From positions 992,001 to 1,056,000 of the forward strand of contig JANJGN010000146.1 in NCBI GenBank assembly GCA_026770705.1: a DNA stretch of 64,000 nucleotides, written 5' to 3'. The notes under the pieces are model-generated. The model was not told where the DNA came from, searched no databases, and saw nothing but the letters and a program-made list of their open reading frames with translations. Below, piece after piece: positions 1-64,000 of the stretch. The translations under genes were made by a program, and so were the position numbers. Positions within the stretch are counted from its first letter, which is position 1. Every line of letters begins with the position of its first letter. Source of the stretch: Isurus oxyrinchus. Lineage: Eukaryota.

Positions 1-268
1 CAGGACAGTACCCTGAAGGAATGCTGCAGTGAAGTCCTAGCGCTGAGATGATCGACCCCCAACAAACACAACCATCATCCTTTCTGCTAGGTATGGTTCG
101 AAGCAGCAGAGATTTCCCCCCTGATTCCCATTGACTCCAGGTTTGCTAGGGGCCCTTGATGTCACACTCTGCCAAATGTTGCCTTGATGTCAAGGGCAGC
201 CGCTCTCACCTCCCCCCGGGAGTTCAGCAATTTTTTCCATGTTTGAAACAAAGCTGTAATGAGGTTAG
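1..268 (-). mobile_element. LINE reverse transcriptase fragment (HER1/CR1-group)
   Basis: RGEVRAAALDIKATFGRV resembles the RT motif LDxxxAFDxV. Confidence 0.7.
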
Positions 269-269
269 G

Positions 270-830
270 ATACAGCAATATAGCAAGTGAATAGGATAAT
301 AAATGGCATTCTTCCCTGTATTCGAGTAAGGAACTTTTGATAGAATTATGCATGCGATTGGTGAGAAAACATATCGATTAATGTGTACAGTTTTGGCCTT
401 CTTGCCTAAGGAAAAATATACTTAAGTAATCAATCAATCAATCAAATTTGACATGCATCTTCTTAAATTTAGAGGATGTGCGATTATCTCATCGTGTCAT
501 AGAAAATAATTTAGTGTCCTCATAGCATGGATGCTGAGAGAATGTTTCCCTTAGGTGGGGAGTCGAGAACTCGATCCCTGAGATAAGATGTTGGCCATTT
601 GGAATTGAGATGAAGAGAATCTTCTTCACTCAGAAAGTGAAGAAACGTCGGAATTATCAACTCTAGAGGGCTGTTGGTCGGTAGATTTTTGTGCTCTAAG
701 GCCATTAAGATAAATGTTGATAGTTTTGGATAGTAGAAGTCGAAGAACGGCCATGGGCTTAGTGAACATTAGAGTTGACCAAAGGGAAATATGGCTTGCT
801 CTTGCTCCTAGTTCTTGTATTCTGATGTAA
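270..830 (+). mobile_element. CR1 LINE 3' fragment, degraded
   Basis: Similar to the CR1 3' end seen at 12280-12960. Confidence 0.65.
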
Positions 831-1571
831 CAACTTCATTTCCCAACCATTGGCCCATTTAATTCCTGTCCCAAAACACAGACATTAGATCCATTGGTAA
901 ATTCTCTCCTGCTAGCCAGCCTGAATTATGGGTGCTGCCACTCTCTGCTGTTCCTTCGTGTTGGCCAGAATCCAACTCTGATTCAATCTCTAATTTATTT
1001 TCTTCAGTCTAGCGATCCATTTACCTCCCTGTTCTTTATTTCTTTTCGAGAGTCTATTTGTTACTGGGATACAGTCTAAGCATTCATTGTGCCTTTTGGC
1101 AAAGGCAATAATTATCAGGAAGGCACATTTGGACATCCTGATTTGAAATACAATTTCTGAATTCAAATCTGTATTTACTTCTTTACACAACCTTAATGTT
1201 CCACTCAAATGTCTTCTCAAAAATAAATGAACCATTTTCCTTCAGTACAAATCATAGCCCAACATATCGTTGTGACGCAGTTTGCAGCATGTTCATGGGA
1301 TATTGAGCAGGACTAGTAATGGGGTGAGTGATTTTCACTCCGAATTCCATGAATAATTTAGGGAAGTGGCGATGGGACCTGCTGCAGGATTTGGTTTCCT
1401 GCTACAACAGGATGGTGTTTAACTTGAAACACTCCCTCCAGCGTAAAGCTCAAACACTGGTAAAGTAATTAGATTCTGACCTTGGATAACTCTGTTCAAA
1501 TGTCACTCCATCAGTCTGTAACAGTCGCTCTAAGTTAAACAATAACTATCCTGCCTTTCTCTTCCTTACAG

Positions 1572-2473
1572 TGAACATACTGACTATTGTGACCCTGTCT
1601 CGGGGAAGGTGCGGTCTCTCAAAATGTGTTTCCCTTTACCTGGTGTCCATGGCAACCGCGGATCTACTGGTCGTTATCCTTGATCTCATATTCAGGCAAA
1701 TTGCTATTCTTTACTGGGCTCAGTTTCAGTTCATGTGGAGGTTTAAAGTGTGTAATATCCATGCAGTCCTGCTTTATGCAGCCACAGATTGTTCTGTCTG
1801 GTTCACAGTCTCTTTCACCTTTGATAGATTTCTGGCTATTGGTTCCCAGAAGTTGAAAACAAAATATTGCACCCAGCATACGGCGGCTGTGGTTCTCGGA
1901 ACAGTCAGTCTGCTATTCTGTGTGAAGGATACATTCTGGTACTTTATGTATGTAGGTCAATATTCACTTTCCAATGCTCCTTGGTTTTGCACATTAGTGA
2001 CGTATGCTGAATTCTCATCAATGTGGGCAGCAATCGAATGTCTTCATTATATTTTAACACCATTTGCGCCATTTGTTTTGATTTTGATGTTGAACGCTTT
2101 AACTGTCAGATATATTTTAGTGTCGAGCAGAGCCCGTAGGAGACTCCGGGCTCACTGCAGTGGGGAGAGACCCAGGGACCCACAGATGGAGAAACGCAGG
2201 AAATCCATCATTTTACTATTTGCTATATCGGGGAATTTTATCCTGTTGTGGGTAGTTTTTATGATACATTCTGTTTGTAATAGGCTATATATGTTAGATG
2301 TAATTCCTGTATACCTTCCTAGGTTTGTGCAGGAACTGGGATTTATATTTCAGCTCCTGAGTTGTTGCACTAACACGGCCATTTATGCAGTGACCCAGAC
2401 TCAATTCAGAAATGAGCTGAAGAATGTGGTGAAATATCCCTTTTCTGTAATTTTTAAATTTATTAAACAGTGA
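1572..2473 (+). CDS. GPR139/GPR142-like class A GPCR (paralog A), coding exon 2 (TM1 C-half to C-terminus); exon 1 not found in window
   Basis: Open 300-codon frame with rhodopsin-family motifs: MATADLL (TM2), FTFDRF (DRY-type), PWFC (ECL2), LTPFAPF (TM5), NTAIY (TM7). It is preceded by a polypyrimidine tract and acceptor ctcttccttacAG at 1570-1571, in phase 1 like the paralogs, so the GTG 'start' in the ORF track is really the splice junction. Confidence 0.9.
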
Positions 2474-3083
2474 CAAGAATATCCATTATCAATACGAGTT
2501 GACCCTGTTTTATTCCCAATCTCTTCACCTCGGTGATGAGCACAGCGTGAGGCCAGTTTTCATCTTTCACCGCCAGGATTCAATGACTAACAGAAACGGT
2601 GCATTTGGGAAGTAATTTACCTCAGTCCTGTTTGTCCTGCTGGTTTCCAGGCTATTCCAACTCTCCTGTTGTCCTTGGGCCTGGTGTGTGAAATTCCCAC
2701 CCACCAGGCTCGAGTTTCATGTCATTACCAAAAGGGGCTTTGGAGGATAAGGCCACTTGTGCAGGTTACAGTCCAGGGGCGGACATGCTGCAGTGTCTCC
2801 ACTATCCCAGGGAAACCTTGTTCAAAACATTTCGGACCAACCTGCAGATGGGAGGGTGGGTTTTAGAGGTTCGATGTCAATTATTTCAGCTTTTCAAAAT
2901 CTTTCTGTGATTTTATTCCAGTGTTTTTAGAGCTGAACAGTCACAGTATCTCGGAGTGGGACGTCTCCTCGTTTCAAATAAAGAATTATTTCCACTGCAC
3001 AAGTTATGTTCCAGTGAAATTCGTCAATTCAAATGTCCCCTGAACTCATCTGGAAAAATTATGTTCAGGAGAGGAGAGAGAGG

Positions 3084-3084
<1 letters not shown>

Positions 3085-3118
<34 letters not shown>
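3085..3118. repeat. Poly-G tract (34 nt)
   Basis: Direct reading. Confidence 0.95.
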
Positions 3119-3120
<2 letters not shown>

Positions 3121-3459
3121 ATGTGCTCGGAACTGAAATAAAAAACAGCAATGCTGGGAATAATCAGCAGCCCTCGCTACCTTTGTGTGGCGAGAAACAG
3201 ACTAATGCTTCAAGGGCTTCCATCAGTGTTGTGACACTCTTACGTGATCCAAAAGACTCCTGCTGCTGCAGCAGTAACTGAAGCATGTCATTTCAAAGTG
3301 TGAGGTGTGGGGTGAGGGGCGCCGGCGACCTAAGTGTGTGTTTTTTATTGTGGCTGTGGGGGTGGTGGGGGTGATGGAGTATAGAGTGAAATATCAAACT
3401 TTGTCAGCATCTGGCCAGTGGGGAAGTGGAAGGCTCACTACTTGAGAGCCAGCTGTTCA

Positions 3460-4420
3460 CAACATATGAATGATTTGGATATGAGCGCCAAATGTAATAT
3501 TTCCAAGTTCGAGGATGACACAAAGCTTGGTGGGAACGTGTATTGTGAGAAAGGTGAAAAACGGTTTCAAGGCGATTTGGACAGACTTGGTGAGGGGGTC
3601 AGAACAGGAAAGATGAAATTTAACGTGGAAGAATGCGAGGTTAACCAGCTTGGTAGGATTAACAGATGTGCAGATTATTTCATAAAACGTGAGAGCCTGG
3701 AAAATGTAGCTGTACAAGGGGGCCTGTGTACCCTCATCAATAAGTCTCTGAAACCTGGCATACATATGAAGCATTTAGGAAGGCGAATAGAATGTTAGCT
3801 TCTCTCACAAGTGGATTTGAATACAGCCATAGTGAATTCTCTTTTCCTTTGCATATAATCTTGGTTAGGCCACCCCTGGGGTACAATGTGCAGGTGTGGC
3901 CCCCTTACATTCGGAAGGGAGTCATTGTCATTGAGGGAGTGAATCGAAGGCTCACCAGATTTGCATCAGGGATGGCGTGACTGTCCTGTGAAGAAGGATT
4001 GGGGACACTGGACCTGTATTCTCCAGAGTTTCCAAAAATGAGGAAAAAGATCTCATTATAACAAACAAAACACCTGAATGGAAGAAAATGTAAATGAAGG
4101 TCAGATGTTTCCCCTGGTCGGGGAATCTAGAAACAGGGGACACAATTTCAAAATAAGGGTAAAGCCACTAGGGCTGACATGAGGAGAATTGTTTTTTACT
4201 CAGTGATTTGCGAATGTTTGTATTTCTGCATCCCGGAGAGCTGTCGAAGCACAATCATTGAGTATGTTTAAAGCAGAGAATGGCAGATTTCTAAATACCA
4301 AAGATATAAACGGTATGAGGATAGTGTGGGTGAAAGATGTTGAAGGAGATGATCATCCATGATCGCAATGAAAGGTGGGACAGGTTCGATGGGTTGAATG
4401 GCATTCTCCTGTTCCTCTGT
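3460..4420 (+). mobile_element. CR1 LINE RT/3' fragment
   Basis: ISKFEDDTKLGG (FADDTK motif), LVRPPLGYNVQVWPPYIRK and a typical 3' tail. Confidence 0.85.
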
Positions 4421-5209
4421 TCCGATGCGATAGGTTTGGATTTTTATTGCATTCTTTATTTGAATGGAGCATTGCAGACAAAGCCAGTGTTTATTTCCAT
4501 CCCTCATTTCCCTGGATAAGTTGTTGGTGGGGACGTTCTTGAAGAGAAGTTGTCCATCTGGTTTTGCTTGTCTGCAGCAGTTTGATATAACTCACGGTGT
4601 CCAGACTATTTCAGGACCAGCCACATTGTTGTGAGTCTGGAATCTCGTGGAGCAGCCAGAATGTGGGGAATTCCTGGAGATTACCAGAGATTTCATATTT
4701 AGACCGAAATCATCCCCATTCCTGAAAGGGTTTCAATTCCTGATTTTTTGACGGAAATTCAGCCAGTTGCTGTAACAGGGTTTGAACATTTCTTCAGTCT
4801 TTTTAGCTTATCCGCATTGTGACATTACCAATACACCAGGATCTCCCTGTGGGTGTGGAGGGGGCGGGGGCATAGCAGAGAATGCCTGGGATGATAATTA
4901 CAGCGCTGGACGAACAACAGAAGAAAGTATGGATCCGCCAAAACACTAATTGTCTGTTCTCACTGGGGAACGGTTGTTCAGCTCCTCCAGGAGCTAGAAG
5001 TGTGTTACTCACACATCCATTCTGCTGAAACAATAAGGACACCCAGTTCTCGTTGCACATTCCCCTCTCTCAATTTATAGCCATTCAGATAATAATCTGC
5101 CTTACTGTTTTATCCCCATTATATTGCATCAATAAGCCACTCCCAAATCCCATGTGCAATGACAGCGGTTAAAAAAAATGCAGCCATGAGAGGAGGGAAG
5201 TCCTGAACA

Positions 5210-5456
5210 GTAAAAGCTAAATATTGCGGTTTCTGGAAATCTAAAACTAAAAGAGAAACTGCTGCAAAACCTCAGCATGTCCAACATCACCTGTGGAGAT
5301 AAAGACAGGATTAACGTTTTGAGTCTTTATGACTTTTGTTCAGATAAGAAGACTCTGAAGTAGAATCATGCGGGCTCGAAACGTTAACCCTGTGGTTTTC
5401 TTCACAGATGCTTTATGAACTGTTGAGATTTTCCAACTTTTTCTGTTGTTGATTCA
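5210..5456. mobile_element. Hairpin (inverted-repeat) Penelope-terminus-derived element
   Basis: Left arm ...aaaacctcagcatgtccaacatcacctgtgg...ttaacgtttt mirrors right arm ...gaaacgttaacc...acagatgct...ttttctgttg. Confidence 0.7.
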
Positions 5457-5788
5457 GATGTCCTGACGGGCTTTGTGGTAGAGGAAGGGAGAGAGATTGG
5501 GAGAGAGACAGGGTTTAAGCAAAAACTCCACTCATTCATAAATATCATTCCGAGTCTTGAAGATGTGTAGGTAAGTTTTCTCTGCCTAACCCTTCCTTTA
5601 TTCAACAACATGGAACCTCGCGCCTGAACTCTGAGGAATTGGAGAAAAGTGGCGCAGTTTCAGATGGATGATATTGGAAGATAGCAGGATATGAAGAGAA
5701 ACTTCTGCTGTTATTCCCGTGATCGGGAGGCTCTGAAGTATCGTCTGACGAAACGATGAAGCAGGTAGAACGAAATCCCTGGGGTGAT

Positions 5789-5995
5789 AAATGCAAAATA
5801 CTGCGGATGCTGGAAATCTGAAACAAAAATAAAATTGCTGGAAAAACTCAGCAGGCCTGACAGCATCTGAGGAGAGAGCAACAGAGTTGACCTTTCGAGT
5901 TCAGCTGAAGAAGGGTCATAACGACTCGAGAATCTGTTTCTGCCTCTGCAGATTCTATCAGACCTGCTGATATTTCCAGCGTTTTCTGTTTTCAC
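5789..5995. mobile_element. Hairpin Penelope-terminus-derived element flanked by 12-bp direct repeat CCCTGGGGTGAT
   Basis: Inverted arms, with direct repeats at 5777-5788 and 5996-6007. Confidence 0.78.
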
Positions 5996-7417
5996 CCCTG
6001 GGGTGATGTCCAGCGAGTTCAGGGAGATGGTATCAGTAGGAATGAGCTGATCAGGAATACAGTTCATTATCAAAGCAGAAGGGAGAATGACAGCGCTAAT
6101 GGATTTAACAGAAAAGGTGGAAGTGGAGAGTCGGCCTGTGTTTACTGGAATAAGGACCATGTATATGCTGAACGGAAAGGGGTGTGGCAGGGCGAGGTGC
6201 AGGCTGCGTCTGTTTGTGTATTTAAGAGAAAATGGAAAGCCAGTGTCTCAGTATCCGATCGGCCCCAGGATCTGTGAACAAGCCCCATGTTTATGGTTAC
6301 TTGCAGCATAAAGTTGGACCCCATCTTTGAGTATTTTGACGGTTTTGAACCCCCCCCCCCCCCCACCCCGCACCCCCACCCCCCCCACCCCCGTATGTCC
6401 AATAGACCTAATGCTCTGTAATAATTTGCAGGATTTGTACTTAATAATACAGCAGTGCCAGACACGCCCCAGCCCCTGGAAACATCCCTTGGTTTGTGCT
6501 CCGTATTCTGCCTGTGTTATATATCTAGCCTGTGGCATCCCCACTTCAAAGTGTTTAATCGGACATTGCAGAGGGATCTTGAACAATTTTCTGACCATGA
6601 TTGCACCAACGGTGGGAGTGTTTGATGGGGTATTTTAAAGGAAGTTTTCTGCTCCAATTTCCTGTCCTATATCAGCCTCCGATGAAGCCGAACCCTACAG
6701 TTTAGAATTGCCAGACATGTGTCTGTGAGCGCCCAGAGTGAAGTCACCAAGGTGACTCTCCCTGTTCATTCATTCCACCTCGGGCAATAGCCAGAAACAG
6801 GCAGAGGTAAAGGTCTCCTTACACGGATGGGGCGATGGGTGTAAGCAGAACCCCGACAGGAATGGTAAAACGGGGAGAAATGTGTAACAGGGAAAATGCA
6901 GCGGTGTCGATGGGCCTTGGGGAAAGGAATTCAGCAAAGTCACAGTTAGTTCACTTTTCATTCCAGATTTATTAGCAATCTCAGAGAATATTTCACAGGA
7001 AATTTTATTTTAAAGTTAACAGAAGTGAATATAATGCCTGAGGTCACGTTGGGAACAGAACACATGCGCTCTGATTTGGTAAATTGTATGTACCACTGGA
7101 ACATAGATCAGAAAGAGAAAACTGTGGCTCAAAAGAAAGGGAAGGGGGTAATAACGAATAACGATAAAAACGTTACTTAATTACAATTCAAATCCTAACT
7201 CCAGAGAAATTAGATGCTACAATTACATTACAACCATTTTCATCTCACACCTTTCATACATGAAATCGGAAATACTGCTACAGGTTCGGTTACAGATTCG
7301 GGATCACAAAGTGAAGACATTTCACCTTTAGAATCACCAAGAGAACAGATTTTATATTGGAATAGAGAGACCTGAAAAAACAGCTGAGGAAAAGCTACGA
7401 GGTCCAAATTCAACCGA

Positions 7418-7426
7418 TCACTTGAT
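7418..7426 (-). pseudogene. IgH membrane exon TM2 coding part, copy 1 (IK-stop)
   Basis: tccttcttttacAG|ATC AAG TGA after a 140-nt intron. This gives a K-I-K tail equivalent to the IgM KVK tail; AATAAA follows at 6968-6973. Confidence 0.8.
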
Positions 7427-7566
7427 CTGTAAAAGAAGGAGACAATAATGAAGCAGATATTTATGATCAGGTGCATTTATGTTATTACTTTTAATTGTTG
7501 AAATGTTTAGAAAATTTTCAGACCGCTTCTGCCAGATTGTAGCATGAGTGGATTGAATCTTCTCAC

Positions 7567-7694
7567 CTTTACCAGAGTGACGGCAATGCTGTCGAAAATG
7601 CTCAGGAAGAACAGGACGATGAATGTTAGAGATTTTGTCCAGATGTTTCCGTTATCGTCCTCATAGCCTTCAATCCAGATGTGGTCTGTGGAAT
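7567..7694 (-). pseudogene. Orphan immunoglobulin heavy-chain membrane exon TM1, copy 1 (IgM-like)
   Basis: 128-nt exon tAG|...|GTgaga encoding (D)STDHIWIEGYEDDNGNIWTKSLTFIVLFFLSIFDSIAVTLVK. It has an acidic spacer plus the mIg TM signature (W-TASTF..LF.LS.FYS..VTL.K), here with TAS>KSL and Y>D. Confidence 0.85.
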
Positions 7695-9719
7695 CTACAC
7701 GGATATTACCGAGGGGTTGGCCAATGGGAACCTCAATTAATCTCAGCAAAAAAAAAATAACGACAAGAAATCAGATAATACATTAAAAATTATGTGATGT
7801 CAGAATAAAGCTGGAATTTATCCATGTGAAAGTACCTGTTATTACATAGAAACAGATAACACTCACGAGGAGAAAGATGGAAAGGCAAGGTGTCACGGCG
7901 ACGCCATTTCATCGGAACATTCACGTCTTCAGCATCCAGTGCCTTTTGTTATGTTTACGCCATTGCTTTTTTGACTTGTGTACGTTTGCCTACCATTTTA
8001 TAGCCGTTTATTTAATTGAGGATAAAATTATTAATATTTTATTTCAGTTTTGCGGTAGCTAAATGGATAACAAAGCTTAGCATTGCACTGCACAGATGGA
8101 GGCCAGTACACGCATTATTCCTGTTCCTGAAAGTGCTATTCCATTTGTCCGGTTCCAATGCTCTTTCTCATAGTAATTTATTTTCCTTTCTAAATAGTGA
8201 TTCGTTTTTGGAAGAAATATTATCCAGTCTGCTTCTACCACGTGTTCAGCTTGTGCATACACAGGTCACCATGAATAACTTATTTAAAAAGTCCAGATAT
8301 CCCCAGTGGTTTTTTAACCGCTCCCACCAAAATAAAACAAACAGAAAAGAAAAGCCGAGCGCAGGAATTGAATATAGTTATTACTACAGGTGCCAAGTAG
8401 GAGCGATAACCCATGGGGATAGCAACTTTAGCCACCATTTACCACAATGGACTTGAATGAGCTGATCTCAGTGCTGGGAAGTATAGTATAAAACATTTGC
8501 ATACCACGCTAATTTAGGAAGGGCTGAGGTTTTGCTTATGCTAAGGATAAATGTGACCAAATACAAGAATATCAAAAACTCGTGAGGATAAATGACAAAG
8601 TAATTTGATTCTGAACAAGATTGAAGTGGTGTAATTTGGTAGGAAGATTAAGCCGAGGAAATCTACTGGTTGGAAATTATTATCTTAAATGAGATTAAGA
8701 CTCGGGGTCATCCAGAATGGTCGTGCTTCAAAAATCAAGGAATTCCCATTGAGATAAATGCCGCAACATTTGCAGATGATTGGGAAATTTCAACTGATTA
8801 AATGTTCCAAGATAAATTTTTCACGAATATGTCCACTGAATAGTCCACGCATGTTGACTGAAAGTCCAATCAGCACGTCCATAAAACTCCCCTAACACTT
8901 TTCAGTTTCGTTGATAGCTCATCGACCTGAAACAGTTAACTGTTTTTTTGTTCTCAATCCCGAGATGTTATCCAGCCGAGGAAATGTGTCCAGCATTTCC
9001 TCGTGCATATAGAAACACTCTCCGAAGAGAGCACAATAAATTGATACTGTATTTTTTTCATGTTATTGGTGTGGAATATTGAGACAGACAAGTTTTCAAT
9101 CATCAGTAATTGCGACCCAGAAATATATTCTTTTACTGTTAGTAGAGAAGTGGGAATAGGCGAATTTCGTGCAGATATTTAAAACATCTCCATGGATTAA
9201 AAAAATGACTTTTTTTATAGAGCGTGTCAGAGAATCGTTGTGACTCAGGTCACATTGCGATCAACATGGTTGATGAACAGCTGTCCAAAATTCAATTCTG
9301 ATTCGTCGACCTAAGTGGCCACTTAAATTTAATCGAGCTTCCTTATGCAAATACGTAAGCAACCTGCAGGGTGCCGCACACAAATCAAAGAGAAAGCCCT
9401 GACTATTAAAGAGTGGTTGGTGCTCCAGAAAAGCAGATGCAAATTTGATCCAGGAAAGTACAAAGTAATGAGTTTGATGTTCAGAGTGTGTAATGCTGTG
9501 CAACCGTTGCTGCAAATAAAGCCATGGAACAGAAGGATGTAAAGTTATCTCAATATATAGTCGATATATGTTCATGAAAGGGAGTCTGTATCATTAAACT
9601 TCACTAGGTAGGGTCCATTTAATAGATGTGATACCCTTGGCTTTTTTAGTCCTTGTACGTAGTTCATCAAGGAATCAGTTGCTGGAATCAGTGGATATAT
9701 TTTTCAAGGGGTTACTAGC

Positions 9720-10640
9720 ATGTTGATGCATAGTGCCTATAAGGCATGGATACAGAGATGAATTGGCCTGAGGGGCTGTTAAAGTGGATATCCTACAGTC
9801 TCCTTATTTGAACCTTTTTTTTAATGCCGTTAATAATTACCCGAAGCTCGATGACACAACAACAATGGCCGAATTTGTGGAGGAAACAAAGCTGTTGAAG
9901 ATGGTCGACTGCAAAACCTGAAGAAGATAAGCTGTAGGAAGATGTTTGGAATTGGAGAGACAGACATTATTTGCACTTCAACAGAGAGAGATGGTAAAAA
10001 AAAATGCCACATGTCGACCAGAAATACAGTGAGCCTTTCTTCGGTCACCAGGAACTGTGGGAATCGATTGTTAAGAATTCTGAACAACTCATTAATAGAT
10101 TTATGCTATGATTGGGGAGGATCTTCATGGGTTATGATAGTGACATCGTTTTTGCCCCCTTTTAGATACCAGTTGATGTCATAGACTTGGACTTCGAACT
10201 TAAATCCCTCAAGATTCCACACAAAGGTTAGTTCGTAAGATGATAACTCATGGGTTTGAAGCGAATACATTAGCATGAGTAGAAGATCGGTCAATGTCGA
10301 GGAAGCAAATAATACGGTTTACTGGGCACTTTCAGGCTGGCAGGCTGTCACCAGTGGAGTGCCGCAACTTTCAATGATGGCCTCAGCTACAATTTGCATT
10401 AATCACTTCGGAAAAGACCTGGAAAATAATTGAGTTGCTGACGATTCAATGCTAGGTGCGGGTGCAAGCTGTGAGGTGAACACAAGGAGGCTGAAAGTTG
10501 ATGTCGAAAGCTTAAGGGAGAGGGCAACAGATGGACTTCCTATCGGAGCACAAAGTGCACAAATGTGAAGTTGTGCACTTTGGCGGTAAGAAAGGGAAAT
10601 ATAATGTTTCTAAATGGCGTAAATCATCCAAATGTTGCTG
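9720..10640 (+). mobile_element. Degraded CR1 LINE RT fragments
   Basis: Remnants such as ggctggcaggctgtcaccagtggagtgccgca (WxxVTSGVPQ) and KCEVVHFG. Confidence 0.65.
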
Positions 10641-10724
10641 CTCAATGAACCTCGAAACGGGCAAAGTACAGAACATATCCAACCGGCCGGGCCATGCTGG
10701 TAAAGCTCAAATTACAGTGTTCAA

Positions 10725-11180
10725 CATTGGATGCGATTCCAGAACTCGAGAACATTTGTTAAAAAAAATGAATTGCACTAAGAATAACGCTGACAACCAA
10801 TTTAGATTATCATTTGGGCTTGCAGAATGTTGCATTTGCATGTATTTGGACGCTGCATATTTTAATACACAGGGCCCTGTTCTTTGCAAGCAGAAAAGAC
10901 ATGCACACACATTGTGCCTGGTTCAGCTAAACACAATAAGTGACAGCCATTCGCTGACTCATTCCTCAAGGCAATGCATTGACTAATCAAGGCCAAGCTG
11001 CCTAGCTAAAATTTCAAACAAAGCTTGGGAGTTAACTTTCAGTCGCCATAATTGGTGCATTCTCCATGACAATTCCTCTGCTGGAGTCCACTTGCCAAGC
11101 AATCAGCACTCTCTTCACATGCAGTATAAATTGCTGTTTTCCTCTTACATCGGTATTCTTAAAAAGTGACCTTACGAGTC
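10725..11180 (+). mobile_element. Penelope-like element 3' end (GIY-YIG C-terminus)
   Basis: CDSRTREHLL...NNADNQF...LDAAYFNTQGPVLCKQK resembles the Penelope endonuclease C-terminus. Confidence 0.65.
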
Positions 11181-11184
11181 AAAA

Positions 11185-12960
11185 AATGTTTCTAATTGGA
11201 AGAAGATTTCGCCAGGAGTTGGTGTCAGCACCCTTTTTCTGGATATATATAATGGCTTTGACTTGGGTGTACGTGACATAATTTCAAAGCTTACAGATGT
11301 GACAAAACTTGGAAATATTGCAAACCAATGTGACGAGGGTGCTGAACTTCCAAAAGCCATAGACAGATTTATAACATGGACATACAAGTTGGTAGATTAA
11401 CTTTAACGTAGCTATCTGTCAAGTGGATCATCTTTGAATGAAGAATAAGGATAAGAAAACTCGATTAAAGGATATGATGGTAATGGGATTGCAGGAGCAA
11501 AATACATGTCCCATATGTTTATAAATCGGCATACAGGATGTTTGATTCTATAAGTAGCAACCTAGGATAAAAACACAAGAACGTTTTGGCTCAGCTGGAG
11601 CATTTGAGTCCAGTTCTGGGAAGAACATTTTGCAAGGAATTTATAGCTTTCGAAATAATGACAGGGATGAGGAACATCTGTTACAAGTTAAAAACAAAAA
11701 CAGAATTACCTGGAAAAACTCAGCAGGTCTGGCAGCATCGGCGGAGAAGAAAAGAGTTGACGTTTCGAGTCCTCATGACCCTTCGACAGAACTTGAGGGA
11801 ACTTGACAGAACTTATTGCACAAGTTAAGAGCCCGTGGTATTGAGAGAAATGTAGTAGCATGGATTGAGGATTGGATAACAGAGAGGAGACAAAGAGTCT
11901 GGATTAATGGGTCCTTTTCAGAAGCGTTGGAAAGACGCAACAAATGGAGTGCCACAGTATCAGTCCTAGCACCTCAACTATTTATTAGCTATTGCAATGA
12001 CTTGGAGGAGCGGACAGAGTGTGATGTATCCAAATTTGCTGATGCTACAGCAATAGGTGAGAAGACATGTTGTGAAAGGACATAAGGAATGTAAAAGGTG
12101 TTGTAGATAGGTTGAGTGAGTGAGCAAAAACACTTGGCAGATGGAGTTTAATGCTGGAAAGTGTGAGGTCATTCACTTTTGTAGGAAGAATCAAAAGACA
12201 GACTATTATCAAAATGGAGAGAGACTTCAAAAACGTGCAGGCTCTGATTGTTCCTGTGTACGAAGCACAAAACGTTAACATGCAAATGTAACAAGTAATT
12301 AAGAAGGCAAATGGCATTTTGGTCTGTGTTGCTAGGGGGTTACAGTTTAAAAAATAGAGAGGTCTTGTTACAAATATGCAGGATTCGGTGGGGCCCCACC
12401 TGGAGTGCTGTGAACGCTTTCGGCCCCTGTATTTAAGAATTGATATATTGGCATCAGATGCAGTTCAAAGGGGATTCGTTAGGCTGATTCTTGGGATGAT
12501 GGAGTTGACTTATCAGGAACGACTAAACACATTAGGACTTTATTTATTAGCCATTCGAAGAATGAGGAATGATCTTATTGAGACGAACAGAATCCTGAGG
12601 GGAGGGGTTGCTTGACAGGTAGATGTTGAGAAAATGTTCGCTTTAGTGGGGGAATCTCGAGCAAGGGGACATAGTTACATAATAAGGGGCCACACATACA
12701 AAATGAGTTGCGAAGGAATATCTTCCCTCTGAGAGTATTGAATGTCTGGAATTCTCTACCCCAGAGAGTTGTGGAGGCTTGATCTCTGAAGGTATTTAAA
12801 GAAGAGATGGATAGATTTTTGAAATATCGTGAGTTGAGCTTCATGATGAGCTGTCAGTAAAGAGGATTTGAGGCCTGGTGCAGATCAGCCATGATGTTAT
12901 TGAATGGCGGGGCAGGCTTGAGCGGCCTAATGGCTTACTGCTGTTGCAATTTCTTATCAT
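11185..12960 (+). mobile_element. CR1 LINE fragments (two pieces) separated by a Penelope terminal fragment at 11688-11791
   Basis: LHKLRARGI...WIEDWITERRQRV, SKFADAT and PHLECCERFRP. Confidence 0.85.
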
Positions 12961-12974
12961 CACTTAGCTATTAC

Positions 12975-13385
12975 CACCGCATCGACAAACAAACAGTCCC
13001 TGCACCACCGATGCAAAGAGGCAGCAGTTGTGAACAACGTACAGGATGCATTTCAGGAACTCACCAAGGCTTCTTAGACATCATCTTACCAACCTACGAT
13101 CTCTACTGCCTAGAAGATCAAGGGCAAGAAATAAATAAGGACACCATCGAATTCAAGTTCTCCTCCACGCCACACACCATCCAGACTTCGATCAGATCAT
13201 CGCTCCTTCACTGTGGTGGAGGTTAAATCTTTGAACTTCCTCGGTAAATGCACTGTGCTGTATGTACACCACATGGACTGCAGTGGTTCAAGAACGCGGC
13301 TCACCATCACCTTCCGAAGGACAATTGGCGATTGGCAATAAATGTTAGCCTAGCCAGTGAAGCCTAAATTCTGGACAAAAAATTT
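12975..13385 (+). mobile_element. LINE 3' end (HER1-like)
   Basis: Same family as 44700-45345. Confidence 0.65.
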
Positions 13386-14257
13386 GAAAAAAACCTAGGA
13401 AAATTTATTTAGTTTGCAGAGATCGAGTCCTTGTTTATGAATGCATGTTGCCCCTGACAAGTTTTAATGAACCACGTGAACAACTTGACTGATTACCTTG
13501 AAGTTCTTGCTAGTGTGCCGCAATTAGCGCGCTCAAGGCTTCTCAATGACTGTGACCATTCGTGGAATCATTTCTAACTGTTGGAGTTTTGATTCGAGTT
13601 TTACAAGCGCGGGCTGCTTCAATTGGATCTTTGTTCTGTATATTACGTACCGGGTGGAGGGACATTTTGTTTGACTTGACCGACCAATCGCTGAGATCTC
13701 TGACTCACTTTGCTGGCGCTGGGATTCATACATTGCGTTACTCAATTGCCTGGTGAGTAGAAACTTGGCTTGTTCTATTATCTTCAACCAATTCGTGGAC
13801 AATACCACTCGTGTCGCCGTTGCATCGTGCCAACATTTTTTTTTTGTTGCTCCAATTTTGGGCTACCTGAGTCTTCCCGAATAATTTGAGATATACCCAG
13901 GTCTTTTCAGGCCCAAAAGGGAAAGCTGTGACCACTTAGCGAGTTTGCCTAAAGCACTGCGGACAAAGAGACTGCAGATTTATTTTTGTATACTTGCTTT
14001 TCAAATAATTTCATCCATTTCGATGAATTATTGTTTCTTATAATTGGTTAATTGAGATACAATAGTTTACATCTCAAATAAACTTTCTTCAAATATCTGG
14101 ATTGGACAAATGAAACCAATATATTGGTTGAAGTAGAATCTTAAACTGAAAGGAGATACGTATCCCCAGTGTAAACTAAAGCAGCACAATTGTATGTGTG
14201 ATTTCCAAACCTCTCTGTGTTTCTCTGCATGTTTTTTCTCTCCATATCATTGGGATG

Positions 14258-14625
14258 ATGGTGGCGCCGTTGCACTGTCATAAAGCTAATAATCCAGGTG
14301 TGAAGGCTAACACCTTAGAGAGGGAGGATCAAATCAAACCACGGCAGCAGATAGAGTTTAAACTCGTTGAATGAATCAGAAATTGTGAAACTAGCCCCAG
14401 CAATAGTGACCATGGAACTATCACAGTTTGTTGTAAAAACTCATCTGGTTCACTTAACTAGCCTGGCCTACTTGTGACTCCAGTCCCACAACAATGTGGT
14501 TGACTCTTAACTGTCCTCTGAAATGGCCTAGTAAGCCACTCAGGACAAAGGTCATTAGGGATGGGCAACAAATGATGGCCTGTTCAGTGACATCCATGAC
14601 ATGTGAAAGCATCAAGAAGAAATAA
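14258..14625 (+). mobile_element. SINE-like repeat sharing a LINE 3' tail
   Basis: Similar copies at ~26150-26390, 41515-41840 and 52250-52530. Confidence 0.55.
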
Positions 14626-16732
14626 ACAATTCAAATCCCTGATTTTAATAGCACAGCCTAGTATAGGAAGCAATCAAAATTCACATGAGATTTGCTAACT
14701 AGACAAAATTCAAATTGGCATATAATTATGAAAACACTTCCACATGGGAGTCTATGTGTAATATAACTACACTGGATGCCTGGTATTATTACTTTCAAAG
14801 ATGGATCACAATTGCAACATTCAACTACTGAAATGATGTCCATTTTGAAAACGACTTCTCTGTATGGATCATCCCAATTAAGAAGATGGCTGTAACAGGT
14901 CAATAACTGAACTTGTGTGTTTTGCTTCGTATCCTTTCTGATGCCTGGCGGTTAAAAACTACATTGGCTCCAAAACTATAGGCGCAAATTTGAAAGATTG
15001 ATGTTTTTATAATTACTAGCCATGGAATGCACAATGTATTATTTTTACTGCAATGATATAGTTGTATTCAAGATCACAAAGCTTTTTTCTTCAAGGCCAG
15101 GAGATCTAATTGCTCTTCGCAAAACTCAAAGAGATATCTGAACATTGTCTAAATTTAATTGTGATTTAGCCCTTACCGAGTTTGAGGACAAATGTTCCAT
15201 CCTGTTGTGGCCAAATAGCGTGCCACATTTTACTATACATTTTGTTATTATGCCTTTGGGACAGTACATGAATAGAGCTGATGATGGTAGAGTTTGGAAC
15301 ATTTTCTCAATGGTTTGATTCGGCGAGTCCGACAATGTCAGACCTTCCATTGGCTAGTTTGAGGGTCAGCTCTCATGTCCCAAGATGTGAATGAGGAGGG
15401 CTTTGCAGGATCGATTGGGCTGGCTTTCCCTTTGTAGCTTCCAGCATCTGGGAAAATCACGAGTGTTCCTCACACTGTTACTTTTCTTTTTTTGTTTCAT
15501 AGCGGCTTGCTCGACCATTTCAGACAATGGTTATCACTTAAATACTTCTCCATGGGTCTGGAATCACATGTTCTCCAAGCAGGGGAACTAAAGCACAATC
15601 CTTGCACTAAGATGCATTAATGAAACAGAACGCAATTTTTTCCTTCTTGATAAGAATATACTTTCATGGTCATTATTCGTGATGTGTCATTTTTCTTTTT
15701 CTTTGCCTTCTTAATTTCAGTTGCATTTAGAGAACTTATTTCAACTACTTTAGCCACTGCTGTGGGATCTTAAATTATGTCGCGAATCAATAAAATGGAT
15801 TTCGTGTTTTAGTCCATTAAAATAATTACTATGCTACCATGCCCCTGGACCATTTTCTCCTAAAGATTCAAAGAGAATCGGAGTCAATCGAACATGTGAA
15901 AATGAGAGAGAATGACTACTTTCAGGAAAACCATTGAAAGAGAATAAAACTAAAGTGGGTAGATGCAAGTTATATATAGATTACCCATGATCTAACTGAA
16001 GTATAGGAAATATTAGAGCAGCTGGATGTATCCTGCTTTTCCTCTGAGTCAACATGTTCAGGAGAGGAACTCCAAGGCTGTTGGGTAAATGCAAAACTAA
16101 AAACCATCCAAAAGCAATTCTTTCAGGCGACAGCGAGAGGGGATCCTGCGAATGGAGAACAGAAAGTAAAACAAAAAAAAGGAGCAATGTTTGCCAATAC
16201 AGACAGTGGAATTTAATTTCAAAGGCCAGTGTTGCTGGAAGCACAATAAAACACGCACCCAACTGAGAGTGTTCTAATGCAATGACGATGCAAAGATCTG
16301 CAATCACTTCCATAGAATTAAATTGAAGTTGCAGCATTTGCAATGGGGAGAGACGCTGCAACACTTCTGTCTGTGGAATAGATTTCAATGGATTACCCAA
16401 CCTGGGCAGGACGTACTCTACGGAAGCAAAGCTTGACAATACCTGGACCATAGAATGGGATTCGTTTGCCCACCCCAGCTGGAGATTTATTGAAATGTTT
16501 CCACAGGTAATAAATCGTTCACCTGCACCATTGGCGAGGAAGCATATTGCCAGTTGTCCCATTCTTTCAAATTCAAGTGCATTCATTCAGATAATAAAAT
16601 GATTAAAACGATGTTTAGGCGAGAAGAGACTCAGTCATTCGCTTCAATTGTTGATAGGTCAGCGAATTTAGAGATTTGATTCTGCTGTTTATAATCATGA
16701 CAATCATTTCATGGAAAACTTAATAAGTAGTC

Positions 16733-18122
16733 ACAGAATCAAAGGATCGCACAGTGCAGAAGAGGCCCTTCGGCTCATCGAGTCTGTACTGACACGTGAG
16801 AAACACCTGACCTACCTAACTAATCCCATTGACCAGCGCTTGGCCCACAACCTTGAATGTTAGGACGTGCCAAGTATTCATCTAGACACTTTATGAAGGA
16901 TGTGAGGCAACTCGCCTCCACCACTGTCCCAGGCAGCGTATTCCAGACCGTCCCCAATACCTGGGTAAAAAAGGTTTTCCCTCACATCCCCACGAAACCT
17001 CCTGCCCCTCACCTTGAACTTGTGTTCCCTCGTGACTGAGCCTTTGACTAAGGGGAACAGCTGTCCCTATCCACCCCTTCAATACCCCTCACAAGCTTGT
17101 ACACCTTGAACTGGCCGCTCCTCAGTCTTCTCTGATTCGCCGAAAAAACCCAACTCTATCCAACCACTCTTTATAACGTAAATGGTTCATCCCAGGCTGC
17201 ATCCACGTGTACTTCCTCTACACCGCCTCTAGCACAATCACATCCTTCCTATCATTTGGCGATCAAAACTGCACAGAGCACTCCAGCTGTGGTCTCACCA
17301 AGGTTCTATACAACTCCAACATGACCCCTCTACTTTTGCAATCGTGCCTCGATTGAGAAAGGCAATTGTCCCAAATGCCTTTTTCACCACCCCACTATCA
17401 TGCCCCTCTGCCTTCAGAGACTTATGGACACATGCACCAAGGTCCCTTTGTTCCTCAGATCTTCCTAGTGCCATGCCGTTCATTGAATACTTCCTTGTCA
17501 AATTACTCCTTCCAAAGTGTATAACCTCTTGCTTTTCAGTGGTAAATTCCATCTGCCACTTATCTGCCCATTTGACCACCACGCCGATATCTTCCTCCAG
17601 CCCAAGCCTCTCAACCTCACTGTAAACCAACCGGCCAATCTTTGTGTCATCCGCAAACTTACTATTCCTACTCCCCACATAGTCATCTATGTCATTTATA
17701 TAAATAATGAATAATAGGCAACCCAGCACAGATCTCTGTGGTACACCACAGGACTCGGGTTTTCAGTCACCAAAGCAGCCTTCTATCATTACATTCTGTC
17801 TCCTACAACTAAGCCAATTTATAATCCACCTTTTCAAATTACCCTGTATCCCATGTGTATTTGCCTTATTTATAAGGCTGCCATATGGGACCTTGTCAAA
17901 GGCTTTTCTGAAATCCATATTAACTACATCAACTGCACTACCATCATGTACACACCTGGTCACCTCCTCAAAAATTCAGTCAAATTTGTTAGGCATGACC
18001 TACCTCTAAAGAATCAATGCTGAATATCTCTTATCAAACCTTCTCTCTCCAAGTTAAGGTAGATTCTTTCCTTCAGAATTTTCTCCAATAGTTTCCGGAC
18101 CACTGACGTGGGACTCACTCGT
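16733..18122 (-). mobile_element. CR1 LINE RT + 3' end
   Basis: DVVNMDFRKAFDKVPY, LFIIYINDID and SKFADDTKIG. Confidence 0.92.
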
Positions 18123-18139
18123 TGTTCGGTAGAACAGAA

Positions 18140-18530
18140 TGTGAGAGTGCTGATCAAAGACACATGCTTTCGAAACTTTTCACCTTGGACTCATCAGGAC
18201 AATTCGCAAGAGTAACAAAAAAATCAAAGGGAACAACATTTAAAACGTCATGAGAAGAGTGTGATGATTGATGGGCGAGTGAAAATGGATTACTCGTGGC
18301 GTTGCAATAGAGAATGCGATAATGACCTGATGAATGGAAGTTAACTGTCAACCGTTGTTTACATTCAAATCAAGTATGTTGACTCTGATTGGTCAAGACA
18401 TTTCATGAGGCCATGAGCCAGAGACAGGCTCTCCCGTCCTTTGTTCAGTTGAAATCGGCGTTACTCTTGCAAATTGTCCTGATAAGTGCAAGAGCATAAG
18501 CTTCTACAACATGTGCATTTTTCTGCTACT
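18140..18530 (-). mobile_element. Penelope-like terminal fragment
   Basis: Reverse similarity to 10950-11180; cctgatgagt...gaaaagtttcga terminus. Confidence 0.55.
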
Positions 18531-19487
18531 TAATCCTTTAGACAAATCCCTTATAAAGTGCAGAGCAATCGGTTTGTTTCAATTAACATCGGAAGACATA
18601 ACAAATGATAATATGTACACAGCATGAATGTCTTGGATTGGATTTTCTGCTGAGATCAATGCTGAGTCCTGAGACTTTCGGTTGGTTGTAAGTCACGACA
18701 CGGGAAATTCCAAATAACAGCAAGTGTGTAATATTTAATCCACGATTGGGATAGGGGGTCATTGTGAAGCGTAACCCACAATTGCATTCTAATTACTGTT
18801 TCTGTATCAGGATGGCAATAAACTTTTATAATGCATTGTGGATGGTGAAGATAATGTTTCCATTAAATTTGTTTTTTTTTTTGTTCTGGCCAGTTGCGAT
18901 TTGTAATCATTTAAAAGGGGAGATTGTTGCCAGTGTAACTTATATTGTATGATGACTCTGCGGATTTCGCCTCCATTGCCAAATGGAAGAGGCGAACAAA
19001 ATGTTTCCTTTATCTGTGTCTGTAATATTCCAGTTCCCTCTTGCTATGTTTATGGGAAAAGAGTTCAAGTGTGAAGCGGAGCCTGCTCAATATAGATCAA
19101 TGGGTGGGGACAGTGTCCGTTTCCATTTCAGGGCGCCATCTACCATCAAGTTCCAAAACATAGGAAGGGGAGATAGCAAGGTTCCTACATTTAATAGTGA
19201 AACTTTGTTGCCAAGTTATACATTTTTGTCGGACACTTTGTCTCCTACATGAACGTCGAGACACCCCGGGACCTTAGGGACAGTTGGGAATGTACCAGGC
19301 CCGCTCTGGAAAGGGGACAAAAAATAAAAACTAACTGGGAAAATGCAGAGTTAGTTATATAATTCTGAATTCACACCTCGGACAGGAGGTAACTCTGTTT
19401 CTGCGAGTTGAAGCCATATGTAACATGTACAGCAACAGCAATGGGTGGGGTATAATGTAGAATTCATGTTGGATTTCACTGCTTTCA

Positions 19488-20395
19488 TCATTTAAAAAAA
19501 TTAACAATCAGACTCAATGGATATTTCACACCATTCTTTAACTCCTCTCTGAATTTACTCTGGGTACCTGCATAAATAAAGGGGTTGATGCAGGAACTTA
19601 AAAGCTGCAGCATAAGTCCACATTCCTCCATTATTATATTTGATTGATTGAAATTCGAGCCATCGAAATAACTAACGCTGGCAATTCGTGCGTAGAGGAA
19701 AGTTTTAAGAGCGAGGAAATATAACAGGATGAAACTTCCCGAGATGGCAAAGAGTAAAACGATGGACTTTCTCCTCTTCTCCATCTCTGGGTCGCTTTGG
19801 TTATCACTCTTGCTGTGGGCTCGCAGTCTTCTGCGGGCTCGACTGGCCACAACAATGTGCCTGACCGTCAGAACATTGAGCAGCAAAATAAGAACGAACG
19901 GGAGACAAGGGGTTAAAACGGCATTTATGCTGTCATATGCCACCCATCCGGGTGATGAATACAATATTGGCTTTAGTTTGCAGTACCAGGGTGTATTGTC
20001 CGTGATAACAGAAGGTTCACAAGCAAAGTACAAGGGTATTCTTTTAGCACAATGCACAACGCAGACAGTTCCTATGACCACAGCTGCTGATTTCTTGGTG
20101 CAATATTTGGTTTTCAGCTGCTGACAACAAATGGCTACAAATCGATCAAAGGTGAAAGCAACTGTCACCCAGACAGAAGAATCCCTGACGCCATATATGA
20201 ACACAAGACTGAGAGCAAAGGCCGGAGTGATGGAGAGGAAACTGAATGGGAGATATGTACCTACAATCCGGTTTAACATCACAGCAAGGATCATGATCAG
20301 GAGATCCGTCACGGCCATGGACATCAGGTAGTATGTGATACATCCAGTGAGACCGCATCTTCTTCGGGACAGGATCACAATTACTGCCAGATTAG
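19488..20395 (-). CDS. GPR139-like GPCR (paralog B), coding exon 2
   Basis: Acceptor ctgtcacAG|CTAATCTGGCA, then an open frame (A)NLAVIVILSRRRCGL...FTFDRFVAIC...NPFIYAGTQSKFR...stop. Joined to exon 1 it gives 325 aa. Confidence 0.93.
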
Positions 20396-21784
20396 CTGTG
20401 ACAGAGGAATATAACCAGGAAGTTTGCGGTGGGGACAAATGAATATAGAACAGAAAATGTTGAGAAACTCACAAATACAGCATTGGTCATGAAAAGAGAG
20501 CAATGTTCCCATTTCAGTCCTATGACTTATATACTCCAGTGGAGAAAGAAAGACTCATTCCAAAATGCAGCAAATTGTCAATACTGTGCTGATTTACAGG
20601 AGGAATGCGGGCTCAGTCCTATAGTGAATATTCAAATTGCTGCATTGTTACTCAGTTAAATGAAAAACAATCAAGTATCCTCTTGCTTGTTGTTTAGAGA
20701 AGAACAGGCTAGGACATTGGAAAAAGAAAGGTACACAATGCTAAATCGACCTAAGAATTTGACAGAAACTGAGTAGATGGCGTTGAATGGAATTAAATAC
20801 AAAGTGTTACTCTTGTGGGCATAATCCAGCAAATGAGAACAGAAAGAATGGAAAAAAAACTCCTTTGGAAGAAAATAAAGGGTAACTAGAACTCCTGAGT
20901 TATGATGACGTGCAGCGAACACAACTGTCCTTCACAGCAGGGTGGAAATCCACACACAGTTTAAGGTTCAGTTGCTGTTAAATTGAAAGACATCAAGCTT
21001 TAGAGTCAAAACGTCCTGGATTAAAGCCCAACTTCAGCTCCCTGAGAATTCTTCGCTGCCCAGGGTGCCAGGTTTCCGCTAAGGTAAGAAACCCTGGGCC
21101 AGTCATTTAATATTCTGCACAGATTTATCAGATAAATACTGTTCATATTCCAGCGAAATGTTAAAAGGAAAAGAATGAGATAATGCATAATACAGATACA
21201 ATTACTCTGTAATAATTCACCCACGGTGACAATGCCGTTGAAACAATAGAAAAACATTTCCTCAGTGGTAACAGCGTTATACATTACGCTTTTTAAACAT
21301 ACCAAGAATAAAATAAAAGAACATCTAAAACCTCGAACGGTGGCGGTAAACAGATGAAAGTGTCCAATTAAACTGACTAAATGTTACTAGCTCAGGGAAG
21401 ATAGTGCATTGTTACTGCTGAACTATTATTCTTGCATTGGGGAGAAACTATGTCCAACGGAAGAAATGACACAGACAAACTTGAGCGACTCGACATGTGA
21501 TGATGACTAATCATGTCAGTAAAAGAAAACAATTGTGTTGCTAAAATGGAGAATTAAATTAAGCATTTCCCTTGAAGTGGAAAAAAGTGACATTGTCTAA
21601 CGTGATAAATTGGGACGATGTCGCCGTAATGTTGATAGATTGTCCTGTTTAATGGGAGAAAGAATATCGTACCATGCAGAAGCAAAGCTCCTAAATACGA
21701 ACAATGATTCACTAAAATGAAAGCAAACCAAAGAGAAGTGATTAAACAATGATTTCAATAGCATAGCAAACCAAAATACTTAAC

Positions 21785-21854
21785 CTGCAATCCCGATCGC
21801 TGCAATGACGGGATAATATATGATGAAAATAAGACCTTTTGGCAATCCGTGCAT
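21785..21854 (-). CDS. GPR139-like GPCR (paralog B), coding exon 1 (MHGLPKGLIFIIYYPVIAAIGIA)
   Basis: 70-nt exon from ATG to a phase-1 donor G|GTTAAG. Homologous to exon 1 of paralogs C and D; intron 1389 nt. Confidence 0.9.
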
Positions 21855-21905
21855 TTCTGTCACCAGCTGCGAGTGTGTTCTGCACCACAACTAAAGACAG
21901 TCACA

Positions 21906-21975
21906 TATATATCTCACGCCAGCCTCCAGGGAGACAATTACACGCTTTGATCTTTTGCAATAATTACGCTAATTG
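21906..21975 (-). promoter_or_regulatory. Proximal promoter of paralog B: TATA-like box, homeodomain/Ebf composite TAATTGTCTCCCTGGAG (21924-21940), extra TAATT sites
   Basis: Motifs read directly from the sequence; spacing to the ATG is identical in paralogs C and D. Confidence 0.7.
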
Positions 21976-22904
21976 AAACAAAGCTGGTCGTGCTGCAGCT
22001 GACAGGAAATTATTTTTGTTTTGACGGAGTAGAAAGCTCTTCAAGGTCACTGACATTGTTCTGGAGGAACATCCTCACAAAGTGCCCTTCTGTCTTCCAC
22101 ATTAACACAAACCTACATTGATGTTTCTTTATCATCTGCCCTTTACCACAACCGTTTCCCGCCGCTATAGTGAAAACAAGAACTCTTCCATTTCTCCCTA
22201 TTCCCCAACTTCGATGTAAAGTCATGGATCTGAACCTCTTACCGTTTTCTCTCTACAGATGCTGAACGGTCTATTGCGTATTTCCAGCATTTTTTGTCTC
22301 ATTCTGTTCGCATTTGGTATGGAAATGTTCAACTCATCACCTTTATTTAGCTTTAAAGTACTCAAATCTTCTGTACGGCTTCTTGCATTGTGGATTATTC
22401 CACATGAGTTAAATTCATTGCAGACATGTCAAATCCAGCTGTAGTGATTGTGCACAGTTGTGTAGCTGTGAACGGCTACGTTTTACTTGATCAGATGCAA
22501 TCAAGCGCTTATGCGTTAATTATGCATAATTATAGAGAGTACGCTTAAACTCCGTAAACGGAGGTCCAGTTGAGCACGATTCTAGGTAATGTGGACCGTT
22601 CCAGTTCGGTATGGTTATGTGATGTGTCGAGGCTCCATTTCTGCCACGTTACATTCATTCATGACGGATAAGGAAGGGTAAGTGTGCACGTCCTTTTCCC
22701 GTAAATCGCTTTCCGTGTCGCCAGGCGAGATTATGCACGGCTGCACTAAGTCTGCAAAGGCCCAGTTCAGTCATCTTGCATTGAATATGGACAGGCCCCA
22801 TTTTAACTACTATCTTCAATGTGCACATGTGAAGCAGTGTTATAAATCTTGCGCAGATAGTTAATTCCTCATGCTTCCTTTCAGTGTCCGGAAAAAAATT
22901 ATCC

Positions 22905-25400
22905 ACCGAAATATTGAAAATAGGAGTAGGATTACTCCTTCGAGCCCTTCGAGCTTGCTCCGCCATTCAGTTTGATGATGGCTGATCCTCTATCTCAACG
23001 CCTTAGTCCTGCACTCTCCCCATACCCCTTGATGCATTTGAAGGCTAGGAGTCTATTTATTTACTTTTTAAATATATGCAGTGACTTGACCTCCACAGCT
23101 CTCTGTGCTAGAGAACTCCGCAGGTTCGCCACCTTCTGATTGAAGACCTTTCTCGTCATTTCAGTCCTAAATGGTCTAACCCGTATCCTGAGTCTGTGAC
23201 CCCTTGTTCTAGACGCCCGAGTCAGAGGAAATATCATCCCTGCACCAGCCTGTAGATCCCTGTCAGAGTTTCATATGTTTCAGTGGGATCGCCTCTCATT
23301 CTTCTGAGCTCCAATGAATAAAGGCCTTGCTGGCCCAATCTCTCCTCATACGACAATTCTACCAGCCCAGAGATCAGCGTGGCGGACCTTTGCTGAACTC
23401 CCTCTGCGGCAAATATATCCTTTCTTAGATAAGGAGACCGGAACTGCACACTCTACTCCAGGTGTGATCTCACAATGACCATGCACAGCTGCAGTAAGAC
23501 ATCGTTGCTGCTGCTCTCAAATCCTATCGCAATAAAGGTCAACGTACCATTTACGTCCTTAAGTGCTTGCTGCACCAGCATGCTTGCTTTCAGTGATTGC
23601 TGCGCAAGGGCATCTCGGTCCCTTTGCACATCAACATTTCCAAATTTATCACCAGTTAAATGATATTATGCTAATCTGCTTTTCCTGCCATAGTAGATAA
23701 CTTCACACTTATTTTCCCAATCACTGAACCTGCGTAAGTCGCCTTGAAGCGTCTGAACACTCGCCTCATCGCTCACATCCTCACCAAGTTTCGTGTCATC
23801 AAAAATTGGAAATTTTTCCTTTTGTTGCGTCATGCAAATCATTGATATATATATATTATATATATATATACACATATATTTATATATATTGTAAATAGCT
23901 CGGGCCAAAGCACTGATCCCTGCTAGTCCACTCGTCACCGCCTGCCACGCCAAAGAAGACCCACTTATTCCTGCTCTCTTTCCTGTCTTTAATTTTACAC
24001 GCTAACCTTTTATGTGGGTCTTTGTCAAAGACTTTCTGATATTCCAAATACATCACAGCCACTGGTTCTCCCTTACCTTTTTTGCAGGTTATGTCCTTAA
24101 AAACTCCATAAGGTTTGTTAAACATGATTTCCCCTGATGGATACATGTTGACATTGTCTCATCCTATTGATATTTTTCAAGTGCCCTGTTATCACATACT
24201 CTACAATAGACTCTAGCATTTTCCCTACTATTGAGGTTCGGCTGACTGGTCTGTAATTCGTTGTTTTCTCCCTCACTCATTTTTTTTTTAAATACCGGGG
24301 TTATAATTAACACGCTGCAATCTGCCGGTACTGTTGCAGAATCTACATAATTTTGGAAGATGACAACCACTACACTCACTATTTACAAGGCCACCTTGAG
24401 TACCCCAAGATGTATATTATCAGGCCTTGGGGATTGATTGGCTTTCAGTCCGATTACTTTCTCCAGCACAACTGTGTTTGTAACATTAATTTCGTTGAAT
24501 TCTTCCTTCTCAATAGACCCGAGGTTCCTTCGTATTTCTGTGAAGTTATTTAAATCTCCCTAAGTGAAGACAGAGCTAAAGTAATTGTTCTATTATAAAT
24601 GCTCCCGTTTCAGACTGAGGTTTTTTAATAAATATATTTATAGATGCTTTTAATGACCACTTTTATGTTACTTGCAAGTTTACCCTCATCCAATATTTTC
24701 CCCCCTTATTCGAACTCTTGGTCGTCCTTTGCTGAGTTCTAAACTATTCCCAATCCTCAGGCTTGCTAATGTTTCTAACATCTTCACATGAACTCTCTTT
24801 AGATCTAAAGCTATCCTTAATTTATTTTGTTACCCATGGTGGGGCCGTTTTTCCTGTCTTGTTCTTTTGGGCAAGAAAATAAAGTATAACTTTTGAAATG
24901 TATGCACACTTTCGTTAATCATTGGACGTTGTCTACGCACCATCTTTCCTTTTAATAAAGTACTCCAATTGATCTTAGCCAACTCAAATCTCCTACCTTT
25001 GTCGATTCCTTTGTTAGATTTAGCACCCTCGTTTCAGACCAGACTACTTCACTTTCCATTCCAATGAAGAATTCTATCATGTTGGTCACTGTTCCCCGAA
25101 GGACCCAACACAACAAGATTATGATTTAAGTGCTTCTCATTTCACTATACCAAATCTAGGATAGCCTGATCCCCAGTCCGTTCCTCAACATACGAGTCTG
25201 AAAAAAAAACATTTCGTACACACTACAGGAATCTATTCGCCATTGTAATTGCTATTTTGGTTTGCACACTCTATATGTAGTTAAAAGTCATCCATGATTT
25301 CTGGAGCACCCTTGTTACATGCAAGTCCAAGTTCCTATTTTATGCCGTCCCCTATGTCGGCACTGCTGTCTGGAGGTCTGCAGATAAGTGATCTTTTCCA
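22905..25400 (-). mobile_element. CR1 LINE, ~2.5 kb degraded ORF2
   Basis: ITPVFKK, YLEYQKVFDKDPH, WQAVTSG, DDTKLG and QFRSPYLRKD. Confidence 0.9.
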
Positions 25401-27359
25401 CTCATTGTTGCTTCTTAGCTCCACCCAAGTTGAATCTACATTTAGATTTTCTAAGCCAATATCCCTCTCTCACTATCGCACTGATTTCATCGACATGGTT
25501 TCCTTCAAGTGTGAAAAGCTCAATTTATGTATGATTGTTTTCCACAGAGATGGGGCCTGCTGGTCCATAATGAGTGTGAAATGACTCAGGTCTGCACAGT
25601 AATTCTCAACGTCCACATCTCATTTCTCGACACCGGTGTTCAAAGGGGACTGGTTCAGTTATACACTGTTACTTCTGGCGTGGGCTGCTCCAGTTCAACC
25701 TCATTCGATTCAATGTTAACAATCCCAAATCATCAGTATTGCAAGCAATGAGATCTCTTTAAAATCATCGTAGTTAGGTTTAGTGTGCACATTGCTTCTT
25801 CAGTACGGTTACATTCAGTGTGTGCAGGTCCAGTTGTGAGCAATATCTACTATTCTGGACTGGTCTTTTTCAGCAGTATTATATGTTTATCGTGACAATG
25901 AACAGCATTTTTTGATTCTAACCTGTAACAAGGGATCCAGGTGTGCAGAATGTATTCAGTAAGGATACAGCAGAATGTTACCAATTCAAGGATGAGGACG
26001 TCAAACATCTTCCCCTTGGAATTTAATGTAATTGCGATAGTCGAACCCCCTACGTCAACATTCGGGGCAGCGTGATAGGGTGATCCTGAGGCCGAGGCAC
26101 ATACCATTGTGAAATTGTTTTAAATCATAACATGGCAGCTAATTCATTTAATGCGACTAGATTATCAAGCTTGTCTCGGTAACTGTGCCCACAAAAAACG
26201 GTCATCGATTGTTACAAACACCCATCTGCTTCACGAATGTCCTTTAGGGAAGACAATGTGCCGTCCTTACCCGATCTGGCCTACATGCGGCTGCAGACCC
26301 ACGGTAAAATGTCTGCCTCTTAACTGCGCTCAAATTGATAACAAATATGGCCTTCTGATCGAGGCCCACATCCCATGGGGTAAAAAAATCAAGTTATCAG
26401 TATTCTGTGACTGCACCTTCCAAAGTCCGGGTTTTACTGTGTTGAAAAACAAAGGTAACAGGCACAGAAACACCAGCAGCTGCATCTCACTAACGCTCGA
26501 AACTTGAAAATATTTTTCATCACTTGGTCAAACTGTGAAACTTCCTGCCTTGCAGTATTATGGATGAAGATAGCGCACATGGACTGAAGGGGCTCAAGAA
26601 GGCAGCTCACCACGAAATTCTAAAGAAAATTAGCAATTCGCAATAAAGATTGACCTTGCCACCTAGGGCCATATTGCAGGGATAAATAGAAAAGGTGGTA
26701 TCAGTATTGAGTGGAGACAATATTGCAGTCCTAGTAAGAATGTCTTCCTCATATCAAACACATAACCCAACTGCTGGGAGCTGATAAATCGCACTTGAGC
26801 TGCCACGCTACCTGGGATGTTCCATCGGACGCAGAACAGTGGGAAGATGAGAGACGTTTACGTTGCAAAGAGTTAAAAAGAATTATTCAAAAATGCATTG
26901 CAAACAGGAATATGAAACTTTCAATCACCCCACATATTGTGGCAGATTTCTATTATCGTTAGAATATCATATTCCCCTTTGACCAATCTTGGTACTTTTA
27001 AGCACATGCACTCCGATACTTCTATGTATGTTTCAGTATTAATAAATTACTTGGGTCAACGCACAGTCCACAGCAACACCGTTTTGCTCAATGTGACCGA
27101 AGCTATGGGCAAAAATAGGGATATTTTTAATTCATATAAAGCGCCTCCAAGCCAAATTCTCCACATGATGTTTCTTGCATGCACCTGGGATCGTGAAAAT
27201 GGCTTAAGTTTTAGATGCCACCCGATTGACCGAACTTCAATCAGCGCAGCTCTCCATTAATACTGCAATGAACTATTATTAATTTTAAATTTATGCTCAT
27301 GCCTCAAGGAAATCGACCCCACACCACATGCTCCAAATTTTCCATCACTTAAGTGGCCA

Positions 27360-28640
27360 ACGTTCCAGGGAAGGACAGGGAAACATTACAAAGATACCAC
27401 GAAACTCTTCGTGAAGCACAGCGCCATTCACATGAATGATTTCGACCAACCATTAACAAAAATGGGGAGACTTTCCATCACTTTGCTTGTAATGCAATGT
27501 AGACTAATGTGGCGATATTTGACCGGAATGGATTTTTCCTTCCTTTTCTGGACAGGCCATATTTTGGCAGCTTCCAATTGTTTGAGTCATTGCCAGCTTT
27601 CTCAGATGTGCAGAAGTCGGAAATAGAGCCGGCTCATTCTGAAGCACTAATCTTCAATTCTACAGGCGGCTCTTTTATCGGGCCCGTTGCATATTTTGTA
27701 CTCAATCGTCTTTTATATTAAATGAAAACAATCGAATTGGGTGAGGACAGAACCCTGGGACGATAGAGACCTCAGGAGGAGTCTGAGATGGATCTTCCAC
27801 TCGGAAGTTCTGGCTGAATGTGGATTAAAATCCTTCAGCCATCTCTTTTTGCACCGATATGCTGGACTCCCCCATCTTTAGGGTTAGGGATGTTCGTGGA
27901 ATACCCTCTTTCTCTTTATTCTTTTATTGCCCACCGCTATTCATGATTGGATGTGGAAGGATTGCAGATCTTTGGTTTGACCAATTCTTTGTGGGATATC
28001 TTAGTGCTGTCAATCACATGCTTTTTCAGTTGCTTGGCATGCACAGGTTTCTGTTTTTTTACTTCACCAGGTTGAAACCTCCTTTTTAGGTCCGGTGGGT
28101 GCAGGCCCTGGCATGCTGTCCGACACCATTCACTTTATCAGAATTGATCCCTTCATATGTTTGTAATGTCCAAGTGAGGGATATAACGGGCCATGAGTTT
28201 ACAAACTAACATTTGATTCAATGCTATAGCTGCTGATGGCTCACTGCACCTAATGGAAATACGGCTTTGATTTTCTTGATTTGATTTAGCACAATGGTAG
28301 CGCCACACAGCATGACAGTGTGACAGTTTTCAAGTTTACATAGAATGCGTACTGGAGGCTTCTCCCAATACTATGGTGGACAGGTGCATCTACATCTGCT
28401 ACAGGTAGTTTAGTTATGATCAGGTAAGATGTGTTCTTTCCTCTCTTTGGCTCTCTCATCACCTCCTACAGGCAACTTCCATAGGCATGCAGCCAGGTCA
28501 ATTTTTATTGGTGCTTCGGAGACACGCTTGGTGATGGACACTGAAGCCCCCTGAGATCATTCTGCGACCTTGCAACTCTTAGTCTGTCTTGCAAGTGGCA
28601 TTCAACATGGAGCAGCACTGATTCTTCAGGGAAGTATGGG
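27360..28640 (-). mobile_element. Degraded LINE ORF2 fragment (HER1-like)
   Basis: Same family as 1-268 and 41840-42060; heavily mutated. Confidence 0.5.
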
Positions 28641-28959
28641 AAGGGGAGCGGGTGGTCTTGTAGGGTCGGGGGGGGGCGGGGTGGAATCAGCTGGAGGCAC
28701 TTGTTCAATAGGGACGGTGTGCAAAACAACAGAGCTGCGACCAGTAATGTTGCACAGCTAGTGTAGTTGCGAATAATTTAAACTAAATTAGCCAAGCCTG
28801 TGCTCGCCCAATTATTGAAATAAAAGGAAGAAACAAGATGAAGAAGGCAATGCTAGTTTCAGATAAAACTGGAAACGCAACATTTAACCTTTTTCATAGA
28901 CAATACTACGAGAACTCTGACATATCAGAATGTTGGAAACAGTTAGGAAGAGGACTTCC

Positions 28960-29530
28960 GATTTCAAAAGTCTACAGCATCTGAATAAAAGTGGCAGATG
29001 GGACTTAACCCAGGAAATGCTAGATTTAGTAAAATGGCCAGTGAGGAACAACATCCATTTAATGTTAAGGTTCTAAACAGTGCGTAAGGACAGAGGGACC
29101 TGAGGGTCCATGTAAATTGATATTCAAAGGTGCCATGACATGTTGAAAGTATCGTTACAACAGGCTTTGGAATTTTCGAGTTCATAAATCGAGAAAGTGA
29201 GCATAAATACGAGGAAGCTGTGCTGAAACAATTTACACTCTGGTTAGACCATAATTAAATTGCTGTGTCCGTTTCTGGTCACCATGCACCAGGTAAAATG
29301 TTTGTGTCCTTTATGCAGTGTAGAGGAGATTTACTCGAATGTTAACAGGGATGCAGCTCCTTGGCAGCAATATTCTGTGAGTGGAGCTTGGGTTGTTCTC
29401 ATCGGAGGAAAGGGAATTGATGAGATGTTTGGTAGAAACTTCCTAGATTAAACGGGTTGAGATAAGGTAGACAGCAGAAAATATGTTCCCAGTTACCAAT
29501 CGTAAAGTTGCTTGGGTGCAACGTTTTAAG
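28960..29530 (+). mobile_element. CR1 LINE 3' fragment
   Basis: aaagtggcagatgg...cagagggacctgagggtcc...ctggttagacc...ttctggtcacca. Confidence 0.65.
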
Positions 29531-29554
29531 GAACGCGTGAAGGTTGATTTATGA

Positions 29555-32500
29555 GTTCCCAGGCATTCTGTTTCTTGTGTTGACAGGATTATTGGCAATG
29601 ATACGGATGCTGCATAATATAGTTTAATTGTTACTTCAATATTGTAATTTACACCTCAATTTCTTCATTAAACGGGTCATTTATTTTACATGCTTAGATG
29701 TTAATTTTACATTGATATTGATGTAAATTTAACTCACGATGGTTGCGGTGTGTACAAAGCTCATCTAATTTGTTGATGGATCATGCAAATACAGTTGAAT
29801 TGACAGGGAGTGACAGCTGATTCGCAGGATTTGTATGTGGGCCTCAGCTTTTCACCGCATTTAGAAGGATCAAAATGAAGCAACAGTAAGTTTCGTATCC
29901 AAATTGCTGCAGAAAATAAGCCATGTGGTACAGTAAATAGTTTAGAGAAGAACAGGACATTGCGAAGGGTTGTTGTTGGATAACTGAATGAGCAAACTGT
30001 GGGAGAAAGAATACAATTTGTGGAAGGGTGTTTTTCTCTGGTGCTTTATGTTTAACCATTGCACGTCACCATATTTTCTAATTAGCGTGAAACTATAAAT
30101 GATAGTGGTAAGTATTTTCCATGTTTTTGTTCACCCGCCACATGTTTATTGGTGTTCAATTTGCATTGCGTAACTTTAACATCAATCATTGCAGTCGATG
30201 AACTGTTATGAAGACCATTTTTAACTCCGTTGCTGCTGTTAACAACTGCATTCAATTCTCTTTAGAAGTGCACTTTGTTTTCAAGACTGTGCGATACCCT
30301 TTGGAGCCGGAATTAATTATATTCGTAGCCACTTTATTTAGCTCAACTAAATTTTGAAATCTCAGTGTTCGTTCGGAAAGCCCTGGGTTTGTTCCCTACT
30401 TCCGAACTGGTGTCTGTAGCCCAGCTCCATGCCGCTGAGATAGTCCAGCACTTTCTACTCTGTGGTCCTTCTGACGAGGCTGTAAACCGAGGTCTTTCTG
30501 CTTTATCAGTTGAAAATCCTCACTACTGCTGCGAGACCTAATCTCCCACTACAGCAGTCACTGAACTGAAAAAACGCCTTTGATGCGCTTTGTCTTGCTT
30601 CCACAGGGACAAAACCCAAGTTGAATCAATGGTGTTCGCTTAGATTTTCTTTTTCAACGTACATTGGTTCCTTCTGATATTTATTAGGATTTCGTTATTA
30701 CCCATACCTTATTTCCTGTCATTCGATTGGTTTCTTTATTATAGTGATTTAAAGTTTCATAACGTTATTATTTACTGTATTTATAAATGAATAAATGTAT
30801 TGAGCTTTTATCTGTATTTTTATGCCATTTTCAGGTTGTCCTTTTGCCAACTTAATACGTTAGTGAAGATCAATTCCTTCTACTTCTAGATTACATAAAA
30901 TGTACATCAATCGGAAAGTAACAGTTTTGTGTCATTTTATATTCCGACTTCCACTTTATCGGAGACAATATAAATAAAAAATGGACCAGAATTAATGCAT
31001 TGGTAAACTAATCAGTTCCAGCGTTGAATGAAGTATCGATGGCCCATGTGCCATACCATTCTCCCGCCAAACGAACATAGTAGCTGGGAGATTCAGCACT
31101 AATTCTTCCCTTCTCTCTCATCTCTTTCTCTCTCTCTCTCTCTCGCTTGCAGCTAACTTTCTGACTATCGTGATCCGTTCCCGAGGAAGATGTGGTCTTT
31201 CCAGATACGCAGTATCCATGGCGGTGACAGATCTCCATGTTATTATCATTACACTGGTATTAAGCCGGTGTTCGGCTGTTTATTTTCCAGTCAGTTTTCT
31301 GAGCCACTCAAAAGACGAGACAGAAACATTCTAAATCTGAATTCATTGTATTCTACGTATTTTTTTCCGGAATTAGGTCTTTTCAATCTTTGTTTAACCG
31401 TGAAGGCTTGAGGGTCAGATGTTTACTGTCTAGCTTCTACCGGATGTTTGGCTGCCCTCCAACAGTAAAAGATTCAAGATTGCTTAATGTGTTCCCGCGA
31501 TTTCTGTGTCGTGTGTTGACGGACTTTTTGGCAATGATACAAATGCTGCACAATGTAGTTTAATTGTTACTTCATTAATGTCATTAATTCTTGAATTTCT
31601 TAGTTAAACAGGTCGTTTATTGTACTTGCCTAGATGTTAATTTACAGTGATATCGATGTAAATTTAAGTCACGATGGCTGTGGTATATGCAATGTTCATC
31701 TAATTTGTTGATGGATACTGTGAATACAGTTCAACTGACAGGGGGTGACAGCTGATTCGCACGATTTGTATTTGGGTCTCAGCTTTTCACCGCATTTAGG
31801 AGGTTAAAAAATGAGGCAACAGTAAGTTTCGTATCCAAATTGCTGCCGAAAATAAGCCATGTGGCACAGTAAATATTTTGGTTAAGAAGAGGACATTGCG
31901 AAGGGTTGTTGTTGGATAACTGAATGAGCAAACTGTGGGAGAAGGAATATAATTTATGGAAGGGTGTTTTTTGTGGCGCTTTGAGCTTAGCCATTAGGGA
32001 TCAGCATATTTTCCAATTGGCGGGAAACCATAAATATTAGTGGTATGTATTTTTCTATATTTTTGTTTACCCTCCACATGTTTATTCGTAAATTTATCAA
32101 ATAGTTGCTATCGATGAACTGTTATGAAGACTTTTTTTAACTCTGTTGCTACTACTAACTGCTCCATTCAATTCTCCTAAAATGCATTTTGTTGTCAAGG
32201 CTGTGTGATACCCATCGGAGCCAGTATTTATTATGCTCATAGCCACTTTATTTCGGGGATCTAAATTTTGAAATATCAGCGTTCAAGCCCTGGGTTTGAG
32301 CCCTACTCCCGATCTCGAGTTCCTAACCTAGCTGCATACTCCTGAGGAAGGACAGCACTATTTGCTCTGTCGCACATTTAATCAGACTCTAAGTGGAGGT
32401 CTTTCTGCTTCTTCAATTGAAAATCTTCACTAATAATGCGAAAACTAATCTCGCACTACAGCAATCATTGAGCTGCAAAAAAACCGCTCATGTTCTTTGC

Positions 32501-33215
32501 CCTGTTTCCACAGGAACAAAACCCGAATTGAATCAATGGCGTTCGCTCAACTTTATTTCCCATCGTCCCGTGGTTCCCTCATTTATTTATTTGGAATGAG
32601 TTATTATCCATATCTTATTTCCTGTCATTCTATTGCTTTAGGTATTATAGCAGTTCCATAACATTTCATAACGTTATTATTTACCGCATTTTAAACGAGT
32701 AAATGTATTGATTTATTATCTGTACGTTATGCCAACTTCAGGCTGCCCTTTTGCCAATTTAATACGTTAGTCTTGTTCAATTCCTTCTACTTCCAGATTG
32801 CATAAACTTTACAAGAATCAGAAAATAAGTGTTTTGCGTTATTTCATGTTCCAACTTCCAATTTATTTGGGACAATATTAATAAAAAAAAACAGCCGTAC
32901 TACATTGCTAAATTAATCAGTTCCAGCGTTGAATCAAGTATTCATGATGCAAATTCCATACCCTCTCCCACCAAACCGCAGCTGTAGCTGAGAGGTTCGG
33001 CACTAATTCTGTTCTTTTCTCTCTCCTCTCTCTCTCTCTCTCTCTGCCTTACAGCTAACTTTCTAATGATTGTGATCTTTTCCAGAGGAATATGTGGTCT
33101 CTCCTGATGTATCACGCAGTATCTGGTATTCATGGTGGTGACAGATTTCCTTGTCATTAGCATTACCGTGACATTAAGCTCATTTCCAGCTGTTTATTTT
33201 CCAGTCAGTTTTCTG
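29555..33215 (+). repeat. ~1.9-kb direct tandem duplication (29555-31301 and 31490-33215) containing intron sequence and the start of GPCR exon 2
   Basis: Colinear blocks, e.g. ttggcaatgatac...tttaattgttacttca and cagtaagtttcgtatccaaattgctgc, recur ~1935 nt apart. Confidence 0.9.
31153..31301 (+). pseudogene. Truncated GPR139-like exon 2 fragment (TM1-ECL1 only)
   Basis: (CT)n plus ttgcAG acceptor, then ANFLTIVIRSRGRCGLSRYAVSMAVTDL...YFPVSFL. It has an internal deletion and homology ends abruptly at ~31301. Confidence 0.85.
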
Positions 33216-33956
33216 TCCAGCATTCCTCTATGTCGTCTTTGTTGCTTTAAACTTTGCTTCCAAATGTTGTACTCTCTGGTCAACCTTCAAATTCACCTTT
33301 TACTGCTTCTTAACCATTTGTCACCAGGAGCTGGAAATGGAATACTGCACTTAGAAAACAGCAACTGGAAATTTAGGAATGATCTGTGTGCTGTCCTCTT
33401 TGATAAACACCCTTTTTATTTCATAAATGAACCTATTTATATCGTTAACAATGTAACTCGGTGCTCTCTCATAGATGATGCATTTTATATTTCATTTCCA
33501 TGGAGAATGTTTGACTGGCTGGACTGTATTCTAACTCCATGTCTTTCCTTTCTCCTGATTTTGCTGCTCGATATTGAGAATTTCTGAAATATTCTACTGG
33601 CAAGTAGATCCTGCAGCAGACTTTGATCCCAAAGGAATGGAGAGAATCAGAGTGTCTCCGAGATGAAGAGCCACAGCAAGTCTATTGTTGTACTCTTCTC
33701 CATCTCAGGCAGTTTCCTCCAGCTGGTCTTAACGCATATTGTACGTTTCCTGTTTGCACAAAGTATGGGAAATAGCTGATCAGTTCCATTTCCATTGACA
33801 CAAAATATATTCTGCAGCAAAGCTTATAGTTTTTTAACTCCTTAGACCCTGTAGCAATACATTTATATACGCAGGGACCCAGACGAAATACAAAGCGGAG
33901 CTGAAAAGGGCGTTTAAATACTCTTTCAATCTATTGCCAAATGGCACAAACTGTGA
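33055..33956 (+). pseudogene. Full-length but disabled GPR139-like exon 2
   Basis: Acceptor ccttacAG|CTAAC. There is a premature TGA in GLS*CITQYL and several frameshifts and stops, but FPVSFLSSIPLC, LTPCLSFLLILL and YAGTQTKYKAELK remain recognisable. Confidence 0.9.
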
Positions 33957-35225
33957 CAATGGCGGGATAGTTATTTGAAGTCTTTGCGATCACAAGAGAT
34001 GAGAGTCGGTGTAAGTGTTTCGGCCCAACAATCCAGCTCCAACATACAGTAAGTTCATGAATGATGTGATCCTGGCCTTAACTCCGTTTTCCTGTCAGAC
34101 TGAGTAACCATTGGATCCCCTGTCGATCAATAATTTGTCTAACGATGCCTTGAATATATTTAGTGCCCCTGCCGCCTCTTGTTTTCTGTAGCAGACAATT
34201 CCAAAGTCTCTGGAACCTCCTCATCCCCTGGTACTTTCCCTATGAGCCTTCCTTTATCATTAACAATAGACCTGGATTTTGTCATGGAAAATCACAATGA
34301 ATAAAATCTCTCTGGCTGAGATCAGTCTTCACTGAAAATCATTCTGCAGAACTGTAATTGCGCAAATTGAATGTAAGCTCATTGATCAAGCCAACTGCAC
34401 AAGAAGCATAGCTGCTGGGAAGTTAAAAGGTTCATGCTGGCAGTAACAGTGATCAATTGGGACTGCCCACGACAATGAACTTCAGAAGCTCACATTAAAA
34501 GTAAGAATGCAGAACCAAACCAGTCCAGTCTGAATGCAAATATCCTTGTACACACTTATTAGCACCGAGCAGACTTTGATAAGTCTGCACGAAACAAAAC
34601 CATGCTCAGCCGGTCCTGTCTCCATCGATAGAAAGTGTTCACAGCCGGGGCTGTGCACATGGTTTGTAGTTGTGTTCCACCGGACAAAGTTGACAATAAC
34701 CGAGCAAAAATTCGTTTATGTACATTCAGTGTAACAGGATAGAAATTGGCCTGTTCGTACTGAGTGCAGCTGTGCGCAATTTAACCTGAATGCAGTGAAT
34801 GCAATTTACTGAACTGGACAGTCACAACGGTATGATTTATTCCTAAACTGGTTTTCCACTAAACAGTGATTGCAAGCGGGCTGAACGGGACTCTTTACAT
34901 GGCATATAACCATGTCGACCTGGAGCGCTCCACCATTAATTTAATGGTGCACATTGTGCTCAACAGGAGGTTGTGTTCTCTGCATGTGAGAGCACTGAGC
35001 TTAGCCTGAAAGCACCAAGCACACACGTCATGAACTGGATCTTGCCACACAAAAAGTAAATTCACACACCAGTGCACATTCGTTATTGCCGGGATTGACA
35101 TGGCTACACAAACTGATTTGAACTAGTCCACAATGGAAGTAACTGTGCCAAACTAGGTGTGCGCACTGTGAATATAACCGTGCTGAGCTGCACATTTCTA
35201 CATTGAATGTAAACACCCTGAATGG

Positions 35226-36900
35226 AATTAAACAGGAAACGATGGAAATACTCAAGATATCCGGCAGCATGTACGAAGAGAGAGAAACAGAAACCGTTTC
35301 AGGGCCGGGACCATTTATCAGAGTTGGCAAAAGTAACAGACGGAACAGTTTTCATGCAAGTATAGAGGCAAAAAACGGATGTGGGGGAAAGGGATCAAAA
35401 GGAGATGCTTCTGGCAAAGGGGAAAACAGGAGAAATCAAATGACAAAAGCAGTGATGGCGGAAGTCAACGTGTAACAAGGAAAAGCAGAAGAGGAATGTT
35501 GAAAAGACGGCAAACTGCATATAACAGAATCGAAATCAACAAATGTTTTCCCAACGCAACAACAAAGAGCAAAGAAGGAAGAAAAATGCAGTTGGTGTGA
35601 TCACGAATGTGGAAATGTATGGAAAATCCAAAAGCCCAGAAAGTGCGTTAAGGAAATATGAGATTTTACTCCTGGAGCACAGGTTCCATTTCCTTGAAGC
35701 AGTAGGAGGGTTCAATCACAGTCATGTCAAAGTGAGAGCGGAACAGATAATTAGGGTGACAAACTACCAGAAGATCACACTTGTGGACTGAATGGATGTA
35801 CCTGAGAAATGATCACCGATCTACATTTAACCTCCAGAATGTGGAGCAGGCTGCATATTGAGCAGTGAACAGGGTATACTCAATGGACAGAAGTTCAAAC
35901 AAATCGATTTTCCATTTTGAAGCCGTGTTTGGGACGTAGGAAAAAGAGAAGGACAAAGAGACAGGAGCTGGTGTTGCATGTTCATTGTGTGCATGGGAAA
36001 GCTCTTCGGAAAAGGAAGGGTTGAATTGATTGAGGAGGAGACAAGTGCAGAGTGGAGCAAATGACCCATTCTCAATGTTAAAGAGTAGAGGCGAGTTGAA
36101 CATATTGGGTGGTGACAACGTGCCGGAGGAGTTTGAAAATGCAGAGGTGGACCAAATGATACAAGAGATGTGTGGAATGGTAGGCAAGGGCAAGGAGAAG
36201 CCTATTGTGGATCTTGGAGGGGGAGAAGGTGTGAAAGCAGAAGTCTGAGACTTGTTACACGCACGGCGCTGGGTTCTGTCAACCACGGTGCGCTGGAAAA
36301 ACTCGGCTGAAGTAATTGGAAGCTCTATTGGAGAGAGCTAGAAGGGATAATCGAACATATTCAGCAGAAACTGAGATTCTGAGAGAACGGAAAAGTTCCT
36401 TTCCAGTAAGCGAGGTGCATGGATGTGTATTCAAGACAGTTGGTTGTTGGTGAGCTTCTGTTGAATATTAGGCCATAGCCAATTCCCCGATGTGTCCACA
36501 TCAAAGTGGCAGAAGGAAATATAAATTTCAAACATGGAGCAAATAAGGGCATGGGGAGGGTTACATTCCAAAGCAAACGTAACCTCATTTTCCAGTTCAG
36601 GGGTTGAACGAGATCAACACTGATCTGGTCATGAATATACCAGGAAGAAGTGTGATGGAGGTGCCTGAGTGGGACTGGAACAATGATTCTGCTACAAATC
36701 CATCTAAAAGCCAAACAGAAATAGGACAGAAGCCAACACCCATAGCATTGGCGTTTCATTTACAGAGTTAATTGAGACACTTTTCGTCGTGAGTTGACGT
36801 CCAAGCAGGCAGAGAGGCTGAGGGCGGATGGCTACTGATTGGTTCCTCATTCCAGAAGGGAAAGGGAGCCACATTACACGTGATCCGTGTTCACACGGGC
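35226..36900 (-). mobile_element. Degraded Penelope-like retroelement upstream of paralog C
   Basis: Terminal hairpin-family sequence at 35226-35330, followed by an antisense purine-rich Penelope body similar to 61750-62300. Confidence 0.6.
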
Positions 36901-37175
36901 TGAAAAATGATTAAGAGTGAGAAATTTGTAATGTTTTCCTGCGGAGTTTAAAGCCATGGATGCTCGTGCACAGTGTTCACTTTCACAATTACAATGGCTT
37001 ATTTGGCTTGTTATTTAAATTTTAGGCAAAAATGCAACTTGGACCGTACTCTCCTGTCTGATTATTTCAATTTGGAGCCGTGCCAGTGTCCTTGAAAACA
37101 GATTCCATTCCATCAAAAATATAAACGCGAGCGCGGCAGCGGCTGCACTAAAATGTTTTTTTTTTTCAGTTGGTG

Positions 37176-37231
37176 TAATTAATGTAAAAGGCCTTCTCGC
37201 TGTCTTCCTAGAGGCCGACATCATGTATAAA
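37176..37231 (+). promoter_or_regulatory. Proximal promoter of paralog C: TAATTAAT, degenerate Ebf site TGTCTTCCTAGAG (37201-37213), TATAAA (37226-37231)
   Basis: Aligns by eye with the promoters of B and D at the same offsets from the ATG. Confidence 0.6.
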
Positions 37232-37282
37232 TGTAACAGTCTTTCGGTGTAGCACAGAGCACCCTTGGAGCTTATGAGAGAA

Positions 37283-37352
37283 ATGCATGGGATACCAGAA
37301 GGTCTGGTGTTCGCCATTTACTATCCCGTTCTTGCAGCTATCGGTATTCCAG
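37283..37352 (+). CDS. GPR139-like GPCR (paralog C), coding exon 1 (MHGIPEGLVFAIYYPVLAAIGIP)
   Basis: 70-nt exon with phase-1 donor CCAG|GTAAAG. An alternative in-frame ATG lies at 37274. Confidence 0.92.
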
Positions 37353-38113
37353 GTAAAGTATTAGGGTTAGTTACCAGTTACCAGAATCATTTTTCACTCT
37401 ATCACTTCCTTAATTTAGCTGTACTGCTTCTCTATGGTTCACCTCATTAACATGATAATTTGTTTTTTATAATGTATTCCCTTTTTCGCAGTATCTTTAT
37501 CTCCACGTTTAGTGAATTCTTCTTTTAAATGATATTAAACCCTCCCTTTCCTCGCAATATTACTGCTCGTTACTGGTCCATTTTCTCCACTTTAAGGGTA
37601 TCATTTCTCCCCTTCACGAGAACAGTTTCTTCCCATTGCCAGTATACTTACTTCCATTTCAGGGATTACTATGATTGCTTCACCAATGCCGTTTCATGTC
37701 TTTCACTAAAAAGTTTCTCCCACTTAGCAGTGCCGCCTCTCAGTCTAAATGTAATTAGATGTTGTTATTGTCATTATTAATGTGGGCGAAGTATTTAGCA
37801 CACTAATATCACACTGCAATGTAGATCTATTGTATTGTTGGCACTGTCACCATGGATGATTTATCACGCTGTAAATGTAGCTCTATTGTGTTGTTGACAC
37901 AACTATTGAATTACCTCATTTTGCTGTGTGCATATATTGCTCCTTGCGCTGGAATGTGACTAACAGCTATTTCTTAAGTTAGATTTTGTATTCACGAGTT
38001 ATTGGACCGGTCCTCAGTCTTTTGTTTTAGCTGAAATATAGCATATCGGGCAGTGCAACGTTGCTGAAGTCCAACAGTTGGGCATGAACGCTAAACCTTT
38101 TGACTCAAAAGTG

Positions 38114-38245
38114 AGATTGCTGCAAACTGAGCCACACCTGAACCATAGTAAGCATGATCAGCTTTACTCGTGGCTGTGAAGATTGCTGCAAACTAAGCCA
38201 CACCTGAACCATAGTAAGCATGATCAGCTTTAGTCGTGGCTCTGA
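38114..38245. repeat. 66-bp tandem duplication in the intron of paralog C
   Basis: agattgctgcaaact[g/a]agccacacctgaaccatagtaagcatgatcagcttta[c/g]tcgtggct[g/c]tga occurs twice. Confidence 0.95.
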
Positions 38246-38681
38246 AGCCTTGTTCCTTTAAATTCGAATTGTTACAGCTCAGATGCATCAGATCTCCTTC
38301 ATCTTCTTTTCAGTTAAGTAGTAGCTTTTTTTTGCTGAACTTTTTTCAAGCTCCATAAAGTATTTGTTAACCTTAGAATTTCCAATGTTCCAGAGTATTC
38401 TTATATTTTCTCGTCTCTAAACATTGAATGAGAACAACATCGATTGTATTTCAGAGTCACAATCCAGATCGTTCAAGGTTCTCCTTGGGTTAGCCCTCAG
38501 TGTTGCTGACAGTACAGAACAGATTGCTATGTTTTAGGATATTTTCCTCCAGATCATCTCTCTGACATGCTAACTTGTTCCTCTCTTTTCAACTGCTGCC
38601 TGACTGAGAATCTCCAACAGTTTATGTTCTAAATTTCTTTCTCAACATCTGCTATTCGCTGGCTGCGTTTCGCTGTCACAG

Positions 38682-39592
38682 CTAATCTGGCAGTGATTGT
38701 GATACTGATTCGAGGAAGATGCGGTCTCTCCAAATGTATCACTTACTACTTGATGTCCATGGCCATAACGGATCTCCTTGTCGGGATCACAGTTGTGATA
38801 TTAAACCGGATTATAGGTATTTATTTCCCGTTCAGTCTCCTGGCCATCACACCGGTCTTCAGCCTCAGACTTGTGCTAATTTATGGTGTCATCGATTCTT
38901 CTGTCTGGGTAACAGTGGCTTTCACATTTTACCGATTTGTAGCCATTTGCTGCCAGAAGCTGAAAATTAAATATTGCACTGAGAAAATGGCGGCTGCGGT
39001 GATAGGAACTGTCTGTGTACTGAACTGTGTTAAAAGCATCCCCTTGTATTTTATGTGTGAGCCTGCCTTTATAATTGACAATATACCCTGGCAATGCAAC
39101 TCAAAAACAATATTTTATACGTCACCTGCATGGGTCACTTATGAAAGCATAATCGCCGTTTTAACCCTTTGCCTCTCCTTCGTCCTTATTTTACTGCTCA
39201 ATGCTCTGACCATCAGACACATTGTAGCGGCCAGTCGAGCCCGCAGGAGACTCCGGATCCAGAGCAATGGAGAGTATCAAAGTGACCCAGAGATACAGAA
39301 GAGAAGGAAATCCATGGTTTTGCTCTTCTGTATCTCGGGCAGTTTCATCCTGTTACATTTGTTAAGCCTTATAAACTTCCTCTATGTCCGAATTGCGAAT
39401 CTTAGCTATGTGGACTCTACTAATATCAGTGAATCAAATTTTCTTATGGAGGAAAGCGCACGTATGCTTCAACTTCTGAGTTCCTGCGTCAATCCGTTTA
39501 TTTATGCAGGGACCCAGAGTAAATTCAGAGAAGAGTTAAAGAATGGTGTGAAATTCCCATTGAATCTGCTTGTTAAATTATTTAAAAGATGA
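38682..39592 (+). CDS. GPR139-like GPCR (paralog C), coding exon 2
   Basis: Acceptor ctgtcacAG|CTAATCTGGCA and an open 7TM frame with NPFIY; 326 aa when spliced. The DRF motif is changed to YRF. Confidence 0.9.
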
Positions 39593-42500
39593 TATCAATA
39601 AAATCCAACATGAGTCATAATGTGTGTTCCATCCATTGCTGCTTTTGTTTATCTCACACAAAAGTTTTGTCTCCAAGAAGCAGCGTCATTTTCTTTAATC
39701 CCTTTTCCTCTGTGTGAATTTAACAATGTATAAAGAACGTTGTCTGCTCCCCGTTAGTTTTAATTTGTCTTCCTCGTGCTGGCAGGGGCCTGGTACATCG
39801 CTACCAGCCCCCAGGGCCTTGGAAATCAATGTGGAAGACAGAGAGTCCGACTTAGATCTGATATTGGATACCAAAATTTAACAATTTAAGGTAGGAACCT
39901 CAATGTTATTGCTTTGTGTAGTTTACGCCTTGGAGGTAAAAGGTGCCCCCATGCATTATTCTCAACTCACTAGTCACCGCTTCACAATCGCTCTCCCTTG
40001 TCATTGAACATAGGAATAAGGGGCAGGAAAACATGGGCAACAGTAAATCGCCTTCTACACTTTCAATCGGACAATTATGATGACATCTCCAGTGTTATCA
40101 AACAGCATAAATCGAATCTAACAACAGTGTCTCATTTTCAAGGGGCATCAATCATAAACAACAAAATCATTAAAAAGAACTCATCACATTTAATGGCAAA
40201 GTCAGAATTTTATGGGTCATCTCGGCGGCGAGATTTTTTGGTTCTGCCAAAGCCAATGAGCTTTTGAATGGCTCGCCACATTTTGCAGCACTGCCACTCC
40301 CCACTGACCATGCACAAACACATTTCTTGCCATCCTGATAGCCACAAGAGGTCACGCCAGAGAAGTTATTGGCTACACATAGCAACAAATCATTATCCCA
40401 ATCTCGGGTGAGTACTGCACATGCTCTTGGGGTATGGCAGTTCTCCTCCTCCCCATCTGCAAAATGCAGCACAGGTCTCAGTATTTGTCACTGTTGCCAG
40501 CGGAAAATCGTGAGTAAGGAAGTAATTATTTGTTATACCTCGAAAGGTCTTTCAATGTCGAGGTGGAAACTAATCCATTAGCCTTCGCTTTATATGCCCT
40601 TTGTCCAGATTATTAAATAACCCCAGATTTGATTAACATCATTAGTAAGAACACAACTGAAACTCTGCTACTACTTGAAACCTCACTCATCTGTCAGCAA
40701 TTGAAATGCACGACTGACTTGCTCCCCAACTACATATCATTTGAAAGATTTTTCCTACGTCTACCTCTTGAACATAACGGACTGCGAGAAGAAGAAACAA
40801 CTTTTAACATCTTCCCTCATCAATGCAGCATGTGAATGACTTCTTCTCAGTGGGAATACCTCGATAAATTTGCAGTCGGGCTGAGGAAGCAAGTCCCGTC
40901 CTGCAGTGTCCTCATTTGCAATGTTTCACAGTATACACGATCCTTGAGCTACTGAGGTTGGATGATTAGTTGAAACTTCGTCCAGTCATTGAAAACGTGC
41001 AAGACCTCTCCCCACTGTGTATGGTGCGATGCCTTTATTTATTCATGCTGTGCTAACTAGTTAAAACTTTTTCCACATCCATTGCATTGGAGCACTCTCT
41101 GTCCAGTGTGCATCACATTCTTTTTGCTGTCACACTGACGTTTGAAATATAGTCATACTTACCATACTGGCGACCATTTTTCCAATCTGCTTGGTTCTGT
41201 TCTACGCCTCCTTGTTCCCTTCTCGCTGCTTTGCAGAAATTGCTGACTATAGCTGGTTTCTGGTTTCAGTTATGCATTGACCAGTGCAATTTTGGATCCC
41301 ATCCCGAAGTTGTTGACCCGTAGCAAATGGAGAAGGATATTCTGGTCCTGGAATCTTCGCTGTCCTTCAATTGGTGCATAGATAATATGCAGCATGTCCC
41401 CATTTGGACACCTTAGTTTGGTAGCCTTTAAAGCAGTTGGTACCAAATCCTATCAATCTCTGTTTTGATATTTTCAGTTGATGCCTAGTCTCTATATCTC
41501 CTTGGCAGACAATTGCCTCGGTGTATGTTGGAATAGTGGTCATGTTCATGGACTAGTAAATCTGAAGGCAAGGTTAGTGATACAGGGACGAAAATTCACA
41601 TCCCACCACGTCAGCTGATGAACATAAATTCAGTTCACGAAAGAAATCTGAAAATTATAAAAGCGCAATCATGAATGATGACCATGAAACTACAGTATTG
41701 TCATGAAAAAGCACAATCCGTTTCATTCATGTACTTTCATGAAGGAATTCAGTCGTCTTTACCAAGTTTGGCCTCTATGTGACTCTACGCCCAGGGAGAT
41801 GTAGTGGAGTGACAACTGCCCCCTTAACTGGCCTAGCAAGCGGGAGCAAATGTTTGAAAATAGAAGCGATGGAACACCTGGCATCGAGCTAAGCACCAGA
41901 AACAACAAAGATACAGCCAGCTCTGTCGATCCTGTAAAGTCTTCTTCACACACATGTGGATTCATGAGAGTTGCTGCAGAGAGCAGTCAAGCAACAGGCT
42001 GACATAATCATATTTCGAATCGTACCGTTTAGCAAATATTCCAGGTTTCTATCACCATTCAGAGTTAGGTTCGGCCATACCGTGAAAAAAAAATCTTACA
42101 GTGTTGGGCGTTTTTGTCCACAACTAGAAAGTGACCTGCACCAAACTGGCCCAGTGACAATTAAATAATGATTAAGTGTAAATACGTCCTTGATGTTTAT
42201 TTAGAACAATTAGATCTCCTGACCTTAAATAAACTTGTTATCTTTAAAAGAGCCGAACCATTCCACTCAAAATTAATGTCTCTATTGATTGGTTAGTATC
42301 TCTGTCACTATCAAACAACCAATCATTTACGTTTGCATATTTGCAGTTAGTCTTGGAGCCGATGCACTTATGCTGCAGGACACCCATCACAAAACATGTG
42401 TCACACTCTGTTACAAATATGTAAGAATTTTTAAAAAAGGAGAGTTCTGGCAACAGAACAAGAAGCTGAAATTTAAAATAAAAATTAATTATCCTCTTGG

Positions 42501-43269
42501 TTGGATTTATGCATTTTGAGAAATTGCTATTAAAGTGGACGTCTGTTTAGCAGTTAAATGTACAAATTGTGTTTCACCTCTGAGACGACACGGAAGCAAC
42601 AATGCCCGATATCTAGCTTAGTAAACTTACAGATCGACTTCCATTTCAAAGTATTTTCTTAATTACATGTTCCTTTGAACTTTGTGAAATTAAGAAGACT
42701 TCATGATTTAAATTAGTGTGTTTTCTATGATCGGCTGGAGTCTACAAAACAGGGATTGGAAATTATATGTAGAAAAGCAAACACAGGTTAATAAATCAAT
42801 GAAATAGAATTGTGCTGTTTTAGGCCGCACCTTGGTCCGTATCTCATCTCGGTTTAATGATGCGCTTGAATCCCTGATTACTTTAATTTTCCCACTTAAG
42901 GTATTTGAATAAAGCGTTGGTTGTAAAAAGTGATACTGTAATTAAGCCATTAGAGCCAGGAATCACAAGCTGAAAAAGATGAAAGTAATTCAAAGGCAAC
43001 TATGTAACATGGAAAGAAATCTGAAAATCTCATAAAGAAACAAAAAGAAAAAACATTGGAAGTTATCAACAGCATCACCAGCTCCCTGACAAAAGCAGAC
43101 TCACCGAACTGGGTACAATACACAGGGGCCTGTGACTGTGCCGACTCTATTTTAAAATAATTCTCCATAAATAACATTTAAAGCAGCGGTAATATGATGC
43201 TTTTCTAGTAAACTTCTAAATAATCCCTTGTGGAGCTCTGACCAATGTTCCTTGCAGAGAGAGCATTGT

Positions 43270-43545
43270 ACCATTTACGGGGGAATCAACATTATTTTTA
43301 GGGGACAGTGAATATTGCATTCAGGGGACATTAATGATTGAATTTAGGAGAAGGTGATGATTGTAGTTAGGGGACACTTGAACATTGTATTTAGCAGCCA
43401 GTGATCATTACGGTTAAGGGACTGTTGTCATTGTTTTAGGGGACAGTGAAAATTGTATTAGGGGACAGAGATCATTCCATTTACAGGGCAGAGAGCATTG
43501 TATTTAAGGTCAGAGCAGACTATATTCAGGGAACCGTTGTCATTT
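43270..43545. repeat. Degenerate ~22-bp minisatellite (cattgtatttaggggacagtga)
   Basis: About 12 diverged units visible. Confidence 0.75.
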
Positions 43546-44700
43546 GCACCGAACTTCCCGAATTCGGTACGTGGGGGTGGGAGGGGTTGTGCGCAGTAAG
43601 TGCCCCAGAAGATGCACCCGGGGCCCCCCAGGAATTTCCCATGTAAACTTTACACAGATATTGCACAGGAACTTCAAATTTCCGATGGAGAATTATCCTA
43701 GATGCCTTGGAATCATCTGGAAATCAAATTTAAATTGCAGAACATACGTAGCTCCACCACTCTTAGCAGAATAGGTATCCAGGAAAAGTTAGGGGATTTG
43801 AAATAATTTCCGACTTCCCGATTCCCCACTTGACCCCCAATATTCCCCTCCACCATTCCTCACTCCGCCTGCCCTCATTATCCTCCTGACAGCCCGACTA
43901 CCTTCTTGCCCCTGACTACAACCCCATCCCCCAGAATAACCCGACTAACAAAACACCACCCGATTATTCCTCCCTCCGCAAATAGCCTCACCCACGCCTC
44001 GACTGACCACCCGCAGACACAAAATACCCCTGGACTAATTCTACCCCCTCCGACCTATCCTACCCACTCCACCTATCCTAATCCCGACGCATTCTATTCC
44101 CCTGAACCATGCGACCACCCGATCCTTCCTATCCCATTCCACCTACCCTAAACCCGGGACCATCCTATGCCCCTGACCCATACTGCCCCACTCAACTCAT
44201 CCAACCAGCCAGCCACAGATTACATCACTGAATCATCCTACCACGCTCCATCATTCTACCCCTGATCCATCCATCCCGAATGGCACACCCAACCCCACTC
44301 GCCCCGTCCTACCTCCAACGCATCATACAGCACTCCAAGTATCATACCCTGAAGCACCCAATTCTCCTAGCCCAACCTACCCCCCTCAACCCCTCCTGCC
44401 TCCAAGGACTATCCTACAGTCTGGACTATTCTAACCCACTCGACCTAATCTACCCACTCTACCTCCCCGACAGACAGCCTCTGCCAGTCAACCCGTCCGA
44501 ACATTTCTGCCCCGAACAATCCTGCCCCACTTGAACTAGACTACAAGCCCGACCATTCCTCAACTGCCGACGAAATCTACTCCTGACACAAGTTACACTA
44601 CGTCAACTGTTCGAAAGACCTTATCCATTCGGTCAGTTCAAAGCATCCTACCTCACTAGGGCTTTCCTGATCCCGATCTACCCTTCCCCTGACACATCCA
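43545..44700 (+). repeat. Interspersed repeat with long C-rich low-complexity arm; related copies at 48650-49400 (inverted) and 49550-50240
   Basis: cttagcagaataggtatccaggaaa at ~43763 matches the reverse complement of tttcctgggtacctattctgctaag at ~49212. Confidence 0.6.
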
Positions 44701-45345
44701 TTGACCAGAAACGGAACTGGGCTAGCCATGTAAAGACTGTGGCTACAAGAGCAGGTAAGAGGCTAGGAATCCGGCTTCGATTAACTCACCTCCTGATTCC
44801 CCAAAGCCTGCCCACCACCTACAAGTTACAAGTCAATAGTGTAATTAAATACTTCCCAATTGCCTGGACGAGTGCTGCTCCAACAATGCTCACGAAACTT
44901 GGCACCATCCAGGACAAAGCAGCCTGCGTGATTGACCCTCCATCCACAAATATTCACTCCCTCCACCACCGGTGCACAGTGGCAGCACTGTTTGCCATCT
45001 ACAAGATGCACTGCAGGAATTCACCTTAGACAGCACCTTCCAAACTTACGGCCACTACCATCCCGAATGACAAGTGCAGCGGATATATGGGAACTCCAAC
45101 AGCTGGAATTTCCCCTCTAAGTCACTCACCATACTGACTTGGAAATATATCGCCGTTCCTTCAATGTCTCTGGGTCAATATCCTGGAACTCCCTCCCTAA
45201 CAGAAACATAGGTGTACCTACACTACATGGACCGCAGCAGTTCAAGAAGGCAGCTCATTAACACCATGTTCTCAAGGGCAATTACGGGTGGGCATTAAAT
45301 GCTGACTGGATCTGGGATGCCCACATCCATGAATGAATAAAAAAA
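44700..45345 (+). mobile_element. LINE 3' end (HER1-like), relatively young
   Basis: ATRAGKRLGI...TTYKLQVNSVIKYFPIAW...LHHRCTVAALFAIYKMHC, with tail catgaatgaataaaaaaa. Confidence 0.85.
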
Positions 45346-46349
45346 CTGTTACAGAAGCATCACTTTACCCTTTTGTATTCTCATTTTGAAATTAGGCACT
45401 CTCCACTTTGAAACACAAAACGAGTTGTAAACCTGTGGGAGTTGCACCATTTGTTGCAGCGAAGAAAGAACTCCGGCCTGGAGTGCTGCTTTCAAAGGTC
45501 AGTTGTGATCGGTTGATCAGGAGTAATGTGTGTATCTGTGTAAACAGCAAGCAGAAACATCTGTCGCATTGCAACCCATATTCAGCCTTACACCACCATC
45601 TTTAGTCAGTTAACTTTTTGTGCATTGTGCATTAGCACAGCCCATTTCACCCCTTTCCTTCACTTCTAATCTCTGCCTCTATAGCTGTTCTCGACCAGTG
45701 GACACGTGAATTTTCCAAAACCTGATGCGAAATTTTAACTCTCAGCCCTCGTTTCATTCTTTCAATCAAGACGTAATTCATGCTAGTTTTGACAATTCGC
45801 ATTATGTCAAGTGTTGTGACTAGCCAATCTGGTAACTCGTGTTTTCTTTTAGTTTTAGTAATAATAATTGATGTGGGGAAGCATGGATTTGTGCAGTGGG
45901 TAAACAATAATTACAATTCACTGGATAGTCCATGTCTGCATAAAGAGGCCAAATCTGCCAGTGTGAAATCCTTAAAGAATAGGCAGCTTTTCATGGTGTG
46001 GACGTACTATCTGCAGTTGTCTTCATAAGGGGTTTAAGTAGTCATGCAGCTCCCAGATCAAAGAAACTAAAAGTGCCAGAGAAGGCATTAGGGTTTGTGT
46101 ATTAGAGAGGCCCCGGTTTTTGGACCACATCACCTTGTTTAGGCTGCTTTGCTTTTTGCGTCATAGAGGCCTCAATGTCCAACAGGGTTCTGCTCTCTCG
46201 TTCGTGAGAGAACACAAATTCTAGCCAAAGCTTGTAGAATTTCTGTTCAATAATATGTCTATATCAGATCTGCGTCGCTCCCAATCTCACGGAATCATTC
46301 TCAGGTTCAGCGTACGAAGGCCCACAGCATTTTGTCTCGATGGTGTTTA

Positions 46350-48150
46350 TGTGCCATATATTTCCCGGCCTCTAGGAATTAGCCTATGCTTGTGCCAACG
46401 GCAATGTCAGTGTTATATATCGGCTGTGCAACTGCTCTGCTTTGTAAGTGTTTAGTTGGACAGTGCGGAGGGAACTTTAATCCGTGTCTAACCAGTGCTA
46501 TAGAGGCCTGGGAATATCTTATGGAATATGTAAAGAACGTATTCTTCCTCAAACATTGTCCTGCATTAACATCTGAAGGAACAGATCCTTTATTAGTTAG
46601 AACGACCCGACGCTGACTGTGACAGATCAGAGACGTCACTGAGTTGCTCTTCGCAATTCCATCATTCTGCTTCTGGTTTTTGCAACAAAAAGGAAGAGGT
46701 CCACATCTCTTTACACGGATGGGGCGATGTGTGGTGGATCATTCTTTGACTGAAGCGCCTCGAGTTCAAACAATTTGCAGACAGGAATCGTGATAAATAC
46801 CACTCGGGAAAGGAGGAAAACGTGAAATAGGGAAAATGCAGCCATGTCGATGGACCGAGGAGAAATGAATTCAGCAAAGTCATACTTGGTGCAGTTATCA
46901 TTCAAAATTTATTAACAATTTCAGGCATGTTTTGTAGAAATATTTCATTTAAAGGTCACAAAAGTGAATTTATCGTTTGAACGTCACATCGAGACGACCC
47001 CATGCTCTCCAAGCTGCCAACTGTAAGTAGAAGTGTAACATAGGCCAGAAAGAGAAAACAGCAATTTAGCATAAAGGGAAGGGGACAACAGCGAAAGAAA
47101 AGACATATTTACAAATGCAATTCAAGCTATAGTGAAATTATAAGTTACAGTTATTTTAAAATAATAATTATCTCGCACATTTCAAACAGAAAGGCGGAAA
47201 TACTGTCCACGAATGTCTCAATTACAGATTCAGAGTCATAAAATGAAGACATTTCACTGTTACAGTCACCAGGTGACCATATTTTAAAGTTGGAATAGAG
47301 AGATCTCAATAAACAACTGAGGAACAGCCAAGGAGGTCTGAAAATCAATCGATCACTTAAACTGTAAAAGAGGGAGAAAATAATGAAGCAGATATTAATG
47401 ACCTGGGACATTTATGTTGGAGTTTTCAATCAGTGAAATATTTGGAGATTTTTCAAACCGCTCCTGTCATATTGATGTGTGAGCGGATTGAATCTTCTCA
47501 CCATCACCAGAGTGATGGCAGCGCCATAGAAAATGCGCCAAGAAGAACAGGGCGATGAATGTGGAAGCAGTGGTCCAGATGTTCCCGTTATTGTCCTCAG
47601 AGTCCTTAATCCAGATGTGGCCCGTGGAATCTAGAGGGATGTAGCCAAGGAAATGTTTTAATATGCATATTAATCCAGGACGCCCCATTATCTTTTGCAC
47701 ATATATTCTGTTGTATCTTCCTCAAGCTTTTGGCTTAGTTTCGAATTAAATTTTCATGCGTGCCTATTATTACATCAGTGGCTTTCAGTAATCTTTGTCT
47801 GTTACTAACACCGCTGCCGTTCTTGCTTTACATTCCGCATACTGTCCATATCAGAACATTGTATTTTTAAAGATTCAGTGCCAATGTGTTTTGGATCAAT
47901 TTCATATGACCAATTACTGGATATCGCAGGACAATTAGCAGTTCAAAACGGTTATTTTAACGATAGGTACTTATGGCTACTAAATTGCAGGCTCTGGATG
48001 TTATCATTTATGTGATCAGTTGGGGATTCTCATCTTCTTTCATAATTTGTGATGGAAATGCTTGGAAGGTCATTCACTTAACACTGTTTCTAAGTGAGCG
48101 TGTTGTTTCAATGTATTTGCAGGGCCTGCATGTTTTGGGAAGTATTATTG
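46350..48150. repeat. Segmental duplicon with IgH TM exons (copy 2, most diverged)
   Basis: Similar to 6500-7715 and to 59570-61300. Confidence 0.75.
47353..47630 (-). pseudogene. Orphan IgH TM1 (47502-47630) + TM2 (47353-47361), copy 2, frameshifted
   Basis: DSTGHIWIKDSEDNNGNIWTTASTFIALFFL, then a +1 insertion (exon 129 nt versus 128), after which IFYGAAITLVM continues in the shifted frame. The intron is 140 nt, TM2 reads FK-stop, and AATAAA lies at 46908-46913. Confidence 0.88.
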
Positions 48151-51100
48151 GAGGGTACGACTGTTAAGTACAAACAAAGGATTATAATCTCGGCCCGGAG
48201 AGAACAGAGTCCTGTTTTATGGAGCTGATCACGATGAAGCTGGACCATCATTTTCCACACCTTCTCCCAAAGGCACATTCCGGAATGAGGTAGACAATGA
48301 TTTCTCTGATCGCAGCTCTTTTAAGGACAGAATGGCTGCATGTTACATTCTGGTCAGACAGTGTGGATCTCACAGGGGAATCCCGTCTCACCAACAACTA
48401 ACGAAATCATGTTGATGGTTTGAAGGTTTATATAGGAAGCTTTCATCAGCTGCGAAATATGAAACACGATGGCCGAGAAGTGGTAATCTGGATGGCCATT
48501 CAACCATTTTTAACATTCCTTGTCCCACAGCTCCACATTTCTCACCTGCACTTCAGACCAGGGTTTCCAGGGAACAGTGGGGTGTAAAGTCCTCCTTCCT
48601 CGTACAGGAATGTCGGGGAAAGCTGAGCCAGAGCATTTCTGTAGCTCTAGCTACAGTTTAGCAGTAGCTTTAATGATTCCAAAACCGGATTGGCACAGCG
48701 CAGAGAGAAGGTCAGTGTGCAAGATAACAGGGTCAGGGAGTCGGGTGGCAGGTAAAGGGTGAGGGAATAGGGTAGGTCGAGGGATATCAGGGAGTTTGGG
48801 GTTGTCAGCATTTAGTCGCGGAAGGGGGCTAGATGATTGGAAAGGGGGGTGGTTAGCGGGTGGGCATTGAGGTGCTGGGTAAGCAGCGTGGGGTGGGAGT
48901 GTGGGTAGCGTTTGGGTTATCCCGAGGGTTATCGGGAGTAGGGGGAGATTCGGGTGTTCGGGAGGGTAGTCAGGGGTTTGGTGCAAGGGGAATGGGGGGC
49001 ATTAGTTTGGGGATGGTGTTGACCCCGTGGTCTCGGCAGCAATTGAAGTTTTGGTGTATTAGTCAGGGTATGGGTAATTGGGTTCTGGATAGCAGTCACG
49101 TGTCAAGGGCACACTCGGCCTGTCTGGAAAGTACTTGGGGTGCCCATTTCGGAGTTTGAGATCTGAATTCTGGTTACCCAGGAGCTGGAACTGTTATTAA
49201 CCCTTCTCAGGTTTCCTGGGTACCTATTCTGCTAAGTATGCCAGGACAATCCTACTCCTCCAAATCTAATTCAGGGTTCTGGAATGTTCCAGATGCAGTA
49301 TTAATTGCCCAACGGATGTGGAAAATCCGCGGGAAGTTGCCGTGCAGTCTTGAAGTGGGGAGTTACATGGGATCAAACACCACATCTCTCTGGTACCTCG
49401 GGGTCAGGCCATCCACTGGTCAGAAGATCTGGGACATACTGACAATACATTCTGATCTCCATAGGGCCGCAGCCATGAGGCACCCCAAAGATGCTGTGGG
49501 AGAAGCACAACCTCCACCATCCGCCCCCGGTCCAGAAGCCCACATATGAGGGATGAACGGGTATTGACCGGAAAATTCAAACTTCCGAAGAACATCAGGA
49601 ATCATCCAAACCATCCGACACGTGGATTTTAATTGGAAACTTCAGATTGTTACGCCGGTCCCAGAAGAATAGTTTCCCAGGAGCAGTGAGAAGAACGAAA
49701 ATCGCTTCTAACTCCTGGGTTACTATAGAAATTATAACCCCGACCACCCACTGGAAACCTCAACTATATTTCCCACCTCCTTGACTGCAGAAGCTCCCCC
49801 GCCTATCCTCTCAAACCGCCCCTGACCACGCCTCATTACCTTCCCCAACCCCTGACTACCCTCCCGCCCCCAGCCTGCCCTCCCAACAATCGACAAACTA
49901 CAAGCACCCAACTGCACCCTCACCCAATGAGGACCCAACCGACCTCACGAATACTACCGATAACCTGCCGAACACCCTCCCAACACATCGAATACTCATC
50001 AGTCATGACATTGATAATCTCGCCCGATTCCCCAAACACCCTGCAGACCCCTGATTACCCCAAAAGCCTTCCAACCGCCTGCATAGCCCAGGGTATCACT
50101 CTAACACCTCGACCACAATCTCATCCACGCCGAATTCTCTCCTGGTATCCAACTGAAACAACCCTGGACACACCCAACGATTACAACACTGCCCACCACC
50201 CCCTCCGCCCGCGACCTAACACATCCATCCCCAATCCTGGAAAATTGGATTCTGGATGTCTGATATCTAATAGCAGTAGTTTTCCTTATCTATGTTTGAT
50301 TTGATGTTCTTTGATGTCATGAGACTTGATGGATTCCGCAGCAGATGTTGAGAACTCCCAAGGCCCTCCTTCTATAATATACACCACTGTACTGGCATCA
50401 CTGAAGTTTCTAGCCTGTTGTTTTATGTTGCTTCCCAACACGATTTTTTTTTCCAATTATAGCATTCCAAATCAGATTTTTTGCAGTAAATTCCATATCT
50501 CATGCGCCTGGCATTCCAGCTGTCTTTCCTGAATTATGTCAACTAGCCTGCACACAGTTTTCTCCATAGCCTTGTCTTGTGCTATCGGCAAAGCTTAAAT
50601 TTTTACCCTTTGTTCCCGTGTCCATATGATTAACAGATATCACAAACGACAATTGACTGAACACTGATACTTGTGGGAAACTGTGTTAACTTGCTTCATG
50701 ATGCAAAACAATCGGGACCCACGAATAACATCCCGTCTATTACTTCAGAGAAAAGTTCAATGAAGTTTGTAATTTTGCCTTACTACAAATCCATGTCAGC
50801 TGTCGTTTATTCACCGAAAAGCGTCCAATTCACCATTAAAATTGCCCCGATTCTGCTCACTGGACGTTCACCTGGCAGCAATGTTAGGCTGACTGATTGT
50901 AATGCAGCAATGATTTTCACACAGTACAGGAAAGGTCTCTGTGGTGAATTTGTATGGGAGCTTCTAGATTGTCATGTGACATTCAATGTCAACATGCTTC
51001 ATTAACATTCAACAGCATAACGTGAAAAAAGTGGAAATTTTAAAGATATTGTAATATATCATGGGGGTAATGTTTCCTGTTGAATAAGTGCTTAAAAAAT

Positions 51101-53234
51101 CTAGTTTGCAAAGGAGAACATGAAAAAAATAATGACTGATCTTATTGGGAATTACAATGGATTAATTAATGCAACAGAAATAACGAGACAACCCGACTAA
51201 TAAATTCGTCAAATTCTTTCTATACCTGCCTTTCGAAAGACGAATGTGCTCTTGAGCAGTGTCAGTGTCATCCAGCATCCGCCCAAAATGAAAACGAATG
51301 GAACGTCTCGCCAATCAGCCCAAATTGCCGAGTTGTAGGCCTCTGCTGCATTACAAAGCAACACTGCAGCACTAACATCTTGTTATTCTCTGGAATCCAT
51401 TAAATGTCAAGTAAACTCGCTTGCATTTCACGCTATGCATACCCCAAAATCCTGCTCACCAGAGCATTGATAAATGGATCTATTGAGTATTTTCAGAAGA
51501 TAGAGTGAGATTGTTAATATTGGTTCATACAATGCATTGGCAACTCCTGCCGCTGTCAAGGAGCATTAAAGAGTGTGGCTCCAATTCCACAGATTGCATT
51601 TGACAGAGCTTCGCCTCTTCAAAGCCGACACTGCATTTCAGCTGTAACGTTGCTGGTCCAGAGGCATCGCAACCACTAGCCCCGCTACAGCCTTTCCGTG
51701 GAAACATCATCAGATCTGCTGCCTCTGCTTACAGGATGCAGAACAGTCATCTGGGAAATCCAGAAACCAGCCACACGGCCTCCAGAAACAAGCCTTAATA
51801 ACACCATATAGTTGGTGACAGGGAACTCCTCCAAATTAAATTCCATGATATTAAGGTGCCAAGCCCATCGTGAAATGCTGGTGGAGTGCCAATTTTGCAG
51901 AACTGGGGCTTCTGTTTGCCGAATGATGTATTAATGCGTTGTCTAGTCCACATTCGGTATACTACCATCACTTCAGTCGTCGGGATGTGTGAATCGGTGT
52001 AAAAACGATTCCCCTCCTCCAGGCAAATACGGGGGATACTCCCACAGGCCAACTTTCACAAATGGAATTCTGGGTCATGGTAGAGGGTGCCTCAGCAAAC
52101 CACAGCTAAACCTCGGTACCACTGCTGCAAGTAAGTTCGCTCCATGAATATTAAAGCTTTCCACTGATATTTTAGTTGCTTCACGTCTGGGCCTGTTGTC
52201 GAATAACTTTTAAAGGTAAATTGGAAGTACCAGCTAACTGTTGAGGTGGAGGTGGCGGCGTACCGATATTGTTACCAGGTTAACATTGCATAAGGCCCAA
52301 CCTAATTCTCTGGGGATTTAAGTTCGCATCCCACTGTGAAAGGTGGGGAAATTTGAATTCAATAAAAATCTGTAATTAAATGCCTGATGATTATGAAACC
52401 ATTGCTAATTGCTGCAAAACCCCATTTGGTTTAATTATTTCCTTCAGCAAAGAGCATCTGCTGTCTGTCCTCTACATGACTCTCAAATGCTCTCTAAACA
52501 AGAGCATTTAGCGATTGAACGAATAAAAAAATCTTTTCTACCTTTATCATCGTGGCTAACAGGACAGCAAGAAACGAAATCGGCTGAAGATTTATAAATG
52601 ATAAATGAAGATAATGTTTTCATGCAGTTTTATAACTTTTTCAAAAATGATTTTGTTGGTCATTTTTTGGGGCCCCTTTAGAGATGGGACTCTTCCCAAT
52701 TGGACAACGGAAAGCACAGAAGGTGAATTGATGGTGTTTTGCCATCACAATCCCCCAGTCCGCTGTTTGTATATTTAGGGACTCAGGTGTTTGCTGTAAA
52801 GCGGTGCTTGGTCAGTGGAGAACAATTCCTGAGGATAGTAAGTGCGTCCATTTTGAAGCATATCCAACCATCAAGATCAGAATCATTACTGGAGTGGGAC
52901 GCGGGGTGATTGTAGTTGCTTTATCCACAGTTCATCTTGGAATGTGGTAACAAATCAGAGATACCAGACTTTGCCGTCCCCATGAACGTAGAGACACTAA
53001 GAGGACTACAAGGACCCTGGATTCTGATGTGAATAAGACAGACCACAGAAAATATGAGGAAGAGAACGTTTAACTATCAGAGAACAGATACCGACACTTA
53101 ATTATGCTCGGATTTATTGCGCCTTAAACAGTCTTATTTTCAATTTGAGTGACTGTTAACTAGAAATGAAAACCATCGACAAGAAGGGGCAAGGATGGAA
53201 TCTTGTGTACAGTTGAAGTTGGATTCTGCTGTCC

Positions 53235-54145
53235 TTATCGTCCAAATAATTTAACAATTTCAAGTAGTGGATATTTCACCCCATTCTTTAACTCTTCTCT
53301 GAATTTACTCTGGGTCCCTGCATAAATAAACGGGTTGATGCAGGAACTCAAAAACTGAAGCATATATGCATTTTCCTCAAGAATGAATGTTGGTAGATTG
53401 ATTTCAGAGCTTGAAAAGTATTTAACATTTCCAATTTGCACACAGAGGAAAGTTATAAAAAGTAACAAGTATAACAGGATGAAACTTCCCGATACACAGA
53501 AGAGTAAAATCATGGACTTTTTCCGCTTCTCCATCTCAGGGTCACGCTGATTGTCTCCATTTCTCCGGGTCTGGAGTCTCCTGCGAGCTCTACTGGCTGC
53601 GAGAATGTGTCTGACTGTCAGGACATTGAGCAGTAAAATCAGAATGAATGGGAGACAAGGGGTTAAAATGTGATGAATGCAGTCATAGGTGATCCATGCA
53701 AGTGAGGTATAAAATATCACTTTTACATCGCAGAACCAGGGTACATTGTCCATTATGTACAAAGATTCGTATATAAAATACTGGAAGGTGTTTTTGACAC
53801 AGCTGATTGCGCAGATTGTCCCTATAACCCATGCCGCCGTTCTTTTGGAACAACATTTTACTTTCAGCTTCTGGCAACAAATGGCCACAAATCGATCAAA
53901 GGTGAAAGCTGTAGTTAACCAGGCAGAGTTGTCTATGGCTGAATATATTAGAGCTTCACGGAGACTGCATACTGGTGTGATTGACAGGAAACTGAATGGG
54001 AAATAAATACCAGTAATCCGGTTCAATATCACAGCGGTTATAATGAGCAGGAGATCTGTCACCGCCAGGGATTGTAAATAATAGGTTATACAGGTGGAGA
54101 TACCGCATTTCACTCGAGAAAGGATCACAATCACCGCCAAGTTAG
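53235..54145 (-). CDS. GPR139-like GPCR (paralog D), coding exon 2
   Basis: (CT)n tract plus ttgcAG|CTAACTTGGCG acceptor; open 7TM frame with TPVC (C3.25), FTFDRF, PWFC and NPFIY; 326 aa when spliced. Confidence 0.93.
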
Positions 54146-55330
54146 CTGCAATAAAGAGAGAGAGAGAGAAAGAAAGAAGGTGGAAAGAGAGCGAGTTTGT
54201 GTGTGTGAGTTTGGGAGAGAACGAACACAGGAAGGTTACTGCTCAAACTATAAACAAATCAACAATTTTACAGGCTTCTGCATGAATTTGTACATTTCAG
54301 ACATGGACCCCAGTTGCGCAATTGCAATGGGCAAATGATTCAGCTTTGAAAATTGAAATCTTAGTTCAATATAGGGCAGGTCAAACTTATACGAATGTCA
54401 AATAGTTTAATAAAAACTAATGGAGAACAAAAGGCATCGTTAGCACAGAGAAACCAACATAGAATTTTTGCATAAGAAGAAATTGTACGCATCTGCAAGG
54501 CATTGCAGGAAATAATGACGAAGGTAAATAACAAAACAAGCAACAAGATGTGTGGAAACGAATAAGGGCGCAGATTATATCTCACTGAAGATCAATACAG
54601 TTCCTTTCCTATATAATAATTGGCAATAATTATTGTAAATTTTTCGTTGTTGGGAACTTTGGGAATTAAACCTGCTCAAAAATATCCACATACAGCGAGG
54701 AGTAAAGGGGCAATGAATGATTTCTTATCTTCCAGACAGGTCGTTTGCCTGCATGTGAAGATACATCCTAGCTCCTCACTTATAGTCAACTGGAAGATCA
54801 GTGTCGATCTGAACCTTTGGAAATGGCAGAAGCCGAAGTCTCCTTCCGAGTGAGGTCCCTCTTGCAATGCAGCACTGACTCCGGATCAACTATCAACGTT
54901 GTCCTGTAGTGGATATTTGAAATCAAAGTATTGCGCCTCAGATGCGAAGGACGCAACCAAGTAGGCAGCCTCACTCCATAGGAACAAACAGCCGAGACAG
55001 GAAAATGTGGGACATTGCCCGGTGATATCAGCCGAAGGAAATTCTGGCGTCAACAGTGGTCAAGTCGAAGCGTCAGCAGCAGCTCATGAACCAATTAGTG
55101 TTGGAGACTGAGAGCAGAAACACACCTCTGTGATTGTGGTGCTAATATAGAATATTCATCAAAAGTCTATTATTACACTGTTTATACATCTGTCAAAAAC
55201 TGGGTGCTCATGATGTCCTTCCATCAAATTCATTGGGGGAATATTGAATGTTACATTGCTCTCTATCAATGAAACATTTGTGGGAATTGTTCGATCATTG
55301 TCATTGTGAACAACACAACAGATTTACTTT

Positions 55331-55745
55331 TGCACCGTGAAAACAGTGTGATAGCTCATCCACAGTTAGACTGTCAGTAACAGAAGATGATCCCATTCAC
55401 AGTGTGTTTAAAGTGTGATAACATAACCACAGTTTGACTGTCAGTAACAGAACACGAACACATTCATACTGTGATTAAAGTGTGATCACTCAACCACAGT
55501 TAGACTGTCAGTAACAGAAGGTGATCACATTCACACCATGATTACAATGTGATAATTCACCTTCAGTAACGATACTGGAAACACAATGGAAAGACATTTA
55601 GACTGTAATGTCACTGTTAAAATACAACTGCAGTAACAGAAGATGATCACACTTGCACTGTGATTACAATGTGATAATTCTCCTTCACCAACGGTGCCAG
55701 TAACAGAATGGAACGGCAATTGCACTGTGATAACAGTGTGAAAAT
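55331..55745. repeat. ~67-bp minisatellite in the intron of paralog D
   Basis: cacagtt[a/t]gactgtcagtaacagaa occurs at 55361, 55428 and 55495, followed by diverged units. Confidence 0.85.
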
Positions 55746-55779
55746 ACACCAGTACTAAATGGTGCAAAACACCGTTGAA

Positions 55780-56160
55780 GACGGTAATATAATACCACTT
55801 ACAATGAAAATTTACACCCTTATAAGGGGGATATTATACCGCTAACAGCAAGAAATTTCACCCTGAACAGGGTAATATTTTACGATTAAAAGTGAGAAAT
55901 TGCACACTTAGCAGGGTAATATGATAGCACTTAAATTGTGAAATTTTGTTTTTAACAAGGTAATATTATGCCACTAACAGCGAAGAATTGCACCTTTAAC
56001 AGCATATTATTAAGCGATTAGCAACGAGAATTTTAGGCAAAGGGAACAAATTATATTGTCAAAATTGAGACATTATACCTATAAAGTGGGGAAAATGTGC
56101 TTTTAGAGGGGTAAAATATACTTGTTAAAAGAGGGAAATTGCTCCATTAATAGGAAGAAT
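55780..56160. repeat. Degenerate ~39-bp tandem repeat
   Basis: Recurrent ggtaatat...gaaatt.cacc.tta units. Confidence 0.65.
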
Positions 56161-56282
56161 TGTACAGATAAAGGGCGAACTGGGAGCATGAGTATAACAC
56201 TATGGATATACAATGCTTTTAAAAGGTAGAATTCCTGCAGATAACCGATTTCCGTATCAAAATACTAATTACAATACTTTAC

Positions 56283-56352
56283 CTGGAACCCCGAGAGCTG
56301 CAAGGACTGGATAATAAATGGCAGACAGAAGGTCTTTTGGTGATCCGATCAT
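56283..56352 (-). CDS. GPR139-like GPCR (paralog D), coding exon 1 (MIGSPKDLLSAIYYPVLAALGVP)
   Basis: 70-nt exon with phase-1 donor CCAG|GTAAAG; intron 2137 nt. Confidence 0.92.
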
Positions 56353-56403
56353 TTTCAATAAATGTTCTGAACGCCTTCTGCACATCACTGAAAGATTGTC
56401 ACA

Positions 56404-56475
56404 TTTATAACTGATGTGAAGCTCCAGGGAGTTAATTATGTGGTTTGATATCTTGCATTAAATACATTAATTTTA
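56404..56475 (-). promoter_or_regulatory. Proximal promoter of paralog D: TATAAA (56404-56409), homeodomain/Ebf composite TAATTAACTCCCTGGAG (56422-56438), further TAAT sites
   Basis: Motifs read directly from the sequence; positions conserved with B and C. Confidence 0.72.
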
Positions 56476-57224
56476 AATAATAACAGTTCAGCCCAGCTGC
56501 TTCAGGACTGACGTTTATGTTTTGGGAGAATAAAAAGTTTTTTTTTCAATGGAGTTGACACCCAGAGATTGCAGCATGATCACAATGTATTTTCTCATAA
56601 AAAGATACCGACCTGGATTTTGTGGTCAGGGGTGAATGAGAGGCCTTTGGCCCTGTTTGCTCTGGAGAATCACAATTTGACTGGTTCACTGGCTGCCGCC
56701 AGAATTTAAGCCTTTGGCTGATGCATGGCCCATGGACAAAATGATCTGTGAAATGTAGCATCGGGGTGACTTCTGACGACGGCCGCCCCTCCTGACGTCA
56801 CGAGCCTGATACAAGTTCCCTGCGGTCCCTTTTCAGGCCAAAGGCAGATGGGTGTTTTGTTATGATTTAAAACACTTCTACGGACTGGGAAACTTTTCAA
56901 ATTTTTCTAACACTTTCATATACTTGAAAAGCCCTTTAAACACTAATGAGTGCTGCACAAGTGAATGTACGCTGTGGTAGAAAACGCCCCGATGCAAGAA
57001 TTTTCAAACAGGACAGGAAATGTGACACAGGCTGCAGGATTGTCATGTGATATTCGATGTTCACATGCTTGTCTAATGTTATAAGTTACAACGCGAGTTT
57101 TTAAAGCAGCCTCAAGATAATTGTACACTTACTGCTTTGGAAATTATGCACTGCATCACCTTACTGCAATTCTCTCATAAATTCGGCCACGCTGCCTCTG
57201 GCTTTTCGTTTCATAGACTTCCGT

Positions 57225-57890
57225 TTTCAACAGGATCAAGGAAGTGCAGGACTGGATGCTAAATATTTCTCTGTAAAAGGTATGCAGTAAAGATTGTGCA
57301 GGAAGAAAAAGACGGGAGTGACGGTATTGGTTAAAGAGAGCATTGCAGTGCTGCAGAAAGAGGGTGTCCCAGAATGTTGAAGGACAGAATCAATTTGGCG
57401 AGAGCTAAGGGGGAAAAATGTGCCATTAAGTGCGAGGTGTTGTCTACCGTCCACCTGCCAGTAGGAAGGATGTAATGGAACAATTCTGCAGGGTAATTAC
57501 AGAGGTGCGAACATGAAAGAATAGTAATAATGAGGGACTTTAAATACCCGAATATAGACTGGGAAACTCGCAGTGTAAAGGGCAGAGAAGAGCAAGAGCT
57601 CCTCGACTGTGTTCAGGAGAATGTTCTACAGCAGTATGTGTCCGGTACAACAAGAAAGGAGGCACTGCTAGACCTGGCTCTTGCAAATGAGGTTAGACAG
57701 GTAGATCAAGTGTCAGTGCGAAGCATCAAGGAGACAGCGATCATTGTCCCATAAGGTTTGGGGTGACGGTCGAAAAGGATATTGGAAAATCCAGAGTAGG
57801 AATAATGAACTGGTGCACAGCCGATTTAATGGAACAAGAACTAATCACGGTGCAGTAACGTGGTCGAAAAATTGTGATATCATTCGCTGC
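57225..57890 (+). mobile_element. CR1 LINE APE-endonuclease fragment
   Basis: MRDFKYPNIDW (GDFN motif) and TRKEALLDLAL. Confidence 0.85.
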
Positions 57891-58308
57891 AGGACCAATC
57901 GACGAAGGCCATGTTATTGTGAAGTCATACACTGCTCGTGCCTGTTGTTTATTAAAAAGAGCGTTTCGACTGAATGAAAAGATGACTTCCGTCCTCATTA
58001 AAATAGCCACTCAATTTCTACACTCATTGAACCATAACATATATCGACCGTAATTGGCAATTTCCTGCACTGATTCAGCAGCGAGTGATCACAGGCCGTC
58101 CACAGCCCCCGCTCAGCGGGGAAGTCTGTTCCGCCTGTGACCCCTGACTGAGGACAGTGAGCCTGTGGGAGTGAGTTCTTGGCATCTTATTGGGGCCGTG
58201 CGTCCATTGAGTGTTTCTGAGACTGGGAAAGGACAGAGAAACACAGGAGCACAACGGTGCTGGCTAAAGATAAATGCAGTTAACAGTGGAGGGATATCCT
58301 GAACGGTA

Positions 58309-58553
58309 AAAGCAAAATACTGCGGATGCTGGAAATCTGGAACATAGACAGAAAATGCTGGAAAAACTCAGCAGGTCTAACAGCATCTGTGGACAGAAAG
58401 GCAGAATTAACGTTTCAAATCCGTATGACTTTTCTTCAGAGAAGAAGACTCTGAAGAAGAGTCATACAGACTCGAAACATTAACTCTGTCTTTTCCTTCG
58501 CAGATGCTGTCAGACCTGCTGAGCTTTTATAGCATTTTCTGTTGTTTCAAATG
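58309..58553. mobile_element. Hairpin Penelope-terminus-derived element flanked by 12-bp direct repeat TCCTGAACGGTA
   Basis: Near-perfect inverted arms centred on tcttcagagaagaagactctgaaga, with direct repeats at 58297-58308 and 58554-58565. Confidence 0.82.
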
Positions 58554-58857
58554 TCCTGAACGGTAGTGTGGAAGAGGATGGGAGTCAGATTGGGAGAGAT
58601 AAAGGGTTTAAACATTAACTTCACCGATTAACAAACAGCATTCCCAGTCTCTAAGATGCGTCGGTAATTTTTCCCTGCCTCACACTTCCTACATTCAACA
58701 ACAAGGAACCTCGCCCGTGAACTCTGGGATTTTAGAGAAAATGTTGGAAGATATTAGGTCGTGGAGAGAACTTCTCCTGATATTCCCATGATTGGGAGGC
58801 GCTGAAGGAACCACTGAAAAAACAATGAAGCAGTTGGAACAAAATCCCGAGGGTGAT

Positions 58858-59042
58858 AAAAGAATAAAACTGCAGATGCTGGAAATCTGAAAGAAACACA
58901 GAAAACTCTGCAGGTCTGACAGCATCTGTGGAGACAGAAACAAAGCTATTACGTTTCATCAGACGGACTCGAAACGTCAACTCTATTCCTTCTTCCACAG
59001 GTGCTGTCCGCCTGCTGAGGTTTTGCAGCATTTTCTGTGTTT
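58858..59042. mobile_element. Hairpin Penelope-terminus-derived element (orthologous to 5789-5995)
   Basis: Inverted arms; same insertion site within the duplicon. Confidence 0.72.
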
Positions 59043-60501
59043 ACGAAACCGTGGGGTGATGTTCATTTAGTTCCGGGAGATTGTATCAGAAGGAATGGAG
59101 CAGGCAGAGAGGATCCCTGCGGTTATGCTCAGTGAGAACAGGGAGATGGTATCAGTAGGAATGAGCTGATCAGGAAACTGTTGACAATCGAAGGAAAAGG
59201 GAGAATGACAGGGCTAATGGATTTAAAAGAAAAGTTGGAAGTGGACAGTCAGTGTGTATTTAGCGGAATGTGGACCATATATATTCTTAACAGAAAGGCA
59301 TTGGTTTGGGTGGGGTGCGAGTAATGCCTGTTTGTGTATTTAAGAAATACTTCGAAGCCAGTGTCTCAGTATTCGATAGGCCCCTGGATCAAGGAACAAG
59401 CCCCATGTTTATGTTTACTTGCTGCATCACGTGGAACCCCATCTTTGGGCATTTTCGCGGTTTTGTCCCCCTGGTATGTGCAATAGACCTAAAGCTCTGT
59501 AATAATTTACAGGATTTTCACTCGATCATATATCAGTGCCAGACATGTTCGAGTCTCTGGAATCGCCCCTTGGTTAATGCTCCCAATTATGCCTGTGTTG
59601 TATATCTAGCCAGCGGCACGCCTGCCTTCAAAGTGTTTAATTGGACAATGCAGAGGGATCTTAACCCTGTTATGACCCTGGCTGTACCAACCGTGGGAGT
59701 GTTGGCTAGGGCAGTGTAAAGGATGTTTTCTGATCCAGCATCCTGTTATGCGTCAGCCTCTGATGAAGCCGAACGCTACTATATAAAATTACCTGACATG
59801 TGACTGTGACCGCCCAGAGTATGAGTCAAATCACCGAGGTGGCCCTCCCTGTTCAATCGTTCTGCCTCAGGCAATTGCCAGAAACAGGCAGAGGTAAAGG
59901 TCCCTTTGCACGGAAGGGGCGATGGGTGGCCCATTGGGGCCTTCTGGGCAAATAGATCCCAGACAGGACTGGTGAAATAGGGAGAAATGTGTAATAGGGA
60001 AAATGGTGCAGTGTCGATGGACCGCAGAAAAAGGAATTCAGCAAAGCCATAGTTAGTTCACTTTTCATTCCACATTCATTAGCAATTTCAGAGAATATTT
60101 TACATGAAAGTTTATTTTATGGTTAACAGATGTGAATATAATGCCTGAGCGTCACATTGCGAACATGCACTCTGAGTTGTTAAACCGTATGTACCACGGA
60201 AACATAGATCAGAAAGAGAAAACAGCGGCTCAACGGAAAGGGAAGGGAACAATAGTGAAAATGGAACGAGAAAAGGTAATTAAAGACAAATGGAATTCTA
60301 AGTCCATGGAAATTAGATGCTCCAATTTCATTACGACCATTAACACCTCGCACATTTCAAACAGAAAAACGGAAATTCTGTGGCAGGTTCGGTTACAGAT
60401 TGGGAATTACAAAGTGAGAACATTTCACTTTTACAGTGACCAAGAGAACATATTTTAAATTGGAATTAAAGGAAAAGCTACGGGGTCCGAAATTCAACCG
60501 A

Positions 60502-60779
60502 TCACTTGATCTGTAAAAGAGGGAGAATATAATGAAGCAGATGTTTATGATCTGGTGCATTTATGTTATAGATCTTAATTGTTGAAACATTAAGAAAGTT
60601 TGCAAACCGCTTCTGTCAGATTGTCGTGGTTAGTAAATTCAATTTTCTCACATTGACCAGAGTGACGGCAGTTCTGTAGAAAATGCTCAGGACGAACAGG
60701 GCAATGGAGGTGGAAGCTGTTGTGCAGACGTTCCCGTTATCGTCCTCATTGTCTTCAATCCACATGCGTTCTGTGGAAT
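60502..60779 (-). other. IgH TM1 (60652-60779) + TM2 (60502-60510), copy 3, in frame; may belong to an IgH cluster or pseudocluster continuing beyond the window end
   Basis: 128-nt exon encoding DSTERMWIEDNEDDNGNVCTTASTSIALFVLSIFYRTAVTLVN with GT-AG intact, a 141-nt intron and TM2 IK-stop. The paralogous polyA signal is mutated to AATGAA. Confidence 0.82.
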
Positions 60780-61617
60780 CTACAGGAATATAACCGAGGA
60801 AATTTAATTACATTGTTAGAATCCGAGGGCATCTTACTTTTCAAAATATATATTAAATCTATTGTATTTCCCTCAATCTATTGATTTGTCTTCTCATTAA
60901 ATTTTCAGTGGTAATAAATCTGGTAATAAATTGGCGACTCTCAGCAGTCTCTGCCTGTCACTAACCCCACAGTTGTTCTCACTTTACTTTCCTCATCCTG
61001 CCCGTATTGGAAAAAAGTGTCTTTTCCCCCTTCGGTACTAGTTCATTTTGGATCAATTTCCTGCGGCTTATCATTGGATTATATTATGCAGTAAATTGCA
61101 GGACGTTTAATAATTGATAACAATTATTTTAATGGTAGGTACTGATCGCTATTAATTCTGAGATTCTGAACTCTGTAAATTTTCAACTTGTTTGTTTATT
61201 TGTGGTAGTAATGTTTGGCACATAGTTAACTTAAATCAGTTTATAATTCAGAACATTGCTTCAGTGTGTTTCCTGGGTCTTTATGTGCTCCCAGAATTTT
61301 TTGGAAGATGTGCCCGCTAAAAAAGGACACTTGAAATAGACTTCCGTCTGGCATTTGTTTTTTTTTTAAATATATATTTGCGTATAGCGTGCAGGGGTGT
61401 CTTGTGCTCTGCATTTAACTGTGTTTGTGTGCCATGTTGTATGAATGCTGATGTGTGTGTTGATGTGGACTGAATGTTGATATGCTTATTTATGTGCGGC
61501 GCACCTGTGTATGTTTGTTTGTTCATTTGTAAATGTTTGTGTATCAGTGTGCCTGTTTATGCGTTGATGTTTATGTTCACTTATTAATGCCTGTGTCAAA
61601 GAGTTTGTTTACGTCCA

Positions 61618-62787
61618 TAAAAGCAAAATACTGTGGATGCTGAAATCTGAAACAAAAACAAGAATAGCTGCAAAAACTCAGCAGGTCTGACATCATCTGC
61701 GGAGGGGAATAGAGTTAATGTTACGAGTCCAGATGACTCTTCATCAGAACTGAGGAAAAATAGAAATGAGGTAAAATATAAGCTGGTTGAGGGGGGTGGG
61801 ATAGGTAGAGCTGGATAGAGGGCCCGTGATAGGTGGCGGCAAAGAAGAGATTTCCAATGATGTCAACGAGTAAAGGATAAAGGGGTGTTGATGGTGGAAA
61901 TGTGATGGGGTTGCTGTGGGGGGAAGAGAGCGAAATAGGCTAAAAGGTGAAGAAAAAAATGAATGGAAATAAATTTAAAAATAATTGAAATAGGTGGGAA
62001 AAGGAAAATATATTTAAAAAATCATATTTTAAAAATTATAAATTTTTCGAAATAGGGGATCGGAAAGGGAGTGAGGATGGAGGAGAAAATTGATGATCTG
62101 AAGTGGTTGAAATCAATGTTAAGTCTGGAAGTCGGTAAAGTGCCTAATCAGAAGATGAGGTGCTGTTCCTCCAGTTTGCGTTGACCTTCCCAGAACATTG
62201 CAGCATGCCAAGGACGGATATGTGGGCATGAAAGCAGGGTGGTGTGCTGAAATGGCAAGCGACCAGGAGGTCTGAGTCATGCTTGTGGAGAGATGGGTGT
62301 CTGCATATAGCCCAATATTTGCAATACTTTATAATTTAAAAAAATATTTTTTAATATGTTTTTCTTTTTCCACCTATTTCTAATATTTTTAATTTAATTT
62401 CCACTCATTGTTTTACCTCCACCTTTTAGCCTATTTCGATCCCTTCCCCCCACCACAGTCCCACGGAGGCTATCTGTCACTTGCTCGTCCTGCTTTCTAC
62501 CCTTACTGTCACCATTAGCATGTTCCTTTGCTAACATCACCACCGTTAACATTCATTTGTCCTTTTGCCTATGACATCTTTGGCAATCTCTTCTTTGCCT
62601 CCACCTATCACTGGCCCTCTATCCAGCTCTACCTGTCCCAACCCCTTCAACTAGTTTATATTTCACCTCATTCCTATTTTTCCTTAATTCTGATGAAGAT
62701 TCATGTGGACTCGAAACGTTAACTGTGATCCTCTCCGCAGATGCTGTCAGACCTGTGGAGTTTTCCAGCTATTTTTGCGTTTGTTTC
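61618..62787 (-). mobile_element. Truncated Penelope-like element with ~420-bp inverted terminal arms
   Basis: 61650-62040 is mirrored by 62330-62787. The central antisense PVACHFSTPPCFHAHISVLG-like sequence resembles the GIY-YIG C-terminus. Confidence 0.82.
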
Positions 62788-62789
62788 CG

Positions 62790-63254
62790 TCCTTGCTTGT
62801 TAATGTATCTGATATTTTGACTTTTATGTTCTCTGTTTGCTATGTTAATAATTTTGCCTGCATGAGCTTGTGAATATGTTACGGCGTGCCTTTATGTGTT
62901 GATGGATGTTTATAACTATGTGTTTATGTCTGTTTAGTTGTCCATGTGTACTAAAATGTATGTTTCTATGTGTTTGTGTTATTGTGGGTGTGTGAATATA
63001 TTCATCTTCGTTTCTTGTTCAGTGTTTGTGAAAATGCTATTGCCTGTTCATCTAAGTGCCCGTGTATCAATTTGTTAATGTGTGTGTAGAAATGCCTATG
63101 TATTCGCATTATTGTGCATGATAGTGTGTCTTTAGATCTATATTGTTGTGTTCGTTGAAGCATAGTAATGAACATATTCATGTATATGTTTACATGTCCC
63201 GCATGAGTCTCCTTATGGGGTTGTGTATATCTGCATTTGTATCTGTTGTGTATA

Positions 63255-63285
<31 letters not shown>

Positions 63286-63330
63286 GTGTATGTGTGTGTG
63301 CACACACACGTTTGCATGTGTGTGACTGTG
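62790..63330. repeat. TG-rich low-complexity region with (GT)n microsatellite; continues 61400-61615 across the Penelope insertion
   Basis: Direct reading. Confidence 0.85.
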
Positions 63331-64000
63331 AGGCCATATGTTTGAGAGAGTATGAAATACCTACAGCTGACAAAAGTTTTTATTCTTGAAGCAAACACCC
63401 CGAACTTGAACCAAATTTTGTTCACAAATATATTTTTGCACTCCATCTTTCTCTAAACTTTCAACTGAGCTCCAGATATCTTCACATAAACGTGACACAC
63501 ATGGTCTGTTACCGTGTAGAATGGCAAATTAATTATCCGTTAATTCCAAAACTTTCCTTAATTCTGGTAAACCACGTGAATAGCTTTTAATTCATTGGAA
63601 TAACTACAGACGTCCTGTTCCTGTTCCTTAGCTAATTAAGACCACCTGCAGTATGAAGGCCTTAACTTCCTGGCTGTTAAATCTTAAGTCAACATGGCTC
63701 CAGCCTTCTAAGAATAATAAACACCAAGGCTGTTTCCATTGCATTAAATTTGGGGCTGCATTTGCCAGTTTCGTCACCAGATGTACCCACTGCCATCAGT
63801 TAAATCTCTAATTTCCAAAACTAAAGATTACATTGAAAAAAACACATCTGAACAATGACACTAACGTAACAAAAGGTCAATTTCAGGCCGTAGGATCGGG
63901 TAAAAAGTCACTATTAAACTGGGATATCAGTCACAAGGTCATTGTCAGCCAGAGCCTCAAATAAATGATCAGGGTTAAATTGGGACATCCGGTACAAAGT

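Follow-up and report, generated by a model that had tools for sequence, protein, structure and literature searches.

A very large receptor family of the GPR139 clan in the shark Isurus oxyrinchus, with a likely role in chemosensation

The genome of Isurus oxyrinchus contains more than 2,000 copies of a family of class A (rhodopsin-like) GPCR genes, of which roughly half are intact. The family belongs to the wider GPR139 clan: GPR139 is its nearest characterised relative, and the intron position is common to both. A chemosensory role is likely, judging from the variable ligand pockets and from promoter motifs resembling those of odorant receptors, and we consider it probable that the family is a repertoire of receptors for odorants or other chemical cues in olfactory neurons, which evolved independently from an ancestor in the GPR139 clan. 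The family has apparently not been described before. A search of the literature on this GPCR expansion in cartilaginous fishes found no description, and the family is not mentioned in 12 of the 24 supplementary files of a whale shark study, nor in eight supplementary files of a catshark cartilage study.

Gene structures in the window

The window, which is the whole 64,000-nucleotide stretch of DNA analysed, contains six related loci in mixed orientation, as the initial annotation had stated. It had classed three as complete, one as partial and two as pseudogenic; all six are present, but the gene regarded as partial (A) is complete, and the loci now comprise four intact genes, one fragment and one pseudogene. 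Genes A, B, E and F are intact two-exon class A GPCR genes. Exon 2 of gene A, which extends from the end of TM1 to helix 8, is at 1572..2473 on the forward strand, and its exon 1, of 32 codons, lies 3.8 kb to the left of the window (at about −3792), giving an intron of 5,267 bases. Gene B is on the reverse strand, with exon 1 (23 codons plus one base) at 21785..21854 and exon 2 at 19488..20395, and has a product of 325 amino acids when spliced. Gene E (forward strand, exons at 37283..37352 and 38682..39592) and gene F (reverse strand, exon 1 at 56283..56352 and exon 2 at 53235..54145) each have a product of 326 amino acids, and the spliced frames of B, E and F are free of internal stops. On the forward strand, locus C (31152..31304) is a 5′ fragment of exon 2, a tandem copy related to D (approximately 79%), while locus D (33048..33942) is a pseudogene whose reading frame is broken by stops and a frameshift.

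The phase-1 intron that had been noted after YYPxxAxxGx[PA] is confirmed in B, E and F, in every case with GT-AG boundaries, and GPR139 of the same genome has an intron acceptor at the matching position and phase, before the TM1 Asn. An N-terminus of about 10 residues is found in B, E and F but is not general, since the N-termini of other subfamilies (L165, L268) are longer and repetitive and contain N-x-T sites. Similarly, of the cytoplasmic motifs described as nearly invariant, SRARRRL occurs in all four intact genes, but TQSKFREELK occurs in three, RGRCGL in two and DPEMEKRRKS in its exact form in only one. Gene E has an open frame in which the DRF motif reads TFYRF (D3.49Y); because this site is D in 39/39 subfamily representatives, the gene may be dead despite its open frame.

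Receptor class and predicted fold

The four long frames of the window match only 7tm_1 in Pfam (E 1e-16 to 1e-23), a domain matched in 59/59 family members. The class A hallmarks N1.50, D2.50, R3.50, P5.50, N7.49 and Y7.53 are present, as are the TM3-ECL2 cysteines; among the 39 subfamily representatives R3.50 is found in all 39, C3.25 in 35 and C45.50 in 37. The predicted structure (pLDDT 84.6) shows seven helices, all long, and a hairpin in ECL2, and a fold search with this model returned class A receptors only among the matches listed, with GPR139 at rank 2 and scores nearly equal. A search of the PDB with a single sequence placed the CCK-A receptor first and did not single out GPR139. When a family profile was compared with solved structures, GPR139/GPR142 were best (E 1.3e-15), followed by the PrRP receptor (4e-13); GPR139 is thus singled out by the profile search only.

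Family size and duplication

One exact TM3 motif has 2,043 matches in the genome and an ICL3 motif has 1,305, with zero control matches for each. A contiguous sample of 354 kb contains 26 loci, 15 intact and 11 broken, and the TM3 motif catches 13 of the 26. The family is therefore neither small nor mostly pseudogenic, either of which would have spoken against the initial proposal, and the tandem expansion and pseudogenisation which that proposal envisaged are both evident from duplicated cassettes and from the broken loci. Among the best 120 homologues, 119 are named and come from 11 shark species; relatives also occur in rays, skates and one chimaera, and members are annotated in the catshark. 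The automatic NCBI names are mostly “probable GPR139”, with others such as “capa receptor-like” and “GPR15-like”.

The cassette in the window recurs in inverted orientation next door (92%–93% identity) and on contig C38 (98% over 26 kb). The family has grown through tandem and segmental duplications that copied several genes at a time as cassettes, and copies have often become pseudogenes. Many copies within duplicated cassettes are 92%–99% identical, so that locus counts overstate diversity, and the counts may also be swollen by haplotype duplicates. At 90% identity, 129 intact sequences (a biased sample) form 53 clusters, and at 80% they form 39, with a lowest identity of 30%.

These repeated cassettes, together with the proportion of broken loci and an overall dN/dS within subfamilies of 0.56, would suit an explanation in which the family arose chiefly as a side effect of unstable and repeat-rich segmental duplication. 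On this view, passive copying would have multiplied a small number of working neuro-endocrine or peptide receptors, and the majority of the copies would be redundant or decaying. We consider this unlikely, because there are dozens of deep subfamilies (the 39 clusters above), which are present in rays too; because subfamilies keep a core dN/dS of 0.36; and because a promoter element, described below, is conserved across diverged flanks.

Position within the GPR139 clan

The initial annotation described the loci as GPR139/142-like, a closeness which is not upheld: identity is just 25%–33%, the orthologues of both receptors are present separately, and nearer relatives exist. The window loci are not duplicates of GPR139, given that the true GPR139 and GPR142 are single-copy genes elsewhere in the genome (C15, C22). 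In the phylogeny that had been suggested as a check, the family forms its own clade with GPR139 and GPR142 outside it. The sister of this clade is a salamander gene (100/99), followed by a fourth and a third paralogue (98/95 each), and GPR139 and GPR142 lie outside the clade formed by all of these. The outgroup consisted of only two sequences, which we take to be somatostatin-type receptors, and the root of the clan is not settled by this tree, in which the fourth paralogue of the shark is represented by a fragment only (18% of columns). The family derives from a single founder lineage that predates the split between sharks and bony vertebrates. The salamander sister gene excludes a family confined to sharks, rays and chimaeras with no relative in bony vertebrates. 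Searches of the shark genome did not find exon 1 of GPR139 within 100 kb upstream, nor exon 1 of the third paralogue within 20 kb.

Diversification of the ligand side

GPR139 and GPR142 are class A orphan receptors that L-Trp and L-Phe activate, and a study of GPR139 (PMC5430874) gives its ligand residues as F3x33, H5x43, W6x48 and N7x38. Among the 39 subfamily representatives, position 3x33 is Y in 21, while H5x43 is found in 18, W6x48 in 31 and N7x38 in 5; none of genes A, B, E and F has all four residues together, and the TM6 proline is lost. The residues that bind Trp/Phe are therefore not kept; the earlier suggestion of an amino acid ligand is not supported, and the ligands of the family are likely not simply Trp/Phe.

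Divergence affects the pocket and the outer loops, the inner helices and the cytoplasmic face being conserved. Mean entropy across the 39 representatives is 2.30 bits in the pocket and 2.27 in the outer loops, as against 0.99 in the inner helices and 1.22 in the cytoplasmic parts (P<1e-7 for the contrast of the ligand side with the inner and cytoplasmic parts), so that variability in the pocket and in the outer loops is roughly double that of the inner helices. Variability of this kind on the ligand side is common to GPCR paralogues in general. When dN is divided by the gene-wide dS, the pocket (0.80) and outer loops (0.90) exceed the inner helices and cytoplasmic parts (0.36 and 0.36); with the dS of each region itself, the values are 0.49 for the pocket, 0.50 for the cytoplasmic parts, 0.42 for the inner helices and 0.77 for the loops, so that the pocket no longer stands out. 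The excess variability on the ligand side that was proposed initially is thus seen in the entropies, but in dN/dS it depends on the dS used, and it is absent in the subfamily of gene A itself (pocket dN/dS 0.45). Comparison of models M1a and M2a, in an implementation with relative branch lengths fixed, favoured positive selection in both subfamilies tested (P 0.001 and 0.0004), at site 3.32 and at the top of TM7; recombination, which inflates this test, was detected in both (P 0.027 and 0.003).

Promoters

A new feature is the proximal promoter that divergent members appear to have in common: an Olf/EBF-like (O/E) site precedes a TATA box by approximately 11 bases, and a homeodomain site often adjoins it. 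In gene B, the predicted promoter (21905..21940, reverse strand) has a homeodomain motif TAATTG (21940), the O/E-like TCCCTGGAG (21932) and a TATA-like box. That of gene F (56404..56438, reverse strand) has TAATTA (56438), the same O/E-like TCCCTGGAG (56430) and TATAAA (56409), and that of gene E (37176..37231, forward strand) has TAATTA (37176), a weaker O/E-like TTCCTAGAG (37205) and TATAAA (37226). The function of all three is predicted from these motifs.

Allowing one mismatch at most, the published O/E core TCCCyngrga (PMC3247239) is present in 12/23 promoters located via exon 1, compared with 2.6 in shuffles, 2/17 upstream windows and 15/112 genomic windows. Anchored on the TATA box and with up to two mismatches, the site occurs in 13/17 promoters versus 0/17 and 2/17 flanking windows. 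All the promoter patterns used here were chosen after viewing the sequences, and the TATA anchors were picked by eye. In promoters fetched afterwards, O/E at one mismatch is found in only 3/11 (P 0.13). Subfamilies L257, L258, L271 and L272 have no clear O/E site, and sites elsewhere are degenerate; the strict palindromic pattern is found in 1/14 promoters, and de novo Gibbs sampling recovered a TCCCnGGAG motif in one of six runs. A combined homeodomain-O/E-TATA pattern has 28 matches in the genome (control 0), and all 20 that were fetched lie upstream of an exon 1 of the family, as established by script for 15 and by eye for five. A second homeodomain-O/E pattern has 824 matches (control 12), with exon 1 following in 20 of 30 fetched; both sets of matches are mostly recent copies and not independent cases. 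The homeodomain motif alone is not enriched (10/14 vs. 9.1 expected). In many promoters, a putative O/E-like site is thus kept at constant spacing from the TATA box that follows, with a homeodomain site frequently next to it. The O/E and homeodomain pair is typical of odorant-receptor and V1R promoters: OR promoters are characterised by sites of both kinds (PMC3247239, PMC5608512), and V1R promoters have O/E-like sites in 39/39 (PMC3247230).

The same promoters could be read as those of an immune sensor repertoire, in which receptors of leukocytes or B cells would detect peptides or metabolites of microbes, pathogens would have driven the diversification, and EBF1 would drive expression in B cells. 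EBF1 is a B-cell regulator, and EBF also controls many other neurons; birth-and-death clusters and ligand-side variation suit immune receptors too, and a RUNX-like motif is present in 4/14 upstream regions versus 1.3 expected. Against this, Ets (1/14) and IRF (0/14) motifs are not enriched in these regions, the homeodomain site adjacent to O/E (6/23 promoters vs. 0.23 in shuffles) is the olfactory combination, and, as a weak point, the family goes unmentioned in one supplementary file from a study of the nurse shark spleen. We regard an immune function as improbable.

Function

The function that we prefer is therefore olfactory. Lhx2-type and EBF factors would switch on the family promoters in scattered olfactory neurons, and the receptors would differ in the waterborne ligand that they bind but signal via a common G protein. 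Six runs that we guess to be RNA (they carry no tissue record and may be DNA) gave contigs which were compared with gene F (X9, X10, X12, X13) and L165 (X9, X11, X12, X7). Pieces of related members were found in all six; no contig joins exon 1 to exon 2 of gene F or L165, and one X11 contig spans the intron into the exon.

We know of no extra-nasal vertebrate repertoire that approaches this size, and the promoter with its O/E, homeodomain and TATA elements suggests neurons of the olfactory type, making chemosensation outside the nose (in taste buds, solitary chemosensory cells of skin or gill, enteroendocrine cells of the gut or cranial sensory ganglia) a rather remote prospect. It would be consistent with GPR142 being an enteroendocrine amino acid sensor, as PMC6323244 indicates, and with catshark olfactory neurons, all TRPC2/Go-positive microvillous cells, already being assigned to V2Rs.

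The shark olfactory repertoires known so far comprise only about 10–50 genes, and the mismatch with large olfactory organs has been explained by a trade-off between sensitivity and discrimination; a V2R co-receptor labels shark olfactory neurons at “moderate frequency” (10.1101/2022.11.27.518102). No GPCR is among the top 50 genes by specificity in a library from catshark brain plus olfactory tissue, and V2Rs are missing from that list too (PMC11979771). It is perhaps an even chance that the present genes constitute a further vertebrate olfactory receptor family in cartilaginous fishes, the largest in their genomes (of the order of 1,000–2,000 intact-looking genes in this assembly), derived from the GPR139 clan, with Lhx2/EBF-type control gained independently of ORs and with reduction to a relic among bony vertebrates (salamanders). 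If this is true, the view that sharks smell with 10–50 receptors is an annotation artefact, and a repertoire hidden under automatic names overturns the trade-off explanation, adds an independent origin of vertebrate chemoreceptors, and reuses the Lhx2/EBF promoter code. Even with an immune or other function, thousands of GPCR loci would be a major undescribed feature of these genomes.

Comparison with known receptor systems

The two unnamed, single-copy vertebrate GPR139-like paralogues and the salamander gene (examples from this whole group are XP_005988539.1 from coelacanth and XP_069092602.1 from Pleurodeles) resemble the family in their short N-terminus, in the YYPxxxxxGxP with which the exon ends and in the motifs CG[LM]S and RKSI.LL, but, as far as observed, they have one copy or few; a literature search found no function for them. 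GPR139 itself shares the phase-1 acceptor before the TM1 Asn.

Invertebrate FMRFamide/MIP/sex-peptide-receptor-like receptors fall in a wider clan with GPR139/142 according to PMC11004728, and PMC11589774 describes their expansion in snails such as Lymnaea. In the ESM Atlas, the nearest non-chordate clusters are expansions of this type. They occupy a separate tree branch from the shark family, and the nematode Pfam domain Srw matches 0/59 members, so that the invertebrate and shark expansions are independent; Srx matches 17/59 weakly.

Membership of the OR, TAAR, V1R or V2R families is ruled out by Pfam, in which OR, V1R and class C domains give no match at E 0.1 in 59 members, and by the tree placement in the GPR139 clan. 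The family is like OR, TAAR, V1R (or ORA) and V2R (or OlfC) repertoires in forming a large, clustered, birth-and-death repertoire with a variable ligand side and with O/E and homeodomain promoter sites, and unlike them in its unrelated lineage and its intron-split coding region.

Genes in the window

Six-frame translation and tblastn identified six related loci in the window (A–F), in agreement with the initial annotation. Its division into three complete, one partial and two pseudogenic loci holds for B, E and F, which are complete two-exon genes of 325–326 amino acids, for C, a 150-base fragment, and for D, which contains stops and a frameshift; the supposedly partial gene A, however, is complete, its exon 1 lying 3.8 kb left of the window. 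In B, E and F, exon 1 is 23 codons long and is followed by a GT-AG phase-1 intron. The four long frames (A, B, E and F) match only 7tm_1 in Pfam and share 47–72% pairwise identity. Although its reading frame is open, gene E may not be functional, because the Asp of its DRF motif, invariant in 39/39 subfamily representatives, is replaced by Tyr.

The window belongs to a cassette with two further copies, an adjacent inverted one at 92–93% identity and one on C38 that is 98% identical over 26 kb. Its right half (29540–60177) has an inverted copy starting approximately 20 kb left of the window (G000:C146:942001–971255, 90–93% identical), which carries mirror-image counterparts of C, E and F. A second copy of the A unit, in direct orientation 67 kb away, is a pseudogene (85%). 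Minisatellites are found in the intron of F (55345–56002; 67/134-base and 44-base units) and at 43.3 kb (43297–43515; 23/47-base units). Short broken frames at 3385–3795, 17298–17762, 23669–24158 and 44535–45026 resemble remnants of LINE reverse transcriptases.

Size of the family

Protein searches scored at most approximately 130 matches of 7,600–8,000 first-look candidates, and family size in the 4.98 Gb host genome was instead counted using DNA motifs. The TM3 motif has 2,043 exact matches and the ICL3 motif 1,305, against 0 for each control. Of the 26 loci in 354 kb of contiguous DNA (three stretches), the TM3 motif caught 13 and, by hand comparison with the ICL3 matches, 17/23 where both lists were complete; these capture rates would imply roughly 2,800–4,000 family loci. 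Intact loci make up 15/26 in contiguous DNA, and 18/37 motif-bearing frames (16 by script, two by eye) among 40 scattered loci, three of which have no such frame. Extrapolation of these shares suggests intact-looking second exons on the order of 1,000–2,000, a figure in which haplotype duplicates may be counted, as many loci are on unplaced contigs. The proposed tandem expansion and pseudogenisation are borne out. Clustering of the 129 distinct intact sequences, a sample biased to four queries, yields 53 groups at the 90% level and 39 at the 80% level; the lowest identity is 30%.

Phylogeny

Named proteins from 11 shark species account for 119 of the best 120 homologues of gene F, the remaining one being unnamed; the best 120 of a deep-branching member come from sharks, rays, skates and sawfish (117/120 named), and chimaera also has a family member. 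The best solved-structure match of the family profile is human GPR139, consistent with the GPR139/142-like assignment made initially. In a tree of 45 rows, however, the family is a single clade of its own (support 98/94); a salamander gene on a long branch is sister of the whole family (100/99), two further single-copy GPR139-like paralogues of the shark genome branch next (98/95 each), and GPR139/142 fall outside. A true GPR139 and a GPR142-like gene exist beside the family, each in single copy, and the loci are not GPR139 or GPR142 themselves.

The third paralogue (L164, G000:C6:157839119–157840018) has orthologues (P0121–P0240) in chimaera, rays, sharks, coelacanth, lungfish, sturgeon, gar and teleosts, with no amniote among the best 120 matches. 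It keeps the TM6 Arg and Pro, as GPR139 does, and is filed under that name. The fourth (L294:1498–2487; G000:C9:126.71 Mb, minus strand) has orthologues in coelacanth (XP_005988539.1, 59%) and one teleost; its one in-frame stop, in ECL2, reflects either a pseudogene or an assembly error in shark. The salamander gene, which carries the family's own motifs, was retrieved when 1.84 billion representatives were searched with a profile, and is well conserved in Pleurodeles, Ambystoma and Lissotriton (P0453, P0505 and P0508); the 30 of 150 listed matches that were looked up included no counterpart from frogs, teleosts or amniotes.

Ligand pocket and selection

The predicted model of P0001, a close named relative (76% identity with F), shows seven helices and a hairpin in ECL2, with hardly any N-terminus. 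The largest subfamilies, represented by L268 and L165, have gained in exon 1 a long N-terminus with a 7-residue repeat of variable copy number, rich in N-x-T glycosylation sites. In the family alignment the TM6 proline (6.50) is absent and NTxxY replaces NPxxY in TM7 in 30/39 representatives, changes that may alter the activation switch.

Activation of GPR139 by Trp/Phe requires four residues, according to PMC5430874. The family has Y/F in 24/39, H in 18/39, W in 31/39 and N in 5/39 representatives, and the Trp/Phe-type pocket has been lost. The predicted ligand-side divergence is seen across the 39 representatives, where entropy in pocket and outer loops is about twice that of inner helices and cytoplasmic parts; pocket positions follow generic class A numbering rather than model coordinates. 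In five subfamilies (85/129 sequences), dN relative to gene-wide dS is 0.80 for pocket, 0.90 for loops and 0.36 for core and cytoplasm, but when each region's own dS is used, the pocket (0.49) does not exceed the cytoplasm (0.50). In the two subfamilies tested with site models, positive selection was preferred, but both also carry a recombination signal. Diversification between subfamilies is clear, and ongoing positive selection is only suggested. We consider it unlikely that the family arose merely by passive amplification of copies.

Promoters

Upstream of exon 1, B and F share the order TAATT[AG], TCCCTGGAG and a TATA box approximately 57 bases before the ATG. TCCCTGGAG matches the Olf/EBF-like (O/E) core TCCCyngrga, as given in PMC3247239. 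Among 23 promoters located through their exon 1, 12 contain this core with at most one mismatch, compared to 2.6 in shuffles, 2/17 upstream windows and 15/112 genomic windows; the later-fetched promoters contributed only 3/11. In 6/23, a homeodomain site occurs no more than 20 bases from an EBF-like site (0.23 in shuffles; 4/112 genomic windows). When 17 promoters were stacked on TATA anchors picked by eye, 13 had an O/E-like site just upstream (at most two mismatches), whereas the flanking windows had 0 and 2; column conservation is 0.61 at the site and 0.43–0.48 in the flanks.

A first composite pattern has 28 genome matches, and 20/20 fetched sit before a family exon 1. A second has 824, against 12 for its control; its first 30 comprise 20 followed by exon 1, five in the same promoter context and five unrelated. 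Because these patterns were drawn up once the sequences had been inspected, and the copies are related by descent, the signature is a conservation footprint of putative binding sites rather than proof of binding. A TGTT(TG)TTCA(A/G)T block recurs upstream of the homeodomain site (promoters L061, L110, L129, L165, L168 and L306–L327), and CAGCTG E-boxes occur in 10/14 promoters against 4.0 expected; together these hint at additional regulators in common, perhaps of the forkhead and bHLH types. EBF1-controlled immune sensing is an alternative role for the family, in our estimation as unlikely as passive amplification.

Novelty and proposed function

The family is real, and its genes are already in databases under misleading names. 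It is apparently undescribed: no account of the expansion was found in the literature searched, which missed most subscription journals and several supplements, and passages of PMC11979771 and of the GPR139 review PMC12208981 do not mention it (for invertebrate context, see PMC11004728 and PMC11589774). The window contributes three new results: a phylogeny that includes four single-copy members of the clan, the finding that the Trp/Phe pocket has been lost, and the promoter signature.

We propose that the family is probably a repertoire of receptors for odorants or chemical cues, putatively in olfactory neurons (OSNs). Chemosensing outside the nose seems marginally less probable than even the immune role. 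Cartilaginous fishes have approximately 10–50 known olfactory receptor genes; in catshark, TRPC2 and Go are present in all OSNs, which the V2R co-receptor marks at moderate frequency (10.1101/2022.11.27.518102), and from this we infer that OSNs are left over for another receptor family. Olfactory receptor promoters and enhancers are characterised by O/E and homeodomain sites (PMC3247239, PMC5608512), and V1R promoters likewise contain O/E-like sites (PMC3247230).

What the first reader, a model, noticed from the sequence alone, without database searches (positions are those of the whole stretch)
21906..21975. GPR139-like genes carry an olfactory-receptor-style homeodomain + O/E(Ebf) composite promoter
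Seen: paralog B has TAATTGTCTCCCTGGAG (21924-21940, minus) and paralog D has TAATTAACTCCCTGGAG (56422-56438, minus). Both end exactly 70 nt before the ATG, have a TATA box at 52 nt and carry extra TAATT/TAAT sites just upstream. The motif is better conserved than the spacer around it. Known: TAATT[A/G] is a Lhx2-type homeodomain site and YCCCNNG[G/A]G is an Olf1/Ebf site. This pair defines vertebrate odorant-receptor promoters, and an adjacent Lhx2-Ebf composite marks mouse OR enhancers. Inference: these orphan GPCRs are transcribed in olfactory sensory neurons under OR-type control. Alternative: Ebf1 is also the B-cell master factor, and IgH fragments lie nearby.
Basis: partly seen in the sequence, partly recalled or inferred. 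Interest (0 to 1): 0.9.

Follow-up and report, generated by a model that had tools for sequence, protein, structure and literature searches.

The report
Conserved promoter of shark receptor genes
Three neighbouring shark receptor genes of a large, apparently undescribed family keep the same short promoter, which resembles smell-receptor promoters, but nothing yet shows the genes are used in the nose.

Summary
Both 17-mers sit where stated. Each ends at -70 from the ATG of a 23-codon first exon, and a TATA box lies at -57..-51.

A third paralog, C, has the same layout. It has lost the proximal TAATT and carries CTTCCTAGAG.

Between paralogs with dS 0.6-0.9, only exon 2 and a block from about -128 to +86 still align. 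There are no gaps from -86 to +69. The best-kept promoter blocks are a distal TAATTA, the CTYCCTRGAG element and the TATA box. This is a selected proximal promoter.

The olfactory reading is untested and has weaknesses:
- The "O/E" site matches TCCCNNGGGA at only 6 of 8 bases, which is chance frequency.
- In mouse, the juxtaposed Lhx2/Ebf composite marks enhancers, not promoters.
- The only sequencing runs that hold the locus look genomic.

The scan had already noted this promoter type on other DNA of the same genome.

The parts
21961..21966 (-). Paralog B distal homeodomain-type site, TAATTA, at -112..-107 from the ATG
   Evidence: It lies in one of the three best-conserved 10-column promoter blocks, GTAATTATTG / GTAATTAATG / GTATTTAATG.
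21935..21940 (-). Paralog B proximal homeodomain-type site, TAATTG, at -86..-81
   Evidence: It is shared with D (TAATTA) and lost in C.
21924..21933 (-). Paralog B O/E-like element, CTCCCTGGAG, at -79..-70
   Evidence: It matches D at 10/10 and C at 8/10 positions. It matches TCCCNNGGGA at 6 of 8 bases.
21905..21911 (-). Paralog B TATA box, TATATAT, at -57..-51
   Evidence: All three paralogs have it at the same position.
21881..21881 (-). Predicted transcription start of B: the A of the conserved CAGA, at -27 and 30 nt after the first T of the TATA box
   Evidence: Inferred from the TATA spacing and the conserved CAGA block. It was not observed in any RNA.
21785..21854 (-). Paralog B exon 1: ATG, 23 codons and 1 further base, followed by a GT donor
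19488..20395 (-). Paralog B exon 2, encoding the 7tm_1 receptor body and the stop codon
56433..56438 (-). Paralog D proximal homeodomain-type site, TAATTA, at -86..-81
56422..56431 (-). Paralog D O/E-like element, CTCCCTGGAG, at -79..-70
56403..56409 (-). Paralog D TATA box, TATAAAT, at -57..-51
56283..56352 (-). Paralog D exon 1
53235..54145 (-). Paralog D exon 2 (7tm_1)
37176..37181 (+). Paralog C distal homeodomain-type site, TAATTA, at -107..-102
37197..37202 (+). Paralog C position homologous to the proximal homeodomain site. It reads TCGCTG, so the site is lost.
37204..37213 (+). Paralog C O/E-like element, CTTCCTAGAG, at -79..-70. It differs from B and D by two transitions.
37226..37232 (+). 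Paralog C TATA box, TATAAAT, at -57..-51
37283..37352 (+). Paralog C exon 1
38682..39592 (+). Paralog C exon 2 (7tm_1). The DRF motif reads YRF.
1571..2473 (+). Paralog A exon 2, a divergent member 47-48% identical to B, C and D. Its exon 1 and promoter lie outside the window.

Best explanation
This is the inherited proximal promoter of a shark-expanded class A receptor family, kept by purifying selection.

Each gene has a TATA box at -57..-51 from the ATG. The predicted start of transcription is near -27, which gives a 5' UTR of about 26 nt.

Above the TATA box, at fixed spacing, lies a small activator module: a CTYCCTRGAG element at -79..-70 and one or two TAATTR homeodomain-type sites at -86..-81 and at about -110.

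What is shown: the layout, its identical spacing in three old paralogs, and its conservation where surrounding non-coding DNA has diverged beyond alignment.

What is inferred: TBP binds the TATA box, a Q50-type homeodomain protein binds TAATTR, and a dimeric factor, possibly of the COE/EBF type, binds the CTYCCTRGAG element. Together they would give cell-type-specific transcription.

Neither the factors nor the tissue is established. An olfactory neuron is the leading candidate, not a result.
For: - Alignment between gene regions: in blastn of gene-oriented regions, B, C and D align only over exon 2 (72-75% nt) and a block of about 200 nt running from about -128 to +86. Introns and farther upstream DNA do not align in B-D or C-D.
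- Age of the copies: dS is 0.62 (B-C), 0.75 (C-D) and 0.92 (B-D), so the copies are old.
- Layout: the three-way alignment has no gap from -86 to +69. The O/E-like element and the TATA box sit at identical positions in all three genes.
- Where conservation sits: the three promoter blocks with 8 of 10 invariant columns are the distal TAATTA, CTYCCTRGAG and the TATA block. This clustering was reached in 3.3% of 20,000 column shuffles.
- O/E-like 10-mer: 10/10 identical in B-D, where -45..-1 is only 23/45 identical.
- Depth of the split: in the tree, B and C are sisters (SH-aLRT 96). D falls in a different clade that holds genes of several shark orders (SH-aLRT 81-86). The shared promoter therefore probably predates those orders.
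- Start codon and upstream spacing: exon 1 peptides of NCBI models in other sharks match the window's exon 1. N-terminal extensions of three models (P0110, P0039, P0075) are colinear with the in-frame translation of -45..-1.
Against: - Only three promoters could be compared, and they are paralogs in one genome.
- Overall divergence of -86..-1 (K2P 0.40, 0.52, 0.63) is only moderately below dS (0.62, 0.92, 0.75), so the constraint is concentrated in short blocks.
- The shuffle P value of 0.033 is modest.
- No transcript was seen, so the start site and even the promoter status are predictions.
- Paralog C has lost the proximal homeodomain site while keeping an open reading frame.
- Short-tract gene conversion was not formally excluded.
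Confidence: 0.75

Rival explanations
1. This is the reader's more specific version of the best explanation. The module is an odorant-receptor-type promoter. An Lhx2/Emx2-type homeodomain factor and Olf/Ebf bind the juxtaposed TAATTR and CTCCCTGGAG sites, and each gene is transcribed in olfactory sensory neurons. The family would then be a shark chemoreceptor repertoire.
For: - Homeodomain, O/E and TBP motifs near the start site are the features listed for mouse OR promoters, and both HD and O/E sites are required for the M71 promoter (PMC12547500, section 3.1 read).
- Both changes in paralog C's element are transitions, so its pyrimidine-run / purine-run pattern is kept. Monahan et al. describe that kind of tolerance for Ebf sites inside composites (PMC5608512, passage).
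- The family is large, tandemly arrayed and shows species-specific expansion. There are 2164 hits at E<=1e-10. Of the 120 listed, 78 come from one horn shark species, and there are Heterodontus-only clades.
- dN/dS is 0.27-0.32.
- Sharks have very few canonical ORs or TAARs, and in catshark their ORs are not olfactory (PMC11979771 and PMC10116579, passages).
- The nearest solved relative is GPR139. Its proposed agonists are L-Trp and L-Phe (abstract of PMC5103216 as listed). Amino acids are the odours named for teleost V2R/OlfCs (PMC10116579, passage).
Against: - No expression data were obtained.
- The O/E match is 6 of 8 bases, which occurs at chance frequency: 206 observed against 200 expected.
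- TAATTR is not specific to Lhx2 (my own knowledge).
- In mouse the juxtaposed composite marks enhancers and is "not found in promoters".
- Exceptional AT-richness is not seen in B or C, where GC is 0.38-0.44 against a window mean of 0.42.
- C lacks the proximal homeodomain site.
[quoted passage not shown] That is weak evidence, because single receptors are expressed sparsely.
- The letters and orientation of the mouse composite are only in figures and supplements that I could not read.
Confidence: 0.25
2. The similarity is only leftover homology from tandem duplication, or a short gene-conversion tract, and has no regulatory function.
For: - The three promoters are homologous along about 130 nt.
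- Overall divergence of the promoter is not far below dS.
- The composite pattern's two hits amount to one evolutionary event.
Against: - In B-D and C-D no other non-coding DNA aligns at all.
- There are no indels across -86..+69.
- Identity is concentrated in three short blocks next to stretches near 50% identity.
- Exon 1 and the sequences flanking the motif are diverged, so there is no sign of a recent conversion tract.
Confidence: 0.08
3. The conserved block is transcribed as a 5' UTR from a start farther upstream and acts after transcription, for example through RNA structure or the ATG-stop pair inside the TATA block.
For: - No transcription start was observed.
- ATGTGA or ATGTAA is conserved at -52..-47 in all three genes.
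Against: - The consensus RNA fold of -100..+10 is weak: -9.06 kcal/mol over 110 columns, with little covariation.
- The TATA box lies 30 nt before a conserved CAGA, which is the classical core-promoter spacing (the spacing rule is my own knowledge).
- Homology ends near -128.
Confidence: 0.07
4. The O/E-like site is used by EBF1 in B lymphocytes, which would fit the immunoglobulin heavy-chain fragments nearby.
For: - EBF1 binds TCCCNNGGGA and is a B-cell factor (PMC4312928, passage).
- A heavy-chain membrane-exon relic lies at about 7561-7680.
Against: - The IgH piece is an isolated relic more than 14 kb from the nearest of these promoters. ORF and Pfam checks of the ten intergenic ORFs I submitted found no Ig domain.
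- The EBF match is weak.
- A tandem family of more than a hundred genes is not what a B-cell receptor role predicts (inference).
Confidence: 0.03

Closest known systems
Mouse odorant-receptor proximal promoters (homeodomain + O/E + TBP motifs)
   Same: Both have homeodomain-type TAATTR sites, an O/E-like element and a TATA box within about 100 nt of the predicted start. Both sit upstream of intron-poor class A receptor genes that lie in tandem clusters.
   Different: The O/E match here is only 6 of 8 bases. The sites here are juxtaposed and rigidly spaced. The promoters of B and C are not exceptionally AT-rich. The genes are not ORs. No olfactory expression has been shown.
Greek Island Lhx2/Ebf composite motif of mouse OR enhancers (Monahan et al. 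2017, PMC5608512)
   Same: A homeodomain site lies directly next to an Ebf-like pyrimidine-run / purine-run element at fixed spacing.
   Different: The mouse composite marks intergenic enhancers and is depleted in promoters. Here the composite sits 13 nt (-69..-57) upstream of a TATA box in each gene's own promoter. I could not compare letters, orientation or spacing, because these are only in figures and supplements.
GPR139, a class A orphan receptor (solved structures 7VUG, 9M42)
   Same: GPR139 is the best hit of the family profile among solved structures: E 2.3e-14, 56.5 bits, nearly full length. NCBI's automatic annotation gives most relatives this name.
   Different: GPR139 scores only 8 bits above the prolactin-releasing peptide receptor. 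A single family sequence hits it at only E 2.5e-4. This family has many copies per genome and is species-expanded. That GPR139 itself is a single conserved brain receptor is my own knowledge plus the abstract of PMC5103216 as listed.

Membership tests
OR-type promoter (vertebrate odorant receptor genes) | Homeodomain motif(s) within a few hundred bp upstream of the start site | tested here: met
   TAATTR at -86..-81 in B and D. TAATTA at -112..-107 in B and at -107..-102 in C. The feature is taken from PMC12547500, section 3.1.
OR-type promoter (vertebrate odorant receptor genes) | O/E (Olf/Ebf) motif upstream of the start site | tested here: inconclusive
   CTCCCTGGAG holds TCCCTGGAG, which matches TCCCNNGGGA at 6 of 8 bases. 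Matches at that level are at chance frequency, 206 against 200 expected. The element is nevertheless conserved at an identical position in three paralogs.
OR-type promoter (vertebrate odorant receptor genes) | Exceptionally AT-rich promoter region | tested here: not met
   GC of -130..-58 is 0.42 in B, 0.38 in C and 0.27 in D. GC of -300..-131 is 0.41-0.43. The window mean is 0.417. Only D is AT-rich.
OR-type promoter (vertebrate odorant receptor genes) | Sparse expression in olfactory sensory neurons | not testable with these tools
   No holder of the locus is on record as RNA. The four holders cover introns and intergenic DNA as well as exons.
OR-type promoter (vertebrate odorant receptor genes) | Occupancy by, or dependence on, Lhx2/Emx2 and Ebf | not testable with these tools
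   This needs ChIP or CUT&Tag, EMSA or reporter mutagenesis.
Greek Island Lhx2/Ebf composite | Juxtaposed Lhx2 and Ebf sites with stereotyped spacing | tested here: inconclusive
   In B and D, TAATTR is 1 nt from CTCCCTGGAG and 2 nt from TCCC. C lacks the homeodomain half.
Greek Island Lhx2/Ebf composite | Located in intergenic enhancers and depleted in promoters | tested here: not met
   The two sites lie at -86..-70 from the ATG, just above the TATA box. A relaxed scan of the whole window found no other composite.
GPR139 orthologue | Clearly closer to GPR139 than to other class A receptors | tested here: inconclusive
   The profile search puts GPR139 first at 56.5 bits, with PrRP receptor at 48.2 and TRH receptor at 43.2. 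In the single-sequence search the PrRP receptor scores slightly better.
Class A (rhodopsin-like) GPCR | 7tm_1 domain over the full length | tested here: met
   PF00001 matches all four paralogs at E 1e-16 to 1e-22.

The most novel reading that the evidence does not exclude
The family is the missing large class A olfactory receptor repertoire of sharks and rays. Each gene carries an Lhx2/Ebf-type composite inside its own TATA promoter. The mark that mammals use in distant OR enhancers would then be built into each gene, which would be a simpler and possibly older way of choosing a receptor.
Probability: 0.2. Interest if true: 0.9.

Novelty: new variant of a known kind. Interest (0 to 1): 0.5.

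Why it matters
[quoted passage not shown] Yet they have only a handful of OR, TAAR and V1R genes, and in catshark these are mostly not expressed in the nose (PMC10116579 and PMC11979771, passages).

A family of receptors with more than a hundred genes, tandemly arrayed and species-expanded, is an obvious candidate to fill that gap. None of my ten literature searches found a paper describing it.

Its genes share a selected promoter with homeodomain and O/E-like elements. If that promoter proves to be read by the olfactory Lhx2/Ebf pair, it would link receptor choice in sharks and mammals and date that logic to early jawed vertebrates.

If the genes are expressed elsewhere, the promoter is still a compact, rigid and easily testable cell-type-specific module for an unexplored receptor family.

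Tried and rejected
1. Expression test. The look-up of sequencing runs listed no holder on record as RNA. The four holders, X1-X4, come from one study. When laid they covered intron and intergenic bins as well as exons. They showed no exon-exon joint and were 95-99% alike, so I take them for genomic DNA. Eight small runs guessed as RNA hold next to none of the words. Result: no information on expression.

2. Family-wide and cross-species promoter test.
- The metagenome scan gave 5 loci at only 22-30% identity, which are not this family.
- The viral contigs and genome-contig scans gave none.
- The search of earlier findings by sequence was blank.
- The test was therefore not done. The only cross-species evidence is indirect and covers -45..-1.

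3. Mouse composite letters. These are not in the text of PMC5608512, PMC7804114 or PMC11643329, and supplements are closed.

4. Primary OR-promoter papers. Michaloski 2006, Plessy 2012, Clowney 2011 and Vassalli 2011 are not held. I relied on the review PMC12547500.

5. Consensus strings. The degenerate strings had 0 occurrences in the 25 papers listed, and every listed hit was to TCCCTGGAG in papers on unrelated subjects.

6. Rejected readings.
- RNA-structure reading: the fold is weak.
- Rfam: no hit at gathering score.
- Repeat or transposon origin of the promoter: blastn of the three promoters against the window finds only the three promoters themselves.
- Pfam on the ten intergenic ORFs I submitted: nothing.

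7. Spliced model. Exons 1 and 2 were searched separately and were never joined.

Full report
**What is there**

The window holds four intact-looking members of one class A receptor family.
- A: exon 2 at 1571-2473 (+).
- B: exon 2 at 19488-20395 (-).
- C: exon 2 at 38682-39592 (+).
- D: exon 2 at 53235-54145 (-).

All four match Pfam 7tm_1 and nothing else. Two degraded relics lie at 33057-33942 and 31155-31304.

B, C and D each have a short first coding exon of ATG, 23 codons and one further base, followed by a GT donor. The ATGs are at 21854 (-), 37283 (+) and 56352 (-). A's first exon is off the window.

Most of the 120 listed homologues from other sharks begin with the same kind of peptide, MHGxPKGL.F.IYYP.... 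That supports the ATG and the two-exon model. I searched the exons separately and never joined them.

**Check of the observation**

Both 17-mers are at the stated coordinates and end at -70 from the ATG. TATA[AT]A[AT] lies at -57..-51, and extra TAAT-type sites lie upstream.

It has the same TATA position and the same position for the second half of the motif. It reads TCGCTG where B and D have TAATTR, and CTTCCTAGAG where they have CTCCCTGGAG.

A relaxed scan allowing either order and a gap of up to 6 nt finds the same two sites against 0.36 expected. The two hits are homologous, so they are one event, and the pattern was derived from them.

**Is it more than paralogy?**

The copies are old. 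dS is 0.62 (B-C), 0.75 (C-D) and 0.92 (B-D), with dN/dS 0.27-0.30 among these three and up to 0.32 against A.

In blastn of whole gene regions, the B-D and C-D pairs align only over exon 2 and over a block of about 200 nt running from about -128 to +86. Introns and farther upstream DNA do not align.

Within the block there is no gap from -86 to +69 in the three-way alignment. The O/E-like element and the TATA box have identical coordinates in all three genes.

Conservation is patchy.
- The three 10-column promoter blocks with 8 of 10 invariant columns are the distal GTAATTAATG, CTYCCTRGAG and the TATA block. This clustering was reached in 3.3% of 20,000 column shuffles.
- The O/E-like 10-mer is 10/10 identical in B-D and 8/10 in the two pairs involving C.
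- The spacer at -69..-58 is 5-6 of 12 identical, and -45..-1 is 23/45 identical in B-D.
- Overall K2P for -86..-1 is 0.40, 0.52 and 0.63, only moderately below dS.

I read this as a functional proximal promoter with three or four short constrained elements. The caveat is that n = 3 paralogs from one genome.

The tree puts B and C together (SH-aLRT 96). D falls in another clade with genes of several shark orders (SH-aLRT 81-86). The shared promoter therefore probably predates those orders, with moderate support.

The first T of the TATA box lies 30 nt before the A of a conserved CAGA at -27. I therefore predict a start site there (the spacing rule is my own knowledge).

**Is it an odorant-receptor-type promoter?**

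The resemblance is real at the level of motif types. A 2025 review lists O/E, homeodomain, MEF2A and TBP motifs, together with strong AT-richness, as the marks of mouse OR promoters. It also reports that both HD and O/E sites are needed for the M71 promoter (PMC12547500, section 3.1 read).

The specific evidence is thin.
1. EBF binds the palindrome TCCCNNGGGA (PMC4312928 and PMC2394523, passages). The shark element matches 6 of 8 specified bases, and 5 of 8 in C. Matches at the 6-of-8 level occur 206 times in the window against 200 expected.
2. TAATTR is a generic Q50 homeodomain site (my own knowledge).
3. Monahan et al. and the review say the juxtaposed Lhx2/Ebf composite is enriched in enhancers relative to promoters, or "not found in promoters" (PMC5608512 passages; PMC12547500 passage). 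The shark arrangement therefore resembles the enhancer mark but sits in a promoter.
4. The promoters of B and C are not AT-rich relative to the window.
5. C has lost the proximal homeodomain site. C also has D-to-Y in its DRF motif, so it may be decaying, but its frame is open.

Both changes in C's element are transitions that keep the pyrimidine-run / purine-run pattern. Monahan et al. describe that tolerance for Ebf sites in composites. Transitions are also simply the commoner kind of change.

I could not compare letters or spacing with the mouse composite. These are only in figures and supplements.

**Expression**

This could not be tested. No holder of the locus is on record as RNA. The four holders cover introns and flanks as well as exons and show no splice joint.

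Catshark papers examined only the four canonical olfactory families (PMC10116579, passages). [quoted passage not shown] This neither tests nor excludes the family. Their supplementary expression tables, which I could not open, might settle it.

**What the family is**

There are 2164 database proteins at E<=1e-10, and the best match is 73% identical. The 120 listed come from sharks and one ray, and 78 of them are from Heterodontus francisci. Most carry the automatic name "probable G-protein coupled receptor 139".

A profile of 29 members puts GPR139 first among solved structures. The margin is only 8 bits over the PrRP receptor. A single member hits both at about 1e-4. "GPR139-like" is therefore a loose label.

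None of my ten literature searches found a description of this expansion.

**Earlier notes of the scan**

The scan has 142 notes that mention GPR139 in this genome. Several describe the same promoter type on other DNA. Two follow-ups reached the same verdict: conserved, with no olfactory evidence. These notes are leads, not independent support. The layout reported just upstream of my window (HD-18-HD-2-O/E-11-TATA) agrees roughly with what I measured here.

**Verdict**

The element is a selected, rigidly spaced proximal promoter (confidence 0.75). Its reading as an Lhx2/Ebf olfactory promoter remains a plausible, untested hypothesis (about 0.25). The B-cell alternative is unlikely, although the IgH membrane-exon relic nearby is real.

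Noticed in passing
window 7561-7680 (-): An isolated relic of an immunoglobulin heavy-chain membrane (TM1) exon. Its translation...NIWTKSLTFIVLFFLSIFDSIAVTLVKV, matches the membrane region of human IgM isoform 2 at E=1.1e-4. No Ig-domain ORF was found among the ten intergenic ORFs I submitted.
   Followed up: partly
window 33057-33942 (+) and 31155-31304 (+): Two further relics of the same receptor family. One is about 35% identical to B and is split into two tblastn pieces. The other is a 54-residue fragment of the start of exon 2. No exon-1-like peptide or promoter copy was found near either.
   Followed up: partly
window 38682-39592 (+), paralog C: Paralog C reads YRF where the family has DRF, the DRY-equivalent motif. 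It also has P187L and P190S at conserved columns, yet its reading frame is open. The same gene has lost the proximal homeodomain site in its promoter.
   Followed up: partly
window 21904-21909 (-), 37231-37236 (+), 56401-56406 (-): An ATG followed directly by a stop codon (ATGTGA, or ATGTAA in C) is conserved at -52..-47, overlapping the TATA box, in all three genes. It would matter only if transcription started upstream of it.
   Followed up: no
window about 21186-21258 (-) and 37818-37890 (+): A 73-nt stretch of intron 1 is 72.6% identical between B and C, at similar distances from the ATG (about +600 and +540). It is absent from D. It could be leftover homology or an intronic element.
   Followed up: no
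window 55345-56002, intron 1 of paralog D: Tandem repeats with units of 67/134, 122 and 44 nt fill much of D's first intron.
   Followed up: no
window 18500-22500: Contigs of runs X1-X4 differ from the window at roughly 1-5% of positions over both coding and non-coding DNA. Summed depth spikes inside exon 2, reaching about 5200-7100 at 20108-20241 in two runs. This fits many near-identical family copies or other individuals.
   Followed up: no
proteins P0110, P0039 and P0075 against window -45..-1 of B, C and D: The N-terminal extensions of three NCBI models from other sharks are colinear with the in-frame translation of the 45 nt before the ATG (for example L-S-x-x-C-x-x-x-S-E-x-L-x-x-M). This hints at cross-species conservation of the start-site and 5' UTR region.
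   Followed up: partly
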